Source: a virus. Taken from it: a DNA stretch of 64,000 nt. The notes below the pieces were generated by a model, which was given only the letters and a program-made list of their open reading frames with translations, was not told the DNA's origin and searched no databases. Of the stretch, positions 1 to 64,000 are shown piece after piece. How positions within the stretch are numbered: the stretch's first letter is position 1; each line of letters begins with the position of its first letter. The stretch lies in IMG/VR virus record IMGVR_UViG_3300020204_000008; one strand, written 5' to 3'. Both the position numbers and the translations under genes were made by a program.

Positions 1-105
1 AAGAAAATAATTATAAAAATCTTTAGCAAAGTTTAATTTTTTATCATCGCTTTCAACTAAAAACTCTCTTATCTTGGTTTTAATAAATTTTCTCAAATCT
101 TTCAT
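1..105 (-). CDS. partial hypothetical protein (runs off window); N-terminus MKDLRKFIKTKIREFLVES
   Basis: ATG at 105, frame open to window edge; AT-rich; preceded by TATTTATATATAAAAG. Confidence 0.6.
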   Translation of the reverse strand, partial: MKDLRKFIKTKIREFLVESDDKKLNFAKDFYNYFL

Positions 106-113
106 CTTTTCTT

Positions 114-242
114 TTATATATAAATATATTTCTTTTTTGACTCTTCAGACCTCTCTACAAAGCGACCGTCAAAGTAGCCTTGTGCCTTTTGCGAGAGACG
201 GCTCGCAGCCAGCCTGATCTTGTGTAGGTCGGGTCGTTTCAC
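114..242 (-). CDS. small basic hypothetical protein (42 aa, GYFDGRF motif)
   Basis: Manually translated; GTG start overlaps TAG stop of 242..454 (TAGTG). Confidence 0.55.
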   Translation of the reverse strand: MKRPDLHKIRLAASRLSQKAQGYFDGRFVERSEESKKKYIYI

Positions 243-454
243 TAGTTGCGAGCTATGAGTTCCTTTTCTATCTCGTGAAGGTCGCCCCTCCAGGTTGCCT
301 TGATGCCCTCTACCATGATCGGGTCCAAGCCTTCAAATGCCTCTTCCCTAATTGCTTTATTCAGGGAGCCGACTAGTCCATTAAGAACTGGGGTGGGTAG
401 ATCGATCATGGGCCTAGTTCCATAGATCACTGTGCTGAATTGTGTTGCTTTCAT
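242..454 (-). CDS. early hypothetical protein
   Basis: ORF directly downstream of repeated early promoter, A-rich leader. Confidence 0.75.
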   Translation of the reverse strand: MKATQFSTVIYGTRPMIDLPTPVLNGLVGSLNKAIREEAFEGLDPIMVEGIKATWRGDLHEIEKELIARN

Positions 455-477
455 GATTCTTTTGTTTTTAATGATAT

Positions 478-547
478 AGTAAATATAACCAATTTATTTG
501 AATCCTGAAAATTCTACCAAAACTTTTTTGCTAAAAAGTCCAGAGAC
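478..547 (-). promoter_or_regulatory. early promoter unit 1 (GTCTC box + GGTTATATTTAC)
   Basis: Repeated 9 times in 478-4753; core resembles Bacteroidota -7 TAnnTTTG. Confidence 0.75.
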
Positions 548-756
548 CCTGTATAACCGGCTCTTTCCAAAAAAGAGTCGGTTCCCGATTGGGCTCGACA
601 CCCATGACATCCAGTGTCTCCATGCCGCTCGGCGGGCATGGGCTCCGATCTACGGAGTAAACGACAAAGGGTCAGCTCACGCTGACCCCTTCCAGTCTCT
701 TTCTTGGCGGCGGCACCTTTACCCGGCCGAGACTCTCGCTTAGGACGCTCTTCTAG

Positions 757-960
757 CTAGCTTGGCAGCAGGCCTACTAGTCTCTGTACTAGGAGTTCCG
801 GACACTCGTCGTAGTCCCCATTACACCAGTCTCTTACGAGGAATGAAAGCTCACGATTGTTGCTTACCCGGATTCCAGACTGATCTGCCGCTTCAAAGTG
901 CTGGGCGCATGGCACGAACGAATTGAGCTCGCGAAACATGCTGAGTAGTGACGTCTCCAT
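757..960 (-). CDS. early hypothetical protein
   Basis: ORF track; 4 nt downstream of 965..1120. Confidence 0.65.
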   Translation of the reverse strand: METSLLSMFRELNSFVPCAQHFEAADQSGIRVSNNRELSFLVRDWCNGDYDECPELLVQRLVGLLPS

Positions 961-964
961 GGTC

Positions 965-1120
965 TTAAAATTGGATTAGGTCAATGGCCATTTCACCGAT
1001 TCCTCGACCGTCTCTCGTCACCTCATAGTTGGGGTCCATGCCGCTTTGGATGACGTCGTCGATGAGCGCCTCCAGCGTTGGGAACTCCTTATTGTAGTAC
1101 TTACATTTTAAACTGTACAT
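965..1120 (-). CDS. early hypothetical protein (start reassigned to MYSLKCK)
   Basis: ATG at 1120 follows promoter unit 2. Confidence 0.7.
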   Translation of the reverse strand: MYSLKCKYYNKEFPTLEALIDDVIQSGMDPNYEVTRDGRGIGEMAIDLIQF

Positions 1121-1141
1121 ATCTTTTATGTTTTTAATTAT

Positions 1142-1202
1142 AAGTAAATATAACCAAAATATTTGACAAGGTAAAATCCTAGGATAAAGAAAGTCAAGAG
1201 AC
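1142..1202 (-). promoter_or_regulatory. early promoter unit 2
   Basis: aagtaaatataacc ... aaagtcaagagac on + strand. Confidence 0.75.
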
Positions 1203-1220
1203 GCTGGGATACAGTGCATG

Positions 1221-1243
1221 AAAAAAGGGACTCAGTCCCTTTT
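1221..1243. terminator. intrinsic terminator (bidirectional-looking)
   Basis: AAAAAAGGGAC-TCA-GTCCCTTTT. Confidence 0.75.
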
Positions 1244-1261
1244 CAAATCGACTCCCTTATT

Positions 1262-1555
1262 TTAACAAAATAATCTTGGAATACCAAAGCAATCATCGTC
1301 TATTTCAAACTCATCCTCTAATTCTTCAAATGGAATCTCATTGGTTTGACCCCAATCAACTATGTATTCCAACATTGAATCCACTGTATTTTCAGATATA
1401 AATTCCTTGACCTCATCTGCATATTCACTATAAGCCTCTCTCGATACTTTTCGATACACATAATCTAAATTATCATTCAAGTTTTCGTTAATTTCATTAA
1501 CTAATTTTTCAGTAAAAGGCTTTAAATATTCGATTTGTTTTTGAGTGTAATTCAT
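1262..1555 (-). CDS. acidic early hypothetical protein
   Basis: ORF behind promoter unit 3. Confidence 0.75.
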   Translation of the reverse strand: MNYTQKQIEYLKPFTEKLVNEINENLNDNLDYVYRKVSREAYSEYADEVKEFISENTVDSMLEYIVDWGQTNEIPFEELEDEFEIDDDCFGIPRLFC

Positions 1556-1576
1556 TTCTCTTTAGTTTTAAGTTAT

Positions 1577-1637
1577 AAGTAAATATAACCATAATAATTG
1601 ATACTTGAAAATTTTTCGATAACAAAAGTCAAGAGAC
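1577..1637 (-). promoter_or_regulatory. early promoter unit 3
   Basis: aagtaaatataacc ... aaaagtcaagagac. Confidence 0.75.
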
Positions 1638-1674
1638 ACCGGCACACAGACTCATAAGGGTCACTACGGAGTGA

Positions 1675-1977
1675 CTAGTCCAGGTACTCCTTATACCTAG
1701 AGTTGAGTTCCACTCTTAGGTCGCGAACGGCCGCACACTTTTCGTACTCTTCAGTCTGTATAAAGCGGTTCTCTAGGAGGTCAAGCTCGATCAGGTGCTC
1801 CCAACACTCCTGTCTCAAGTAGTCGGGTCGCTGGCCAAAGTATTCCAGAGCCTCGCTCAATCGGGCTTCATACTCGTCCTCAAGCGTCCACTGGAAAAAA
1901 TCGATGCCACCACGATCGATCTTGATCTCGTGCTCCAAGCATCTTAGCCAGGCGAGGAACGGCTTACGTACTATCAT
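1675..1977 (-). CDS. hypothetical protein with C-terminal UVR-like motif (EEYEKCAAVRD)
   Basis: Start reassigned to ATG 1977 (ATGA overlap with upstream stop). Confidence 0.6.
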   Translation of the reverse strand: MIVRKPFLAWLRCLEHEIKIDRGGIDFFQWTLEDEYEARLSEALEYFGQRPDYLRQECWEHLIELDLLENRFIQTEEYEKCAAVRDLRVELNSRYKEYLD

Positions 1978-2165
1978 GAGATCTTGTTGATTATCAGCGA
2001 GCCCTGCTGCTCGATCGCCTTGACGGTCACGGTCTCCGTATCGGTCCGCCAACGTAGACAGGTGATGCCCAAGTCAGGAGACTCGCTCAACAGCTTAACG
2101 TCCCGCACTTCAACGGGTTGGTCCTTGTAATAATGATATATTATCTTCTTTATCTTTGATTCCAT
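1974..2165 (-). CDS. hypothetical protein
   Basis: ORF track; upstream GAGTATATAAT. Confidence 0.6.
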   Translation of the reverse strand: MESKIKKIIYHYYKDQPVEVRDVKLLSESPDLGITCLRWRTDTETVTVKAIEQQGSLIINKIS

Positions 2166-2237
2166 GCTGGCCTCTTTATATTATATACTCCAAAACGGGA
2201 AAGGGATCCGGTCGACTTGACCGGATCCGTCAGGTCT

Positions 2238-2450
2238 CTAGTCTTCCATAAGATCGTTAGACTCCAACTCAAACCAGAATCGCTCCTTCCATCGACTCAC
2301 TGTCGCACCCTCGGTGTGAGTCTCGCCCGCTTGAGTAAGTATCGCTAGTACAACGATTCCTCGATTTAAGTTGTCGCTTGCAACTTCTCGGTTACCCTTT
2401 AACAATGCCTCTTTAGCATTCATCATCAGTTCTTTTACGTTTGCTTTCAT
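2238..2450 (-). CDS. early hypothetical protein
   Basis: ORF behind promoter unit 4; followed by GGATCCGGTC/GACCGGATCC hairpin. Confidence 0.75.
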   Translation of the reverse strand: MKANVKELMMNAKEALLKGNREVASDNLNRGIVVLAILTQAGETHTEGATVSRWKERFWFELESNDLMED

Positions 2451-2471
2451 AATGCTTTTGTTTTTAAGTAT

Positions 2472-2533
2472 AAGTAAATATAATAATTATTCAAATACAC
2501 TGGTAGAAAATTAGAAATTAAAAGTCAAGAGAC
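2472..2533 (-). promoter_or_regulatory. early promoter unit 4
   Basis: aagtaaatataata ... aaaagtcaagagac. Confidence 0.75.
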
Positions 2534-2617
2534 TCGAACATAAGTGTTGACGTTGGGTTGGTGTTAAAAATTTTAGACATCTAAAAACATCTCTTCAGGT
2601 CTCTATTCAGCGGAGAC

Positions 2618-2646
2618 AAAAAAGACCAGCCGCGTTGACTGGTCTT
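2618..2646 (-). terminator. intrinsic terminator
   Basis: AGACCAG/CTGGTCT stem followed by a T-run on - strand. Confidence 0.6.
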
Positions 2647-2802
2647 AGTGTCTTGGGAGACCCGATACACCGGACTATGCAGGAACTTCAATTTGAACTG
2701 CAATGTGGCACTATGTTATTTATCCATGAGTCTCTGCACCGATCGTTGCCCCATAAAAAAAGCGGGAACCGCCCCGCCTTTAACCAATAAACCCACAGGG
2801 CC

Positions 2803-2946
2803 TTACATCTCGCGTGCGGCTCCGGGGTGAACGTTACCTATCGATAGCTGCACGATCGCATAGATCGCTGCCACGAGGAAGGCAGTGCTTAACAATACGG
2901 TTAGGGTTTGAGCGATTCTTAAAGTCACTAATTCAGATCTTTTCAT
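2803..2946 (-). CDS. small single-TM membrane protein (47 aa)
   Basis: MKRSELVTLRIAQTLTVLLSTAFLVAAIYAIVQL; start behind promoter unit 5. Confidence 0.7.
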   Translation of the reverse strand: MKRSELVTLRIAQTLTVLLSTAFLVAAIYAIVQLSIGNVHPGAAREM

Positions 2947-2969
2947 GATTCTTTTGTTTTTAAGATTAT

Positions 2970-3040
2970 AAGTAAATATAACCATTTTTCCTGAATTGGG
3001 ACAACTATTCGAAAAATAATCAGCACAAAAGTCTGGAGAC
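2970..3040 (-). promoter_or_regulatory. early promoter unit 5
   Basis: aagtaaatataacc ... aaaagtctggagac. Confidence 0.75.
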
Positions 3041-3055
3041 GCTTGGATACCGTGC

Positions 3056-3081
3056 AAAAGAAAGGCGAGCCAAGGCTCGCC
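3056..3081 (-). terminator. intrinsic terminator
   Basis: GGCGAGCC/GGCTCGCC stem plus T-rich tail on - strand. Confidence 0.7.
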
Positions 3082-3104
3082 AGTAATAAAGGGTCTAGCC
3101 GGTC

Positions 3105-3239
3105 CTAGTCGCGTTGGGTCTCCCAAGAGTCATTATCCCATTCGGGTTCGGGCAGCTCGCGTCGCCTCTCCACTGAGACCGCCGCAACTAGGGTCAGGTA
3201 GATGCTACCCAACCCAACTAAGAGGGCCAACGCTGCCAT
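3105..3239 (-). CDS. membrane microprotein (44 aa)
   Basis: MAALALLVGLGSIYLTLVAAVSVERRR...; TGATG coupling to upstream ORF. Confidence 0.55.
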   Translation of the reverse strand: MAALALLVGLGSIYLTLVAAVSVERRRELPEPEWDNDSWETQRD

Positions 3240-3331
3240 CAGATCTCTAGATAAAGGTAAAGTAGGAACGCGGCACAGGCAACGATCGCTAGGTAACGTA
3301 AGACGAAGCTTACCACTCTGAATTTAATCAT
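3239..3331 (-). CDS. membrane microprotein (30 aa)
   Basis: MIKFRVVSFVLRYLAIVACAAFLLYLYLEI, manual translation. Confidence 0.55.
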   Translation of the reverse strand: MIKFRVVSFVLRYLAIVACAAFLLYLYLEI

Positions 3332-3342
3332 GCTATCTTGAT

Positions 3343-3501
3343 TTAAAGGTTAAATAAAAACTTTATTAGCTCGCCAACTAGGCTTATTGACTTTGTAATA
3401 AAAGTTATCGTCATTAGGATCCCAAATATTCCTGTAAAATTCCAGTTGTCCCAGCTAATCCGTAGTTTGGACTTTAAAAAATAATCGGTCAATCGTTTCA
3501 T
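3343..3501 (-). CDS. membrane microprotein (52 aa)
   Basis: MKRLTDYFLKSKLRISWDNWNFTGIFGILMTITFI...; A-rich leader behind promoter unit 6. Confidence 0.6.
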   Translation of the reverse strand: MKRLTDYFLKSKLRISWDNWNFTGIFGILMTITFITKSISLVGELIKFLFNL

Positions 3502-3547
3502 CTTATTTGTTTTTAAGTATAAGTAGCTTACCGTTTGTAAGCATAGT

Positions 3548-3616
3548 ATAAATATAACAATTATCCATGAAAGTAAAAAACTTTTGGGAAAAATATCTCA
3601 TAAAAAGTCAAGAGAC
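3548..3616 (-). promoter_or_regulatory. early promoter unit 6
   Basis: ataaatataaca ... aaaaagtcaagagac. Confidence 0.65.
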
Positions 3617-3634
3617 TCGCCGACCCGGTCTCGA

Positions 3635-3940
3635 TCAACGTTCCAAGATGACGAAGCCACCAAAGTATCGGTCGAATACCGCGACCGCATTCTCATAGTC
3701 CGATTCCATCATCTCCTTACAGACCTTGTCAGCAAGCGTCTCAGGCAAGAGGTCACCCGTCCCAAGACCCAGGTGTTTAAGTATCACGTTCTGTGCACGA
3801 TTCGCCAGCATCTCCTCCTCCCACATCACCTGCAGCTGGCGTGAGAATTGCTTAGCGTAGCCCATCAGTGCAAACACGTTGCCGTCGGGTCCAGTAAGAT
3901 CGATCACGATCTCCCTGTTTTCTTGTTTCTTTCTAATCAT
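3635..3940 (-). CDS. phage hypothetical protein (IDLTGPDGNVFALMG motif)
   Basis: ORF track; motif typical of small phage proteins. Confidence 0.75.
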   Translation of the reverse strand: MIRKKQENREIVIDLTGPDGNVFALMGYAKQFSRQLQVMWEEEMLANRAQNVILKHLGLGTGDLLPETLADKVCKEMMESDYENAVAVFDRYFGGFVILER

Positions 3941-3941
3941 G

Positions 3942-4002
3942 GGTAAATATAACTATAATACCATAGTCTGTAATGCGTTTAAAATAATAAATGTCAAGAG
4001 AC
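3942..4002 (-). promoter_or_regulatory. early promoter unit 7
   Basis: ggtaaatataact ... atgtcaagagac. Confidence 0.65.
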
Positions 4003-4103
4003 CAGACATAACGGGTGATTCAAAAAACTAAAGTCGGTCGACCTGTCATGCCCGAATCATCCGGTCTCCTCGAATTCCAAGAGACACGCTAGTCAGCTGC
4101 ATG

Positions 4104-4126
4104 AAAAAACCCGATCGCTCGGGTTT
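4104..4126 (-). terminator. intrinsic terminator
   Basis: AAAAAACCCGA-TCGC-TCGGGTTT. Confidence 0.7.
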
Positions 4127-4144
4127 AAAAATTAGCGGTCACGT

Positions 4145-4324
4145 TTAGTATCCACGCTTGATGGTCGCCTTGGCCTCTGCAACCAATTCCTTAGCCTCTT
4201 CCCTAACCTTCTCTAAGCTGGCATCGGGCCTATGCTGACGAAAGTAACTTACTACCTTAGCGACGTTTAACATTCCGGAATTGATTAACTCTACGATCTC
4301 AGCTCTAATTTCTGTAGTTGTCAT
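4145..4324 (-). CDS. early hypothetical protein (59 aa, not in ORF track)
   Basis: MTTTEIRAEIVELINSGMLNVAKVVSYFRQHRP...; lies between promoter and terminator. Confidence 0.7.
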   Translation of the reverse strand: MTTTEIRAEIVELINSGMLNVAKVVSYFRQHRPDASLEKVREEAKELVAEAKATIKRGY

Positions 4325-4346
4325 AATCTTTTTGTTTTTAAATGAT

Positions 4347-4407
4347 AAGTAAATATAACCAATTTATAAATACGTTGTATGCGTTTGTGAAAATAAATCT
4401 GGGAGAC
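4347..4407 (-). promoter_or_regulatory. early promoter unit 8
   Basis: aagtaaatataacc ... aaatctgggagac. Confidence 0.7.
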
Positions 4408-4445
4408 CCGTTCCGCTTTCTTGATTCGGGGAATCCGGTCTAAAC

Positions 4446-4471
4446 AAAAAAGTCGGCCGCTTGGACCGACT
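4446..4471 (-). terminator. intrinsic terminator
   Basis: AGTCGG/CCGACT stem plus T-run on - strand. Confidence 0.6.
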
Positions 4472-4492
4472 CTGACTTGGGATTACTAATCC

Positions 4493-4672
4493 CTATAGGA
4501 CTTGCATCCCGATGTTAAATAACTCGTTTCTTAAGTCTTCATCCATCTTTTGAGTTCCACTTATCGAGAGGATTAGGGTGGGACCCTGTAGGGAAACAAT
4601 ATAATCTGCTTGGATAAATCCGCGCTCCTTTAAGAGGGCCTCTGTTTGGTCAATGATTTTTCTTTTGTCCAT
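4493..4672 (-). CDS. early hypothetical protein (59 aa, not in ORF track)
   Basis: MDKRKIIDQTEALLKERGFIQADYIVSLQGP...; lies between promoter and terminator. Confidence 0.7.
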   Translation of the reverse strand: MDKRKIIDQTEALLKERGFIQADYIVSLQGPTLILSISGTQKMDEDLRNELFNIGMQVL

Positions 4673-4692
4673 GTTATTTGTTTTAAGTTATA

Positions 4693-4753
4693 AAGTAAAT
4701 ATAACCATAATTCTCGACAGGGTAATGCGGGTCAGCCAAATAAGTCCAGAGAC
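4693..4753 (-). promoter_or_regulatory. early promoter unit 9
   Basis: aagtaaatataacc ... taagtccagagac. Confidence 0.75.
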
Positions 4754-4759
4754 CCAGAA

Positions 4760-5500
4760 ATTGTTTACAATCCGCGGACAATCCGCTTTTTTCCTAGATC
4801 TAGCTGGATTAACCGGGTCTCTAAGAATTCCAAGAGACCAACCAGCTAAGACCTGATCGGGCCGAATCGGCTAGACTGGTCGAGTATCCCTAGCCAGAGA
4901 CATGATTGGATTAACCTAACGCCTAGCCAAGTTGCCCCGCCGATCGCCTGAGACCAGCTGGGCTGGTGACTATCCAGGCCAGCTAGCCGAAAAGCGGCTC
5001 CTGGGACCGGCCAGGCCAGAGGAGCTCGACCAGCCGGCCAGGAACGGTCCCCAGGGGTACTTTTTCCGCCCCAGGAGGCCCCTGGGAGCGCCTGGCCAGG
5101 GCGCCTGACAGGGCTATCCAAGAGGCTAGATAGACTAGCTAGCAAAATCAAGTTAAATTTTGTGACTATAGGCTCACCTGGCCCAGAAAATCCGGCCCCT
5201 CTCCGGGCCCCAAGAATCCCCCATGGCTAGGGGACCTCTCCAAACCTTTTTTCCTCCCCAATTTTAATCTCCCATAGATCCTGTGTATACTAGCTAAGTA
5301 ACGGAGCTTAGATTCCTCTGTTTCATTTTTTTAAATTTTAAGGTATTATGTAAGAGCATGCCCTGGGTCCCACGACTCGGGGCCTGTTGTTTCTCCCGTG
5401 TATGTCTGCGGGTGTATTCTATATAGTGCTCCCCTGGTAAAAGCCTCCCTCTCCACCAGGAAAAAAATCCCCCAGGAATCTTTATTACTTTCCAGGCCTT
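4760..5500. other. GC-rich non-coding strand-switch region dense in CCWGG and CTAG
   Basis: 15 CCWGG in 4974-5496 and 11 CTAG in 4794-5293 counted by eye; no credible ORF. Confidence 0.6.
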
Positions 5501-5637
5501 TTGTATAAATAAAAAGTTTTTCGTTATGAAAAGAGAGATACTAAGCTAAAGTCGCTTAAGATCGACGTCAAGAATAACCTGTTCACCCTATAGAATTTCC
5601 CAATCTTCTTTAATGTCTCCCAAGTGATTTCCCCATT

Positions 5638-5645
5638 GATAAATA
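5638..5645 (+). promoter_or_regulatory. T4-like late promoter variant GATAAATA (representative copy)
   Basis: Also + strand at 6283, 6899, 8769, 9254, 11146, 47001, 48392; - strand at 8155, 21028, 21458, 26736, 32116, 55737; always just upstream of a start codon. Confidence 0.75.
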
Positions 5646-5652
5646 ATTTTGT

Positions 5653-6291
5653 ATGAAACACATCTCTCACTATCACGATTGGAAGAGGCTCCATGAGTCA
5701 GAGGAAGAGCCCAACCCCGACCAGGGACTAGAGGATCTTCGGAGCCTGGTCGACCTTGGCTTCGCTGAGCCTCACGAGCTCAAGGCATACTATAAACAGA
5801 ACTATGCCGAACCTCGACGTCAAGAGTTCCTGACAAGCCTCATTGCGATGTTTACACAGGTCGGGGTCGATCCGATCGACCTTACCACCTCTCGTCAAGC
5901 CAAGAACGGTACCTATCACTTTCAGCTCACTCCTGCCCAGGTGGAAAGGCTCCTCTTTGGTTACCCCTTGCCGTCGGGTCTGCCTCATCGTCAGGCCGCT
6001 CGAATGCAGCGTCGCTTGCAGGAGCTGGCGAGCGTTCGTGGCCAGATGAGGAAAAAGAAAAGGGTGAGGACTAAAGACCTAAACGGTCGGGCCTGGACCT
6101 CTTCCAAGTACGAGTACTGGGTCTATCCGGGTGACGTGCGCAATGCCTCCTTCTTCGGTAAACCCAATTCCGCGCCATTCGTTCGATTTGACGGCGAACT
6201 CGCTGGAGAAGCGATGTTGGCCCGATTCATCTATCAGCTGGCACTGGACTCTCCCACGGATGAGAGATATTATTTACTCATGGATAAATAA
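5653..6291 (+). CDS. late protein with capsid-targeting-like N-terminus
   Basis: MKHISHYHDWKRLHES; late promoter. Confidence 0.75.
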   Translation: MKHISHYHDWKRLHESEEEPNPDQGLEDLRSLVDLGFAEPHELKAYYKQNYAEPRRQEFLTSLIAMFTQVGVDPIDLTTSRQAKNGTYHFQLTPAQVERLLFGYPLPSGLPHRQAARMQRRLQELASVRGQMRKKKRVRTKDLNGRAWTSSKYEYWVYPGDVRNASFFGKPNSAPFVRFDGELAGEAMLARFIYQLALDSPTDERYYLLMDK

Positions 6292-6309
6292 CTAAAAAAG
6301 AGTTTTATC

Positions 6310-6672
6310 ATGAAGAATCACGTAAAGAGCTTTGACCGGTTTGTCAACGAATCAGCATACGTCCTAGAATCTAGGAACGCCGAATCCATGAAGATCGACC
6401 TGATCCGCAAGATCGACGACGCGATGGAGGAAGAGGGAGTGACCGATGTCGACCTAGTCAATTCAATAGAATCAGTCATTCGTCAGGCCGAGGAGCACGG
6501 GTACGACGGCGACGTCTATGTTAGACACAGTCGTACTGGCAATACTGTTCTAGTATTTAAACCGACTCCTTCCCGTTTTCACCGTTCGGACTTTTACAAA
6601 AACGTCGTGAGTCCTTTAGTGGGCGGCATGCAAGGCGGTCACACGTTCGGTGGCGGTCGAGGTAAGTACTAG
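6310..6672 (+). CDS. late protein with capsid-targeting-like N-terminus
   Basis: MKNHVKSFDRFVNES; late promoter. Confidence 0.75.
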   Translation: MKNHVKSFDRFVNESAYVLESRNAESMKIDLIRKIDDAMEEEGVTDVDLVNSIESVIRQAEEHGYDGDVYVRHSRTGNTVLVFKPTPSRFHRSDFYKNVVSPLVGGMQGGHTFGGGRGKY

Positions 6673-6673
6673 G

Positions 6674-6907
6674 GTGATTCGATTACTGAGATACGGATCG
6701 GGTCTACTTGGGGCCAGGTCACACGGGGAACTCGACTCCCAGGAAGAGAGGCCCATGGTGAAGGGCATTGCCCAGATCCTACGTGGAGTAAAGGACAGGG
6801 GGAATCGCCAGGAATCGGCAGACCAACAGATCCGAAACTTTAAGAAGGAGGGAATCCGGTTTGACTATGCGGAGTTTTTAAAACTGTGTGGACTGGCCGA
6901 TAAATAA
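6674..6907 (+). CDS. hypothetical protein (GTG start)
   Basis: Starts 1 nt after upstream stop; ends DK*. Confidence 0.55.
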   Translation: MIRLLRYGSGLLGARSHGELDSQEERPMVKGIAQILRGVKDRGNRQESADQQIRNFKKEGIRFDYAEFLKLCGLADK

Positions 6908-6921
6908 TAAAAATTTGCACC

Positions 6922-7518
6922 ATGTTAAAATCATTTAGTCAGTTTATTAATGAGTCCACGATTTCAGCCTCTTCTAAAGATAATAAGAAACTGGTCGATA
7001 TCCTTAACCGATACGTCGGTAAGAGGGAAGAGGGCAACAACGACGGTGAGATGGTAAAGGGCTTCCTAAAGTCAGTAGGCCTAGGTACCGGTAATCCCTA
7101 GTGCATGGCGTTCGTCTATGCGATATTTGATGAGTTCTGTAAGGGTAAGGGAATCCCAAATCCTCTCTTTAAGACGGGATCAGTTCTCTATTTTTGGAGC
7201 AAGGTGCCAACCGAAAACCAGATCAAGGTCGCAGACGCGATCAAGGACCCAAGCCTAGTAAAACCCGGCCAAGTCTTTATTAAGTCTAGAAAGGGAGGAG
7301 GCCATACGGGTATAGTGCTCAAGGTGGAAGGGGATTCGTTTATCTCAATCGACGGTAACTCATCAGATCAGGTAAAGCTGAATCGTTATAAGATTGCCAA
7401 TATGTTGGGCTTTGCAGACTTTTTTAAGAATCCGACTGTCTCCAGTCAGATCGCATCACTGTCAAGCAGCATGATCTCCAAGCACGCACCTACTCTAGGT
7501 GGCGGAAAGGAAGTATAA
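6922..7518 (+). pseudogene. CHAP-family amidase/peptidase interrupted by in-frame TAG (7099-7101)
   Basis: MLKSFSQFINES...GNP*CMAFV (expected PWCxAFV), GHTGIV, SIDGNS. Confidence 0.7.
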
Positions 7519-7525
7519 ATCTTTG

Positions 7526-8134
7526 TTATTTTCCCAGTAACTTACCTAGAAACTTCTTTTTGGGTTTGGCTTGCTGTGCAGTGTCTTGAGCCAATGGAGC
7601 CAATTGTTGCGGAGCAGCGCTCTGTTGTATTTGGGTCACCGATTTAGTCGCCATCTTTTGAGGTGCCTTGCTCAGGTCGACAAACTTGGTCTGTGGAGTA
7701 ACATTCTTATTTTTCTTCTCTGCATCGTCATAGTAGTAAACCGCGCATAACGCATAGTTTTCTCCAAGCTCCTTGCCTCCAGTCTTTATGTGATGGATCA
7801 GTGTCTTAGTCACACCGTTACCTAAATGCTTGCGTTCAAAGCTACCTTTAATGACGTTTCCCTCCTTCTTTTGAGTAAAATGCTGTGCTGGTAACTGTGT
7901 CATGCCCTCACCAAAAAAGGTCAAGGCCAAGATCGGCTCGCTTGACGATCCGACATTGGGTAGACCCACGATCTCAAAATAAAACTTTGGATCAGACGAG
8001 TCGACATCAAACTCAGAAATGGGATGTTTAGGATCGATCTTTGTGTTGGGATAAGCCGATAATGTGATCACCAGTCCCGTTGTCTCTGCCTCATTGATGA
8101 ATTGCGTATAACTCTTTATGTATAAAGCTGCCAT
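7526..8134 (-). CDS. late protein with capsid-targeting-like N-terminus
   Basis: MAALYIKSYTQFINEAE; GATAAATA at 8155-8162. Confidence 0.7.
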   Translation of the reverse strand: MAALYIKSYTQFINEAETTGLVITLSAYPNTKIDPKHPISEFDVDSSDPKFYFEIVGLPNVGSSSEPILALTFFGEGMTQLPAQHFTQKKEGNVIKGSFERKHLGNGVTKTLIHHIKTGGKELGENYALCAVYYYDDAEKKNKNVTPQTKFVDLSKAPQKMATKSVTQIQQSAAPQQLAPLAQDTAQQAKPKKKFLGKLLGK

Positions 8135-8202
8135 CTGGAGTATTTCTTTATCGTTATTTATCAAATCTACAGAATAAATAAATAAATAAATAAAAAGGAT
8201 CC

Positions 8203-8400
8203 ATGGAAGGCACGTTCAGCGGAAAGTTAATTAAGACTAGTGACATACCTAAAAGAGAGGTTCAATATGGGCCCCTGCCTACCCCTAAGATCGAGGATCC
8301 GCTAGATAAGATAGCTAAAGCCACGATGGGTTCATTCCCTTACGAGGCGAGCGGAGCGGTCGAGTGGCGACCTGAAAACATCCAGTTCCTTGGAAGTTAA
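8203..8400 (+). CDS. hypothetical protein
   Basis: Preceded by (AAAT)n late-promoter-like tract. Confidence 0.55.
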   Translation: MEGTFSGKLIKTSDIPKREVQYGPLPTPKIEDPLDKIAKATMGSFPYEASGAVEWRPENIQFLGS

Positions 8401-8414
8401 AAATAAATCCAATT

Positions 8415-8777
8415 ATGCAAGACCTAATCAAAGAATACGAAGAATTCATCAATGAAGCCAAAACAACTGGTCTAGCGTTTGAGGAATTCGCAAAGGTTCG
8501 ACTCGCAGGAGCGACCAAGATCGCAGACACGGCAAAGGCTAAGGGTGGAGCTGCGATGTTAACGTATCAACACTTTGTTGTAAAACTTCCTTATTATAAG
8601 ATAGCAGCCTCTGGCAAGTGGGATGCGGGCTCCATGCAAAAGGAACTCACTAACCTAATTAAAGACCTTTCAGGCGGTGCCAAGAGACCCATCAAGATGG
8701 GCCAGACCGAGTTTCAAAGACTCGTCGGTAAGATCGAGGTGATTGGAGAATTACTGATCAGGCTCGGTGATAAATAA
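8415..8777 (+). CDS. late protein with capsid-targeting-like N-terminus
   Basis: MQDLIKEYEEFINEA. Confidence 0.75.
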   Translation: MQDLIKEYEEFINEAKTTGLAFEEFAKVRLAGATKIADTAKAKGGAAMLTYQHFVVKLPYYKIAASGKWDAGSMQKELTNLIKDLSGGAKRPIKMGQTEFQRLVGKIEVIGELLIRLGDK

Positions 8778-8791
8778 AAATAAAGAACGCT

Positions 8792-9190
8792 ATGTCTAAA
8801 CACAAATGCATAGAAAAATTTACCAGTTGGGTTCGTCTAAACGAGAGCGATGACCAAGAGAGGGAACTGATCGAAAGAGCAGACGGTCTAACGGCTGATT
8901 TTGAAGCAGATGCATCAAGGAGTCGACTTGAGACCAGCACGCTAATGATATGGTTCCACGGAATGATGGACCTGTATGATAACTCTGACCTAAAGGGACT
9001 TATCTTTATGAAGATGAAACCGATTTGGGCAAAATACTTTAAGCAGATCTATCCTTTGCTTAGCACGGACAACAAGGAACTTACTCGACACGATATCATG
9101 GAGATCAAACGCTATAAACAGCTTTCTACTGAAGAGTCTCACCATGAAAGAAGCGCAAACGACCTATTAAAAGACCTAGGATTACTCTAA
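8792..9190 (+). CDS. late protein with capsid-targeting-like N-terminus
   Basis: IEKFTSWVRLNES; late promoter at 8769. Confidence 0.7.
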   Translation: MSKHKCIEKFTSWVRLNESDDQERELIERADGLTADFEADASRSRLETSTLMIWFHGMMDLYDNSDLKGLIFMKMKPIWAKYFKQIYPLLSTDNKELTRHDIMEIKRYKQLSTEESHHERSANDLLKDLGLL

Positions 9191-9278
9191 ATCGTCTGCT
9201 ACCCTAGGCGATTTACGGTCAGCCCGAGCGACAGTTCGGGCTTGCTTGTCTTAGATAAATAATAAAAAATATTCAGTA

Positions 9279-9839
9279 TTGCAGAAGTTCGTCCCTAATT
9301 TTAAAGAATGGCAAAGACTTTTTGAGAATGAGTCAACTGATGACCTGGACACTAGGCTCGAGGACATGCGACGGCTTGCTGACCTTGGCATGATTGATAA
9401 ACGGGAACTTAGAAATTTTCTTAAAAGGGAGGGAGCCCCTGCACTAATTAAGTATGATCCTGCTCTCACCGAGATAACCCGATTACCCGAATATAGAGAA
9501 CTCCAAGAGAGGGGACTAGATATCGTCTCTTCCAGGACCCAGCTAATGAACGGTTCAATCATTTTCGGTCGACCTGGTTATCGACCGTATGACGGATACG
9601 CAATCGGGCTCTTTCCAGACATACAGAAGATAAGAAGAATGAAACCCAAAGGAATTCCGCTAGGTGTTAGAGCAAGAAAGTATGGTTCGATGGATTTTAC
9701 GATTAAAGACCTATCGGTCGATCCCGAAAATTTCTACCGTGTAGCGATGAGATGGGTGCTGGACCATATCGATCTCGATGATCCTTTTTTTCCAGTAAAA
9801 AACAAAACACGTAAGGGTTATTTTGACCAAGAATCCTGA
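9279..9839 (+). CDS. late protein with capsid-targeting-like N-terminus
   Basis: MQKFVPNFKEWQRLFENES; N-terminal module shared with 5653..6291. Confidence 0.7.
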   Translation: MQKFVPNFKEWQRLFENESTDDLDTRLEDMRRLADLGMIDKRELRNFLKREGAPALIKYDPALTEITRLPEYRELQERGLDIVSSRTQLMNGSIIFGRPGYRPYDGYAIGLFPDIQKIRRMKPKGIPLGVRARKYGSMDFTIKDLSVDPENFYRVAMRWVLDHIDLDDPFFPVKNKTRKGYFDQES

Positions 9840-10714
9840 TCCGATAAGACGTTACGAATTTCTCGATTGCTCTTCATTTTTACCTGCATTATACGAAGTG
9901 CCTTTACATAAACGAGCCTTGCCCATTCAGTAGTCTTTTCATGCCTGCGAGCGATGATTGAAAAGTGTTCTGGGTCTCCCCCATTTAATCCCATTTTTCT
10001 ACACACAACTTCTCGTTGGATAGGTGTCAGCTTAGATAGAGCAATCCTGACCGTCTCACTGATATCGGACTCATCAGTCAAGCTAGTGGTAGTGGCATCA
10101 GAGCTCAACCAATCGATTGGAGAGAGAATGTCTTCCGAAATAGAAGAGTCAATCGGTACACCCTTTGTCTCAACTTGGAGTATTCTTTGGATTTTATCTG
10201 CCTTTATCTCTTTCGTAGAGAACTGCGATATCCTTTCTTCAAGCTCCTCAGCTGTTCCTAGCCTTTCCTCTTCCTGAAGTATCTGTTCGTTGGCTTTACG
10301 AATCTTACTCAGATCCGTAAGAATATTTTGAGGAACCCTTACCGTTCGAGTGTCAGTATTTAAGTACACAAGTATCTCCTTTCGAATGTGCCATACTGCG
10401 AATGAGATAAACCTAAACCCTCGAGTCGGGTCAAACTGTCGAGCCGCATCACAGAGTCCAACGTTTCCCTGACAGATGAGGTCTTCTAGTGAGACCTCTG
10501 GATTGGTGTACTGTTTTGCGACTGATACCACAAATCTTAGGTTTGCTGAAATTAGCTTTTCGATGGCCGCCTGATCTCCCTGTTGAACTCTTTTTCCGAT
10601 CTCAAACTCTTCGTCTGGGCTCAACATAGGAAGGCTAGATACTTCAGTAAAATACCTTGAAATGTTTTCAGTTCGATTAGTTCTTCGATCTGCTTGAATC
10701 TTTAATTGTCTCAC
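9818..10714 (-). CDS. RNA polymerase sigma-70 family factor (RpoD/RpoS-like)
   Basis: ANLRFVVSVAKQY, DLICQGNVGL, FDPTRGFRFISFAVWHIR, RTVRVP. Confidence 0.92.
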   Translation of the reverse strand: MRQLKIQADRRTNRTENISRYFTEVSSLPMLSPDEEFEIGKRVQQGDQAAIEKLISANLRFVVSVAKQYTNPEVSLEDLICQGNVGLCDAARQFDPTRGFRFISFAVWHIRKEILVYLNTDTRTVRVPQNILTDLSKIRKANEQILQEEERLGTAEELEERISQFSTKEIKADKIQRILQVETKGVPIDSSISEDILSPIDWLSSDATTTSLTDESDISETVRIALSKLTPIQREVVCRKMGLNGGDPEHFSIIARRHEKTTEWARLVYVKALRIMQVKMKSNREIRNVLSDQDSWSK

Positions 10715-10806
10715 GATTTTTAATTAAAATGTTAAATACTAAATGTTGATAGTTTGATTAAAGAACTAAAAAAAAGTTAATAGTTTAAATAAATTAAAAT
10801 AAAAAT

Positions 10807-11154
10807 ATGAAATTTACTGACACTGAGCGCTTGGATTTTCTTGAAAAATGGGACACGAGCTCACATCAAAACACATGGTTTACCCTACTCACGCAACACG
10901 TAAAAAAGCAAGATTGCCCGACCTTGAGAAGCTTTTGCGACCATGCCATCGAGTTCGAAGGGATGATTGATGCCAATGGACTAGATATCATGGCATGGCA
11001 CTACTTGCCGCCGCACCTACAGGAAAAGGTCACCGGTATTTGGGAAAGGGACGCTAGACCCATGACTGAGGAAGAAAAAGAGTCACTAGTAGATGAATCT
11101 GCCAAGTATTGGCAAGAATTACATCAAACTGAATCACAAGACCAAGATAAATAA
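10807..11154 (+). CDS. hypothetical protein
   Basis: ORF track; ends DK*. Confidence 0.7.
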   Translation: MKFTDTERLDFLEKWDTSSHQNTWFTLLTQHVKKQDCPTLRSFCDHAIEFEGMIDANGLDIMAWHYLPPHLQEKVTGIWERDARPMTEEEKESLVDESAKYWQELHQTESQDQDK

Positions 11155-11175
11155 TAAAAATAATAGCACATCACT

Positions 11176-13389
11176 ATGAGCCATATCATTCAGAAATTTG
11201 GAGATTGGAAAAGAATAAACGAGGACGACAAGACTCCAGGAAGAGAAAGACAAAAGGGGAAACAAGGAAACAAGATCGTCTATATCCCAGTCGACCGAAA
11301 GACACTAAAATTAAAGATAGTTAATGAGACTGACATCATCGATGCTGAGGGATACCTACGAGTAACATCAGAAGGCGTACATGCGTTCGATGAATTGTTG
11401 AGACTTATTAAGGGTCAGTTTGAGATCATAGATTATTACGGTAAAAATGGTGGAGGTCTAAACGACTTAGTCAATAACATTGTCATATACGACGTAGATG
11501 TCGATCGCGGATCGAGAAAACAGGTGATCACGTTTAGAATCGAGAGCAAGACTGACCTGACTGCGGGCGATACGAGTAAAAAGATCAATTCAAGCGTTAG
11601 ATACGTCAGATCAGACCAGTTGAGAAAAGCCATAGACGGTGCACTAATTAATGTTGATAAGAAGAATCCAATCACATCAGATCAAAACTTTAAGTCTAAG
11701 TTTAAGTTACCTTTTTCAGCGGCAAACATCATCGGATCGACTGAATTGAATCTGATTCAATTTTTAGTAGATGCGTATAACACTATTAAAAAGGATACTA
11801 AAGCACAATCATCTAAGATCATGCCTAGATTAAAAGCAGAGCTTCAAGCTAAGAAACTCGGAGTGGCTTCAAAGCTATTCATTAAAGCTATGAATGCTGC
11901 GTTAATCATTAAGGATTCAGTAGGATTAAAAGATGCTACGTTTGGTGAAGACATCGAAGAAGACATAACTCAAACCCTATACGATTTTATCATGAATGCT
12001 AGAAAGGCTCTAGGCGAAGCGAATAGTTTATATTTAGGACTGGACGGCGACCAGATATTCGAAGCCGAGTCTGATCAAATAAGAGGATTTGATACTGATG
12101 CTTTCATATCAGTCGCGAATACTATCGTTCCAGAAACAGGTGATATCAAGGTTCCAGACAATGGATTTACGGTCGGCATGAAAGCAAATGCTGAGCTTGC
12201 AAAATTCCAGAAGCTTCTCTATACTAAGTTTAAGACAGTTTTAAAAGGGGTCTCTGCGTATGTAAATTTTGCCGCAAAAACTGGTGACGGTAAAGCCGGA
12301 AATCCAGTAGGAGACTATGGTAAAACAACTGCTGCTTTAATCCAATTGATAAAAGAAGGCTTAGATAAACCAGTATGGCAAGAAGCAGATGGCAGTCGAG
12401 GTGATGGAAATACGATAACTGTCAACTTCGTTAAAAGAATCCAAGATGAGATTTCACAAGGAAAAATCAAAGAATCTAGTGAACCTATGATTTATCTTGG
12501 ACTTGACGGCAAGTCAGTGATTGTTAGTGAAGACTTTGGTGTACCTGCAACTGCTGCCAGGACTAGCAGCCAACCTCAACAAAAACCTCAACAAAAAAGT
12601 CAACAAAAAAGTCAAACCGGCAGTGCGAACGTTTCTAGCTCAAACTCACTTGAATTGCCAAATGATCCAAGCCCAACATGGAGATATAAAGTAATAAACC
12701 ATGTTTGGAACGGAATCGATACTGCAGTCAAAACTGATACTTGGGGAACTATAATAAATCCTAAATATGTTAAGTTATTAATTCAACAGCTTACACCTAG
12801 GGTAAATGATGGATATTACATTAACGTTTCAAAAAATTCAGCTGGAAAATGGTCCCGTCAAGATAATAAGATTTATTCTTATCAAAATGGAAAATGGAGA
12901 GTCCAAGCAAATAATGAATGGTATGAGGTTACTGCAGGTGCAGCTCTAAATAATTTAATTGCAGCGTATGGCAGTAATCCAACTAATGCGGCATCGACTG
13001 GTACTTCATTAAAAGCTGAAAATAAGAGAATTATGGATTTAGTGTATGCCTACGGTGCAGGTAAATCATATGTTGATACTAAAGGGGCAGTCGGTTCTAG
13101 AATAATACAGTTTCATTTTAAACCGAGTAAGTATAGTGCAGCATGGAACGATTGGTGGAACATCACTTTTTATGAAAACGGTGACGGTCAATCGAGAAAG
13201 AGCACGTTTAGTATTTATGATAATTATAACAATAAGGTGATATTCCGTGGATATTTAGAAGATTTTTCAAACGGTAAGTTTAAAATAAGAACAACGTCTG
13301 GTTCTGTTCTCGGAACATTTAATGATACTTTAGAAAATCTTTTAAAAAGGTTGTGTTATGCTGGGGATGATATCTTTTGGTACAGGTAA
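11176..13389 (+). CDS. large multi-domain putative virion internal protein
   Basis: MSHIIQKFGDWKRINED; two internal YLGLDG..E repeats; Q/S-rich linker. Confidence 0.75.
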   Translation: MSHIIQKFGDWKRINEDDKTPGRERQKGKQGNKIVYIPVDRKTLKLKIVNETDIIDAEGYLRVTSEGVHAFDELLRLIKGQFEIIDYYGKNGGGLNDLVNNIVIYDVDVDRGSRKQVITFRIESKTDLTAGDTSKKINSSVRYVRSDQLRKAIDGALINVDKKNPITSDQNFKSKFKLPFSAANIIGSTELNLIQFLVDAYNTIKKDTKAQSSKIMPRLKAELQAKKLGVASKLFIKAMNAALIIKDSVGLKDATFGEDIEEDITQTLYDFIMNARKALGEANSLYLGLDGDQIFEAESDQIRGFDTDAFISVANTIVPETGDIKVPDNGFTVGMKANAELAKFQKLLYTKFKTVLKGVSAYVNFAAKTGDGKAGNPVGDYGKTTAALIQLIKEGLDKPVWQEADGSRGDGNTITVNFVKRIQDEISQGKIKESSEPMIYLGLDGKSVIVSEDFGVPATAARTSSQPQQKPQQKSQQKSQTGSANVSSSNSLELPNDPSPTWRYKVINHVWNGIDTAVKTDTWGTIINPKYVKLLIQQLTPRVNDGYYINVSKNSAGKWSRQDNKIYSYQNGKWRVQANNEWYEVTAGAALNNLIAAYGSNPTNAASTGTSLKAENKRIMDLVYAYGAGKSYVDTKGAVGSRIIQFHFKPSKYSAAWNDWWNITFYENGDGQSRKSTFSIYDNYNNKVIFRGYLEDFSNGKFKIRTTSGSVLGTFNDTLENLLKRLCYAGDDIFWYR
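12570..12615 (+). repeat. 12-bp tandem repeat encoding QPQQKPQQKSQQKSQ
   Basis: caacctcaacaaaaacctcaacaaaaaagtcaacaaaaaagtcaa. Confidence 0.7.
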
Positions 13390-13391
13390 CA

Positions 13392-13751
13392 ATGAAATAT
13401 CGAGCTAAAACATATTGTCAATTTATCAATGAGGCATACATCGACTCATCTGGTGAGCTTCAGGATTTCGAAGCACCTGGTGAAGATGACTATGAATTTC
13501 AGCTATTGGATCACGCACAGCGTATCCAGGAATACCTAGAAGAGTCGGGTGCGGATCGAGTACGACTAATGGTTGATGGAGGAGTGATCAGATTAAAGTT
13601 CGAGTACCAGGGTTCACTCTACATAATGGAACTAGACATTGATAATGATGTCGCGACTGTGAGACTAGATCAGATCATAATCTATGAGGACTCTGTCGAT
13701 TCGATATTTGACTTATTGGCCTCTACTGGTCTAGAATTTTTAATGTTTTAA
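13392..13751 (+). CDS. acidic protein with capsid-targeting-like N-terminus
   Basis: MKYRAKTYCQFINEA (start reassigned). Confidence 0.7.
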   Translation: MKYRAKTYCQFINEAYIDSSGELQDFEAPGEDDYEFQLLDHAQRIQEYLEESGADRVRLMVDGGVIRLKFEYQGSLYIMELDIDNDVATVRLDQIIIYEDSVDSIFDLLASTGLEFLMF

Positions 13752-14644
13752 TGAATCTACTTGATTTTAAATATTGGATCACACTAAACGAGTCTCAAAA
13801 GGGCTACTATACTTTTGAGATACCTAAACGTGAGCTTACTGAGATCGATGATGCATACGATCAGGAGCTTAGAGAGATATTAAAGGGTCTGCCTGATGCG
13901 ATGTACGATATTTCTGAGGGCAGAGGGCAATTCACACTCACTCTGCATGGAAGCCAAGACGAAATACTTTCTTCAGTTTATGGAGAATCCCAGGAGGTTG
14001 TCATCAAATTGGCACACCCAGCAAGTTCAAATAGCTATTCTGGTCCTTTTAAAAAGATCTCATATCCCGAACTCGTCAAACAGTTAAGGGGTTCAGTCTA
14101 TCCGAATAAATTCACTGAGGGCGATGACTCAGCTCAAATCAGATATTCTTTACAATTAAACACTGACCTGGATATGTTATTAAACATTACTGCTCGAAAG
14201 ACTGCCGTTACCTTTTCAGCACACAATCACCAGTTTATCAGACCCGAAGCTTCCGCATTCTTTGAGTTAGTATACAATTCAGATGAGTCGAAAATAGCTG
14301 CTCTTACCAAGCAACTCAATGAATACTTAAGATATTTTGCAGTAAAATCAGCGTTACCTAAATACCTGGTCTCCGAAAGCACTCCGAACCTGGAAGAGAT
14401 CGAATCTAGCGTCAAAAAGAGAATGCAAGGGATCACGTCGATCGATTTCAACACGGCATCACCAGAAGAAAAGGAGAAGGGACTTCAAGAGGTGCTCTCT
14501 TTTCAGAGGGAACTCTTATCTACGTCATCAAAGAGTGATATTGAGGCTCCGATCATGACTGATGCCATGATAGAAAACTTTAGAATCCTACTAAAGGAGC
14601 TTGGCGGGGTCAAGGAGATTAAATCTGCCCTATCTACTAAATAG
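13751..14644 (+). CDS. protein with capsid-targeting-like N-terminus
   Basis: MNLLDFKYWITLNES; TAATG coupling. Confidence 0.7.
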   Translation: MNLLDFKYWITLNESQKGYYTFEIPKRELTEIDDAYDQELREILKGLPDAMYDISEGRGQFTLTLHGSQDEILSSVYGESQEVVIKLAHPASSNSYSGPFKKISYPELVKQLRGSVYPNKFTEGDDSAQIRYSLQLNTDLDMLLNITARKTAVTFSAHNHQFIRPEASAFFELVYNSDESKIAALTKQLNEYLRYFAVKSALPKYLVSESTPNLEEIESSVKKRMQGITSIDFNTASPEEKEKGLQEVLSFQRELLSTSSKSDIEAPIMTDAMIENFRILLKELGGVKEIKSALSTK

Positions 14645-14860
14645 ACCCAACAGCTTTCTTAAAAAAGAAAGGGGAATATCTGACTTGATCTTTAGACACA
14701 GCTTTTCATTATACGTCTCGCCATCTGTTGAAACGATATAGGGAGTTATGACTTTTACCTCGTGTTTAAGGTCGTACGTCACCTTTTCAAAGGAACTGGC
14801 AACCACTCCTTTAACCACACCCGACTTGCCATAGAATATGAAGCGTTCTCCCTTCACCAT
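14630..14860 (-). CDS. hypothetical protein
   Basis: ORF track. Confidence 0.55.
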   Translation of the reverse strand: MVKGERFIFYGKSGVVKGVVASSFEKVTYDLKHEVKVITPYIVSTDGETYNEKLCLKIKSDIPLSFLRKLLGLFSR

Positions 14861-14876
14861 CGGTGTGAATTATTTT

Positions 14877-14903
14877 AAAAAAGGGAGTGATTACTCCCTT
14901 TTT
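14877..14903. terminator. bidirectional intrinsic terminator after endolysin
   Basis: AAAAAAGGGAGT-GATT-ACTCCCTTTTT. Confidence 0.8.
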
Positions 14904-14905
14904 AT

Positions 14906-15634
14906 TTATCCAAGTAATCCGCGATAGATTCTAAACTTCGCTAGACGATCTGCCAATCCATTGGTTCCGCCGTTCACTCTTCGAGAGACCTTAGTCACGA
15001 CAGAATCAGTAGCTCCCTGATCACAGATAGCCCATAGGTTATTACGATTAAAGAAGAAAGCGGCCGATGCCAATGGGTACTTGTTTGCGACTAGATCCGG
15101 TTGAGCGACACAGTCCTCTCCGATAAATTGTGAAAAGACTCCATAATTGGATCTTCCAGTCAACTGGATGTATCCTCTACCCTTGAATCGAACGCCGTCT
15201 CCGGTTTGTGTGTTACCCAAGTCTCGACGACCCTCATATGCCTGACCAGAAGCGATCTCCGTCTTGTATCTCCAGTCACCAGACTCGTGAGCGCACTGTG
15301 CAAGAAAGTGAGCGAGTCTCAAGTTATTGGTGATGCCGAACTTGGTGGCAATCTGGGCCAGTTCAGTCAAGACACCAGCCGGAACTCGGCCAGTTAATCG
15401 ATCTAGAGACAGCCCTGCGACTTGTGTCACAGCATCAGTGATCTGACTGTTTACACCAAACATCTTGGCCCAAGTTGCAGGCCCAACTACACCGTCTGCC
15501 GTTAATCCGTTTTGAGTCTGCCATTCCTTGACCTTGGTTTCAGTTACTGGACCAAACGATCCGTCTTGGGTAAGTCCAAGCTTGTCTTGTAGTTTCTTTA
15601 CGTCCTCTCCAGAGGACCCTTTCTTAAGTAGCAT
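14906..15634 (-). CDS. endolysin: peptidoglycan-binding domain + GH19 lysozyme/chitinase domain
   Basis: DGSFGPVT/ADGVVGPATW; LAHFLAQCAHES, FKGRGYIQLTGRSNY, VNGGTNGLADR. Confidence 0.92.
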   Translation of the reverse strand: MLLKKGSSGEDVKKLQDKLGLTQDGSFGPVTETKVKEWQTQNGLTADGVVGPATWAKMFGVNSQITDAVTQVAGLSLDRLTGRVPAGVLTELAQIATKFGITNNLRLAHFLAQCAHESGDWRYKTEIASGQAYEGRRDLGNTQTGDGVRFKGRGYIQLTGRSNYGVFSQFIGEDCVAQPDLVANKYPLASAAFFFNRNNLWAICDQGATDSVVTKVSRRVNGGTNGLADRLAKFRIYRGLLG

Positions 15635-15651
15635 AAGTAATTAAGTTATTT

Positions 15652-15948
15652 TTATTTGAGATCATCAGGGGCTCTCTTCTTTTCCCGTTGAATGTGGGTA
15701 AGTATGTATCCAGATACTGCGAACTCGATACCAACCCAAATTGCAAGGTCAGATGAAGTCATTAGACTATGCTTTTCTAGAAGAAAAAATATCATTCCCC
15801 ATTGAGCGATGATAAAAGCGATTCCAGATTCGATCCTTTTCTTTGAAAAGAAAGAGGGCCTAGTGCTGTAGATTTTTATTACTTCCTTGATTAAGAACTG
15901 GATATTAGTCCAACCAAAGAAGTATCTTTTTGATTTGTTGAGTGCCAT
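15652..15948 (-). CDS. putative holin (2 TM)
   Basis: Start reassigned to MALNKSK; two hydrophobic segments; immediately upstream of endolysin. Confidence 0.5.
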   Translation of the reverse strand: MALNKSKRYFFGWTNIQFLIKEVIKIYSTRPSFFSKKRIESGIAFIIAQWGMIFFLLEKHSLMTSSDLAIWVGIEFAVSGYILTHIQREKKRAPDDLK

Positions 15949-15995
15949 CTCATTTTGGTTATTTTTATTATTTATTTGAGATTGAAAAATTAAAG

Positions 15996-16068
15996 AGGTC
16001 GAGAAGAGAATCGAACTCTCATGCACGATTTTTTGCAGATTGTTGATATACTTATTAGGCAATCTACC
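15996..16068 (-). pseudogene. degenerate tRNA-Cys(GCA)
   Basis: T-arm GAGAG-TTCGATT-CTCTT, CTGCAAA loop, U discriminator; acceptor and D arms mismatched. Confidence 0.5.
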
Positions 16069-16158
16069 TTCGTGTAGGAGATTCAGTAATCTCAATAGAA
16101 AGATCAATCCCATTCAATAATCTTGGATTTTTTACTTGTAGACCATTTTGTTTTTATT

Positions 16159-16212
16159 TATGGCTCATTTAGCTGTTAATCTGATCCACAAGATGCTTTT
16201 AAATGAGCCATA
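16159..16212. repeat. 13-bp perfect inverted repeat with 28-nt loop
   Basis: TATGGCTCATTTA ... TAAATGAGCCATA. Confidence 0.8.
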
Positions 16213-16218
16213 TTTTAG

Positions 16219-16291
16219 TCTAAGTGAGAAAGTTTGAACTGATATCTCTCGCCTTATGAGGGCGGCACTCTACCAACTGAGTTAAAGATCT
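16219..16291 (-). pseudogene. degenerate tRNA with CAT anticodon (Met/Ile2)
   Basis: D arm ACTC-AGTTGGTA-GAGT and CCGCC-CTCATAA-GGCGA intact; T and acceptor stems broken. Confidence 0.55.
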
Positions 16292-16294
16292 ATT

Positions 16295-16388
16295 AAACGT
16301 GCTCTTAAGCATTCTACTCCCAGCTCCGAGGAATCGTATATAACTTAGCCCATCTCACCGCTGTGTGGGAACTGAAGTTTACACGTTT
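16295..16388 (-). ncRNA. candidate structured RNA immediately 3' of tRNA-like element
   Basis: Closing stem AAACGTG/CACGTTT enclosing two hairpins. Confidence 0.45.
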
Positions 16389-16389
16389 G

Positions 16390-16475
16390 CAGTCAGGACA
16401 GGATTCGAACCTGCGACCTCTGAAAATCCTGATTGGTTACAGCATATCATGCTCTGGCCTCTGAGCTACCTGACT
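16390..16475 (-). tRNA. tRNA-like RNA, AGTCAGG acceptor, irregular anticodon arm (possibly Tyr GTA)
   Basis: AGTCAGG/CCTGACT; D arm GCTC/GAGC; T arm GCAGG-TTCGAAT-CCTGT; CTGTAAC loop on a bulged stem. Confidence 0.6.
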
Positions 16476-16578
16476 ATGGTGGCGGAGATTTGCGCTCAAC
16501 ACATGATCACCCATGCGCGTCGTTTCTTTTGTTTCCGGTACTCCGCCGTCGTAAGTTCCTCTTATCTTACACCACCAT
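16476..16578 (-). ncRNA. candidate structured RNA between the two tRNA-like elements
   Basis: ATGGT/ACCAT, GGCGGAG/CTCCGCC and GTAAG/CTTAC stems. Confidence 0.4.
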
Positions 16579-16641
16579 TCGCGAGACATCCCGAATTCTC
16601 CAATGGCCTTTACTCTACTACCAGGAATCAAGTAAACGGTG

Positions 16642-16740
16642 TAGTCAGGACAGGATTCGAACCCGTATGATGGTTGCTTTAAGCTTTGTTTCACCGTACT
16701 TCCCATCTAAGCTAGCGTCTACCCATTCCGCCACCTGACT
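16642..16740 (-). tRNA. tRNA-like RNA, AGTCAGG acceptor, no canonical anticodon loop
   Basis: AGTCAGG/CCTGACT-A; GGCGGAATGGGTAGACGC D arm; ACGGG-TTCGAAT-CCTGT; expanded middle. Confidence 0.6.
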
Positions 16741-16777
16741 AACAGCTCTATTTTTTCTTCAGTTGAGCTTCTGCCTG

Positions 16778-16851
16778 TACCTTCGGTGAGATTCGAACTC
16801 ACACTGAATAGATCCTAAGTCTATTGACTCTGCCAATTAGTCTACGAAGGC
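16778..16851 (-). tRNA. trnL: tRNA-Leu(TAG), short variable loop, no encoded CCA
   Basis: GCCTTCG/CGAAGGT; ATAGA-CTTAGGA-TCTAT; GTGAG-TTCGAAT-CTCAC. Confidence 0.85.
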
Positions 16852-16883
16852 AGTTATTATAAAGTACTAATAAACTATCATAA

Positions 16884-17168
16884 TTAAAAATTACTTTTAA
16901 AAATACTTAGTTTTTTCCTGATCCAGGTCTTCCAAGTAATCTTGGATTCCCTTTTATCGGGTTCCGGGATCGATATCTTTAGTTTCTCTAATTCAGCTAA
17001 GATCTTTCTTTCAAGAAAGATCGATCGCTCTAGGTTAAAAGTCGGTGAGTTGTAGGTCTGGTGGATCGCGATCAAGAGCTTTACCTTTTCTGACTGTGCG
17101 AGTATGGCATCACCTAGTGTCGAATAAGTTGAAGTTAATCTTTCTATTTTGGATTCGACCTCTCCCAC
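16884..17168 (-). CDS. hypothetical protein
   Basis: ORF track, operon context. Confidence 0.55.
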   Translation of the reverse strand: MGEVESKIERLTSTYSTLGDAILAQSEKVKLLIAIHQTYNSPTFNLERSIFLERKILAELEKLKISIPEPDKRESKITWKTWIRKKLSIFKSNF

Positions 17169-17173
17169 AGCGA

Positions 17174-17440
17174 CTATGATTTTTTTTCTTCATTAAATCG
17201 GATCAACATCTTATTCCTAAGCTCAAGTGCCCTTCTTCTTTCACCGAATGTTGACGCCATCATGTCAGTACCCAGAGCAGTGACGAATGTGTCTAGTTCC
17301 TGATCAGTCGAGTGTTCTGCTATAAAATCGTATTCGCTATCTGTGATGTTAAATAGGACTTTGATCACGTTGTCAAACATGTCATGTAGGTCTCCGCCGT
17401 GCACGAGACTGGCCTCTACTTCGGGTCTAAGTATTTTCAT
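17174..17440 (-). CDS. hypothetical protein
   Basis: ORF track. Confidence 0.65.
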   Translation of the reverse strand: MKILRPEVEASLVHGGDLHDMFDNVIKVLFNITDSEYDFIAEHSTDQELDTFVTALGTDMMASTFGERRRALELRNKMLIRFNEEKKS

Positions 17441-17506
17441 ATTTTATCCTTATTTCTCGGTTTGGTTCATCTGAGTGTTCAGCTAAGTCTCTCTTTAATG
17501 TGGCTA

Positions 17507-17692
17507 TTATCCAATTTGCTGCCCATTCTCCATCGCACTCACATAGCTTAACGAATGCACACTCTTCTCCACGACAGAGTTCCAGCTTTTTACTATGTGT
17601 TCATCGTGCTCCTCGACTGAAGAAAAACCTCGATGCTTGGCCATGTTTATGTGGCCAAGATGAAGGTCTGCTATGAATCGAACGGTGCTCAT
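17507..17692 (-). pseudogene. truncated calcineurin-like metallophosphoesterase
   Basis: FIADLHLGH...HDEHIVKSWNSVV then ends; no GD, GNHD or later motifs. Confidence 0.65.
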
Positions 17693-18117
17693 GGTCTAAC
17701 TAATAATATCTTTTTTTCTGGTCGAACCGTCCTCTCTATCGAAAAACTAGGAGAGGCATATGTCGAGATTATCTTTTGTGTTGTTTCTGGTCCGGGAATC
17801 CCATTTATCTCCCTGTTATGTAAGGATCCGCCGTCAAAGATTACACCGAATCTGTCTTCGGTCTGGGTCAAGGGAGAGTCGTATTTAAAGACGATGGAAT
17901 CTACGAGCCCTCCTGCGAGTACAAGACCAAAGCCCTTAAAGTTCCATTCCTTCTCCACGATAAACCCATAGATTTCCTTGCCAAGAGCTCCGCCAAAAAA
18001 GATCTTATTGGGAAGCTTTTCGTGCTCGATTGCCAAGTCATGAACGTGTTCTGAGATCAGGGCAAAAAGCTCTTGCGCAAAGTTGGCATCCTTTTCAATG
18101 GGTACCTTGAACTTCAT
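17689..18117 (-). CDS. hypothetical protein
   Basis: ORF track, overlapping operon. Confidence 0.65.
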   Translation of the reverse strand: MKFKVPIEKDANFAQELFALISEHVHDLAIEHEKLPNKIFFGGALGKEIYGFIVEKEWNFKGFGLVLAGGLVDSIVFKYDSPLTQTEDRFGVIFDGGSLHNREINGIPGPETTQKIISTYASPSFSIERTVRPEKKILLVRP

Positions 18118-18397
18118 CTTCTACGTGTTGATTGACCATTTCTTCTGAGATCTTACGCAAGATAGAATTGACTCGACCAGCATTACTGCCGTCCACCCAC
18201 ATGCGACCTTCATCGGTGCAGATGAATGAACGTTGAGCGTCGTCCATACAGTTTAACTTGTATTTTGACTGAGTTGTGCTCAATACTCCAAAGTGAAACA
18301 CGAATGTTTCCTTTTCATAGTAATTTGGACTCGCTTCCGCAAACTTACAAAGCACATCATATACTTTTTCAGCGGTTCTTGTAGGCATCTTTTGCAT
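18095..18397 (-). CDS. hypothetical protein
   Basis: ORF track. Confidence 0.65.
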   Translation of the reverse strand: MQKMPTRTAEKVYDVLCKFAEASPNYYEKETFVFHFGVLSTTQSKYKLNCMDDAQRSFICTDEGRMWVDGSNAGRVNSILRKISEEMVNQHVEDEVQGTH

Positions 18398-18398
18398 G

Positions 18399-18605
18399 CT
18401 ATCTCTTCATTAAGATTCCCATGATTTGTGACTCCTGTATGCTGCATACTGAAAACTCTGCAATAGAGTCTTTGAATCGTTCCTTACAGATCTCTTCAGC
18501 ATCAGTGATGGATTCCGCATCCACTACATATAACTCTTTAATCTTTCTGATTCGACCCGTGTTGTCGTCAACGGTCTCAAATTTTACTTTTGCTAAATAA
18601 TACAT
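18399..18605 (-). CDS. DUF4494-like protein
   Basis: YYLAKVKFE...KELYVVDAESITDAE resembles Bacteroidota DUF4494. Confidence 0.6.
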   Translation of the reverse strand: MYYLAKVKFETVDDNTGRIRKIKELYVVDAESITDAEEICKERFKDSIAEFSVCSIQESQIMGILMKR

Positions 18606-18608
18606 AAT

Positions 18609-18929
18609 TTATTGTTTATTGGTTATTGAATCGATTACTTTTTGTAGATCATTAAAATCTTCCATGTATTTTGAACTGCCTCGATTTAGGAGTAAGTCCT
18701 TTGCCTCAATAAGAAGAGAAAGGACTTGTGAGACGGTATCGGGTCTTTTAGAATCAAAGAATCTATCAAGATATTCAACTGACTCTGGTGAACCTATTAG
18801 TGCATCACATGAGCTAAACTGTTCTAAGTATTGATCTCCCAATTGAGCGTGAGTTTTCACTAATTCCTCTAATTCTGGTATTCTTTTCTTATTGAACGAC
18901 ATAGTACTATATACTACGCGTTTTTCCAT
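18609..18929 (-). CDS. hypothetical protein
   Basis: ORF track. Confidence 0.6.
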   Translation of the reverse strand: MEKRVVYSTMSFNKKRIPELEELVKTHAQLGDQYLEQFSSCDALIGSPESVEYLDRFFDSKRPDTVSQVLSLLIEAKDLLLNRGSSKYMEDFNDLQKVIDSITNKQ

Positions 18930-20211
18930 GGTTCCCCTTAAATACTGGAAATCTTAAAGAATGATTGCCGTGTTGATCGGTCGTATGTTCAAAATACTGC
19001 ACGGTAATTGTGGCTCCCATTATCTCACCAATGTTTCGATAATAGTGTCGACGCTGGTCTAGGGTAAACCCGCTACCTACCTGTACTTGAGATCCTTCGT
19101 GATCGATGGTTACCGCGCTTAACATCTCCTCCTCTACTTCCCTACCGTCTATGATGATTCGCTGAGGTCCCATGATGAGTCCTGTGACCACGTATTCAGC
19201 ATCAAAAAATTCTTTGATCTTTAGCATGTCTTTGGACCTACCTGACTTGTATGGAGCATCCTTTCTTGCAATGAGTCCCTCCCAGTTAGAATCTTTAGAT
19301 TGACCCTTTAACTCTTCTAGAGAATCTTCATCTGTGATTCTTATTTGAGGTAGCATCTCAAGTATTTCAGAAGACTTGAGATCGCCTAGCCATTGTTCTC
19401 TACCTTCAATTCTAGTAGAAAAAAGAGGAGAGTCATATTCTCCTGAAAACTCTTCAGGTTGAAGAATGTCAAATATCAGGTATTTTGGATTCTCTATCGT
19501 ATGGTCCTTGCGTTGTATCTGTTTCAGGACTCCCTGGAAGTCATCTGAGCCATCTTCATTCATGAGACATAGTTCACCGTCTAGAATAACGTCAGTGATC
19601 CCTAAACGTCTTATTTCCTCTGCTACTTTTCCAAGAGTGTGAAATTCCTTACCGTTCCTAGAAAAGAACTTGATCCATTCATCATGTACGACACAGATGC
19701 ATCGAACACCGTCGAGTTTCCTAGATACATACCAGGTACCATCAAACAGGTCTACTCCCTTTACTTTAGCTGCGTCATGAGCTAGGGCAACCTCAAACGT
19801 TGGAATAAAGTTTGGATTTACTCTATTGATTAGAGTAACGGTTGCCCTGGTCTCCAAGTTTCTATCGATTATCTGATAAATCAGGTCAGACCAGGCTTCA
19901 TAATCTTTAATGAATCTATTCATGGCTCCTATTGCAGCATGACCAGTCATGTGACGAGCATTGAAATCGTCTAACATTTGAAATAGATCACAATACACCT
20001 CGTTAGGAGCAATCAAATCTGATCTCTTTTTAAGATTGGCTGAAGTCACACCAAAATTAAAATATGGATTATACGTATAGAGAAGTACCCTTTTAATGAA
20101 TGGATGATATTGATATTTAGTGAGAACGTCCACTTTATGGTTAGTGGAATTTGAAGAGTTCATCTCATTAACAAACTCGCGAAGTTCACGAAAGTCTTGG
20201 GTGTTTTGCAT
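18907..20211 (-). CDS. lig: ATP-dependent DNA ligase
   Basis: KLDGVR motif I, LDGEL, FDIL, WEGLIAR, LKIKEF, VGSGF, SLRFPVF. Confidence 0.95.
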   Translation of the reverse strand: MQNTQDFRELREFVNEMNSSNSTNHKVDVLTKYQYHPFIKRVLLYTYNPYFNFGVTSANLKKRSDLIAPNEVYCDLFQMLDDFNARHMTGHAAIGAMNRFIKDYEAWSDLIYQIIDRNLETRATVTLINRVNPNFIPTFEVALAHDAAKVKGVDLFDGTWYVSRKLDGVRCICVVHDEWIKFFSRNGKEFHTLGKVAEEIRRLGITDVILDGELCLMNEDGSDDFQGVLKQIQRKDHTIENPKYLIFDILQPEEFSGEYDSPLFSTRIEGREQWLGDLKSSEILEMLPQIRITDEDSLEELKGQSKDSNWEGLIARKDAPYKSGRSKDMLKIKEFFDAEYVVTGLIMGPQRIIIDGREVEEEMLSAVTIDHEGSQVQVGSGFTLDQRRHYYRNIGEIMGATITVQYFEHTTDQHGNHSLRFPVFKGNHGKTRSI

Positions 20212-20239
20212 AATTTTTCCTTTTAGCTAAGATACTAAA

Positions 20240-20677
20240 TTAAAAGGAAAGCTTACAATCTTGGGTCAGGTTTTTTTCACACCATCCTCCAGGAAGCTCT
20301 ACTGCGAATCTTGCAGGTTTTTTAGAGTGATATTGAGGAAGATCCCTTTCATCAACGTCGTGACCTGGATCCATCGTGTGATGGTCGATATAGTCCATGT
20401 TGCTGTCAAAAAAGATGATGTCAAGAGAAAAGGGTACCTCCTTCATCCAAAAAGAGAGCGGCTGATCGTCATCGTAAACAAAGAGCATTCCAGTATTTTC
20501 AGAAGGTTCTGACTCTGCACCGCTAAAACCCTTAGCTTGGCTATTCTCGGTCGCAGCAACCTTTAACATCAATGGAATTCCTGAGACCTGTGCCTCGATT
20601 TCCTTACCGTCAATCGCTTTTTTTTTACAATATTCCTCAAAAAGCGGAACGGTTTTTACTCTTATGAACTGACACAT
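20240..20677 (-). CDS. DUF192 domain protein
   Basis: GMLFVY...FWMKEVPFSLDIIF...AVELPGG. Confidence 0.85.
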   Translation of the reverse strand: MCQFIRVKTVPLFEEYCKKKAIDGKEIEAQVSGIPLMLKVAATENSQAKGFSGAESEPSENTGMLFVYDDDQPLSFWMKEVPFSLDIIFFDSNMDYIDHHTMDPGHDVDERDLPQYHSKKPARFAVELPGGWCEKNLTQDCKLSF

Positions 20678-20684
20678 TTAAGAA

Positions 20685-21011
20685 CTACTTTGTTTTATTT
20701 TTTTCAAGCTTTGTGACTCGAGTGGTAAGATCATCAAGTAAAGCTTTTACGCTATCGATTTTATCACTAGCTTTATCTAAGTCTTCATCCGTGATCTCAT
20801 CATCAGGCAAGTCTCCATTAGAGTCTTCATCAGCTGTCTTTCCATAGGCTCCCGCAGTATAATCCATGGGCTCGGCACTAGTTCCCTCTAGACTAGAATT
20901 ATGCGGATTTTCTGCATCCATTCCAGCTTCGCCCCAATTCTTATCGCTCCAATCTAAGTCAGAGTTCTCGTAAGTTCTCCTCGAACTAATAAAATCTAAG
21001 AAGCTCTTCAT
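20685..21011 (-). CDS. acidic late protein with targeting-like N-terminus and C-terminal coiled coil
   Basis: MKSFLDFISSRRTYE; VKALLDDLTTRVTKLE. Confidence 0.7.
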   Translation of the reverse strand: MKSFLDFISSRRTYENSDLDWSDKNWGEAGMDAENPHNSSLEGTSAEPMDYTAGAYGKTADEDSNGDLPDDEITDEDLDKASDKIDSVKALLDDLTTRVTKLEKNKTK

Positions 21012-21041
21012 TGGCTTGTATTTTTATTATTTATCTAAAAC

Positions 21042-21068
21042 AAAAAGAGCGAATGTTTCCATTCGCTC
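21042..21068 (-). terminator. intrinsic terminator
   Basis: GAGCGAATG/CATTCGCTC stem plus T-run. Confidence 0.75.
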
Positions 21069-21090
21069 GTTATTAAAATAGATTTTCTAA

Positions 21091-21438
21091 TTAGATATTT
21101 GCCTCTTTCGCAGCAGGTGCAGCTTCACCTTCACCCTCTTCTCCTTCAGCTCCTTCCTCACCTTCTTCTCCCTCTTCACCTTCTTCTTCTGGTTCAAGTT
21201 TTTTAACTCTTTCAGTAAGGTCATCGATCATAGCTTTAAGGTCTTCTAGAGTCAATTCCTCTTCTCCTTCAGCTCCTTCTTCGCCTTCTCCTTCTGCTGG
21301 CTCTTCTTCCTCTTCAGGATTAGCTCCATAGTATCCCATTTTCTTTTCTTCTTCAGGATTAGTTCCATATCCTTCCATTCCGTCGCTTTCGTTCATTCTG
21401 CGAGTTTTCATAAACCCTGCAAAGTTTTTTACTTTCAT
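21091..21438 (-). CDS. highly acidic Glu/Gly-repeat late protein
   Basis: MKVKNFAGFMKTRRMNES; EGEEGAEGEE repeats; LKAMIDDLTERVKKLE. Confidence 0.75.
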   Translation of the reverse strand: MKVKNFAGFMKTRRMNESDGMEGYGTNPEEEKKMGYYGANPEEEEEPAEGEGEEGAEGEEELTLEDLKAMIDDLTERVKKLEPEEEGEEGEEGEEGAEGEEGEGEAAPAAKEANI

Positions 21439-21476
21439 CTTTAATAAACTTTTTTATTATTTATCTAAGCGAGTTT

Positions 21477-21959
21477 TTATTTTTCCTCAGATTGTAATTT
21501 TTCGATAAGTTCGTCAAGTTCTTTAATTTGTTCCATTGCTGGACGAAGTAACATAGATACTGCAAATAGTCTGTGTGCAGACTCTTCACCTTTGCCAGTA
21601 ACACGATTTAAGAAAAAGTTAATTGATTCAAGAGTAGTAGAAGGCAGATGAATAGTTGTTCTTTCATTAGACGAAGAATCACGATCCTTAATCTCATTAG
21701 AGATAGAGAGAAGAGCCATCAACATTAAATAAGCTTCGTTTGGGCCCTTCCATTCGATCTTGTTATTTAACAGGTTCTTAACGTATTTTAGGTCAGCCGG
21801 TGAGATGTTGATGGGAAAATGACCCATTCTAGTCTCAATGGCTTTTTCAAGTTCGCTTAGTTCGACAGTTGGCTCTTGGCCAGCCTCTTGGATAGTTTCA
21901 GATTGAGTATCCTCAACTAATACTTCTTGATCTTCGATTTTTGTTTGGTCTTCTGACAT
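21477..21959 (-). CDS. hypothetical protein
   Basis: ORF track. Confidence 0.7.
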   Translation of the reverse strand: MSEDQTKIEDQEVLVEDTQSETIQEAGQEPTVELSELEKAIETRMGHFPINISPADLKYVKNLLNNKIEWKGPNEAYLMLMALLSISNEIKDRDSSSNERTTIHLPSTTLESINFFLNRVTGKGEESAHRLFAVSMLLRPAMEQIKELDELIEKLQSEEK

Positions 21960-22021
21960 AATGTTTAATTTTTAGAATATTAAACTCAATGTCTTATCAA
22001 AAGTTTTAAGAGAATTGATAA

Positions 22022-23353
22022 TTATGCTAATCCTGCTTCCTTATCAATAAGGCTGTTTACTTTGGCTGAGCCCTTTGCCCATGCTCCAGAAAGCCTAGCT
22101 GCTCTGGTTTCCTTGGCTATCTCTATCAATTGGCGGTCAGATTTACCAGTTTTTACACCTTTTTCAAGTTCTTTTGCAAAATCTCTAAAAAATGCTGGAC
22201 CATTCCAACAAGCATAGGACATGTGTAAGAGCAAGCCGTTGTTATTTTCGATCTTTTTCTTTGTTTCTGGGTCTTTTACGAAGGCTGCCATGTTTGCTTT
22301 ATACTGTTTTAACATAATCTTCGCAGCCAAGTCTTTAAGTTTATCTTCTAACTCTCCGCCACGATATCCCCATTTCCATTTTTTACAAAACCCAGCATTG
22401 CCTAATTCCTTTTTTTGATCGTCAATTAGCTTAAAGAATTCTTCACCTTCCGGTTTTATCTTTTCAATAGCGCCGGCCTTTCGGTCAAGACCAAACATAG
22501 TTTCGCCAGAATTTTTAAACATTGCTGAATATGGATGATCCTTACATTCCCAATGATTCCAATAACCTCCTTCAAAATTGTCAATTACTTTTTTGGTGAT
22601 TGTCATCCAACGCTCATCTATACTACCAGTAGCCGGTGTTGAAGAACTAATCGGATCACCTAAACTATCAACTTTAAACTTTTTCTTGAACCATTCTAGT
22701 TTTTCAGGGTCGTCCTTTATTAATTTATCAATAAAATCGCCAGTTAAAGTAACTTTTGGCGCATTTTTAGCGAACCATGCAACCACTTCTGAGTTACTTG
22801 CCATCTTTTCACCAAATGTTCCCTTTTTTCCAGTTGGAGTACCCTTTCCGCCGACTACTCTTTTTACTCCGACGTGTATGTGATCAAAGTGATTTTTTAC
22901 TCGCCATCCAACTTGATATCGATAGCCATTGATTGTCACGTTAAACCATGAACCTCCCTTGTATTCCGGATGTCCGAATTTTTCCATGATGTATGCAAGT
23001 AGAGCGTCTCCCTCAGCACCAGCTGCTGCAATGTCAACTGCGTATGCATCCTGATTGCCCTCATAATGGTCTGAGGTATTACCAGAATCAGTCTTTTGTC
23101 TAGACCTCTTTTGAGAAGTAACGAGTGATCCCTTTTTTCCATTGGATGCAGCCCAATCGTCTGCTACTCTGGCAAACCATAGTGCTCTCGGCATCGATCC
23201 ACCCCAATTTCCTCCAGATCCTCCTGCGACTACTTTGGCGGCATCAACTGATCCTGATGCATAACCAAATGTCTTGTCTGGATAGTTCGCACTGGGATCG
23301 AATGCCGCAGTCTCATTTAAAGTGTTCCAAGTATTAAAGTTTAAAAGTCTCAC
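22022..23353 (-). CDS. putative two-domain peptidoglycan hydrolase (Zn peptidase M15-like + lysozyme-like)
   Basis: SDHYEG..AVDI..HFDHIH; FEGGY..GETMFGL; N-terminus MRLLNFNTWNTLNE. Confidence 0.6.
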   Translation of the reverse strand: MRLLNFNTWNTLNETAAFDPSANYPDKTFGYASGSVDAAKVVAGGSGGNWGGSMPRALWFARVADDWAASNGKKGSLVTSQKRSRQKTDSGNTSDHYEGNQDAYAVDIAAAGAEGDALLAYIMEKFGHPEYKGGSWFNVTINGYRYQVGWRVKNHFDHIHVGVKRVVGGKGTPTGKKGTFGEKMASNSEVVAWFAKNAPKVTLTGDFIDKLIKDDPEKLEWFKKKFKVDSLGDPISSSTPATGSIDERWMTITKKVIDNFEGGYWNHWECKDHPYSAMFKNSGETMFGLDRKAGAIEKIKPEGEEFFKLIDDQKKELGNAGFCKKWKWGYRGGELEDKLKDLAAKIMLKQYKANMAAFVKDPETKKKIENNNGLLLHMSYACWNGPAFFRDFAKELEKGVKTGKSDRQLIEIAKETRAARLSGAWAKGSAKVNSLIDKEAGLA

Positions 23354-23373
23354 GAAAATATCGGATGTTTTAG

Positions 23374-23868
23374 TTATTTATTTAAGGTAAGGTGTCGATC
23401 TAGAATGATTAACTGATTTCGAGTACAAATCGGATATGCTTCCTCTGGACTAACGAACTTTCCCCAATCAATTTCCTCTAATTGTAACTGATCTTTAGGT
23501 ACTCTATCTGATGCTAATCCTATTTCACTAAGGTCAGATACATTACAAATAAAGTAGGTTAGCGATCCGCTAGGTTCGCCCCGCTCATTATAAAAATCTA
23601 CTTTATGTGATTCTGGATCGAGCTGGCTCGGATCCAAGATGATTCCAGTCTCTTCCTTTAACTCGCGAAGAGCTCCAGTGACCGGGTCTTCTCCCAATTC
23701 AAGGTGGCCCTTAGGTATTCCACAAGTCGCTTTTCTCCATGAAGAATTAGTCGGATGGATAAAAAGTATCCTATTTTCCCAGATAATTGCTACTCCTGCC
23801 GTTCGATTGTCTTCCAGTTGCCTGCTCATGCCCAATCTTTCATTTAAAAAATCGTTAAATCTTAGCAT
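23374..23868 (-). CDS. NUDIX hydrolase
   Basis: Nudix box GHLELGEDPVTGALRELKEETGI. Confidence 0.92.
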   Translation of the reverse strand: MLRFNDFLNERLGMSRQLEDNRTAGVAIIWENRILFIHPTNSSWRKATCGIPKGHLELGEDPVTGALRELKEETGIILDPSQLDPESHKVDFYNERGEPSGSLTYFICNVSDLSEIGLASDRVPKDQLQLEEIDWGKFVSPEEAYPICTRNQLIILDRHLTLNK

Positions 23869-24043
23869 TGTTGTTTTTAGATTTATATTGTGCTCTCTGT
23901 TTTAGTTTTCTTTGCTTAACGCTGGGTTTTTCAAACTCTTTTCTCTTCCTAAGCTCGTCTAATTGCCCGGTCGAATCTACGCGCTGTCTGTATTTCTTAA
24001 GAATCCACTCTATCTTTTTTCCCTTGCACTCAATGATAATCAT
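23855..24043 (-). CDS. rpsU: ribosomal protein bS21
   Basis: IEWILKKYRQRVDSTGQLDELRKRKEFEKPSVKQR. Confidence 0.85.
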   Translation of the reverse strand: MIIIECKGKKIEWILKKYRQRVDSTGQLDELRKRKEFEKPSVKQRKLKQRAQYKSKNNNAKI

Positions 24044-24891
24044 TAACTTAAATATTTTTCAAAATCTATCGTGCCAGTCGGCTTAAACAACAACGAGTCA
24101 TAATACTTTTTAACATAGTATGGCTTTATGTGATCTTCAAAAATCTTTTTTCTAAACCAATAAGGTAACTCAGTCTCATAGTATTTTCGATACGCTGCCT
24201 CATACAACCTTACGCTCTGTACTGGAGTAAGATCAACATTTCTAGTTATTGAATCTAGATAGAGTCCGCCCTTTGATTCAAGTAGAGAGACCACATAAAA
24301 ATCAGGAGAATATTTAGAATAGATCTTTTTACAGATGGATTCTGCCTCACCCAGATGCTTCCATCGAGTAAGATCAACATCGAATGATGTGTTAATTATC
24401 TTTTTGTGAGCGTGTATGGGTTTTCCGTCCACTACAAGCACCTCAAACTTAGACGTAGGTACCAACTTTTCCTTAAAGTGGTCAAATTGTCTCTCAGATT
24501 TTTTAAATCTTCCGTACGTATTGAAGTCCTCTTCTTCCTCACCCGAAACTCCGGTGATTGGAAAGTTCATCTTTTTTATTAAGGATCTGTCGCGTACCGT
24601 CTTTGGTATAAACTCCTCTTCTTGAAACGCTGATGCTATCTCTTTTTTTGAAGGAATCTTTCCCTGGTTATATACTACACTACAGAAGTTTTCGTTCATG
24701 CTTGAAAACCTAAAGTTTCCCCAAATTATCACAGGTACTGATTTTGGAGCAGTTATTGCATCATCAAAGGTTGAAAAATTCTCAAATAAGGGATGATCTT
24801 GGCCTGAGGATGCCAGGGCTATTTTTTTTTCAAAGTTAATTGGATCCTTTGAATAGTAATCAGCATAACTCTTAAAGTTCTTTAATTTCAT
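24043..24891 (-). CDS. degenerate ATP-grasp (RimK-like) fold protein
   Basis: FIPKTV..FPI..FEVLVVDGKPI..FYVVSLLESKGGLYLDSI; catalytic residues apparently lost. Confidence 0.4.
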   Translation of the reverse strand: MKLKNFKSYADYYSKDPINFEKKIALASSGQDHPLFENFSTFDDAITAPKSVPVIIWGNFRFSSMNENFCSVVYNQGKIPSKKEIASAFQEEEFIPKTVRDRSLIKKMNFPITGVSGEEEEDFNTYGRFKKSERQFDHFKEKLVPTSKFEVLVVDGKPIHAHKKIINTSFDVDLTRWKHLGEAESICKKIYSKYSPDFYVVSLLESKGGLYLDSITRNVDLTPVQSVRLYEAAYRKYYETELPYWFRKKIFEDHIKPYYVKKYYDSLLFKPTGTIDFEKYLS

Positions 24892-26720
24892 CGGTTAAAG
24901 TCTGAGAAATTCATTATCTTTTTTATAATAGCCTTATTGCTCTCAGTAAGAGTATCTGAAATAGTATGGTCTACCTTATCTCCCTTGCCTCCACGCTTAA
25001 CGTTTCCTTTTGCAATTTCATCGAAAAACTGATTAAATTCTTCAGTCGCTCCCTCTTTATCGTATTTCTTAGTAACCACATGCATGATCGTCGGCTGTCC
25101 ATAAAGTTTTGCATAGTGGTTTTGATACTCAGTGACCTTGTCTACTACTTCCTGATCTTGTGAATCTAAGTCTAGTGCAGGTAGGTAGACTGCTCCCTTT
25201 TCCTCCATTTCATCCTTTATTCGATTATCGATCCAGTGATTAAATGCTCCATTACCATGTCCTTCAACTTCTCTTTTAGACCACCTATTATTTGCACCGT
25301 CTACCCAATCTGACTTAAATATTATCTTATAGATTTGTTTACCGATAAAAAACCAGAGATCTTTTGAAAAGCGTTTACTTCCTTTCCAAAAAGCGGTGGT
25401 TTCAAAAAATGCATATGCTCTTTTTATCATCGAATCCCGAACTGCGTCTTTTTCAAGAGTCTTGGTGACTTTTGCTACGTCATCTCCGTTTTTATATAGT
25501 ATATTAGCCGCTGCTTCTGAGCCGGCTTTTTTCGAAGTCAAGCTATTAAGTTCTTTTTGTGTTAACTTTTCTATCTGACTCACTGGATATTTACCGATTT
25601 CTTTACCCTCTTTGCTTAATACTTTTATCCAAGGACCATCAAACGCAAAGTCTCCTCCAGCTTTGACTGCTGCATTGATTGTAAGAGCTGCTTCTTTCTT
25701 AGCCGCAGTTGTAATCAACTTAAAGTTAGCGCTGCCCAATGCCATCTTTTCGCCAAACTTTGTAAGAACTTTACCAACACCTTCAAATATTGGCTTTAAC
25801 AATGCTCCTAATCCTGGAATATATCCAGAAACTTTACCAAATGCTTGCACAAATTTTCCAAAAATAGATGTAGCCTTTCCGATCGCTCCGCCGATATTCC
25901 CAAAGATCTGTGTAAGAATCTTCATGACTCCTCCGCTCTCCTTAGCTGACATTTTTGCCATCATTTCTGCAGCCTGCTTGGTCTCTCCTTTGACACAGGC
26001 CATTGCGACTCTTTCAGCCGGCTTTGCAGCAAATTTAACTAATTTAAGAGCATCTCCGAAACCTATTACTACTGCTGCGATCACCGATATCGCGCATAAC
26101 ATCCATTCTCCACGATAAGCGTATATCGCAGCATTGATCAAGTCAGCTACGACTCCGACTCCAGGAAAAAAGAAATCTCCAAAAAGTCCAACGATATCAA
26201 TTATAAAATGAAGTATTCCAATTGGAGAACCGCCCTCGCTCACAGCATTCCATAAACTTTTAAGAATTGACCAGAAGCCACTGCCCTCTCTAGGCTGAAG
26301 AGGCCCGCCGGCTAAAGCTGCATCGATTCCTCCAGCAGACACGATAGGGTTGCCCAGCGCCAATGCATCTTCGTTTAGCATAGATACCAAGTATTCTTTG
26401 AAACTTTCGATAGATTCAGTTATCTTTGAGTCATTCGGAAATACTTTTCGTGCTGCTTCCAATACGTAGTTTGTTCCGCTTGACATCGACTTATAATAAT
26501 CAGTAATTCCATGTGTTCCTCGTCTTAAAATCATGTCAAGATGAAGATCAAATTTTAGATTATCCGGAATATTGGATTCGATGACACCTAGGGCGTGTGC
26601 CTCATTTACTATGTTATCAAAAGTAAGAATGTTTGAAAGTCTAGGACTAAGCGATTCAATCACTGAATTTAACGTTCCGAATTGTTGAATCTGACTCTCA
26701 GTTAGAGTTATGCTTGACAT
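24888..26720 (-). CDS. late protein with pre-toxin-TG-like hydrophobic region
   Basis: IDIVGLFGDFFFPGVGVVADLINAAIYAYRGEW; late promoter; C-terminal IKKIMNFSDFNR. Confidence 0.65.
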   Translation of the reverse strand: MSSITLTESQIQQFGTLNSVIESLSPRLSNILTFDNIVNEAHALGVIESNIPDNLKFDLHLDMILRRGTHGITDYYKSMSSGTNYVLEAARKVFPNDSKITESIESFKEYLVSMLNEDALALGNPIVSAGGIDAALAGGPLQPREGSGFWSILKSLWNAVSEGGSPIGILHFIIDIVGLFGDFFFPGVGVVADLINAAIYAYRGEWMLCAISVIAAVVIGFGDALKLVKFAAKPAERVAMACVKGETKQAAEMMAKMSAKESGGVMKILTQIFGNIGGAIGKATSIFGKFVQAFGKVSGYIPGLGALLKPIFEGVGKVLTKFGEKMALGSANFKLITTAAKKEAALTINAAVKAGGDFAFDGPWIKVLSKEGKEIGKYPVSQIEKLTQKELNSLTSKKAGSEAAANILYKNGDDVAKVTKTLEKDAVRDSMIKRAYAFFETTAFWKGSKRFSKDLWFFIGKQIYKIIFKSDWVDGANNRWSKREVEGHGNGAFNHWIDNRIKDEMEEKGAVYLPALDLDSQDQEVVDKVTEYQNHYAKLYGQPTIMHVVTKKYDKEGATEEFNQFFDEIAKGNVKRGGKGDKVDHTISDTLTESNKAIIKKIMNFSDFNR

Positions 26721-26743
26721 AAAAATCTTTCTTATTATTTATC

Positions 26744-27337
26744 TTATCGAATTACTTTTTTAGTCGATCCGTCCACATAGACGATAAAGACTATTCCTTT
26801 TTCGTATTCGCCGACTTCCTGGCCAAGTAGATTAACCCACTTAACTATCTTTTTTGTCTCTCGTCGATTATCAATACTGATCGGTCCGTACGCTATGCAT
26901 CTACCGTCTATGTCGTATTGAATTAATCGATAGTAATGTAAAGTAAATTGATTTATATTATCTAAATAGTAATAATTTATTTTAGTAGTTGAATTACCGG
27001 CAGCCGGTTTACTTGTTATTTCTTTCCACGTTTCCCCGTCGATTGATTTTTCAATTATAAAATGAGATGAATTTTGTTCAGATGCTGTTGCCCATTTTAA
27101 GCTATTGAATGAAGAATATTGCACACCTTCAAAATAAAGAAGCTCCACCGGTAAAGCTGCTGATATTCTGATTGTATATTCTTCTATCTCACCCCAACGA
27201 TAAGCAGTAGTTGAGTAAGCATCAGTGGATGGAGTAGAACCCCAAACGGATAAAACTCTCATCAAAACATCTCCTGTTATAGCGTCTATCGGTACCGTGA
27301 TAGATTGTGTGGTGCTGTTTGCTGGTGAAGCTTTCAT
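26744..27337 (-). CDS. fragment of Bacteroidota secreted-type protein (GEVED-like + LPVEL Ig-like domain)
   Basis: GEIEEYTI; LPVELLYFEG..LKWATASEQNSSHFIIEKSIDG; NLLGQ. Confidence 0.65.
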   Translation of the reverse strand: MKASPANSTTQSITVPIDAITGDVLMRVLSVWGSTPSTDAYSTTAYRWGEIEEYTIRISAALPVELLYFEGVQYSSFNSLKWATASEQNSSHFIIEKSIDGETWKEITSKPAAGNSTTKINYYYLDNINQFTLHYYRLIQYDIDGRCIAYGPISIDNRRETKKIVKWVNLLGQEVGEYEKGIVFIVYVDGSTKKVIR

Positions 27338-27491
27338 ACAACTAGTATTGATTGCACTGAGAATAGAGCATAGATCTAAATATACAGATCAATACAATTA
27401 GACTAATAGATCTTAAGATTGCCAACTTTCATGTAATTATTTTTACTCAAATAGAGCTTAAGTACATGATTATTTATAAAGGTTTACCTGG

Positions 27492-28565
27492 TTATCTTTC
27501 AGAGGAATTTAACTGGTCTAGATAGCTGTTCACAAAGTGTTTATACGCTTGAGCTAAACCTTCCTCATCACACTCATTTAAGTATGAATAAATTTCATAA
27601 AGATCGTCAATTGTCTCAAAGGAAAAGGCTGGGCACAAGAATTCAAACTTATAAGATATTGGAATCATACCAAAGATCATGGCTTCATATATTCTTGCTG
27701 GAATAAACTTTCTCTCATTGTATTTTTCTTTAGTGACATTTATCATGACTCTAGAATATTCTAGAGTGTCCCAGATCATGGCTCTGCGGTTTCTGTCAAG
27801 ATGAGTCACGTTATTCTTTTTTGAGAAAGATTCATAATCTTTTCTCTTACAAATTAGGTAGAAAAGTCCAAGCTGCTCGTTTTTTTCATAGTACTTGCTA
27901 ATCCAATTAAGAACGTCCATCAATATGCTGCTCTTAGCATTTCCGCTCTTGTATTTTGAAGTATCGATATTTCCATAAAAGACACTACTTACGCCTGACT
28001 TAAAATTAGATAAATTTAGGTTCACACAATCTACTAGAAAACAGTTCGATATTCCAGGAAAATCGATAGATGGAATCAAGATGGTGACTAATCCTCTAGT
28101 ACTTTCAACAAATTTATCTGAAAGAGAAAGATCAGTGTCAAGTATGATGATCTCTTTTTCTGAGTATCCTGACTCAATCGCACACTCTATGATTCTTTCA
28201 AAGTCTCGAGCATCCTTCCATTTTTTAGCAAGAGTGGAGAGATTTCTAAATCTAGCTTTTAAATAAAGTTTAGAATAGGTTCGGCTTGCAATTAAGTCTA
28301 GTAGGTTTTCGATATCATGAATCGGCCTATCGAATAATTCCTTTCGATACCTGCCAAAGAGTTCACCGAGTTCAGTATTTGGAAAGGCGTGAAGATTTGC
28401 AGACTTAGTCACTTCCTCTGGATAATATGAATAAAAATCGAATTTTTCTTCGCCAAAGGATTCTCTAAGTGAATCGACTAATCCTATCTGGTAAAGGGAG
28501 TGCCCGGGTGAATCAATATCATGTAGGTCAAGAAGACCGAAATATGCGTATAAACTTTTCTTCAT
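27492..28565 (-). CDS. GT-B glycosyltransferase-like protein
   Basis: VFYGN..MINVTK..IPARIYEAMIFGMIP. Confidence 0.55.
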   Translation of the reverse strand: MKKSLYAYFGLLDLHDIDSPGHSLYQIGLVDSLRESFGEEKFDFYSYYPEEVTKSANLHAFPNTELGELFGRYRKELFDRPIHDIENLLDLIASRTYSKLYLKARFRNLSTLAKKWKDARDFERIIECAIESGYSEKEIIILDTDLSLSDKFVESTRGLVTILIPSIDFPGISNCFLVDCVNLNLSNFKSGVSSVFYGNIDTSKYKSGNAKSSILMDVLNWISKYYEKNEQLGLFYLICKRKDYESFSKKNNVTHLDRNRRAMIWDTLEYSRVMINVTKEKYNERKFIPARIYEAMIFGMIPISYKFEFLCPAFSFETIDDLYEIYSYLNECDEEGLAQAYKHFVNSYLDQLNSSER

Positions 28566-28568
28566 GTC

Positions 28569-28994
28569 TTATTTTACTGGATTTTCAGCTTGGGTTCTGG
28601 CCCAAGCTAAGTATTTGCCTAATACGCCGTCAGTCGGCTCAACAGATAGGTCACCCTTCATGAAGATATCCCAGGAATCCTGGGCATACTTGCCGATTCC
28701 ATATAGTTCTTTAGGTTCTTGCCACGCTAGTGTGAGCCAGTCACTTGAGAATCGCTTGATAGTAGCCGTACGACGATTCCGGAATCCCAATGGAGCAAGG
28801 AGCTCTGCCATTTCACTAGAGTCGGCTTGGTCGGCTTCGACTGGGCCAGGATATCGGCTAAAAAATTCTTCTCTGACTCGATCTACTTGTTTTCTAGAAG
28901 TACAATTTAGCATGATACAACAAACGAGCACCCTCCATGGATGCTCGTTGTATATTTCTTGAAGAAGTAGGTATGGACTCTCTTTCTTAATCAT
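28569..28994 (-). CDS. MBD4-like HhH-GPD DNA glycosylase
   Basis: PWRVLVCCIMLNCTS..LAPLGF..ELYGIGKYAQDSWDIF..PTDGVL. Confidence 0.85.
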   Translation of the reverse strand: MIKKESPYLLLQEIYNEHPWRVLVCCIMLNCTSRKQVDRVREEFFSRYPGPVEADQADSSEMAELLAPLGFRNRRTATIKRFSSDWLTLAWQEPKELYGIGKYAQDSWDIFMKGDLSVEPTDGVLGKYLAWARTQAENPVK

Positions 28995-29787
28995 TCTTAA
29001 GAGCGACTACGTGAGTGATAAAGTTTTTACCGTACTCAACTGCCTCGATCTTACGAACCACGTCAAAATTGTTTTCAAGAATCGAAACTATCTCTTGGAA
29101 CTTTTGAACACGGTTTGCCTTAAGAGGTTTATACATAAAATGATATTCTATGATAAGTACCCTGATCTTAGACCAATCAGTGACTGCTTTTAATAGTTCA
29201 TATTCAGCCCCTTCGACATCCATCTTGATCGCAGTAGCTCCATGAGTAGAGATAGCTTCATTGATGTTGATCGCAGGCACGTGCAAAATATCTCGACCTC
29301 GAATAGGAAGAATTGAGTGCTTTCCCGAATCATTTGAGATGAAGAAATCAATAGTCGATTCTTCTCCAGGAACTATTGCTTTTTGGATTACTTTACACTC
29401 TGACTCTACGCCATTTATCTTGATGTTCTCTAGGGCAAATGATGCATTGTGAGGTAGAGCTTCGTATGCAATAACTTCCTTGATCTTTGGAAACTGGCGA
29501 GCCATGCGTATTGCAAAAAGGCCAATGTGTCCGCCGATGTCTAACCAAGTATCCTCCTGATTAAATACTGCATTTACATCCATTTCTAGACCGTATGCAG
29601 CCGAGGTTAGAGGTTTAATGTATTCACCGCTCTTTGGGCTCTTTGATACATTAGTACCGACATTATACTTGATCTCATTCAATCCTTTACGAATATAGAA
29701 CTGAAAGTCTCCATATTTTGTTTTCCAATCGATCAGTTCAAGTTGATCAAACTTCTTAGCTGTGTTAAAATCTATTCGAGTATCCAT
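28987..29787 (-). CDS. FkbM family methyltransferase
   Basis: WLDIGGHIGLF, YEALP, IKMDVEGAEY, IEYH. Confidence 0.9.
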   Translation of the reverse strand: MDTRIDFNTAKKFDQLELIDWKTKYGDFQFYIRKGLNEIKYNVGTNVSKSPKSGEYIKPLTSAAYGLEMDVNAVFNQEDTWLDIGGHIGLFAIRMARQFPKIKEVIAYEALPHNASFALENIKINGVESECKVIQKAIVPGEESTIDFFISNDSGKHSILPIRGRDILHVPAININEAISTHGATAIKMDVEGAEYELLKAVTDWSKIRVLIIEYHFMYKPLKANRVQKFQEIVSILENNFDVVRKIEAVEYGKNFITHVVALKND

Positions 29788-29804
29788 TTAAAAGTATTTA
29801 TTGA

Positions 29805-30080
29805 TTATTTTACTCTGGATACTTCTTTAGTTTTGATAGATTTTACTCTTTGTACTTTAAGAACTCCATTAGTCACCACGGTTGAGACTTGAACATTGTT
29901 CTTTTTAGAAAAATAATTGATTGATGCTCTAAAATTTAAAATGTCTCTTTTAGTAGAGAGACCTGAGACTTCAAAAAAGTTTCCTACTTTCATTTTAGAT
30001 AGACGTTGATCTAGGATAGACGCACGTTCTGTTACTAGTTTGGCTTTTTGAATCGGCCCGATTACAACTGGGTTTTTCAT
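29805..30080 (-). CDS. small basic, putative DNA-binding protein
   Basis: LSKMKVGNFFEV...RASINYFSKK; first gene of the operon. Confidence 0.5.
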   Translation of the reverse strand: MKNPVVIGPIQKAKLVTERASILDQRLSKMKVGNFFEVSGLSTKRDILNFRASINYFSKKNNVQVSTVVTNGVLKVQRVKSIKTKEVSRVK

Positions 30081-30130
30081 AATAAAATAATTTTTGATTA
30101 TTATACTAAGAAAAACTTAAAAATAAAAAT

Positions 30131-30385
30131 TTATCGTTTATTTTTAGATTGAGTCTTTTTCTTGATCGGACTCGCCTTTTCGATTTGGTCCTCACTGACT
30201 CTTTCATTCTTGCCTTGAATTAAGACCAAGTAGTGCTTTTTATCGATTGCTGTTACTTTACCGATTCGATCCTTTACTTTTACTTGTTCTCCTATTCTAA
30301 ATTTTGATCTTTTTTCTATGAATGGATCAAGCGACTCCTTTAGAGAGTCGCTTAGATATTGTGAATAAGAAAGTATTCTTTTCAA
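30131..30385 (-). CDS. SH3/KOW-like small protein with targeting-like N-terminus
   Basis: MKRILSYSQYLSDSLKES; FRIGEQVKVKDRIGKV. Confidence 0.6.
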   Translation of the reverse strand: MKRILSYSQYLSDSLKESLDPFIEKRSKFRIGEQVKVKDRIGKVTAIDKKHYLVLIQGKNERVSEDQIEKASPIKKKTQSKNKR

Positions 30386-30501
30386 GAAAGATCTTTAGTT
30401 TTTTCTGAGTTCATTGAATAAGCATCACAAGTTGCTTTCTTAGAACCTGCACAAGACGACAGAACTAAACTTGCTATTAAAATTATTATGATTAATCTCA
30501 T
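30382..30501 (-). CDS. small lipoprotein (39 aa, not in ORF track)
   Basis: MRLIIIILIASLVLSSC lipobox; ATGA coupling. Confidence 0.65.
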   Translation of the reverse strand: MRLIIIILIASLVLSSCAGSKKATCDAYSMNSEKTKDLS

Positions 30502-32093
30502 TTTAAGTCTCTTTTAAATAGGTCAAGTCCAACGTAATCACTCTTAAGAGAAACGATAGATGCTTCGATTGATTCTCGGATTCCAGTAAGTTTCTTGACT
30601 GCTTCTGAATCAACATCAGGATTAGAGATAGCCTTTTGAAGTTTTTCCATTGTCTCTTCCAACTTAGTGATATCTATTGAGATTGCATTTTTTCGGTCCT
30701 CAATCTTTTTAAAAGATTCGATCTTTTCATCGATCTTAGTCTTAAAGATTGGACTGATATCGTAATTGAATTTAGCTGCACAGAACTCATATAGTTCGTA
30801 CTCATCCACTTTTTTCCATTCTCTTTCAGCAGCATTTAATTTTTCACAAACATAAAACTCATCATTTAACTTAAGAATAAATGCTTCGCTTAGTGTTCGG
30901 TCATTAGTTAATTCTTTTATGAAATCAAAGTTAAATAAGTTACTCGAGTTTTCGAATAGAGTCAAGACCTTGTTTTTAACTTCGCCGCTTTCTAGAGAAA
31001 GGGCTTCCATTAAATTGATATCGTCTAGGTTAGAAACTTTAGATTCATTTAAGTAAAGATCTAATTCTTTTTCCTCATTTGTCTTAAAGCTAATATTAAA
31101 GTTTCTGATGGCTGAAGAATCTACGCTCGTTCCGTCTAAATTCTTTTTAAATCCTAGAGTAGCAAATGACTCAGCAACCTTATAGAATTTTGGAAACTTT
31201 TCCTTAATATAATTAGGATCAACTTCTGCGATCTTGAATTTTCCATCGATATGCACCTTCGTCTCTTTGCCAGTCAATCCTCTAGATTCACGGATTGAAA
31301 CGAATCGATTGTCCATATAAAGAATCATTCCGTCTTTAGCTTTAGTCGCTGGTGTGATCAGGTTAGTCACGTTAGTGAATGAATCCCCTTCACCTAACGT
31401 AAAATATCCTAATGTTTGAGATTCAAGTAATCGTAAGTCATTTACTAATTGATTAACGATCGGAACAGCCGTTCCATATTTGATCTTAAGTATATCAGAC
31501 GTATACGATTCTGCAAGTAACATGTTCTTAAGATCTTGGCTCACTGCTGAATATTGCGGATTCGGCATTGAATCCATTGTGTAAATAGCGTTTAAGAATA
31601 ATAATTCAGATCGGTTCTCATTAATGTACTTTTCAACTTTCGCGATCTGTGTCTTAATAGTTGAATCGTATTTATGCTTTGAGAATGCTTGAATAAAACC
31701 TTCACATAGTGCAAAATCAGGAGTACCGTTATTCAAGTAAGATTCAAATAATTCTACCTGATTGATCACGATAGGGTTTGTACCAGACTTAGATTCACGA
31801 ATAGCTTTTAATTTCTCAGAAAGCTTTGCCTTTTTCGCAACGCCTGCTATTTGTGATTCGGGAGTAGTTTCAACCTTTTTAAACTGCTCTAGAATAGTAG
31901 TTAATTTTTTGCTCTTAACCTTAGCATTGATTGAAGTTAATCCGCTCTTTATGTTATTATAAATTACTGGAGTCGGTTCACCCAATGAGATCGATTTATC
32001 AATCGATTCAGTTAACATTTTTACTAATGGGTCTGATTTAAGAGTAGAGTTAGTCTTAAGTTCAGCTAATATTTTGTCGACGAAGCCTTTCAT
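30498..32093 (-). CDS. late protein, possible prohead core/scaffold-associated
   Basis: Late promoter; many L/I-x-E-S sites; C-terminal coiled coil. Confidence 0.5.
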   Translation of the reverse strand: MKGFVDKILAELKTNSTLKSDPLVKMLTESIDKSISLGEPTPVIYNNIKSGLTSINAKVKSKKLTTILEQFKKVETTPESQIAGVAKKAKLSEKLKAIRESKSGTNPIVINQVELFESYLNNGTPDFALCEGFIQAFSKHKYDSTIKTQIAKVEKYINENRSELLFLNAIYTMDSMPNPQYSAVSQDLKNMLLAESYTSDILKIKYGTAVPIVNQLVNDLRLLESQTLGYFTLGEGDSFTNVTNLITPATKAKDGMILYMDNRFVSIRESRGLTGKETKVHIDGKFKIAEVDPNYIKEKFPKFYKVAESFATLGFKKNLDGTSVDSSAIRNFNISFKTNEEKELDLYLNESKVSNLDDINLMEALSLESGEVKNKVLTLFENSSNLFNFDFIKELTNDRTLSEAFILKLNDEFYVCEKLNAAEREWKKVDEYELYEFCAAKFNYDISPIFKTKIDEKIESFKKIEDRKNAISIDITKLEETMEKLQKAISNPDVDSEAVKKLTGIRESIEASIVSLKSDYVGLDLFKRDLK

Positions 32094-32134
32094 TTCGTGA
32101 ATTATTATTTTTTTTTATTTATCTCAATAAAACG

Positions 32135-34150
32135 TTAATTATTTGATGTACGTTTAGATTTGATTTTAGATTTAGATCCATTCGTTTGTATTGACTTTGA
32201 TTTAGCGACACCGAATCGGTTTACAATCGGAGCTTCTCCCTTACTCTTTATGGTAGAAGTAGCTTCCACCTTATTTGCAAGATCAAACTTAGTTATGGTC
32301 GATAACCTGTCTTTGATTCCAGTAAGTATCTTATTCAGGTCTTTCTTGGCAGCTGCATCTTTTTTGGCTTGAGTGATTGCAGCATCAACATCTGCTTGCT
32401 CACTAGGCTTTCTCCACTCTCCAGTATACATTAAGGTCTCGCGACCGTCTTGGGAAACTGAAACTAGATACACTGTTTTATTTTTTGAATTAGATATGGA
32501 CTCGCTGTCCTTTTTAGCAACGTTAAAGGTGATCTGGCCAGTAGATAAATTTTCCTGGCTTGAATCATTTACGTTATCTATTGCGACCTTACCTGAAGAA
32601 GTCTCAAAAACAAGTCGATATTTTGCTGCATTGACGTTTAGGTCCAATGGAACTAGTGGATTTTCAGCATTTGCGAGAGTCGCCTCAGTAAATACTTTTA
32701 ACTTAAGCACGTTATCAAATGGAGAGAGAACAAATCTTAGTTTTCCAGGACTAAACACTACTTCTTCAGAAGAATCAGTAGATTTAATCATTGAATTTAC
32801 ATTAGATATTGATATGTTATTATTGTTAAAGAAGATGGGAACATACTCAGTACGAACCACTTCTGTCACTTGCGATGGCATCATCGGCGTGATCACTGCC
32901 TGCTGATTTAGTGGAGTCGGTTCAATAAAGAGTGAAGTCGCTTCAAAGTTATTTTTAACAATTTTATTGTATACTCTCTGCGACTGTGGTTTATTAAGTA
33001 GAGGTAAGTTGATTAGGCTTTTTCCGTATTTTTTTGGAGAGATGAGACTAAATGACGCTTCTCTAATTATCTGTTCGCCGTTTCTTCTATTAGTCAATCG
33101 GGCAAGGTAATCAACTGACATGCTAATGGCTTCATGGGCATACTTAAGCACTGGTCGAAACACGTTAGGTTCATCGTATGAATCGTCTTGAAAAAATACT
33201 AACCTTGCAGTATTAATGAATGCCGTTCCTACTTGTTCAAAGACGCTTAACTGATGAACTATTATCCAATCATCAGCTGGGTTTCTGTTATTTAAGATGG
33301 CTATCAATTCTCCAGGAAAGAATGAATTGAACGTAAGATAGAATTCAAGATAGTCTCCGACTGCTGCTTCATTAACGTACGCTCCTACATTATTAAATTC
33401 ATTAGTCTGAGAAACGGTTGCAGTATACGCTTCTGATACTTCATATGAATCATACGTCATTGAAGTATTTGTGAGTATCTGTTTTTTGGTTCCACATTCC
33501 AACAAGGACAGAGTTATGGGATTGTTATACACTAAGCCAGACGGCCCGGTCGGACTTGGTGTGATTGCCGCTGCAAACGTTAGTGCAGGCACAGGTGCAG
33601 TCACAAAGTCCTCATTGATATTCTTTATTGACGGTATATAAATGTCTATGTATCGATCATAAATAGCGTTTGAAAGAAATAGAGGCTTTGGATTAAATAT
33701 TATGAGCTGAGAAATGGTTTCGGGAGAAACCAAGACATTCGCAAAAATATTGACAGTGCCGTTGTTTTCAGGATTGTTTACTGAGAGAATTAAGGCTTTA
33801 AAATTATCAAAATCAAAACCTGACACAAAGTGAAATCGTAGTCTATCCATCACAACATTATATCCAGATAGAGTAGTAGAGGTCAATTGAGTATTGTAGT
33901 TTAGGTAATTCGGTATCTTTTCACTATCTAAGTGGACATACGTATTGTTTTCAATAGGAACAACTGTTAAGTCTTGAATGTTTTTTAACGTGTTATATGA
34001 AGAATCTGTATTAAATATCTGATGAGCTCCAGTAATAGCATTTTCAACAAAGACGAAATCTTCATTATAGAAATTTAGGGAACCGATCTGTTCGAACTGA
34101 TATTCTACTATGCAGTATGAAGAGAGATTTATGAATCTATTTTGTGCCAT
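32135..34150 (-). CDS. putative virion structural protein
   Basis: 671 aa beta-rich ORF in the morphogenesis region. Confidence 0.55.
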   Translation of the reverse strand: MAQNRFINLSSYCIVEYQFEQIGSLNFYNEDFVFVENAITGAHQIFNTDSSYNTLKNIQDLTVVPIENNTYVHLDSEKIPNYLNYNTQLTSTTLSGYNVVMDRLRFHFVSGFDFDNFKALILSVNNPENNGTVNIFANVLVSPETISQLIIFNPKPLFLSNAIYDRYIDIYIPSIKNINEDFVTAPVPALTFAAAITPSPTGPSGLVYNNPITLSLLECGTKKQILTNTSMTYDSYEVSEAYTATVSQTNEFNNVGAYVNEAAVGDYLEFYLTFNSFFPGELIAILNNRNPADDWIIVHQLSVFEQVGTAFINTARLVFFQDDSYDEPNVFRPVLKYAHEAISMSVDYLARLTNRRNGEQIIREASFSLISPKKYGKSLINLPLLNKPQSQRVYNKIVKNNFEATSLFIEPTPLNQQAVITPMMPSQVTEVVRTEYVPIFFNNNNISISNVNSMIKSTDSSEEVVFSPGKLRFVLSPFDNVLKLKVFTEATLANAENPLVPLDLNVNAAKYRLVFETSSGKVAIDNVNDSSQENLSTGQITFNVAKKDSESISNSKNKTVYLVSVSQDGRETLMYTGEWRKPSEQADVDAAITQAKKDAAAKKDLNKILTGIKDRLSTITKFDLANKVEATSTIKSKGEAPIVNRFGVAKSKSIQTNGSKSKIKSKRTSNN

Positions 34151-34152
34151 CT

Positions 34153-34941
34153 TTATCTTTTTCTTTTAAAGCTTTTGATTCGATATATGTAACACACTCC
34201 GACTTGATTTAGGGTGCTTGCGCCCAATACGATGTTATGCTGATCAAATAAATTAATTCCAAAATTTACGCCCAGTCCCTGACGACTGTCGTTTAGTGAG
34301 TACAAGTATGATCCACCGATCAGCCATTGTATCTTTTTAGATTTTACAGGCACATATTCTTCTGGCGGAATGCTCACGATCGATAGTGAATCCACCCTTA
34401 ACCATTCTGGGCCAATGATTCGACTCTTCCATAAACCTCTAGACTCTTCAGTAAGAACCACTTTTATTGGAAGCTTGCCAAAAGAAAAGGTTCCGCGGTA
34501 CGCAGCAGTATTCTTATTTACCCATCCGTCCCAAAAAACAAAGGGCTCCTTTTCGTCTGGATATTTTAGGGAAAGATTCAGCTTATTCGTGTCCAAAGGA
34601 TCCTCTTTTGCAAATCCCTGTACGACTTTTTCATCTAGCGATATTATTGAACTAGTTATGCTTAATAATTTTTCATCCTGCTCTTTAATTTCTCTATAAA
34701 GTTCTCTGTTATTTTCTTTTAGGTCTTTTAATAGGTCCCTTTGACTAGAATAATAATCGACTAATTTTGCGTATCTACCATCGGCTTCTTTTGTAAGCTT
34801 GTCCGACGCAATGATTGATTTTTTAAGCTGATCAATCTCGCGATCATATCCTTTTTGAAGCTCGCAATTCTTCATAAGAAGCACAACGATCGCACAGGAC
34901 ATAATGGTACCAATAAATCGATATATTGTTTCCTTATTCAT
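34153..34941 (-). CDS. membrane-anchored coiled-coil protein (spanin-like candidate)
   Basis: N-terminal TM, coiled coil, C-terminal amphipathic beta strands. Confidence 0.4.
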   Translation of the reverse strand: MNKETIYRFIGTIMSCAIVVLLMKNCELQKGYDREIDQLKKSIIASDKLTKEADGRYAKLVDYYSSQRDLLKDLKENNRELYREIKEQDEKLLSITSSIISLDEKVVQGFAKEDPLDTNKLNLSLKYPDEKEPFVFWDGWVNKNTAAYRGTFSFGKLPIKVVLTEESRGLWKSRIIGPEWLRVDSLSIVSIPPEEYVPVKSKKIQWLIGGSYLYSLNDSRQGLGVNFGINLFDQHNIVLGASTLNQVGVCYIYRIKSFKRKR

Positions 34942-35173
34942 ATTGCTTAATTATTTCAAGAATGTCACTAGGGGTCAACTTTGAACCTAGCTCTTCTTCT
35001 AGTTTATTTATTACGTTTTTCTCCTGTTCTCTAGTCGTGTGTAATATCTCACTCACAGTCTTTCTTTCCTCTTCAAGTCGAGCAGCTTCCTGTTCTATTC
35101 TCTTAAACTGGGAGTTTATGGCAGAGTACGTCTGGTATAAACTATGTAATTGTCCCTTTAAAATTTTTTCCAT
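34934..35173 (-). CDS. coiled-coil hypothetical protein
   Basis: ORF track. Confidence 0.65.
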   Translation of the reverse strand: MEKILKGQLHSLYQTYSAINSQFKRIEQEAARLEEERKTVSEILHTTREQEKNVINKLEEELGSKLTPSDILEIIKQYE

Positions 35174-35174
35174 C

Positions 35175-36932
35175 TTATGATTCTTTTAGTGTTACTTCGA
35201 TTCCGCTCATTAGGATCCTTTCTACTCTATTTATCGATTGTGCCAGCTGATTTAGATCGACGATAACTGGTTGATTTTGAGAAGAAGACTGTTGTTGGGA
35301 AACAGTATTTGGTGAAGGTTGAGTGGTGTTTGATGATTGTGAAATCGTCGTGTTTGATGCAGTATTAGTATTAGCAGTAGACGATGAACTTGTAGTCGAT
35401 GCAATGGGTTCAGTCTTAACCATGGTCGTTTCTTTGACCATTGATGGCTTAGTCTCTTCCATTTTTATCATGCTTGAATTTTCAGAATTGACTTTTGAAA
35501 AATTTTCTGACTTTTCGATATTTGAAGAATTCAAGTTATTAAAATAAGTTTCTTTATTTTCTCTACTTGTTTTTAAGCTAGTACCCGACCCTCTTCTCTC
35601 TCCAGGGATAGATTTATCTTTTTCTAGATTCAGTGAATTTTCACTGAATGATTTTTTGACTTCGGAAACTCTAGACTCAAAATTTGAAGTGGTGACTCCA
35701 AATAACTCTTTTGCCTGTTGTCCAAGCTCACCAGTCGAGGGCAGATTTAAAAAATCACCAGCCTTTGACACAATCTTTCCGACTTTTGATAAGAAACCTC
35801 CTCTTTTTCGACCCTCCTCTTTTTCACTAGTTGAATAATTAATCTCGCTTCTTTGATTATTCTCGTTTTTATTCTCGTTTATGTTAATTAAGCTTGTGGT
35901 AGAAGGATTATTATTAGTCGTACTAGTCGAAGATTCAGTAGTATTTACAGTGGACCCTCCTGACATATTGAAAAAGCTTCCAGCCGGTTCTTTGGTAGAT
36001 TCAATCGATTTGGTCGGCTTATTATTCTCAATGTTTATATTGATTGCTGGGTTCTGTTTTTCTTCAATCTTAGGTTTCTCCTCAGTTACTTCTACTTTTT
36101 TTGAAGTAAGTGCTCCTTCTGAACTAGTAACGTTAGTTGGTTCTTTAGTCGAAGCAGTCTTTTCATTAATCGTGCCTTCTGATTTAGCTTGTGTGCTTGA
36201 CTTATTTTCAGTAATCTCATTCTTGGGTTTTTCATTAATTGTTGATTCTCCTTGATTCTGTGTTTTTTCTTGAGTACTGACTTCGGTCTTGGGTTTTTCA
36301 TTAATCGGAGAACTTGAAGCAGGCTTAGGTTTTTCAGTAGTCGACACCTTCGCTGAAGATTTCTTTTTATCGTACAGCTCCTTAAATGCTGCCTTTACGA
36401 GTCCATCTGCACCATATGAGTTTAGCCTGATGTATAAATTATAGGGATTGATACCTAACAGGTCTACAAAAAGATCGTCTTCGATTGCAAAAACCTGATC
36501 AAACGTTATTTTCGGGTCAGCTTTTTGTTTTTTTAGGATCGCTGAATAAAACTTATCAAACTCCTCAGTTATTTCGGCTTCCGGATTGATGTTTTTTAAG
36601 TACTCTTCGATCTCGGCTTTTTTATTTAGCCCTGCCTGGCCTTCTTGTAACCTAGTCCATAACCCTGGGCTTATCTTTTCGGCCCCTTCCTTGATAGCAT
36701 TGAGCTTTTCAGGATCAAGAGTATTCGGATCATCCCCTATTTGACCATTAGGCGAGTATATTCCAAAAAGATCTGCAATCGCTAGCTGATAGCCTTTATA
36801 CTTCTTTTTGTTTTTGCTTGCTTCCTTCAGCTCATCCGTTGGATAAGGATGAGAGTTAGCATAGTCTAGCCTTTTTTGTATCTCCCTTTGGATTCCTAGA
36901 TTAGCTTCCCGTACGTATGCAGCAACACTCAA
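35175..36932 (-). CDS. low-complexity S/T/K/E-rich tail-associated protein
   Basis: Follows chaperone pair; repeated TINEKPK/INEK. Confidence 0.5.
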   Translation of the reverse strand: MSVAAYVREANLGIQREIQKRLDYANSHPYPTDELKEASKNKKKYKGYQLAIADLFGIYSPNGQIGDDPNTLDPEKLNAIKEGAEKISPGLWTRLQEGQAGLNKKAEIEEYLKNINPEAEITEEFDKFYSAILKKQKADPKITFDQVFAIEDDLFVDLLGINPYNLYIRLNSYGADGLVKAAFKELYDKKKSSAKVSTTEKPKPASSSPINEKPKTEVSTQEKTQNQGESTINEKPKNEITENKSSTQAKSEGTINEKTASTKEPTNVTSSEGALTSKKVEVTEEKPKIEEKQNPAININIENNKPTKSIESTKEPAGSFFNMSGGSTVNTTESSTSTTNNNPSTTSLININENKNENNQRSEINYSTSEKEEGRKRGGFLSKVGKIVSKAGDFLNLPSTGELGQQAKELFGVTTSNFESRVSEVKKSFSENSLNLEKDKSIPGERRGSGTSLKTSRENKETYFNNLNSSNIEKSENFSKVNSENSSMIKMEETKPSMVKETTMVKTEPIASTTSSSSTANTNTASNTTISQSSNTTQPSPNTVSQQQSSSQNQPVIVDLNQLAQSINRVERILMSGIEVTLKES

Positions 36933-36953
36933 AGCGTAGAATTTTTTTATTAT

Positions 36954-37172
36954 TTATTTAAGTTTCAAATCATCTGGAAGATTAACTCTTACTGGTTGAT
37001 TTGAATTCATTAGGTTGGAGAACACGTCATCTGGGTTGTTCTTTTTATCGATCTCCTCATTGACTATGTTTAAGAGTATGGAATATTCCATGTATTCCAT
37101 CTCATATAGGGTATCAAACGATTGGTTAAGCTTCACTGCCAAGTCTTTATTAAGCTTAAATAAGTTCATCAA
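36954..37172 (-). CDS. small tail/hub assembly chaperone (probable frameshift extension of upstream gene)
   Basis: LNQSFDTLYEMEYMEYSILL; frame open back through the T7 run at 37220-37226. Confidence 0.6.
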   Translation of the reverse strand: MMNLFKLNKDLAVKLNQSFDTLYEMEYMEYSILLNIVNEEIDKKNNPDDVFSNLMNSNQPVRVNLPDDLKLK

Positions 37173-38154
37173 GTCCAGCTGAAATAATGAAAATATCTTT
37201 GACAGTGAAGCTTCCTTCCAAAAAAATGTGGCTCTCCGTCGTGTCTTTACACTTATCGCATACGCTGATTACTTTGTTTAGACTTGCTTTTTTTAACTGT
37301 TGAGTGAATTTATGAATAAAGACGAACTTGTTTTCTGGCCAACTTGCAGAATTGAATTTTAATTCTGTCAAGACTGAACTGCTTAATTGTCGCCAATCCC
37401 GAATCAAGTATGGACCAGATTCATAGAATGCTTCATCTATTTCAACTCCTTTATTTATGTCCTCTTGTCTCTTAAGCCTAAACTTGTTTTCAACACCGAT
37501 TGTTGGCAAGTAAATATAGAAAGTCTCATTTAATTTTTCAGAAACTATTTTAAAGCAACGGTCCTCCTCAGAATACCATTTCATTAGCTCATCAGGACAC
37601 TCAAAGCCCTTTAGGTTTTGGCTACCTACCTGTATCTTGTTTATGTGACCACACCTTTCGTTTGAGCACTTTATGTTTGCCCAAAGCTTGTTTTCCTGAT
37701 TTGGAAAAGTCAGCTCATATACTCTAAATAGGATATGATATCTGTCTACTTCCAAAAAATCATTGAAGTTTAGTGGTCTTCCTCCAGGAATCTTGATTCT
37801 AGTACAGGCGTTTAACACAAAATTAATCTTTTCCCTAACGTCCAATGGATCATTCTCATCAATCGTAGACCAGTGACGAATCTCTTTGGTCTTTGCCGAT
37901 CTTAATAGTAGCTCTGTTCCTTCTGGATAGAATAGTCCCAATGATGGAAGCGATCGTAGATCTAATAGTTTCCAAGAGGATTCGCCTGCTGCCGAAAGCT
38001 CTGGCGTTTCAGAATATCCTCGTATTTGACCCAACGCCTTTGGAGTGGGTTCTTCTCTAGTTTCCTCAACCGTGATCGTATTTACTCCATGTATTCGATC
38101 CTGTTCTTCTAGGAAACGCGCAGCTTCTTCTTCATCGATTCCGTTTAATTGCAT
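37156..38154 (-). CDS. T4 gp26-like baseplate hub assembly protein
   Basis: LPSLGLFYP..LRSAKTKEI; two Cys pairs (CSNERC, CDKC). Confidence 0.7.
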   Translation of the reverse strand: MQLNGIDEEEAARFLEEQDRIHGVNTITVEETREEPTPKALGQIRGYSETPELSAAGESSWKLLDLRSLPSLGLFYPEGTELLLRSAKTKEIRHWSTIDENDPLDVREKINFVLNACTRIKIPGGRPLNFNDFLEVDRYHILFRVYELTFPNQENKLWANIKCSNERCGHINKIQVGSQNLKGFECPDELMKWYSEEDRCFKIVSEKLNETFYIYLPTIGVENKFRLKRQEDINKGVEIDEAFYESGPYLIRDWRQLSSSVLTELKFNSASWPENKFVFIHKFTQQLKKASLNKVISVCDKCKDTTESHIFLEGSFTVKDIFIISAGLDELI

Positions 38155-38217
38155 AAAAAATGGTTTTTTATCTTATATACAAAAGATGATGCTTGGTTCT
38201 AGCAAGAAATACTTTGC

Positions 38218-38685
38218 TTAAGAATTAATGAATTCAAAAAAACGTAAAGCTCTATTAGATCTGCTTTCATATATTCTCTCAATTGTATCTACGTAGATCT
38301 CAGTAGATTCAAGAGTAGATGGATTTTTTATCCATGCTCTAATAGAGTTTGCCACATAGTTTGGAACAATTTTATCCAATTTTCCGACCATTACTTTTCC
38401 GTTTTCTGAATTGATTTGAGAATTAATCACAATACCTCTAACCCTATCTCCGGGTTTAAAGTAGAATCTTAGTTTACTTATTTGTTGATCGAATGGAGAT
38501 ACACCAGGATCACCCTTGATCGACATATCAGTCAGCGGATTCTGCTTTATCGATACTCCTGGAGTGAATTGACTTCGGCCTGTAGTAAAGTTAAAGTCTC
38601 CCTTGGTTCCATAGAAGGGTAGACCTCTTCCAAAGTCCTTCGAAGGCATGGCTGCCCCATCATAAAACTCATCGATTCTCTCCAT
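38218..38685 (-). CDS. hypothetical protein with C-terminal targeting-like motif
   Basis: Ends IYESRSNRALRFFEFINS. Confidence 0.65.
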   Translation of the reverse strand: MERIDEFYDGAAMPSKDFGRGLPFYGTKGDFNFTTGRSQFTPGVSIKQNPLTDMSIKGDPGVSPFDQQISKLRFYFKPGDRVRGIVINSQINSENGKVMVGKLDKIVPNYVANSIRAWIKNPSTLESTEIYVDTIERIYESRSNRALRFFEFINS

Positions 38686-39092
38686 TAGAATACGGTAGGT
38701 AAAGTTTTTCTCTTATATCCAAGAACTGTGTAATTTCCTTCTTCGTCTATCTCAACTTCACTTGAGTCACAAAAAATAAATTTCTTTAGGTATAAATCTA
38801 TGATTGGTCTCCAAGTTTGAAGATAAGTTATCGGATATAGCGGAGCATTAGTATCATCATTATCTAGTCCCCAAATCTTTACGTGAGTCGCAGTAGAAAT
38901 AGAAGTAAGATCGGCAAACTCAATTCTAAAGATTGGACCCTTTGCGTTTCCGTACTGTGCAAGTTCTCCTATTTGATAATAACCTAGTCCAGTCGTCTCA
39001 ATGGCTGATCTTCTTCTGTCTGTTCTAATAAAAGTAGGCTCATAATTGATCCCAGCATTAATGTTAATTATTTCAGTTGCGTAACTAGTCAT
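38685..39092 (-). CDS. hypothetical (structural region)
   Basis: ORF track. Confidence 0.65.
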   Translation of the reverse strand: MTSYATEIININAGINYEPTFIRTDRRRSAIETTGLGYYQIGELAQYGNAKGPIFRIEFADLTSISTATHVKIWGLDNDDTNAPLYPITYLQTWRPIIDLYLKKFIFCDSSEVEIDEEGNYTVLGYKRKTLPTVF

Positions 39093-39106
39093 TTATTTAA
39101 AGTTTT

Positions 39107-39643
39107 TTATAGAGCCGTACCAAATAAAATCAATGCAGAAACTCTAATTTGATAATTATTATTTTGGTTACTTAGTACTATTTTATTTATTATTTGAGCA
39201 GGGTCGTTTGATTTAGGATTAGTAAAAATGGAAAAGAAATTGTACATTGGATAAAATGTCATGTCTCCATTGTACCTCGTAATTTCTAACGACACATTCT
39301 TATCTGAAATCAAGATCTCCTCTGAATTTAGATCGTTTGTTGGATAAGTTACTTTTACTAAAATTCCTCTAACATATGACTTACCGCTTTCTAATTCTGC
39401 TAGTGGAATAGGCAAGTCATTGTCAAATAGAGTTATCTCGTCAGATCCGCTCCCATTTTCTTTAACAGTTATGCCGATACACGAATAACCGTCAGTAGGA
39501 AACGCAAAATCCTTTAGGCAAAAATCTTCAGATATCTCCTTTCCATCAACGATACCAAAACATTTATTATCAAATAATTGAAGTATTGGCTGATTTTCAT
39601 AACCCCCACAGCAGTCGCATATCTCATTCAAATTAGGTACCAT
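39107..39643 (-). CDS. hypothetical (structural region)
   Basis: ORF track; AATAAATA upstream. Confidence 0.65.
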   Translation of the reverse strand: MVPNLNEICDCCGGYENQPILQLFDNKCFGIVDGKEISEDFCLKDFAFPTDGYSCIGITVKENGSGSDEITLFDNDLPIPLAELESGKSYVRGILVKVTYPTNDLNSEEILISDKNVSLEITRYNGDMTFYPMYNFFSIFTNPKSNDPAQIINKIVLSNQNNNYQIRVSALILFGTAL

Positions 39644-39671
39644 TTGCCCCCTGTTTTTTATTATTTATTTT

Positions 39672-40505
39672 TTAAAAACGAGGTAAATTGTTGTCGTAGG
39701 TATTTGGTTTCTTTTTGGTTAAAAATACTCCTGGTTTTACATCAGTCGGTTTATCAGTCCTTGGACTTTTTTCTGACTTTGGTACGAACTTAACGGTGTC
39801 CTCAATCGATGGAAGCTCTTCTTCTATCTCTTCTTTAAGATATGGTGTAAAGGCCAGAGCAGACGGTTCTTCTTCTATCTCTTCAGGAGTAGGATCTTGT
39901 AGCTTGCCCTCTTCCTTAAGCTCAGCAACCCTCTTCCAAACACGATCAGCCTCATCCTGTAAATCCGATTTTTCATATTCTTCTATGATCTCCTTAGAAT
40001 CTTCTAAATTATCTTCTTCTTGATATACAACTGGCTCAAGGTCTCGATCTCCATATTTAATAAAGAAGTGTAAACACGTCAATGAAATTAAAGGAAGTAA
40101 ACCTCCCTCCAATATTGCAAGCAGTCTACGTTGAGCCACTAGATCTGAAGTATCACTAAACGAATCAAATAGAGGAAGAGTAAGTTCAGCCCAATCTTTA
40201 AATTCTTTGGAAGCAACGTCGATCTCAGTATAACTATAATAGATGTTACCTATGAATTGGATCAGAGTAACTATGATAAAAACAAACCATACTGAAAATC
40301 CTTTTACTCTTACTGATGATGCGGCAATCGATGAAAGAGCAGCAACCTCAACTGCAATCGACAAATATATCGCCCAGTTTATTGGATTTCCCAAATCGTA
40401 CCATCCAACAACGTGAGAGATTGAGATTATTGCGACCGATAGAATCGGTATCAGAAAGGCTGATCTAATTATCGATTCTTTATTTCGATTTATCCAACTA
40501 ATCAT
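39672..40505 (-). CDS. multi-pass membrane protein with acidic tail
   Basis: About 4 hydrophobic helices; AIYLSIAVEVAAL. Confidence 0.75.
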   Translation of the reverse strand: MISWINRNKESIIRSAFLIPILSVAIISISHVVGWYDLGNPINWAIYLSIAVEVAALSSIAASSVRVKGFSVWFVFIIVTLIQFIGNIYYSYTEIDVASKEFKDWAELTLPLFDSFSDTSDLVAQRRLLAILEGGLLPLISLTCLHFFIKYGDRDLEPVVYQEEDNLEDSKEIIEEYEKSDLQDEADRVWKRVAELKEEGKLQDPTPEEIEEEPSALAFTPYLKEEIEEELPSIEDTVKFVPKSEKSPRTDKPTDVKPGVFLTKKKPNTYDNNLPRF

Positions 40506-40514
40506 TTTATTTGA

Positions 40515-40805
40515 TTATTTTTCTAAAGAGGTGATCTCTTTATCGATTTCAGCCTGACGATTAACGTCAAGTATCTTACGATCAGTAGATTGGATCATTC
40601 TTTTTTCTACCTTAAGTCCCTCGATCTTAAGATCCTTATTCGTTACTGTGATCTTTTCTAGTGAGTCTACCTTTTGAGATAATACGTCTATCTTTTTATT
40701 TAACGGCTTTGTTGGATTTCCGCAAGTGTTGAATAAGATAGTGAGTAGCAAAATCAAAAATACTTTTGAGTGATGCTTTTCCATAAATATTTCTAATTTC
40801 TTCAT
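40515..40805 (-). CDS. membrane-anchored coiled-coil protein / possible lipoprotein
   Basis: VFLILLLTILFNTCG. Confidence 0.6.
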   Translation of the reverse strand: MKKLEIFMEKHHSKVFLILLLTILFNTCGNPTKPLNKKIDVLSQKVDSLEKITVTNKDLKIEGLKVEKRMIQSTDRKILDVNRQAEIDKEITSLEK

Positions 40806-40826
40806 GTGATTTTATTTTTTTATTTA

Positions 40827-41288
40827 TTAGGATATTAATAGTGCTGAACCTATTAATGCTAGCACTAGGGTTGAAAAGTAAGAAATCGAATAGATTAAAT
40901 CTGACTTTTTATATTTTTTAAAGTTAAAACTGATTTGTAATATGTAGCCATAAAAAGAATCAGTCTGTACCCTTTCATAGTCTACTTTAATTGAATCTAG
41001 TAATCCTTCCTTGGTTAAAAAGTCATTATACTTATTCATTTTTTCTGAGATTAATTTGAGTTCAACCGACTCTTGAGAAGTCTCAGAATAGAGAAGGAGT
41101 TCAGGATTAAGGTCTATTCCGATGTACATATTGGAATTAGAATCAGCCCTAAGTCCAATTTCATCCAATTTTCCGGTTTTATTGAGCTCGACTACTATTT
41201 TTTTGAAAGTTCGATAATTGCCAAGTTCTTCCAAACATATTGAAAGCTTCTTATATACTTTACTAGGGGAAATATAATCAAGTATCAT
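40827..41288 (-). CDS. hypothetical protein with C-terminal TM
   Basis: ORF track. Confidence 0.65.
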
Positions 41289-41908
41289 ATGATTAATTTT
41301 ATTTTTTCTTCGAATTGAGGGTTTTTAAGCAGAACAGAAAACCTGATATCTGACCTGATCTTACGAAGTTTAGTCTTTACTGTGTTTTCGTTTATCTCAT
41401 AATCGAGTGCTATCTGCTTTACTTTTTTATTTTTTATCATTTTATCGATAGCGATATTCTTAAGGAGAGGATCTTCTATGAGCAGTATTTCATCAACTGT
41501 CGTTTGATAGATGTCATCGATGTCAGTAAAGGAACTTACTTCTTCTAATTCACCAGGATTTTCGATCTTAGAATACACGGTTTCAATGTCGTAGTGGGAA
41601 TTCTTTTTTAGATGATGAAGATAGAGTAGAGTTTCATTACGAGCGATCGTGTAGATCCATGTAGTAAATCTCCCCTTTTCAAAATCAAATTGTGCAAGGT
41701 TTTTAAAAATCTTCTTTAGGGTAAACTGTAAAGCCTCTTCAGTATCAAACTCGTTTTTACAGAACTTCCAAATGTAATATTTAAGCTTTGGATAGATTAG
41801 TCGAGCTAACTCATTTTTTTCTCGATCGGTGTTTTGTTTTTTAAGTAGTTTCTCAGATATTTCTTGAATTCTTTCATTGATTCTTGTGTTGTTTAGCTCG
41901 TACCCCAT
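41285..41908 (-). CDS. ECF-like sigma factor
   Basis: [19 protein letters not shown]; [21 protein letters not shown]. Confidence 0.88.
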
Positions 41909-41933
41909 AAATTTATGCCTCCATGATTTTATT

Positions 41934-42221
41934 TTATTTAAGAGCGTTGATTATTTTTACACACTCTGCGCATTGTTCATACATCTCATGAGATTCATAG
42001 AAAACTATGGCTCCCTCTAGTCCACTTATGAACTTATCCCTCGATAAGTTTATTGTGTATTCAGATTCATTGATCGATATCTTAATCACCTCGACCTCAA
42101 AATGACCATCGTCCTGATAGTGGTTTTTTATTGACTGTAAGAGATTGTCGTAGATCTCTATCTTATGGCGATTAAACACATCGTCAAGCCCAATGTCGCC
42201 TTGAAATTTAAGAATCTTCAT
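41934..42221 (-). CDS. hypothetical protein ([12 protein letters not shown]-like tail)
   Basis: ORF track; TAGTATAAT upstream. Confidence 0.65.
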
Positions 42222-42271
42222 AGTTTTAATGTTTACACAGCGGTTTCAGTAATATTATACTAAAAAAAATT

Positions 42272-44251
42272 TTAACGTTTAAAAAATTTGTCCTTAATTT
42301 TTTGCATTTTTTCCAAAGAATTTACATCAAACACATGTTGACGATCTTTATTTCCTTTTTCTGATTGATTTAGAGGTGAATTAACTTCACGTAAAGTATC
42401 ATAATCAAATGCAGGTCGATTTGAATTAGACCTGAATAGGCTAAATATTTTTTCCTCGACTTCTTTTCTATATTCGTTAGAAGTGGCTTCGTAAGTCTCA
42501 ATTGAAAGTTCCCACAATTGATTTGATTCTAATGCTGGTGCCAAGTTTATACACGTCATTGCTAAATCATCATTTCCATTTTGTCCTCGATACGTCCCAC
42601 CCTTGCTTTTACCGAAAGCCATAAGTTCCATTACTGTTAAAAAGTCATTTGGCACGATCTTTTTAATCTCAACAAAGTATTTAAACTTTTCACAATATCT
42701 GATTTTATTCGTCGGCCCAAGTCTAAGTCCCGGTTTAACATTGACTGCCATCTCAGTGTGTTTAGTATGAACTAATTGGGATGACCAGTATGCATCATTG
42801 TCCTCTAGCCTATTCTTTATTATCTCTCCTTTATGATTCATCTCAAGCACGATCCTGACGTTTTCGGGATTAAATAGTTCGTATGTGATAAATTCAACGC
42901 CTGCCGCAAAGTCATTGATATCGTATTCATTGGTCCTAAATGTCGCAACTTGTATTAAAGAAGTGGTGTCGATCTCTCCACGAATTGCCTCTTTTTTTCT
43001 AAGAAGCTCGTTTACGGGTAGGCATGCCATCTTATATATGTTCAAGACTGAATAGTCTCCTCCGGTTCCATCTGCAGTATCGATTGAAAATACGTATTTT
43101 GCAGCATCTTTCTTATAGTCATGATAGAGCCGATTGGCATAGTTCGGATGCACAGTAAAACAGCTATTGATCCACTGCTTTTCTTCAGGCAAAGTAAATG
43201 TCGTGTTTACGTAATTTGACTTGATATTATAGAGTCTCTTTAATTCATTGGAGTTTAAGAGTAACTGATCGGATGAAAAGAACTGTAGGCCATACTCCTG
43301 ATTAAAGTCTTCGACTGATCCGAGGTTGGCAATAACTGAATGCTTCCACGCCTCGTCCCTATCCTTAACCTGCCACCAGTCAACCCTAAGTGGAACATAA
43401 TCGCTTTTTCCAGCGATCGCATCGACCCAGATATCATAAAATTTATTTTTACCGTTTGGTGTTGACGTGATGATTACTTTTGCATTTGGGTCAGCTGTGA
43501 TTGTAGGCACGATTGCTCGATAAAACTCATCTAACTTTGCCTCATCGATGTGGGCAAACTCATCGATATACAGGATGTTTACAGTAAGACCGATACCTGA
43601 TTTTTTAGTGGTCGTCCTACCTACAATACGGCTATCGTTATCGAACTTGATATTACCTGAATTGATGTGTTTGATTCCAGGTTTCATAAAAAACGGTAGC
43701 CCATCAAGACAGATCCTAAACTTATCCATTAACTCACGAGTGGTAGTAAAGTTATCAGCAACGATTAGAGCAGTCTTGTCAGATTTGAATAGTAGAAACC
43801 AGAGGATAAAGATTGCTGACGTGACTGATTTACCAGTCTGACGACTTGCCATTAGGATATTCCACTTGTTTCCCTTAAATGATTGTAGTATCTGTTCTTG
43901 AAAATCACGAAGACCCTCAGTTTCCTTGATGTATTTGACACCGTCTCCAGTTTGGATCTTACAATAATTAGTCGCAAAGTAGAGAACATCAGCTTTGCAC
44001 TTTTTAAGTTCTTCTACTTCTTCTGGCGTATATTCAAAGGGCAGGTTTCCTCTCTTTAAGTTAACGTCATTGTCTTTGAATGGAGAATTATGTAGACCCT
44101 TAATGTCAAATCCATCATTTTCAATTGAGTCTAGAAGCTTATTGATACGATTGGTCGTCCAAATCGAAGTATTAGTGTCTTCCGCTGAGCCGGAAAGATT
44201 TGATAGTTTTCGATGGCTAAAAGCGCCACCATTCGTCATGACGTCTTTCAT
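42272..44251 (-). CDS. terL: terminase large subunit (T4 gp17-like)
   Basis: LRDFQ, ASRQTGKS Walker A, YIDEFAH Walker B, ITSTPNG, SIDTADGTGGDYS, NDDLAM. Confidence 0.95.
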   Translation of the reverse strand: MKDVMTNGGAFSHRKLSNLSGSAEDTNTSIWTTNRINKLLDSIENDGFDIKGLHNSPFKDNDVNLKRGNLPFEYTPEEVEELKKCKADVLYFATNYCKIQTGDGVKYIKETEGLRDFQEQILQSFKGNKWNILMASRQTGKSVTSAIFILWFLLFKSDKTALIVADNFTTTRELMDKFRICLDGLPFFMKPGIKHINSGNIKFDNDSRIVGRTTTKKSGIGLTVNILYIDEFAHIDEAKLDEFYRAIVPTITADPNAKVIITSTPNGKNKFYDIWVDAIAGKSDYVPLRVDWWQVKDRDEAWKHSVIANLGSVEDFNQEYGLQFFSSDQLLLNSNELKRLYNIKSNYVNTTFTLPEEKQWINSCFTVHPNYANRLYHDYKKDAAKYVFSIDTADGTGGDYSVLNIYKMACLPVNELLRKKEAIRGEIDTTSLIQVATFRTNEYDINDFAAGVEFITYELFNPENVRIVLEMNHKGEIIKNRLEDNDAYWSSQLVHTKHTEMAVNVKPGLRLGPTNKIRYCEKFKYFVEIKKIVPNDFLTVMELMAFGKSKGGTYRGQNGNDDLAMTCINLAPALESNQLWELSIETYEATSNEYRKEVEEKIFSLFRSNSNRPAFDYDTLREVNSPLNQSEKGNKDRQHVFDVNSLEKMQKIKDKFFKR

Positions 44252-44255
44252 TGGG

Positions 44256-44996
44256 TTAAATTATTTCGTTGATGTCCATAAAATCATCGTCAGCTTCGTC
44301 ATCATCATTCTTAAGCTCTATGTTTCTCTCTCGCATAAGTTCGGACTTATTAGATGGGTCCAATAGACTTCCAGTAGGTACTTTAATTGAGTCTGGTACA
44401 GATTCATCAGGTAAGCTATTAATTAGATTTTTTGTTCCTACTGTGATAAAGAATTGACCCTCAGTAGAGCTTGAATCCACAAATTCTGAGTCCGGGTTCA
44501 CTGGCGCAGCAGAATTCAGCTGACGATATGTGTCTTCAAGAAAGAGCACGTAATTGGCTTGCATCTTGGTGATGGAAGCCATTTTGTCCTGTAACTGACC
44601 CATGACCTCTATTAATCGAGGATGAGTGTTACCTGAGGTGATCTCTTCCATTACCTTGATAATGGTGATCTTAATTGTCTTTAATTGAAAGAAAAGGTTT
44701 GAGATATTGATAGTGTCAAGCTCCTTCTTATGTCGAGCATAGTCATTCTTTTCAAATATTCCAATATCCACGAAGTTTTTAAATAAAGAGTCTGTGATCT
44801 CCCTAGCCTTAACTGTGAATTGATTACTCATCTCCTCAAAATCATATGGACTTTCAGGTCTGGTCTTTTCAGAGATCTCATTATCTATTACCATGTCTCC
44901 ATGTGACTCAGTACCGATCGATCCAAGTAGGGACTGAATCTCGTCCCTGAGGTGAGCACGATTTTCTCGGCTCATTCCTGATTTGTTGCTACCCAT
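44256..44996 (-). CDS. possible terminase small subunit
   Basis: Directly upstream of terL; helical HPRLIEVMGQL segment. Confidence 0.45.
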   Translation of the reverse strand: MGSNKSGMSRENRAHLRDEIQSLLGSIGTESHGDMVIDNEISEKTRPESPYDFEEMSNQFTVKAREITDSLFKNFVDIGIFEKNDYARHKKELDTINISNLFFQLKTIKITIIKVMEEITSGNTHPRLIEVMGQLQDKMASITKMQANYVLFLEDTYRQLNSAAPVNPDSEFVDSSSTEGQFFITVGTKNLINSLPDESVPDSIKVPTGSLLDPSNKSELMRERNIELKNDDDEADDDFMDINEII

Positions 44997-45000
44997 TAAC

Positions 45001-45246
45001 TTATCTAATTTTATTTTCGTACTTGTCCAATGCTGGATTGGCGGTGATCTTTATTTGTTTTACTGCTTCAACCCATTCATAGACGATGCTCTCAACTTGC
45101 TCCAACAAATAATCAAGTAGAGGGTGAGCTCCAAACATCTGTGTAGAAAGGGTATTTTTTAAGATTTTGCCCTTATAATTAAATCCGATGTTTGATCGTT
45201 TTTCTCTGCGCTCAAAGATGGGACGATATATGCTGTTTTTTACCAT
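45001..45246 (-). CDS. small baseplate-associated hypothetical protein
   Basis: Follows the gp6-like gene. Confidence 0.55.
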   Translation of the reverse strand: MVKNSIYRPIFERREKRSNIGFNYKGKILKNTLSTQMFGAHPLLDYLLEQVESIVYEWVEAVKQIKITANPALDKYENKIR

Positions 45247-45247
45247 G

Positions 45248-46912
45248 TTAGTTTACCTTTTTTGGCCTAGGGACTATTTCCTTAATCTGAATATTTACTG
45301 GACCTAATGAATCTGGCGTGAGTCCGGCAGAATAAACATTTCCATACCTATCTGTAAATCCTCCTCTGATTATCGGAAGTTCCTGATAAGAGACGATAAT
45401 GTCATTAAACTCATCAAGCCCAATGTCTGAAGCAGAAGGATTCTGTATTTTTTGAATCTCGTTCTTTTTAGATATGATGTTAATTGAGACTGAGTCTACT
45501 CCATTTACCTCCTCAATTATCTTGATCAAGTCACTCTTAGGTATCCTAGTAAATCGGGTGTTCTGAATAAAATATTCTCCTAAATTATTTAGGATGTCAC
45601 GTTTAATGATTTCTGTGGAAACATCATCAAACACGATGATTGACGTGTTTATGACATATTCACTAGGAATAGGGTCGATTATCTGAACGTCGGTTGAGAT
45701 CATCTTGCTCCCTGATTTTTCAAGATATTGCAGAAGCTGATTTTTTTGATAGTCGTTCATTACGAATCGATCAAGGCTGGCACTAAAATAATCTTGAGCA
45801 ACACTAAAAGTTTTTCTGATGTCCGGTATTAGAAATAGGTTTAACATTCTAGAATCGACTGGGTCCAACGCAACATTAATAATCGAAAAGAGCTTGAGTT
45901 TTCTAAGCACGCTTTCATAATGGTCGACGTTAACTAGGGCAAAGCTCTTAGACTGCCTTGGTGCAAGAAGTCGAGTCAGCTTAGAGTCTTCAGCATTGGT
46001 TCCAAAGAATGGAGCATTTGTAGTAGTTATCTCAATGTATTGGTTTAGATCGATCTCATCTCCAAGTATGCTAAAGCCAGTATCTACAAATTCAAATTTA
46101 ATGCTGGATAGATCATTACTTCTTATGTTTCCGTTGGATCCTTCAGTCACTAAATATTCGACTAAGATGTCTGATCCTCGTGCAGGTATTCGACCATAGT
46201 TGCCATTTCCAAAAAATAGATCGACTCCACTCGTGATACCTGTCTTGATCATGTAGGCTTTTTCTCCCCTAGGCATGTCAATTATCGAATCGTACTTAGT
46301 CCATTGCTCCCCATTCACGTGTACGTTAACTATAAAGTTATCGATATAATAGTTTTGAGGGCTGCCTATCGCAAAGCTCTCAATCGGTTCGCCCTTAGCT
46401 GATACTGTCTGGGATTCTATGATTCCTTGGCGAATTCCCAACATAAGACCGTTTGTGGTGCCATTGAATGAAAACTTGATTTCGTCTTGAGGTAAGTCTA
46501 AGATATATGTCAGGCCGTTGTTTTTACAGCGAATTCTAGAAAGATTAGGTATGATAACAAAATCGGTTGGAGGCTCGCCGGCCCCTGCCTTAGTCGATAG
46601 ACTGATCTCCCCAGAAGCTGAAACTGCTCTACTTGGATTGTGGCCGGCAAGCGTAGCTAGTGAATAGACTGATGTCAATCGAGTGGCCTCGTTGATATTT
46701 AACTCAGTGATTGAGTCCTCTATATAATAGAATACTAATTGAGTAAGGTTTTCAACCACTAATAGGAGCTGACCGAACGGAGAGGCTGATGTGAATACTG
46801 CCCTGCTCTGATTAAACTTAGAAGTAAGATAGTTTATGGTCTGTGATAATAGGTCTTCAACATATATGCTGAGCCTATTAAAAACCTTAAAATTGTCTGT
46901 GACTTTTGCCAT
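45248..46912 (-). CDS. baseplate wedge protein (T4 gp6 / baseplate-J-like)
   Basis: SVYSLATLAGHNPSRAVSA; LFFGNGNYGRIP; EYLVTEGSNGN. Confidence 0.85.
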   Translation of the reverse strand: MAKVTDNFKVFNRLSIYVEDLLSQTINYLTSKFNQSRAVFTSASPFGQLLLVVENLTQLVFYYIEDSITELNINEATRLTSVYSLATLAGHNPSRAVSASGEISLSTKAGAGEPPTDFVIIPNLSRIRCKNNGLTYILDLPQDEIKFSFNGTTNGLMLGIRQGIIESQTVSAKGEPIESFAIGSPQNYYIDNFIVNVHVNGEQWTKYDSIIDMPRGEKAYMIKTGITSGVDLFFGNGNYGRIPARGSDILVEYLVTEGSNGNIRSNDLSSIKFEFVDTGFSILGDEIDLNQYIEITTTNAPFFGTNAEDSKLTRLLAPRQSKSFALVNVDHYESVLRKLKLFSIINVALDPVDSRMLNLFLIPDIRKTFSVAQDYFSASLDRFVMNDYQKNQLLQYLEKSGSKMISTDVQIIDPIPSEYVINTSIIVFDDVSTEIIKRDILNNLGEYFIQNTRFTRIPKSDLIKIIEEVNGVDSVSINIISKKNEIQKIQNPSASDIGLDEFNDIIVSYQELPIIRGGFTDRYGNVYSAGLTPDSLGPVNIQIKEIVPRPKKVN

Positions 46913-47028
46913 GTAGCAACTTTATTTATTTTATTTATTCGAATATCTCTCATCTCAGCCTATTAATTTAATACTTGTATTTGGTAAAAGGATCTTGCTA
47001 GATAAATAGAATAAAGAAAGACTTAATC

Positions 47029-48348
47029 ATGTTTAAATCTTTAGATAAGAAAAACATATACGATAATTCCCAAATCTCATTTTGCTTTGAGTTTTTCTCA
47101 CCAATGAGAAAGATGGATGCTGCAGCCAAGATATCAAGAGCACTGGGTAAAAAGGTAAAGTGGTTCACTGACGTGAAGAGCGATTTTAAGGCCACTAATG
47201 AGACCTTTAAGCTTGCACCAACTTATTCTAATGGATACAAGGAGATGCAGCTCAGCACGGGTCTTATGCCCTATCAAGAGGCAGTTCACATGTATTTAAA
47301 AGTCTCAAACATCATAGAAGCAATCGGTTTTACTACTGAGAGATGTAGAGTAAAGACTAAGATCAAGCTTAATGAAAACGCGTTACAGTTACAGACTAGC
47401 ATGACTAAATTAAACCGACTTAAATATTTAATAAGCCTGGATGAAAAAAGACTTTTTGAGTTATGGCCACAACCTGAAAATGAAAATCGATTGATGTATC
47501 AGAATCATTTTCAATACGTACAGCCTAAAAGATTATACGATATGATCTTGACCGAATCGATAGTTGAGCGAGGAGATTCAATTGAGCTAAGGTTTCCAGA
47601 ATCTGATTTTTTTGCCACTGATTTTTCTCAATTGTCTAGCGGAAAACTTAACGTTAACTATATTTCAGGTAAGGAGTATACTCGAAAAAAGAAGGAGGCG
47701 GTTGAGACCTTAAATATCATAATCGAACACCTTTACCAGACCTTGACTGAAAATTATACTTATTCTAATCAAGAAAAGATTAAGATATCTGAAATGGTAA
47801 AGGAATTTAGGTTTGCTATCGATTCGACTAAATCTCCATTGGGATTCAAATCAGCTTTCCCAGAAATAGATTTATACATTGATTTAACTAAGAACGAAAG
47901 ACTGATTGAATCAGTCTATCCTCAAATTAGAGAAAAAATATTTAGGGTAATTGTTGGCGGTGGAATCAGTGAAGCAACAGTCAACTATGATACTCGGAGA
48001 GCTAGGTTACAGATCAAGGACGCAAAGATCAAGAGAAGTATCCTATTGGAAGGAGTAGAATTTTTCGGTTGTGAAATTGAAGGCGACGTTAAGGACTGTC
48101 TTTTTGAAAATTGCATAATTCGAAATTCTAAATTAGATGGATGCTCGATCTTTTCAAACAACACAATTAATTTTTCTAAGCTAATCGATTGTGATTACTT
48201 GGGAGAGGCCAATGAGATTCGATCAAGCTTTTTAGACAATCCAGATACCAAGACGATAAACGCTAACTTGACCGAATGCTTAGTAAACAGAGGAAAGTTT
48301 ACCCTAAACTCAGAGGTCGATCGTTCCACTAAAATCATCAATGGTTAA
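47029..48348 (+). CDS. amidoligase-like fold (apparently inactive) with C-terminal beta-helix repeats
   Basis: SFCFEFF..KEMQLSTG..GFTTERC; DCLFENCIIRNSKL repeats; late promoter. Confidence 0.45.
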   Translation: MFKSLDKKNIYDNSQISFCFEFFSPMRKMDAAAKISRALGKKVKWFTDVKSDFKATNETFKLAPTYSNGYKEMQLSTGLMPYQEAVHMYLKVSNIIEAIGFTTERCRVKTKIKLNENALQLQTSMTKLNRLKYLISLDEKRLFELWPQPENENRLMYQNHFQYVQPKRLYDMILTESIVERGDSIELRFPESDFFATDFSQLSSGKLNVNYISGKEYTRKKKEAVETLNIIIEHLYQTLTENYTYSNQEKIKISEMVKEFRFAIDSTKSPLGFKSAFPEIDLYIDLTKNERLIESVYPQIREKIFRVIVGGGISEATVNYDTRRARLQIKDAKIKRSILLEGVEFFGCEIEGDVKDCLFENCIIRNSKLDGCSIFSNNTINFSKLIDCDYLGEANEIRSSFLDNPDTKTINANLTECLVNRGKFTLNSEVDRSTKIING

Positions 48349-48421
48349 CCCATAAGATACTTACAGAACGGCCTTCTTATTTGTTTAAAAAGATAAATAA
48401 TAAAAATAAACTAATCATAGA

Positions 48422-49477
48422 ATGGCTGTCTATAACAACTTACAGACGATTCGTCGCTTGACTAATTCAAGCTTGACGTCATTAATAGATGTAACAAACT
48501 TAAATTTTAAGAGCCTTTCAGATGCAAATCTAGAATTCCTAAATAACATTAATTACGATGAAGTGACTAATTCTTTGTCCATGTATTCTGGAACCTTTGA
48601 ATTGGCTGAGATCACTAATACTCTTACTATATCGCAAAGCAACACTCCGACATTTACTATCCAGTCTTCTGGAAATGCAGTCGGTAAATCTATATTAGTT
48701 GAGGTCTCTGAGACCCAAAGACAGAGATTTACCGACTTTCCTGCATATCCAGCAGTCGGTATTCCAGGAGAAATAGTATATACTGGAGTAGCCGGTTTAG
48801 ACCCAATATATGGAGAAGACTTAATTGGATATTTTCAAGACAGGGGATGGGTCAGTCTTACTGGCGGATATGGTTCTTCTGGAATAATTGCAGAGGGTTC
48901 AGGTACCAATTCAACGTATAGAATTAATACTGGAAATACTGCAAGCGGTGATTATTCAACTGTCTCTGGAGGACATAACAATACTGCTAGTGGATACGGT
49001 TCTACTGTTAGCGGAGGATACAATAACTCAACATCGATCGGCGACTTAAATACTGTCAGCGGTGGCTATGCAAACAGTGCCAGTGGATACTATTCTAGCA
49101 TTGCTGGAGGAGCTCAAAACTTTGCAGTAGATTTCGCAAGCGTTGGAGGAGGAGTTAATAACCTTGCCTTAAATATAGGTTCGACCATAAGCGGGGGTTA
49201 TGCTAACTTATCGGCCGGCTTGGGCACGACAGTCGGCGGTGGAGTGGTAAATACTGCAAGCGGATACTATTCTGCGATATTGGGAGGAATAAACAATAGT
49301 GACGCAGGCTGCTCGTGTGCTATGATTGTTGGGAGCAGCATCACGGCAAACCGTGCATGTACTACTTTTGTGAATCAGTTATCAATAATGAATCTGCCCA
49401 ACGGGTCTGCTGGACTACCTACTGGTGCAGTGTATTATTGCTCAAGCGATTCAAATAGACTCTATTTTGTACCATAA
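48422..49477 (+). CDS. fibre/adhesin protein with GGxxNxA beta-roll repeats
   Basis: NTASGDYSTVSGGHNNTASGYGSTVSGG repeats; late promoter. Confidence 0.75.
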   Translation: MAVYNNLQTIRRLTNSSLTSLIDVTNLNFKSLSDANLEFLNNINYDEVTNSLSMYSGTFELAEITNTLTISQSNTPTFTIQSSGNAVGKSILVEVSETQRQRFTDFPAYPAVGIPGEIVYTGVAGLDPIYGEDLIGYFQDRGWVSLTGGYGSSGIIAEGSGTNSTYRINTGNTASGDYSTVSGGHNNTASGYGSTVSGGYNNSTSIGDLNTVSGGYANSASGYYSSIAGGAQNFAVDFASVGGGVNNLALNIGSTISGGYANLSAGLGTTVGGGVVNTASGYYSAILGGINNSDAGCSCAMIVGSSITANRACTTFVNQLSIMNLPNGSAGLPTGAVYYCSSDSNRLYFVP

Positions 49478-49495
49478 TTAAAAAAATAAAAATAA

Positions 49496-49951
49496 ATGGC
49501 AGACGTTTTACCTGAGTTTGATCAATTAATCTTATATAATTCTAATAATCGATGGTCTGTGAAATACATCGTAAAATCAAGAGAAATTAATTCATTATTC
49601 GAGATCGCTGAGGTAAGGGAGGGTATCTTAAATCAACTTTTTTTACAAGTCTTAGAAGGGGTTAATTTATACATAAGACCAGTAGCTCCAGCCGAAAAAG
49701 ATGAAGGTCGCCGCATAGTACTGCTACAGATATTTGATCAATCAATCACGATCAGAACGGTTCCTAAAATAGGAATAGGACCCGATGGAGGTATTCTTTC
49801 TAAATTGCCTAAACCTGTTCGTACGAACAGTACTCAAAAGATAGGAATTCCATATTCTACGATTGAATCGGCAATAGACGACTTTAATTTTCAAAAGACT
49901 GTTACTTTAATGGTGAATGAGATTGACAACATAGTCACACAATCAGATTAA
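49496..49951 (+). CDS. hypothetical protein
   Basis: ORF track. Confidence 0.6.
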   Translation: MADVLPEFDQLILYNSNNRWSVKYIVKSREINSLFEIAEVREGILNQLFLQVLEGVNLYIRPVAPAEKDEGRRIVLLQIFDQSITIRTVPKIGIGPDGGILSKLPKPVRTNSTQKIGIPYSTIESAIDDFNFQKTVTLMVNEIDNIVTQSD

Positions 49952-50763
49952 TAATACTTAAATTCATCGTAAAACCACTGATATTTGGTCTTGATCCAAT
50001 TGCAGGCACCTTGACCTAATACTTCCTTATAATCTGGTTTAAGAGGTTCAAGCTTCTTACGAATCTTGTGATCTCCATAGATACCGTATACTGAATCGTC
50101 TTCCTTTGTGATTTGTTCAATATTGTTAAAATCATGATTAAAATAGGGAACTTCTAAGTACTGATATATCTTCTTAATTTCTGGCACCGGGTCTTTTGCT
50201 AGGTCCTCATATCTAATAAATAGCATCTTATGATTTGTGCCCTCCTTAAATACTTGTTGTAACCTTTCGATTGCCATGCCTACGGGTTGACCTGCTGCCC
50301 AGACATCAATCCTTTTCTCAGTAGTTGTGCCCGTCATGTTTGCGTGGTTAACTATTCCTGAGTCTAGGTGTTGATTTTTACGAAAGTTCTTCTCCATTGA
50401 GGTGAATATGCCACGTAGATCTCTGACCATGCAAATGATTTTAGGTTCAGGATAGAATGAATTTAAGAAGCCGTAATGGACTCCCCAGCCTCTACTCTTG
50501 TCCAGGACATAAGGTTTATCTGTGATTGCATTAAAGAATCCCATCACTCCATCATGACAGAACTGAGTAAATCCAGTTCGCATTAGGAGCTGATCCTGTG
50601 CCTTAAATTCAGCTGAATTAGTGTAATTGTTTCTGGCAGCATACACTAATTCTAGGACACCTGAAGTGGGTGTCACATAGAAGTCTGGATTCTGACCCAT
50701 TATATTTTGTAAAAGGGTCGAACCCGATCTAGGTAGAGAAGACTGAAAGAATAATTTTTTCAT
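49948..50763 (-). CDS. sulfotransferase family protein
   Basis: SSLPRSGSTLL (PAPS loop), KIICMVRD..S, IRYEDL. Confidence 0.9.
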   Translation of the reverse strand: MKKLFFQSSLPRSGSTLLQNIMGQNPDFYVTPTSGVLELVYAARNNYTNSAEFKAQDQLLMRTGFTQFCHDGVMGFFNAITDKPYVLDKSRGWGVHYGFLNSFYPEPKIICMVRDLRGIFTSMEKNFRKNQHLDSGIVNHANMTGTTTEKRIDVWAAGQPVGMAIERLQQVFKEGTNHKMLFIRYEDLAKDPVPEIKKIYQYLEVPYFNHDFNNIEQITKEDDSVYGIYGDHKIRKKLEPLKPDYKEVLGQGACNWIKTKYQWFYDEFKYY

Positions 50764-51395
50764 ACTATGTTCGATGTATATTTTTTGTTTTGTATTACTT
50801 GATTGAATGACTGGATTATCCTGATCCTGTATTTACCTATACTTGTGTGATTATAACTCATGTGCTGGATCACCTTTGCATAAAAATTATCTATCTCCAT
50901 TCCAGAGTGGCTTCCCATTTCAAGTATGTCATCATAAAGGTTTGCAGATACTCCATACGCGTGTGAACAGACTATCTGATTTTTAAAAAAGGGCTCAATC
51001 GGTCCTCCAAAATAGAGCATGTCCCAATCATTAAGTATCTCCTGATTGATCGTGAGAAACTCGCTGGGATTCATTAAGAATTCAATGTCGTCTTCTAGTA
51101 TTAACACTCGACGGTATCCATTTATCTTGGCATGCTGGATCGCATTAAGATGGGATTGTCTACGACCCAATTGACCCTTAATGTACTTTTCTTCGCTCTT
51201 TATGAAGTCACGATAGCTAGTAGGATTAGGCATGGAGATCAGATCACTTCCTGCTATCCTGTGAAAATTAGTGATTCCAAATTTTTCAAACTGTTTGATC
51301 ATGTTTTGACGGCGATCCCCGTCTTTATCCATATTGATATAGAGTATCTTATCAAAATACTCATTTATGTTTACTGGTCGATAGGTAAAATCCAT
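50760..51395 (-). CDS. glycosyltransferase family 25-like
   Basis: YINMDKDGDRR, SH, LILEDD, WDMLYFG. Confidence 0.85.
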   Translation of the reverse strand: MDFTYRPVNINEYFDKILYINMDKDGDRRQNMIKQFEKFGITNFHRIAGSDLISMPNPTSYRDFIKSEEKYIKGQLGRRQSHLNAIQHAKINGYRRVLILEDDIEFLMNPSEFLTINQEILNDWDMLYFGGPIEPFFKNQIVCSHAYGVSANLYDDILEMGSHSGMEIDNFYAKVIQHMSYNHTSIGKYRIRIIQSFNQVIQNKKYTSNIV

Positions 51396-52291
51396 TATGC
51401 TGAAAGGATCTCGGTCAGATCAAATATGTTTAGGTCTAACAATGGACACTCATGATTTGCTCCATGAAAGTTATAATCAAAAAGATAACTGTCTGGCAAC
51501 TTAGTATCTTGTGGCAGATCGGCTACTACGTTATGGTGTATATCGTATCCAAAGATTTTAGGTGAGGTCCCGATCCACAGAACTGTCGATGGAAGCATCA
51601 TAGCGGCGGCAGCATGTTGCAGACAAGAATCTATTAGAATTCTTCGTTCTGAAAAGAGTAATAATGAGAGCATTTCCATGTTACCCATGGGTTCATGGAT
51701 AACCTCTGCGCCAGATATCACATGTTCACAGGATCGACATATTTGGATCACATGATGTGTTTGATTTAAAACTTTTACTATTTCTGTTGCTAAGTCAATC
51801 GGCATGTCCCTGGTCCATGAATAAACATACGGCTGATCATTTAGTGGACCGCCATTAGTCTGTATGACTGCAATCGGTCGGTCACGATGCCACTTTCTAA
51901 AGCCGAACTGTCGCTGTCTCACATTAAAGATCAATTCCGGTGATTCTCCAGAAAAATCTAAATCGTATATCTTACACCAATTTTCAATTAGCGAAAGTCT
52001 CTTATGAATGTGGTCGCTTGTAAAATAGGGTTCATGTTTAAAGATTAAGCTGTCCCTGCCATCGATAAAATCTTGATAGAAATATGGAGTCGTGCCTATT
52101 CTATACACTCGATCAATGAAAGGTAAATTTAGGAATATTTCAGGATGTGAGCAGACTACTATTAATTCTCGATCAGGGTGATTGTTTTTAATACATTTAG
52201 CAACTGCAGTAGCGGCTATGTTTTTTCCAAGCCCTCCCTCAATGTGAAATACTGAATACTTTTTTTCTTTCTTTTTAGTTGGGTTGCTCAT
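51395..52291 (-). CDS. GT9-like glycosyltransferase
   Basis: GGLGKNIAATAV; IDSCLQHAAAAMMLPSTVLW. Confidence 0.75.
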   Translation of the reverse strand: MSNPTKKKEKKYSVFHIEGGLGKNIAATAVAKCIKNNHPDRELIVVCSHPEIFLNLPFIDRVYRIGTTPYFYQDFIDGRDSLIFKHEPYFTSDHIHKRLSLIENWCKIYDLDFSGESPELIFNVRQRQFGFRKWHRDRPIAVIQTNGGPLNDQPYVYSWTRDMPIDLATEIVKVLNQTHHVIQICRSCEHVISGAEVIHEPMGNMEMLSLLLFSERRILIDSCLQHAAAAMMLPSTVLWIGTSPKIFGYDIHHNVVADLPQDTKLPDSYLFDYNFHGANHECPLLDLNIFDLTEILSA

Positions 52292-52344
52292 CTCAGTAAA
52301 AGTTATAACGTTTATAACTATTACTTTGATTTGATAAAAAGTTC

Positions 52345-52896
52345 TTAGTTAAAATCTAACTCGATATCAAAATCGAAATACACGAATTTAGCAGTAAAAG
52401 TCGTAAAGTCTGGAGTGGCAGAACTATATGAGAGCTTAAAACCGTCTTGACTCTTTAAAATCGGTCTCTTAAATATGATCGACGACACCAAGTATCCTTC
52501 ATTGTCTAGGAGAGAAAGTCTCATTGGAGAAAACGTAGGCTGGTTTTTATTATTAAAGTCCAAGTATTTTAGTGCGTTTTCTAAAAAGATAAAATAGTTT
52601 AGGTAGGCATCAGTCAGTTTAAAAGTTAGGGTAAACTCTCTAGTGAATAGGTCGACTACTTGCTTAGAGCTCTTGTATTCCTGTTGCTTACCGAATAGTC
52701 TAGTCTGAGTCGCAGGATCCATAGTCCAACCAGGAAAATCGATAGATTGTATCGTTGCTGACATAAACGCGTCAATAGTATCATACGGTAGGATCAAGCT
52801 CTGATAATACTTCTTGTACTTTTCCTTGATCTCAGGTGCAAAGAAATCAGGCGGAAAGTTAAATATGAATCCGTTTTGTCTTACGTTTAATAGCAT
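52345..52896 (-). CDS. tail-tube-fold protein (gp19/gp3/gp54-like)
   Basis: IQSIDFPG..FTLTFKL..YSSATPDFTTFTAKFVY. Confidence 0.55.
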   Translation of the reverse strand: MLLNVRQNGFIFNFPPDFFAPEIKEKYKKYYQSLILPYDTIDAFMSATIQSIDFPGWTMDPATQTRLFGKQQEYKSSKQVVDLFTREFTLTFKLTDAYLNYFIFLENALKYLDFNNKNQPTFSPMRLSLLDNEGYLVSSIIFKRPILKSQDGFKLSYSSATPDFTTFTAKFVYFDFDIELDFN

Positions 52897-53175
52897 CTAT
52901 TTCTTTTTATTTCTTTTTGCCTTTTTAGCTCTTTGCCAGAGGGACTTATCTGCCTTCTGAGTGGTCTTTCCTCCGGTGATAAATGAATTTACTCGTGCCA
53001 TCGCCCATTGCTGCTGGGTGACCCCAGGGCGATGTCCAGTCCTCCAAGCCGCCATTCCTTTGTTATATACGGTTCGAAGTATGCCTAACGGAATTCCGCT
53101 AGCTTTGGCTTTATTCTTAAGAGCGGTCTCCGACTCATTAATTCTGTTATTCAACCACTGATTAAAATTTAACAT
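52897..53175 (-). CDS. basic DUF5824-like protein with targeting-like N-terminus
   Basis: MLNFNQWLNNRINES; SGIPLGILRTVYNKGMAAWRTGHRPG..WAMARVNSF. Confidence 0.7.
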   Translation of the reverse strand: MLNFNQWLNNRINESETALKNKAKASGIPLGILRTVYNKGMAAWRTGHRPGVTQQQWAMARVNSFITGGKTTQKADKSLWQRAKKAKRNKKK

Positions 53176-53176
53176 C

Positions 53177-53866
53177 TTATTTCTCTTTTTTTCCAAGCTG
53201 TCTCTTGACCTCTTCTCTTACTTTCTCCATCTTTTTAGCATAAGCCGGATCGTCCTTACGATTAAAGACGATCTGCTGGTTAAGGCTTCCTGTGATCTTG
53301 CGCATGTCTCCTCCTCTGGTCCTGATCAACCATGCAGCAAGTGCCTTGATTCCCAAGCTCTTAAACTTTCCCTTAGCGTCTGGTGCATCCGAATCGTGCC
53401 AGTCTGGAGCACCCTTGGGTTTTTTACCCTCAGATACTTCGTCCTCGTTCTTAGCTTGCCAATCTGCAGATACTTTATCATCTAGGATAGGTCCGCCTGA
53501 TGCCCAAGTATAACAGGTTCTAGCAGAATGACACTTAAAGTGGTGCATCCAACAGTAACCCAAACGACCGTCGGGATCCGATACTTCGCCTGGCATGCAG
53601 GCTTCCATTCTTGGAGAGATATCGAAGGCCACACAATTACTGCAATTAGATTCCTTAGCTACTTCAGGTTCAGTATTCCATTTCTTAGCATATCTGATCC
53701 AGTATTCATCATCATTTAGGTTTAGCGGGCCATATTGAATATACTCCGCCTCAATTGCCTTATCTCTGTTTTGAGTGTTTAACTCTAGGTTTTGAGTCGC
53801 CATTGGACAAGAACCGTTCTCCTTTTCAAGAATTAAGTATTGTCGATAGTTTAATAGGTTTTTCAT
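53177..53866 (-). CDS. Cys/His-rich protein with targeting-like N-terminus
   Basis: MKNLLNYRQYLILE; CSNC, CWMHHFKCHSARTC. Confidence 0.7.
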   Translation of the reverse strand: MKNLLNYRQYLILEKENGSCPMATQNLELNTQNRDKAIEAEYIQYGPLNLNDDEYWIRYAKKWNTEPEVAKESNCSNCVAFDISPRMEACMPGEVSDPDGRLGYCWMHHFKCHSARTCYTWASGGPILDDKVSADWQAKNEDEVSEGKKPKGAPDWHDSDAPDAKGKFKSLGIKALAAWLIRTRGGDMRKITGSLNQQIVFNRKDDPAYAKKMEKVREEVKRQLGKKEK

Positions 53867-54279
53867 TTTTTACCGAATTTTTTTTGATAGGCTAGCGTGT
53901 ATTTACTAGGTTTAGTTTTGTATCGTTTGCCCGATTTTGAATAGTCTGCTTTCCAGCCACCGTCCGGATAACTAGTATATGCACTAGCATCATTGTCACT
54001 CTTTTTAGCGTGTTTCTTGATCTCACTCTTCATCTCCCTAGAATCTCGAGTCAAGTATACGGGATTTACTTTTTCCTTTTTTCTCTCGTTCACGAATTGA
54101 GAATAGGTCAAGATCTTGGACTCATTCTTGGAGATCTCGATAGCTTGTAATTGGTCGACTGCCTTTTCTCGAGTAGGGTGAGTTCCAAGTAACTTACGCT
54201 TACCGTTCACCTTCTTTTTAGAATAGACTTTCCACACATTACCTGACTTTTCTATGGTCTCATTTATCGAATCCATCAC
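53863..54279 (-). CDS. basic protein with internal targeting-like motif
   Basis: LLGTHPTREKAVDQLQAIE; KILTYSQFVNE; KTKPSKYT. Confidence 0.7.
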   Translation of the reverse strand: MMDSINETIEKSGNVWKVYSKKKVNGKRKLLGTHPTREKAVDQLQAIEISKNESKILTYSQFVNERKKEKVNPVYLTRDSREMKSEIKKHAKKSDNDASAYTSYPDGGWKADYSKSGKRYKTKPSKYTLAYQKKFGKK

Positions 54280-54541
54280 CCTTTATTATTTTTACCTTTA
54301 ATGTTCCAGTTCCCCGAATCACCCTGTGCCACTGACCTCTCTCGATAAAAACTGTCGAGTTTAGGCTTTGCGGTAACTTATTCTCCAATTGAATCTTCCA
54401 ATCAGTAGACTCAATTGCTAGTATCGCTCTGTCCTCGTCGTCTCGATGCCAAGTAAACTCTGTGATAGTTGTATCTTGTGAAAATTCACGTATATAAGTA
54501 TCACTAGATATTTGAGTCTCTTCGAATAGTAATTGCTTCAT
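54260..54541 (-). CDS. cupin-like small protein
   Basis: WHRDDEDR..FIERGQWHRVIRG. Confidence 0.65.
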   Translation of the reverse strand: MKQLLFEETQISSDTYIREFSQDTTITEFTWHRDDEDRAILAIESTDWKIQLENKLPQSLNSTVFIERGQWHRVIRGTGTLKVKIIKGDGFDK

Positions 54542-54558
54542 GCTATTTTATTTTTAAA

Positions 54559-55158
54559 TCACAGACCAGCAACAGCTGGAACGTTAGTTTCCATGTGACC
54601 CGTCTTTTTCTTTGCCTCACCTGCACTCTTCGCAATTGCATCTCTAGCGATCTTATTATCTGCACCAAAATCAGTATAATAATATTTTACTTTCGATGAA
54701 TTATTTTTAGTAAACTCTTGATAAAAAGAAGATACTTCAGAATTTCCCATCCAAATATCAACTAATAAGACTTTAGAAAAGTCAGAGGCTCTATTCTTTA
54801 ATAGGGACCTGCCTGGACGATATCCTCCAGAAAATAGATACAGGACCTTTGATGATGGTTTAATTCCATATTTTTCAAGTTGAGTGAGCACGTTTTTATA
54901 AGTTGACTCTCCATCTACTTGATGACTAGATGCAACGAATATGTGATACTTGTTTTTTAATTTATCCACATAGTCCCACATGTAGTCTCCGCTCGGTCTT
55001 CCACCAACGCGTATTCCGCCATAGACTATGAGTAGAGGAGCCGTCTTGTTTTTACAAAACAGGATTTTTCCACCGGAGATAACGGTTTTTTCAGTAGGCA
55101 TGGACTCAACTTGAGTCGCATCCTCAAATAATTGTTGATAAGTTAATAGATGCTTCAT
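54559..55158 (-). CDS. alpha/beta-hydrolase-like protein with targeting-like N-terminus
   Basis: MKHLLTYQQLFED (start reassigned, TAATG); YLFSGG, LLVD, GHM. Confidence 0.55.
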   Translation of the reverse strand: MKHLLTYQQLFEDATQVESMPTEKTVISGGKILFCKNKTAPLLIVYGGIRVGGRPSGDYMWDYVDKLKNKYHIFVASSHQVDGESTYKNVLTQLEKYGIKPSSKVLYLFSGGYRPGRSLLKNRASDFSKVLLVDIWMGNSEVSSFYQEFTKNNSSKVKYYYTDFGADNKIARDAIAKSAGEAKKKTGHMETNVPAVAGL

Positions 55159-55730
55159 TACCAAAATCCAGGATAAGTTTTTCCGCCCCAAAGGTGAGCG
55201 TAGCGGTTGATGCGGCAAGCCCAATAGCCAGCCTTAGTCCGGTCCTTCTTCTCAGCACAGTTGTGTCGAGCAGCAAAGGACTTTCTGGCTTTTGGATTGG
55301 ACACTTTTGCTGTGAGTCCTCCATGCACATCACCAAACGCGATCTTAATTATTTTTTTTGTTTTAGGGTTTCTCACGTAAACGTGATACTTTTTAGTACC
55401 TCCTCTCATGGGATAGCCCAATCTAGGTGACTTTTCCTCATTAAGATCCAATACCTCAAGAGGAAGGTCTAATGGAACCGCGTGACCGTTAAATATTCCA
55501 GTAAGACCAAGATCAGTGGACTCAAAGAGTTGGCGATCGTGATCACCCAATATAAGTAGGCCAGCATAAAACTTTTGTCTAGCTTCAGTGAGTAGTTCAA
55601 GGTGAGCGTCTGAACCCGGTCGAAAAACTGATTCAGCAATGCTGATATCTCGATCAATATGATACTTTAAGCTCTCTGAGATAGCTGACTCACCAATAAA
55701 TTGAGTAAAACTTTTTATTCTAGCTTCCAT
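55158..55730 (-). CDS. late protein with targeting-like N-terminus and basic RKSFAARHNC domain
   Basis: MEARIKSFTQFIGES; KIAFGD..ARKSFAARHNC..AGYWAC. Confidence 0.75.
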   Translation of the reverse strand: MEARIKSFTQFIGESAISESLKYHIDRDISIAESVFRPGSDAHLELLTEARQKFYAGLLILGDHDRQLFESTDLGLTGIFNGHAVPLDLPLEVLDLNEEKSPRLGYPMRGGTKKYHVYVRNPKTKKIIKIAFGDVHGGLTAKVSNPKARKSFAARHNCAEKKDRTKAGYWACRINRYAHLWGGKTYPGFW

Positions 55731-55751
55731 ATTAGTTATTTATCTCTAAAA

Positions 55752-56537
55752 TTATTCAGACGGAGGATAATCTTGATCGATCCAACTATCACTAATAGTT
55801 GAACGGTCGTCTCCAGTAGTCTCACGAAGATTAAACTGCTTGATCGTGTTTCCTTTGTATATCTTAGAATGGTCATCAAAACTTGGAAAATAGGTCTCCA
55901 TGTTTAAGTCTAGGGATATGCTTACGATATTTGCATCGCTGTAGACAAAACTGTAACTCTTAGTGAATTGTGCAGTCTCAGGAAAGGTGATCTGTGCAGG
56001 TACCCTAATTCCTCTAAACTGGAAGTATCTTACTTGATTCTTATAGTAGAAATCAAAGATCTTTTCCATGATCTTAAAGGTCTTGTTGATGTTATCACTC
56101 TCGATCTTGATGTTATAGGTAAGAGCCATCGGTAGGGTAAAGAGTCTAGCCGAAAATGCCTTTAGCATCTTTTGATCGTTCTCATCCCTGACCTCCTGAT
56201 TAAAGCTACCCCGGACAAACTTGTTGGTATTATCTGACGGTTTAATGCTAAATGAGGAAAGGGTGACTACTCCCCGTGGCATCTGTTCATAGTTGCCCTC
56301 TGCATGATTGGGATACTTACAATCAGTCGGCAGGTCGATAAAAAAGTCTTTCATGAATCCCTCGTCTCCTCCAAAATTGTAGAAGAATGGAATCTCATAC
56401 TGCTCGACTTTATCGTTTCGTTTAAGATCAATGACTACTTGTCGATTTAGAAGATCAAGCATGGAAAGGGTAGCGTTTCTAAGAAATATGTCTTGAACGT
56501 TCTCGTTTCTGATGTTTTCGTTATTTGATATTTTCAT
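55752..56537 (-). CDS. tail sheath stabilizer/completion protein (T4 gp15-like)
   Basis: Position next to neck gene; IPFFY, MPRGVV, LPMALTYNI. Confidence 0.55.
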   Translation of the reverse strand: MKISNNENIRNENVQDIFLRNATLSMLDLLNRQVVIDLKRNDKVEQYEIPFFYNFGGDEGFMKDFFIDLPTDCKYPNHAEGNYEQMPRGVVTLSSFSIKPSDNTNKFVRGSFNQEVRDENDQKMLKAFSARLFTLPMALTYNIKIESDNINKTFKIMEKIFDFYYKNQVRYFQFRGIRVPAQITFPETAQFTKSYSFVYSDANIVSISLDLNMETYFPSFDDHSKIYKGNTIKQFNLRETTGDDRSTISDSWIDQDYPPSE

Positions 56538-56540
56538 GGG

Positions 56541-58685
56541 TTATCTGTTTTTAGCGATGTATGGTAGGTTAGTTTGAGGACGACAGTTATCGATCAAGAC
56601 TAACATCGATTCGTCCTTTAGAAACTGTTGGCTTAGGATAAAATCATGCTCTTCCTCCCTCAACATGGTGTTAAATATTCTGATATTTGTGATCAGGATC
56701 TTGGAACTAGGTAAGGTATAGTTTTGGGTCAAGTCAAATGTCTGTTGAGTGAATGAAGAAGTATTTGCTAAGATCCTAACAAAATCGTTGTGATTGATGA
56801 TGTCACTAGGGTCCTCCTTGATCTTGTATACGTAGGCGCCACACTGTAAAAACTCATTAGACATTGAGATCACCATCGCGTGCCAAGAATCGCTCACAAA
56901 GTTGGTGATAGTATAGGTTTTTACTAAACTATTCACTATGACTGTGATCACCAGGTCTCCTTCAGGTAGCGTTGAAGTATATCGAGTAAAGGCGGCAGTT
57001 ATCCTTACTCCCTTTGAATCAAGGTTATCGTACCCATCGATAAAGCGGATTGAGTCTGACGTGCTTGGAACATTGAATAGACAAGTAAAGCTTAAGTTTT
57101 GATTCTCTGTCAGATCAAACTTGGGTTGAGCGTTGTAGATGATGGCCGTGTTTCTAATCCTAAATTGTGCGGTCGGGACGGGTCCAGTATTATCAAATAG
57201 TATGTTCTTTTGGGTCTTAAGGCTTATGTCTCGATATGCCTCAATCCGAAGGTATCGACCCTCATCGTTGGTGCCGACGTGATTTGGAATAGAATCAAAC
57301 GGTCCTCTAACCCTGATATATCGAGTAGTGAGGCCGCTAACATTTTTGTCAGAGCTAATCAGACCTCCGTTTTTCCAAGTCAAGTAGAGATCGCTCTCCT
57401 GATATGCCAAGATCACTTGTGTGGCTGAGGTAGGTACGCCGTCCAGTCCAGGTAGGTTAAATACTTGCTGAGTGGTTGCGAGTACTGGCGAGTCATTCGT
57501 TAAGCTAACAGTAAGATCAGTCGGCAGTATCGCACCTAAATCATAATAGTTTTCGATCAGCGGAGCAAAGTTATACGTATATTTCAGAGGTCGTTGAATC
57601 AGATCAGGATGTAGGGATTTTCTGGCAGAGTCAAAGGTAGTTGTGATCTTTTTATACTGCTCTGGCATGGTCGCATCCTTAATGTCCTTTTTCACCTCAT
57701 CTCCAAATAGGTTTTCTGCGCTAAGTATCACGTTATCTAGGAAAGTTCGAGTATCGTCTGTGAGTAACATGTCGATGTTTGGGTTGTACTTCTTAAGTTG
57801 CACCTTCCAAAAGGTGGGAGCCATCATGAATCCACGATGTAGGTAAGATCCCTGGATCTCAAACATCCTGTTCAGGAGAGGAAAGTAGAGAAAATCCCGT
57901 TTACGAGGTTCAGAATTGACACCAAAGATCGATTGAAAATACTTATGATCGATTTCCACCTCAAACGGTAACTGAAAATCGATACCGAACTCTGTGTATT
58001 TTGGAACGTTGTCCGGAAAGGCATTGTCTTTTACCATCACCTTGATACACTTACGATCCACGTTTTTATAAAGAGTCCATTCTTTAAAAACATAGTCACC
58101 GCTGTCTGATTCCGGAAGCGTCCTAAAGTATACTACTTGGTGGCCGTATAATTGGTTAGTAAAGAATGAGAGCTCTTGGAACATGCCGATTGCACTATCG
58201 ACGTTGTATGGCCTAAAGCTAGGATCCCTATTTTGAATGATTGATGTACACATCTCATCGCTACAGATTACCTGTGGAGCATAAACGTTAGCCACTTGAG
58301 CAGCCTGTCTAAACCTAAGCTTGACCTCATTGATCTCGATCGGAGTGGACATAAAATCAGAAGTTCCATCATCATATTCGTATTTTACTTCAAAGTAGAA
58401 CTCATCATGCTCATCCAATAGAATACTCGCAGCGTCGCCAAGGTCTCCAGGTTCTACCTCATACCAAAGTGACCAGTCGAGCCTATTTCTAGAATACCTA
58501 AACTTTCTGCTTAAGTCATTTAGGTCCAATGTGTTTGGTACATCGATCACTAGGTCTTCAATAAAATCGGTGAACTCTATTATTCCTGACACAGGTTCAG
58601 TTGTAGAAAATATCCTAAAGTTCTTGCTAAAGGTCAAAGAATTATTTTGAGGATCTATTAATAGCTTGACGGTGGTCTTAACCAT
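56541..58685 (-). CDS. neck protein (T4 gp14-like) with C-terminal LamG-like domain
   Basis: YGHQVVYF, EFGIDF, PRKRDFLYFPLLNRMFEI; WHAMVI..NIRIFN. Confidence 0.65.
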   Translation of the reverse strand: MVKTTVKLLIDPQNNSLTFSKNFRIFSTTEPVSGIIEFTDFIEDLVIDVPNTLDLNDLSRKFRYSRNRLDWSLWYEVEPGDLGDAASILLDEHDEFYFEVKYEYDDGTSDFMSTPIEINEVKLRFRQAAQVANVYAPQVICSDEMCTSIIQNRDPSFRPYNVDSAIGMFQELSFFTNQLYGHQVVYFRTLPESDSGDYVFKEWTLYKNVDRKCIKVMVKDNAFPDNVPKYTEFGIDFQLPFEVEIDHKYFQSIFGVNSEPRKRDFLYFPLLNRMFEIQGSYLHRGFMMAPTFWKVQLKKYNPNIDMLLTDDTRTFLDNVILSAENLFGDEVKKDIKDATMPEQYKKITTTFDSARKSLHPDLIQRPLKYTYNFAPLIENYYDLGAILPTDLTVSLTNDSPVLATTQQVFNLPGLDGVPTSATQVILAYQESDLYLTWKNGGLISSDKNVSGLTTRYIRVRGPFDSIPNHVGTNDEGRYLRIEAYRDISLKTQKNILFDNTGPVPTAQFRIRNTAIIYNAQPKFDLTENQNLSFTCLFNVPSTSDSIRFIDGYDNLDSKGVRITAAFTRYTSTLPEGDLVITVIVNSLVKTYTITNFVSDSWHAMVISMSNEFLQCGAYVYKIKEDPSDIINHNDFVRILANTSSFTQQTFDLTQNYTLPSSKILITNIRIFNTMLREEEHDFILSQQFLKDESMLVLIDNCRPQTNLPYIAKNR

Positions 58686-58777
58686 TGTGGGTAGCGTGTT
58701 TAGTTTATTTATTTTAATTTTTTACTTAAACTAGTATTGGATTTTGAGTAAAAATAAATAATAAAAAGAGAAGAGCC

Positions 58778-59578
58778 TTGAAAAAAAAACAGATCTTGGA
58801 CCCACTATGGCTGACGAAAGGATCGTACTTGGATCCTGAGTACTTTAACTATGTGCTGCTTGCGGCAGGCCAAAGGTATCGTCATGACATCGAGGAAGGA
58901 AACCTAGAACACTTTTATGAGCTCTTTTTCCACAGCTTAAACCTAAATACCTTGGCATTAGAGGGTAACTTGCGAGATTTTAAGATGCACCCGGCCCTGA
59001 AGGGAGAACGAATCAAACAGATCACGGCTGAACTTAAACAAGTATTCACCAAAAAGGCTGAGATTGTTGAGATCTTTAGAAACGCAAATTACGTTTTCTT
59101 GAATCTTATCCTAGATTACATGGACATACAGCTAGATGTGATGGACAACGTTGATTTCTTTTACATGAATGAAATGATTCATGAGCAGTCTGAAATCTTC
59201 ATAGTAATCAACCAGATCGGAAGTAAAAAGTATTCTATCTGGAAGTTAACCATGGATCGTAAAAAGGACTTGGGTTACTCCCTTAAGAAGATAAAGACAA
59301 TAACTATCCAAGAAGTAAAAGAAAAAGCTCTTAGAGAGGCACTAGATAGGCTTCAGGATCCTGAATTAGAGAAGATGAAGGAACATAAGAATATTTGCTT
59401 TGCTGTCTTAGAGGGACCTCCTGAAAAGATGGTAGCCAATGTGCTTAAAGACACTATTCTCCTAAACAAAGGAATCGCTAAGGGTATTAAATTTGAGCCC
59501 ACCATCATTAATGAGATGCACGGATTACTGGTCTCAGAGAGACTCATGCCGTTTACCCTAAACCAGTGGATCTATTAA
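58778..59578 (+). CDS. hypothetical protein
   Basis: ORF track; AATAAATA upstream. Confidence 0.7.
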   Translation: MKKKQILDPLWLTKGSYLDPEYFNYVLLAAGQRYRHDIEEGNLEHFYELFFHSLNLNTLALEGNLRDFKMHPALKGERIKQITAELKQVFTKKAEIVEIFRNANYVFLNLILDYMDIQLDVMDNVDFFYMNEMIHEQSEIFIVINQIGSKKYSIWKLTMDRKKDLGYSLKKIKTITIQEVKEKALREALDRLQDPELEKMKEHKNICFAVLEGPPEKMVANVLKDTILLNKGIAKGIKFEPTIINEMHGLLVSERLMPFTLNQWIY

Positions 59579-59895
59579 ATATCGTCCTCTACCGATAGCT
59601 CAGACTCGATAAGTTTGGCTTTTACTTTAGAATAAGCGAAAGCAAAAATTGAGCTTTCGGTAAACTCTTCAAATTCAGGTGAACCCGTCTCAATCGGAAA
59701 AAATATGCTAGCGAAGAGTTTTCTACACAATACAGTAAGGTTAGGATCAAGATCTCTAGCTTCTCTATCTAGGTAGTTATTTAGTTTTACTGAGATTCCC
59801 TTACCTCTTTTAAAATCGACAGATTCGATATTTACATAGATTTCGTTAGACGGTCCAGCGTCTGTGTAAAGTTCAGTAGTGATTGTTAGTCCCAT
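59575..59895 (-). CDS. putative fibre assembly protein
   Basis: Small ORF directly after the fibre gene. Confidence 0.45.
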   Translation of the reverse strand: MGLTITTELYTDAGPSNEIYVNIESVDFKRGKGISVKLNNYLDREARDLDPNLTVLCRKLFASIFFPIETGSPEFEEFTESSIFAFAYSKVKAKLIESELSVEDDI

Positions 59896-59911
59896 TTTAT
59901 AATTTTTATTT

Positions 59912-62425
59912 TTATATGAATTCAGTTAGCGTAAAATTAAAACATATCATAGTTTGAGTATCCCATGAAAGAGCATCGACATTAGTGAATAGTATTGTGC
60001 TTGAAGTTGAACCTAAGATAACCCAAGAAACTACACCAAATCGTTCTGTAAGTCCAGGATAAGTACCGCCTTCTCGTAATTGTACTTGCATCGAACTTGT
60101 ACTCACATTAATTGAAGGATGATTTAGAGCAAGCTGCGCTCTAGTATAAGGAGGCCCACTGCCAGAAGATCCACTAAAAGCATAACTTACTGAAAAGCCA
60201 GTAGGTAACGTATCCAAATCAATAAAGTATGCTCCTAAATGAATGTTATGATTGAATCCGAATCTAATAAGTCCATGCCAAACGTTTTTAACGTATTGTG
60301 TGCTTGCATTATCGTCATTGATTGAGACGGAACCGTTAAACCTAGACGCACCTTCTGCGTAGTTATCAGTTGCACCAACTACATGATAACCATACGTTTT
60401 TCCTCCAGCCGGGCGAGCTGTTCCCATTGTGATTTTAGAACCATATGAAGCATTAGGATGGAGTAAGCCGGTCGTATTTACATTAATTAGCTGACCAACA
60501 AGATCACTAGATGGTGAACTTGTTGAATTTACTTGTATGCTGGTTACGCTACCGTAAGTTATGCCTTGAGCATTAGCAAGAGGTTGCTCAATTGTTGTCT
60601 GGGTACCTCGAATTTCAGTAGTAGCATTCGGTAAATAATCAGTGATCTCTATTTGATTACCTCTAATTGTTCCTCCACTTCCCGAACTTAAATCTGGTGC
60701 AAGTTGAAAATAATTACCAAATACTTGTCTACTTGATCCAAGAAAATCCGAAGAACTATCTAGCTGTATCCTATTTCCATAGAAATTTCCATTATGTGAT
60801 ATGTTGGTAGCTAAAGTTAAATCTAAATCTATTCCTGTAAAATTTCCATTGATAGTTGATGTGCCAGTAAAAGAGGTTGAGCTTCCTTTAAAACTGCTCA
60901 TGGTATTAGTTCCAGTAAACTGAAGGTTATTACCTGTAAAAAGACTCATCTTATTCGTTCCAGAAAATGCACTACTTTGTAAAACAACAGCTGGTGTGTG
61001 CGCTGAAAAAAGATCATTGATTGTGGTGGCATTGACTGCAAGAAAACCAATGGATCCAAAAGAAAGATTATCAAGCTGAGAAAGAGAAACTATTTTTAGT
61101 GCAGCAGAGCCAGTTTCGTAAATGTGATGAGTTGTATTAGCATCTGGTGTAGCTATCCCTATTCCTACTTTACCCTCAACGATCAGTCCATTTGCTGGAG
61201 CAGTCAGGTCCTCAAATCCTGAACCGATTGCTAGCCCGTCTACTACGTTAGCATCACCATTGATGAATGCTCCTTTATTAAGAAGAATCACACCGTCTAC
61301 GCCAGAGTTTGAATCTAACATAAGATGATTCTTGCCGCTAAGCTTAGCGTTTAAGCTTGAATAGTCTAGAGCCAAACCTAGAGTCGCATTGATAGATGAA
61401 TTAGTAGTCGAAACATGAATACCGTCGGCTACGATATGCGTGTGAGCTGGACTACGCTCGACAATGGCGTCAGCCGATGCTAACACTACCGATAACTCTT
61501 CTCTTATTGGAGACATGCCCTCATTATTCCACTTAGGAAATAGGAACTCAAACGCTCCATTCTGATCGATGTCTAAAATAGATTGGCTCTCAGTATAGGA
61601 TAGAGAAAATCTTGCAGTATTGATCCATGAATTGGTCGCCGGTAAATACGGAGGTAATATCGGATCGATATATTGTTTGTAAAACTTTACCTTTAGGTTA
61701 TGTTTAAGGTCGCTGTATTTAATGGTACCGATCGGAATCACGTCGTTGTCCATATAGAGAGAACCGAGTTCAAGATGATATCGACCGGTCTGTGCCTTTC
61801 CTGAAAGCTGAGTATCTTCGTGTGCAGGAACAATGGATAATAAAGAATTGTACTGAGATTGACCTAAGGTCGGATAAAGCAGATCCGCTTCATCAAAATT
61901 ATTTAAGAACAATATATTATTTAACGAAGTATTTGCCGCTCCTCTAGTAGTATCGACTAGCGAGTTATCACGTTTATCAAATAGGATAAACTTATTAACG
62001 GCAGTTGAACCAGGATTCTGGGTAGTAGTGACTGTCTCAAATGGAACGGACGATAAGCTAGTAAGATATGCGTTTACGATGGCTGCAATGCTTACGACTT
62101 GTGTCCAAATACTGGTTCCATCATCGTATTTCCACACTTGAAAGACGTTGGACGTCTGATCAAGATAGAGATCGCCATCGATCAATCCGGTAAAAGTAAG
62201 AGTGTTTGGATCTCCAGAATCAACCCACCAAGTAGCTCCACGATCTCCTTGCGGACCGAGCAGTCCGACTGGTCCGGCTGGACCCTGTGGGCCAGTTAGT
62301 CCGATTGGGCCAGGCGAACCTACTCCAAGCTCAAGTAATTTATTATAATTGAAGTTTAACTTATCAACTAGTATTTCTTGAGGGTCTGATGAAAATATTT
62401 CCTTTAGGTTTATTCTAATTGGCAT
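59912..62425 (-). CDS. tail fibre protein with collagen-like repeat
   Basis: GSPGPIGLTGPQGPAGPVGLLGPQGDRG; GDLYLD; GKVGIG; beta-helix region. Confidence 0.8.
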   Translation of the reverse strand: MPIRINLKEIFSSDPQEILVDKLNFNYNKLLELGVGSPGPIGLTGPQGPAGPVGLLGPQGDRGATWWVDSGDPNTLTFTGLIDGDLYLDQTSNVFQVWKYDDGTSIWTQVVSIAAIVNAYLTSLSSVPFETVTTTQNPGSTAVNKFILFDKRDNSLVDTTRGAANTSLNNILFLNNFDEADLLYPTLGQSQYNSLLSIVPAHEDTQLSGKAQTGRYHLELGSLYMDNDVIPIGTIKYSDLKHNLKVKFYKQYIDPILPPYLPATNSWINTARFSLSYTESQSILDIDQNGAFEFLFPKWNNEGMSPIREELSVVLASADAIVERSPAHTHIVADGIHVSTTNSSINATLGLALDYSSLNAKLSGKNHLMLDSNSGVDGVILLNKGAFINGDANVVDGLAIGSGFEDLTAPANGLIVEGKVGIGIATPDANTTHHIYETGSAALKIVSLSQLDNLSFGSIGFLAVNATTINDLFSAHTPAVVLQSSAFSGTNKMSLFTGNNLQFTGTNTMSSFKGSSTSFTGTSTINGNFTGIDLDLTLATNISHNGNFYGNRIQLDSSSDFLGSSRQVFGNYFQLAPDLSSGSGGTIRGNQIEITDYLPNATTEIRGTQTTIEQPLANAQGITYGSVTSIQVNSTSSPSSDLVGQLINVNTTGLLHPNASYGSKITMGTARPAGGKTYGYHVVGATDNYAEGASRFNGSVSINDDNASTQYVKNVWHGLIRFGFNHNIHLGAYFIDLDTLPTGFSVSYAFSGSSGSGPPYTRAQLALNHPSINVSTSSMQVQLREGGTYPGLTERFGVVSWVILGSTSSTILFTNVDALSWDTQTMICFNFTLTEFI

Positions 62426-62426
62426 A

Positions 62427-64000
62427 TTAGATGAATTTAATTTTTATCTTTGGACTTATCGATAGACCTGAACCCGGTTTCTTTAAGAAACTAAATTGAA
62501 GTATCAACTTATCTTTTTTATTTATTTGCAATGACTTTAGTATCTCGTATCCTTGAGTAAAGCGTTTCTTGTCGTCTAGGAACACGAATTCTATTGCATT
62601 GGGATTTGAACTAGCTTGTTGATTGGTTGCAACCAGTGAGGCGTCTTCCTTTGCATACAAGGCATTTATATCAATATCATACAACTTTAAGATATTAAGT
62701 TTTATGTATTCTCTGACGTATGAAGAAACATTTATGTCAGGATCTGATATGTTGGTAAAATTACCGATGTATTGGTTTGAGTTTATCAAGTACTCATTGA
62801 ATTTTTCAGCGATGCCGTCTTCGATCAGGAATCGAGTAAGCACGTTATTTACGTTAATGATTCCTTCAACCGCGGTCGGAGTCTCCTTCGCAACGATCTC
62901 AACTTTAGAAACGTCGACTGATTTGAACTCTACTGAAGGATCTATGAATTGAATCTTAAAATCATTAAGTTCTATGATCTCAGGCAGAGTGATCAATTTA
63001 GCTAAGAATGAATCGTCCTCCTCTATTCGTAGTGCTCCAGAAACCGGCGAGTACTGCTCTTTGTTTGAATATCGATAATGAAAGCCCCAGTCCCAGTTTC
63101 CTCTAAGTAAGAAATAATCTGCTTGACCAATTGCTACTTCGCTGATTTTAGGATAGATCGGTAAGTATGATTCGTCTGATTCTAGCACTAGGACTTGAGT
63201 GTCTGCAACCTTGATATGATTGAAGTTTTGGATAGTCAATAGATTTGAGATATCTGAATTTATCTTAGTGTTACTTAATGAAAGGTCATTGATTAGATTC
63301 TTTTTAAATTTATAGTTTGATTTATACACTGAGTAGTTTCGAATGATTGGCTCGTATTCTCCTTTGTATCGATTTAATTCGTATTTTACAGGAAGATTTG
63401 CGACTTCATAGTCAGTGCCGATTTCTTCCTGACCAGAAAACTGAATAGGAATGCTTGTTGTATAATTGGTGATCAGCTGATTTTGCTTTTCAATTGAGCT
63501 TAAGTCTAGAATTTCTAGATAAAAATTAGGATCAGTATTAAGTACTGAAGTACCGGTTTGATCAAGAGAATACGATGAGTATTCTATGATAATATCTAGA
63601 GAATTAACGTATTGTTTAAACTTAGCAAAGGATATTTTTTCAAATAACTTTTCAAAGTAGCCTTCTCCACCAGTTAAAACTTTAAATACAAAGTTTTGAT
63701 TGATGAATGCGGATGTGCTAGTTGGTAAAATTCCATATATAGTTAAGGAGGGTAGAACAAGCCCTACGTTATAATTGATTCCATCATAGTGGACAAACTT
63801 TTCTAAAGAATAGTCAATTGGATTAATTAACGGAACAGTCGGCACGAACCCAACAAACCCACACATAAAAAGATCAAAATTAGTGCTAAGGTCCTTCATA
63901 AAAACTAGGGTCGAGCTCTTAGGATTGATGATGTCATCAGTAAGAGAACCTAAATAATTTGGAGTATTTAGATTGGGCAGGGCCTTTATCGTGTAATCTG
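62427..64000 (-). CDS. large structural protein, 5'-truncated by window edge
   Basis: Frame remains open from 63899 to 64000. Confidence 0.7.
   Translation of the reverse strand, partial: DYTIKALPNLNTPNYLGSLTDDIINPKSSTLVFMKDLSTNFDLFMCGFVGFVPTVPLINPIDYSLEKFVHYDGINYNVGLVLPSLTIYGILPTSTSAFINQNFVFKVLTGGEGYFEKLFEKISFAKFKQYVNSLDIIIEYSSYSLDQTGTSVLNTDPNFYLEILDLSSIEKQNQLITNYTTSIPIQFSGQEEIGTDYEVANLPVKYELNRYKGEYEPIIRNYSVYKSNYKFKKNLINDLSLSNTKINSDISNLLTIQNFNHIKVADTQVLVLESDESYLPIYPKISEVAIGQADYFLLRGNWDWGFHYRYSNKEQYSPVSGALRIEEDDSFLAKLITLPEIIELNDFKIQFIDPSVEFKSVDVSKVEIVAKETPTAVEGIINVNNVLTRFLIEDGIAEKFNEYLINSNQYIGNFTNISDPDINVSSYVREYIKLNILKLYDIDINALYAKEDASLVATNQQASSNPNAIEFVFLDDKKRFTQGYEILKSLQINKKDKLILQFSFLKKPGSGLSISPKIKIKFI

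Follow-up and report, generated by a model that had tools for sequence, protein, structure and literature searches.

Why do so many otherwise unrelated proteins of an uncultured phage begin in the same way? In a 64,000-nucleotide stretch of its DNA (IMG/VR virus record IMGVR_UViG_3300020204_000008; hereafter the window), 16-19 of the ~88 genes, about one in five, encode an N-terminus with the pattern [FY]-x-x-[FWY]...[ILV]-x-E within the first 10-18 residues. We call this N-terminus the tag. [quoted passage not shown]

The shared N-terminus in the window

The 19 main N-termini of the original prediction read as quoted (Table 1), gene 8134 lying on the minus strand; none of the three cases that it had called weaker fits the tag (24891, 54541 and 20677, the last a DUF192 protein). 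In strict form the pattern matches 17 of 88 curated genes within the first ~22 residues, far more than in shuffled N-termini: over 2000 trials in which the first 26 residues were shuffled, matches averaged 1.07 and never exceeded 5. Relative to internal positions, N-termini are enriched 15-fold (Fisher p = 7e-12). Non-circular matrices, trained only on the leaders of other genomes (NUDIX and g23353 homologues), score at least 6 bits in 11 of 86 other window N-termini as against 3 of 33,310 internal positions, and an unbiased gapped-triplet scan re-found two elements of the tag in the window, FxNE and KxYxxF, and another, FxxWxxE, in the relative G001. The pattern stands at background in the control genomes T4, PTm1 and MaF61 save for T4 ipII and ipIII; with ipI showing only a looser form, the tag is, as had been claimed, far commoner here than in T4.

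Glutamate is invariant in the 19 tags, always at residues 10-18; 18 of them have [FY]-x-x-[FWY], 17 have I, L, V or M as the third residue ahead of the putative cut, and Asn is preferred before Glu (12/19). The residue after Glu, which lies outside the search pattern, is Ser or Ala in 12 of the 19 (background 0.13, p = 6e-7) and in 9/16 of an independent set from G001. Both predicted dialects exist: form A, F-x-x-F-I-N-E, on small proteins, and form B, F-x-x-W-x-x-L-N-E, on large ones. The looser tags of genes 55158, 30385 and 21011 are each conserved in G001. Beyond the tag, the mature parts proved unrelated in an all-against-all BLASTP, as expected, with two weak exceptions (5653 and 9279, 30% over 73 aa; a short match between 21011 and 21438).

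The tagged genes stand in a late-gene setting: ATAAATA lies at most 60 nt upstream of 10/17 pattern matches and of 15/71 other genes (p = 0.005), and the tagged genes without their own ATAAATA are downstream members of the same late units. The count of ATAAATAA is 35 as against 7.4 expected. The tag is missing from early genes, from the sigma factor and terminase, and from baseplate proteins. The ligase N-terminus, FRELREFVNE, is a look-alike, rejected as a tag carrier at a matrix score of -7.5 bits.

Table 1. Tagged genes of the window. A slash marks the putative cut; genes are named in the text by the coordinate at which they start.
Position	Strand	Length (aa)	Tag	Remarks
5653..6291	+	212	form B, Y-x-x-W-x-x-L-x-E, Glu at residue 15	late promoter upstream; weak paralogue of 9279
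6310..6672	+	120	form A, VKSFDRFVNE/S	late promoter; matrix 17.9 bits
6922..7101	+		MLKSFSQFINE/S	CHAP N-terminal part; in-frame TAG at 7099-7101
7105..7518	+			remainder of CHAP peptidase, same frame; begins just past TAG and catalytic Cys codon
7526..8134	-	202	form A, IKSYTQFINE/A	late promoter 8154-8161
8415..8777	+	120	form A, IKEYEEFINE/A	downstream of late gene 8203
8792..9190	+	132	form B, KFTSWVRLNE/S	late promoter
9279..9839	+	186	form B, NFKEWQRLFE/N	late promoter; TTG start
11176..13389	+	737	form B, KFGDWKRINE/D	largest tagged protein
13392..13751	+	119	form A, AKTYCQFINE/A	operon with 11176
13751..14644	+	297	form B, LLDFKYWITLNE/S	operon with 11176; 27.9 bits
20685..21011	-	108	looser, long spacer, MKSFLDFISSRRTYE/N	late promoter; like T4 IPI
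21091..21438	-	115	long spacer, VKNFAGFMKTRRMNE/S	late promoter
22022..23353	-	443	form B, LLNFNTWNTLNE/T	two-domain protein
23374..23868	-	164	form A, MLRFNDFLNE/R	NUDIX hydrolase
30131..30385	-	84	looser, ILSYSQYLSDSLKE/S	conserved in G001
52897..53175	-	92	MLNFNQWLNNRINE/S	DUF5824 fragment
53177..53866	-	229	LLNYRQYLILE/K	orthologue tags in L022, G001
53863..54279	-	138	internal, KILTYSQFVNE/R, residue ~55
54559..55158	-	199	weaker, LLTYQQLFE/D	alpha/beta-hydrolase fold
55158..55730	-	190	form A, IKSFTQFIGE/S	late promoter 55736-55743; 22.8 bits

Folds and conservation of the tagged proteins

The enzymes named in the original prediction fared unequally. The NUDIX hydrolase stands, and F-x-x-[FY]-[ILV]-x-E is present in about 115/120 of its homologues, followed by a hypervariable linker. 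The cell-wall hydrolase stands for g23353 at fold level only, residues 243-443 forming a lysozyme-like C-terminal domain (Z about 9), and the alpha/beta hydrolase (g55158) as a structural lead only (Atlas structure matches of TM 0.64-0.86, among them a viral cluster that has PG_binding_1 fused to it). An intact tagged CHAP protein occurs only in the relative L038 (L038:5804-6409, 201 aa; Pfam CHAP, 27.3 bits); correcting the first reading, the window copy, gene 6922, is cut by an in-frame TAG that replaces a Trp codon immediately before the catalytic Cys. Residues ~320-435 of g11176 are predicted to have a peptidoglycan-binding-type fold, with structural matches to SleC (Z 8.7) and the SleB N-domain (Z 7.9). 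AlphaFold2 leaves residues 1-14 of g23353 and 1-13 of g11176 unstructured, their domains beginning later.

The anchor residues of the tag are kept while their neighbours diverge, in families that reach down to 25-50% identity, and [FY]-x-x-[FWY] is invariant in the NUDIX, g23353 and g11176 families. Most of the 65 homologues of g11176 retain the tag, down to 25% identity; orthologues of gene 8415 have KAYSLFINE, and the leader of gene 21438 is identical in G001 at 17/17 residues. The long homologues of g23353 likewise retain the tag, many of them with a GH19 C-terminal domain instead, and its short homologues, which consist of the C-terminal domain only, have a different leader. On this comparison of sequences, the tag follows the phage lineage and not the cargo. 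The ORF at 53863..54279 is missing from G001; a TTG at its internal tag could be the start of a nested tagged product.

Such likeness might in principle be a by-product of copying a promoter-plus-start cassette at the DNA level, or a signal for translation initiation, and not a peptide under selection; recombination at conserved flanks is indeed known from the internal-protein loci of T-even phages (PMC2839356). However, the codons of the conserved residues vary synonymously between tags (AAT/AAC, GAG/GAA, ATT/ATC/ATA, CTA/TTA/CTC/CTT), which largely refutes this explanation, and the aromatic anchors swap between F, Y and W and persist where their neighbours have changed. We regard it as extremely improbable.

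Probable head cargo and rival readings

The window holds none of the protease, scaffold and capsid genes, and the head module of the lineage is known from G001 alone, a collinear 176-kb relative that is 77-82% identical to the window in DNA and has 23 more matches to the pattern. This relative's genes include an S77 protease fused to the scaffold, a Gp23 capsid protein and a T4-type portal. Its scaffold contains about 10 repeats of [FY]xxY[LIV]xE, and a DnaJ-like protein is encoded just upstream of the protease gene. In T4 (NC_000866), ipII and ipIII both begin MKTYQEFIAE and ipI MKTFKEF...ITE. Residues 4 and 7 of the IPIII CTS serve targeting and residues 8 and 10 processing (PMC9026906); these coincide with the lineage's conserved aromatic, aromatic, [ILV] and Glu, so that the proposed likeness to the T4 CTS extends to the same four functionally mapped positions. 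When a lineage-trained matrix is applied to 267 T4 N-termini, ipII and ipIII both come within the first four places. The cut site of T4 gp23, FGSFLTE/A, matches the same pattern, and the Ser or Ala after Glu is as at T4 cut sites. T4 gp61.1, whose gene adjoins the primase gene, begins MKTFKEFIKE, so a look-alike is possible outside the known head genes.

We consider that the shared N-terminus is probably the T4-type CTS of this lineage, a cut propeptide on head cargo; the whole appears to be a greatly expanded variant of the known T4 system. The two aromatics of the 10-18-residue propeptide would dock a new protein onto the prohead scaffolding core, a gp21-type (S77) prohead protease would cut at its [ILV]-x-Glu end, and the mature protein would be left inside the head alongside the DNA and be ejected into the host at infection. 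Docking, cleavage, presence in the virion and ejection are steps that we infer from the sequences. Since targeting would rest on the tag alone, any gene behind a late promoter and a tag would become cargo, and the lineage would have accumulated tens of cargos as against the three internal proteins of T4. With about one fifth of the window genes tagged like the head-loaded proteins of T4, the phage probably carries tens of proteins. The recurring peptidoglycan theme (lysozyme-like, CHAP, peptidoglycan-binding and esterase-like) suggests that part of the cargo may act on the cell wall during entry; the NUDIX hydrolase and the small basic and acidic proteins would do their work in the cytoplasm, like the T4 internal proteins. 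For a T4-type head, about 40 cargo species, some as large as 80 kDa, would be out of the ordinary.

A cleaved head propeptide might instead belong to structural or core parts of the head, or to proteins that are degraded and expelled, and not to injected cargo. T4 gp67, gp68, gp22 and gp24 likewise have cleaved propeptides (PMC5694885), the scaffolding protein of Sphingomonas phage PAU itself has that lineage's tag, and the operon 11176-13392-13751, conserved across distant relatives, resembles a core module. Yet NUDIX, lysozyme-like, CHAP and esterase-like proteins have no obvious role as building blocks, and the gene content of the tagged clusters differs among relatives, as it does at the T4 internal-protein loci; we hold this reading to be unlikely. 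Still less probable, and in our judgement very unlikely, is a motif unrelated to the head, which might form a helix recognised by a chaperone, lead cell-wall enzymes to the envelope, or mark proteins for degradation or regulation. The folds of at least four tagged proteins relate to peptidoglycan, and proteins of this kind have to get to the periplasm; the DnaJ-like gene of G001 also speaks for this alternative. But the tag is too little hydrophobic for a signal or SAR sequence and stands also on the NUDIX and many small soluble proteins, lysis is covered by an untagged PG_binding+GH19 endolysin (14906-15634), and chance would have to account both for the match to the T4 CTS residues and for the small residue that follows Glu.

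More tentatively, and with a probability that we would put on the low side, the tag could be a packaging code that is particular to the lineage and evolves together with the scaffold, its forms sorting the cargo and other phages having codes of their own. The cargo tag would copy the [FY]xxY[LIV]xE repeat of the protease-scaffold fusion, and cargo would join the assembling core in the guise of scaffold units; the two forms would keep small internal proteins apart from large, cell-wall-active ejection proteins, by place or copy number. PAU would use MKTLxxLYE and the L095/L097 lineage MKxIIxLTES[DE]L. The T4 scaffold gp22 is without aromatic repeats, so mimicry of the scaffold by the tag is not general. 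Were such a code real, the injected proteome of uncultured phages, anti-defence and entry factors included, could be read from metagenomes.

Proteins injected with the phage DNA are the first phage products to face the host's defences, and they are hard to spot from sequence. If the tag marks head cargo, as we think probable, it yields about 30-40 candidate injected proteins per genome in this lineage and a simple sequence rule by which metagenomes could be searched for others. A T4-type head would then hold far more kinds of protein than that of the model phage, among them cell-wall enzymes usually tied to tails or to podovirus cores. The tag would also be a natural variant of the sequence used for loading foreign proteins into engineered T4 heads. 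A practical obstacle is that this phage has not been cultured; PAU has been, and it bears a 19-gene tag of its own.

Comparison with known systems

Podovirus T7 gp16 and phiKMV gp36 are head-internal proteins with a cell-wall-degrading domain that exit the capsid at infection. These ejection proteins are not known to have a removable T4-type tag, and podoviruses of this type have no contractile tail with a baseplate lysozyme. In the giant phages phiKZ, 201phi2-1 and SPN3US, inner-head and ejection proteins bear propeptides; many head proteins are processed after Glu by a gp21-related protease, and a role in sending proteins into the prohead has been proposed for the propeptides (PMC5694885). 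These propeptides differ from the tag in being mostly >100 residues long, with [ASG]-x-E, and in sharing no short aromatic motif.

Among cultured phages, PAU (NC_019521) stands nearest by terminase (~33% identity); it too is a distant T4-like phage, a jumbo phage that encodes an S77 protease and a gp23-type capsid protein. Nineteen of its genes begin M-K-[TS]-[LI]-x-x-L-[YF]-E; two of them bear the database label 'internal capsid protein' and one the label 'scaffolding', and a literature search found no paper describing the set. After the closing L-[YF]-E of the PAU tag the next residue is mostly Ala or Ser, and many of the tagged genes lie near the portal, protease and scaffold genes. Its anchors are aliphatic and its Glu is at 9 (MKT[LI]xxL[YF]E), whereas the anchors of the window tag are aromatic; the window pattern is at background level in PAU.

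The CTS of T4 IPI, IPII and IPIII has been reviewed (PMC9026906, PMC3012670). The window apparently shares only the tag with these proteins and not their mature sequences, and in PHROGs and Pfam no internal-protein family was matched by any tagged protein. Common to T4 and the window is an N-terminal tag of 10-20 residues in which positions 4 and 7 are hydrophobic or aromatic and a small residue comes after [IL]-x-Glu; in both, the tagged genes are late and the mature proteins unrelated, and the T4-type protease, scaffold and capsid protein of the lineage are those seen in G001. T4 IPI is an inhibitor of a restriction enzyme, and infection of E. coli strain ECOR17 requires IPIII. The T-even phages together have 'more than 30 variants' of internal proteins (PMC2839356); T4 itself has three that are tagged, as against 16-19 in 64 kb here. 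Unlike T4, the window has two spacing forms of the tag, a preference for Asn before Glu, recognisable enzymes, and putative cargo of up to 737 aa.

An N-terminal motif shared by unrelated proteins

The window derives from a large uncultured myovirus, a distant relative of T4. The large terminases of Sphingomonas phage PAU, Flavobacterium phage MaF61 and Tenacibaculum phages share about 30-33% identity with its own, and a gp6-like baseplate wedge gene adjoins the terminase gene. A megablast search with 25 kb of the window found no close deposited phage at the DNA level; numerous relatives are present in IMG/VR, among them a 176-kb contig (G001) which is collinear with window positions 17.5-64 kb at 77-82% DNA identity. 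Two peculiarities of the window may be recorded here. Rfam reports a third tRNA-like gene (16642-16740, minus strand; 35 bits), whose D and T arms are separated by a 36-nt insertion and for which ARAGORN made no call. GC-rich stretches (1675-2052, 2803-3126, 4846-5151 and 6650-6907) lie amid the AT-rich early and late genes, and the odd "ORFs" within them are probably non-coding; a block at 4-8 kb reaches 47% GC, most of the window having 36-41%.

The original prediction was that some 20 proteins begin with a T4-like capsid-targeting signal. All of the N-termini it quoted are found in the window, the gene at 8134 lying on the minus strand, and looser tags at 21011, 30385 and 55158 are kept in orthologues; the instances it called weaker (20677, 24891 and 54541) do not fit the tag and were rejected. 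A strict pattern ([FY]..[FWY], then within a few residues [ILV/N].E), scanned in the first ~22 residues of 88 curated genes, matches 17 of them. In 2000 trials of shuffling the first 26 residues of each protein, matches averaged 1.07 and never exceeded 5, and the pattern is 15 times more frequent at N-termini than at internal positions (Fisher p = 7e-12); chance was rejected as an explanation of the motif on these figures.

Because this pattern was devised after the data had been seen, three independent checks were run. Position matrices trained solely on leaders that homologues in other genomes carry (84 of the NUDIX family and 27 of the family of g23353, the tagged gene ending at 23353) scored at least 6 bits at 11 of 86 other window N-termini versus 3 of 33,310 internal positions. 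Across the whole G001 contig, 23 of 211 ORFs match the strict pattern (shuffle mean 2.6); it is at background in T4 (except ipII and ipIII), PAU, PTm1 and MaF61. A blind scan for gapped triplets enriched at N-termini returned FxNE, KxYxxF and NES in the window, and LNxxxW and FxxWxxE in G001.

The carriers are otherwise unrelated, as had been proposed: after removal of the first 20 residues, the only all-against-all BLASTP matches, both weak, are between 5653 and 9279 (30% over 73 aa) and, over a short stretch, between 21011 and 21438. When the tagged proteins are compared with orthologues on two relatives' contigs (L037 and L038; bodies 35-76% identical), the anchor residues are retained and the spacer residues altered, as in the leader pairs IEKFTSWVRLNE / VTTFRNWVRLNE and NFKEWQRLFE / GFGKWSRVFE. 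The F-x-x-[FY]-[ILV]-x-E motif persists in about 115 of the 120 NUDIX homologues listed, down to ~50% identity, with a linker to the NUDIX core that varies in length and sequence; the tag of g11176, a 737-aa protein, is present in most of 65 homologues, down to 25% identity. Two AlphaFold2 models have low confidence at residues 1-14 and 1-13, before the folded domains. Recurrence of one leader on unrelated genes might reflect the spread of a DNA cassette. The conserved residues are, however, encoded by differing codons from one instance to another (AAT/AAC, GAG/GAA, several Ile and Leu codons, and F/Y/W swaps), so that the tag is neither a copied piece of DNA nor an RNA signal, and a cassette origin is rejected. 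The tag is real and is selected as a peptide.

It occurs in two forms, exemplified by MLKSFSQFINE-S and LLNFNTWNTLNE-T, and the two "dialects" of the original prediction are thereby borne out. When the window is pooled with the non-overlapping part of G001, the forms are found to be linked to protein size: F-x-x-[FY]-[ILV]-x-E heads small proteins (median ~120 aa, n = 14) and F-x-x-W-x-x-[LI]-x-E large ones (median ~370 aa, n = 10; Mann-Whitney p = 0.0017, on a small sample that includes paralogues).

The tagged genes and their setting

In the window the T4 late promoter TATAAATA has as its counterpart ATAAATAA, which occurs 35 times versus 7.4 expected. Of the 17 pattern-matching genes, 10 have the core of this counterpart, ATAAATA, no more than 60 nt upstream, compared with 15 of 71 others (p = 0.005); the other tagged genes come after tagged or late genes within shared transcription units. 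Since 15 genes with a late promoter have no tag, the tag does not characterise late genes as a class. It is absent, as predicted, from all early-module genes, the sigma-70-like factor (9818-10714), the terminase and the baseplate proteins. The ligase, listed with these, proved to have a look-alike start, FRELREFVNE, which was rejected as a tag on its score of -7.5 bits and its lack of a late promoter, and which probably belongs to the enzyme's own N-terminal domain. The PG_binding+GH19 endolysin (14906-15634) has no N-terminal tag; an internal FSQFIGE within its GH19 core is taken as chance.

Most tagged proteins have no known family: Pfam, PHROGs and PDB sequence searches of tagged and candidate proteins yielded NUDIX, DUF5824, DUF192 and CHAP only. 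Of the enzymes originally proposed, the NUDIX hydrolase is upheld outright. The cell-wall hydrolase finds support at the level of fold in g23353, whose C-terminal domain appears lysozyme-like from matches in a VIA-align wide search to Brucella SagA (Z 9.4), the DLP12 endolysin (9.1) and P22 lysozyme (8.9); many long homologues carry GH19 in its place. A zinc peptidase reading of its N-terminal domain, made by eye from H..D and HxH, was unsupported by every tool and was dropped. In g11176 a putative peptidoglycan-binding domain is suggested by fold matches only (SleC, Z 8.7; the SleB N-domain, Z 7.9, 1.8 Å over 73 residues; phiKZ gp144, Z 7.0), and hhalign of its family against the endolysin's peptidoglycan-binding domain was not significant. 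Foldseek gave no match at E <= 0.001 for either AlphaFold2 model, and consistent domain matches came from the VIA-align search only; we rely on these moderate Z-scores because the top matches are all of the same kind of domain. For the proposed alpha/beta hydrolase it is the fold that an Atlas model supports, and viral relatives of this protein are fused to PG_binding_1. L038 has an intact, tagged form of the proposed CHAP peptidase (201 aa, Pfam 27.3 bits); in the window copy a single TAG replaces the L038 Trp codon immediately before the catalytic Cys and splits the gene. The TAG may have arisen by nonsense mutation or through faulty assembly, or it may serve as a read-through site. After removal of the tag, 11 of 19 mature proteins would be basic (pI >= 8.8) and 7 acidic. 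In one 138-aa ORF the first 54 residues match phrog_3684, and a TTG at residue ~55 could start a nested tagged product.

Coordinates of the features discussed (window positions unless a contig is named)
Feature	Location	Strand	Basis or remark
Tagged CHAP peptidase gene, split by in-frame TAG (7099-7101)	6922-7518	+	Comparison with L038
g11176, putative peptidoglycan-binding-type domain	11176-13389	+	Fold matches
ATP-dependent DNA ligase	18907-20211	-	Start ...DFRELREFVNE, retained in the orthologue on L096 (a relative's contig)
g23353, putative lysozyme-like C-terminal domain	22022-23353	-	Fold matches
Tagged NUDIX hydrolase	23374-23868		Named by family search
Large terminase	42272-44251	-	Matches T4-type terminase families
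Tagged DUF5824 fragment	52897-53175		Family search
138-aa ORF, KILTYSQFVNE tag at residue ~55	53863-54279	-	No counterpart in G001
Tagged protein, probable alpha/beta-hydrolase fold	54559-55158		Atlas model
G001 prohead protease-scaffold fusion and neighbours	L043:17509-19485; L044:514-2172
L095, L097	IMG/VR contigs 3300002835_000369, 3300042564_004498		Contain short homologues of the g23353 domain

Comparison with T4 and other phages

The T4 start MKTYQEFIAE invoked in the original prediction was read directly from the T4 genome in both ipII and ipIII; ipI begins MKTFKEFTS...ITE. According to a review of Black's work (PMC9026906), residues 4 and 7 of IPIII are the main determinants of targeting, and residues 8 and 10 those of processing. 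These are the four conserved positions of the window tag: aromatic, aromatic, [ILV] and Glu. The cleavage site of the T4 capsid protein, FGSFLTE↓A, conforms to this arrangement too. Of the 19 window tags, 12 have Ser or Ala directly after the Glu, a position that played no part in tag detection (background 0.13, p = 6e-7); so do 9 of 16 tags in the non-overlapping part of G001, and T4 sites likewise have Ala or Ser there. Among 267 T4 N-termini, the NUDIX-trained matrix ranked gp61.1 first, ipIII third and ipII fourth. Gene 61.1 (NC_000866 18966-19130, minus strand), beside the primase gene, encodes a 54-aa hypothetical protein starting MKTFKEFIKE, which fits the tag profile better than ipII or ipIII.

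A 658-aa protein of G001 has a Peptidase_S77 (gp21) domain at its start and a scaffold-like coiled coil in the remainder, with about ten 14-residue repeats of [FY]xxY[LIV]xE. This fusion and its repeats are confirmed in G001 only. A DnaJ-like gene is immediately upstream and a Gp23-family capsid gene immediately downstream, whose N-terminus NTWQPILEGYG parallels T4 NKWKPLLEGEG; a T4-type portal is also encoded. The motif is best read as a putative T4-type tag for head loading and cleavage, borne by unusually numerous and varied late proteins, which would be packaged, cut and injected.

The tag follows the phage and not its cargo. Short homologues (250-280 aa) of the g23353 lysozyme-like domain have a different leader, MGKKFVVRLTEQEL or MYKKIIISESEK, and on two incomplete contigs containing them (L095 and L097; no S77, Gp23 or terminase match) numerous unrelated adjacent genes start M-K-x-I-I-x-L-T-E-S-[DE]-L, a third common N-terminal tag, ending [IL]-T-E. 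In the cultured phage PAU (NC_019521), where the blind scan returned KTxxxL and LYE, 19 of 293 genes start M-K-[TS]-[LI]-x-x-L-[YF]-E, a motif that matches nowhere internally in 69,011 residues; Ala or Ser follows the Glu in 15 of the 19, and KLNE[SA] often comes next. Many of these genes lie near the portal, protease and scaffold genes, mainly at 100-114 kb, and the GenBank record names gp142 and gp154 "internal capsid protein" and gp152 "scaffolding". ALME↓N occurs at residues 61-64 of the PAU capsid protein, for which a paper lists lengths of 585 and 520 residues (PMC5646251), consistent with L-x-E cutting. The PAU tag set is not described in any paper that our literature search returned.

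Tag-directed head loading is already known as a concept, and the T-even phages combined have more than 30 internal-protein variants (PMC2839356). New here are its scale within a single genome, the linkage of two forms to protein size, the cell-wall theme and the occurrence of parallel tags in PAU and in another lineage.
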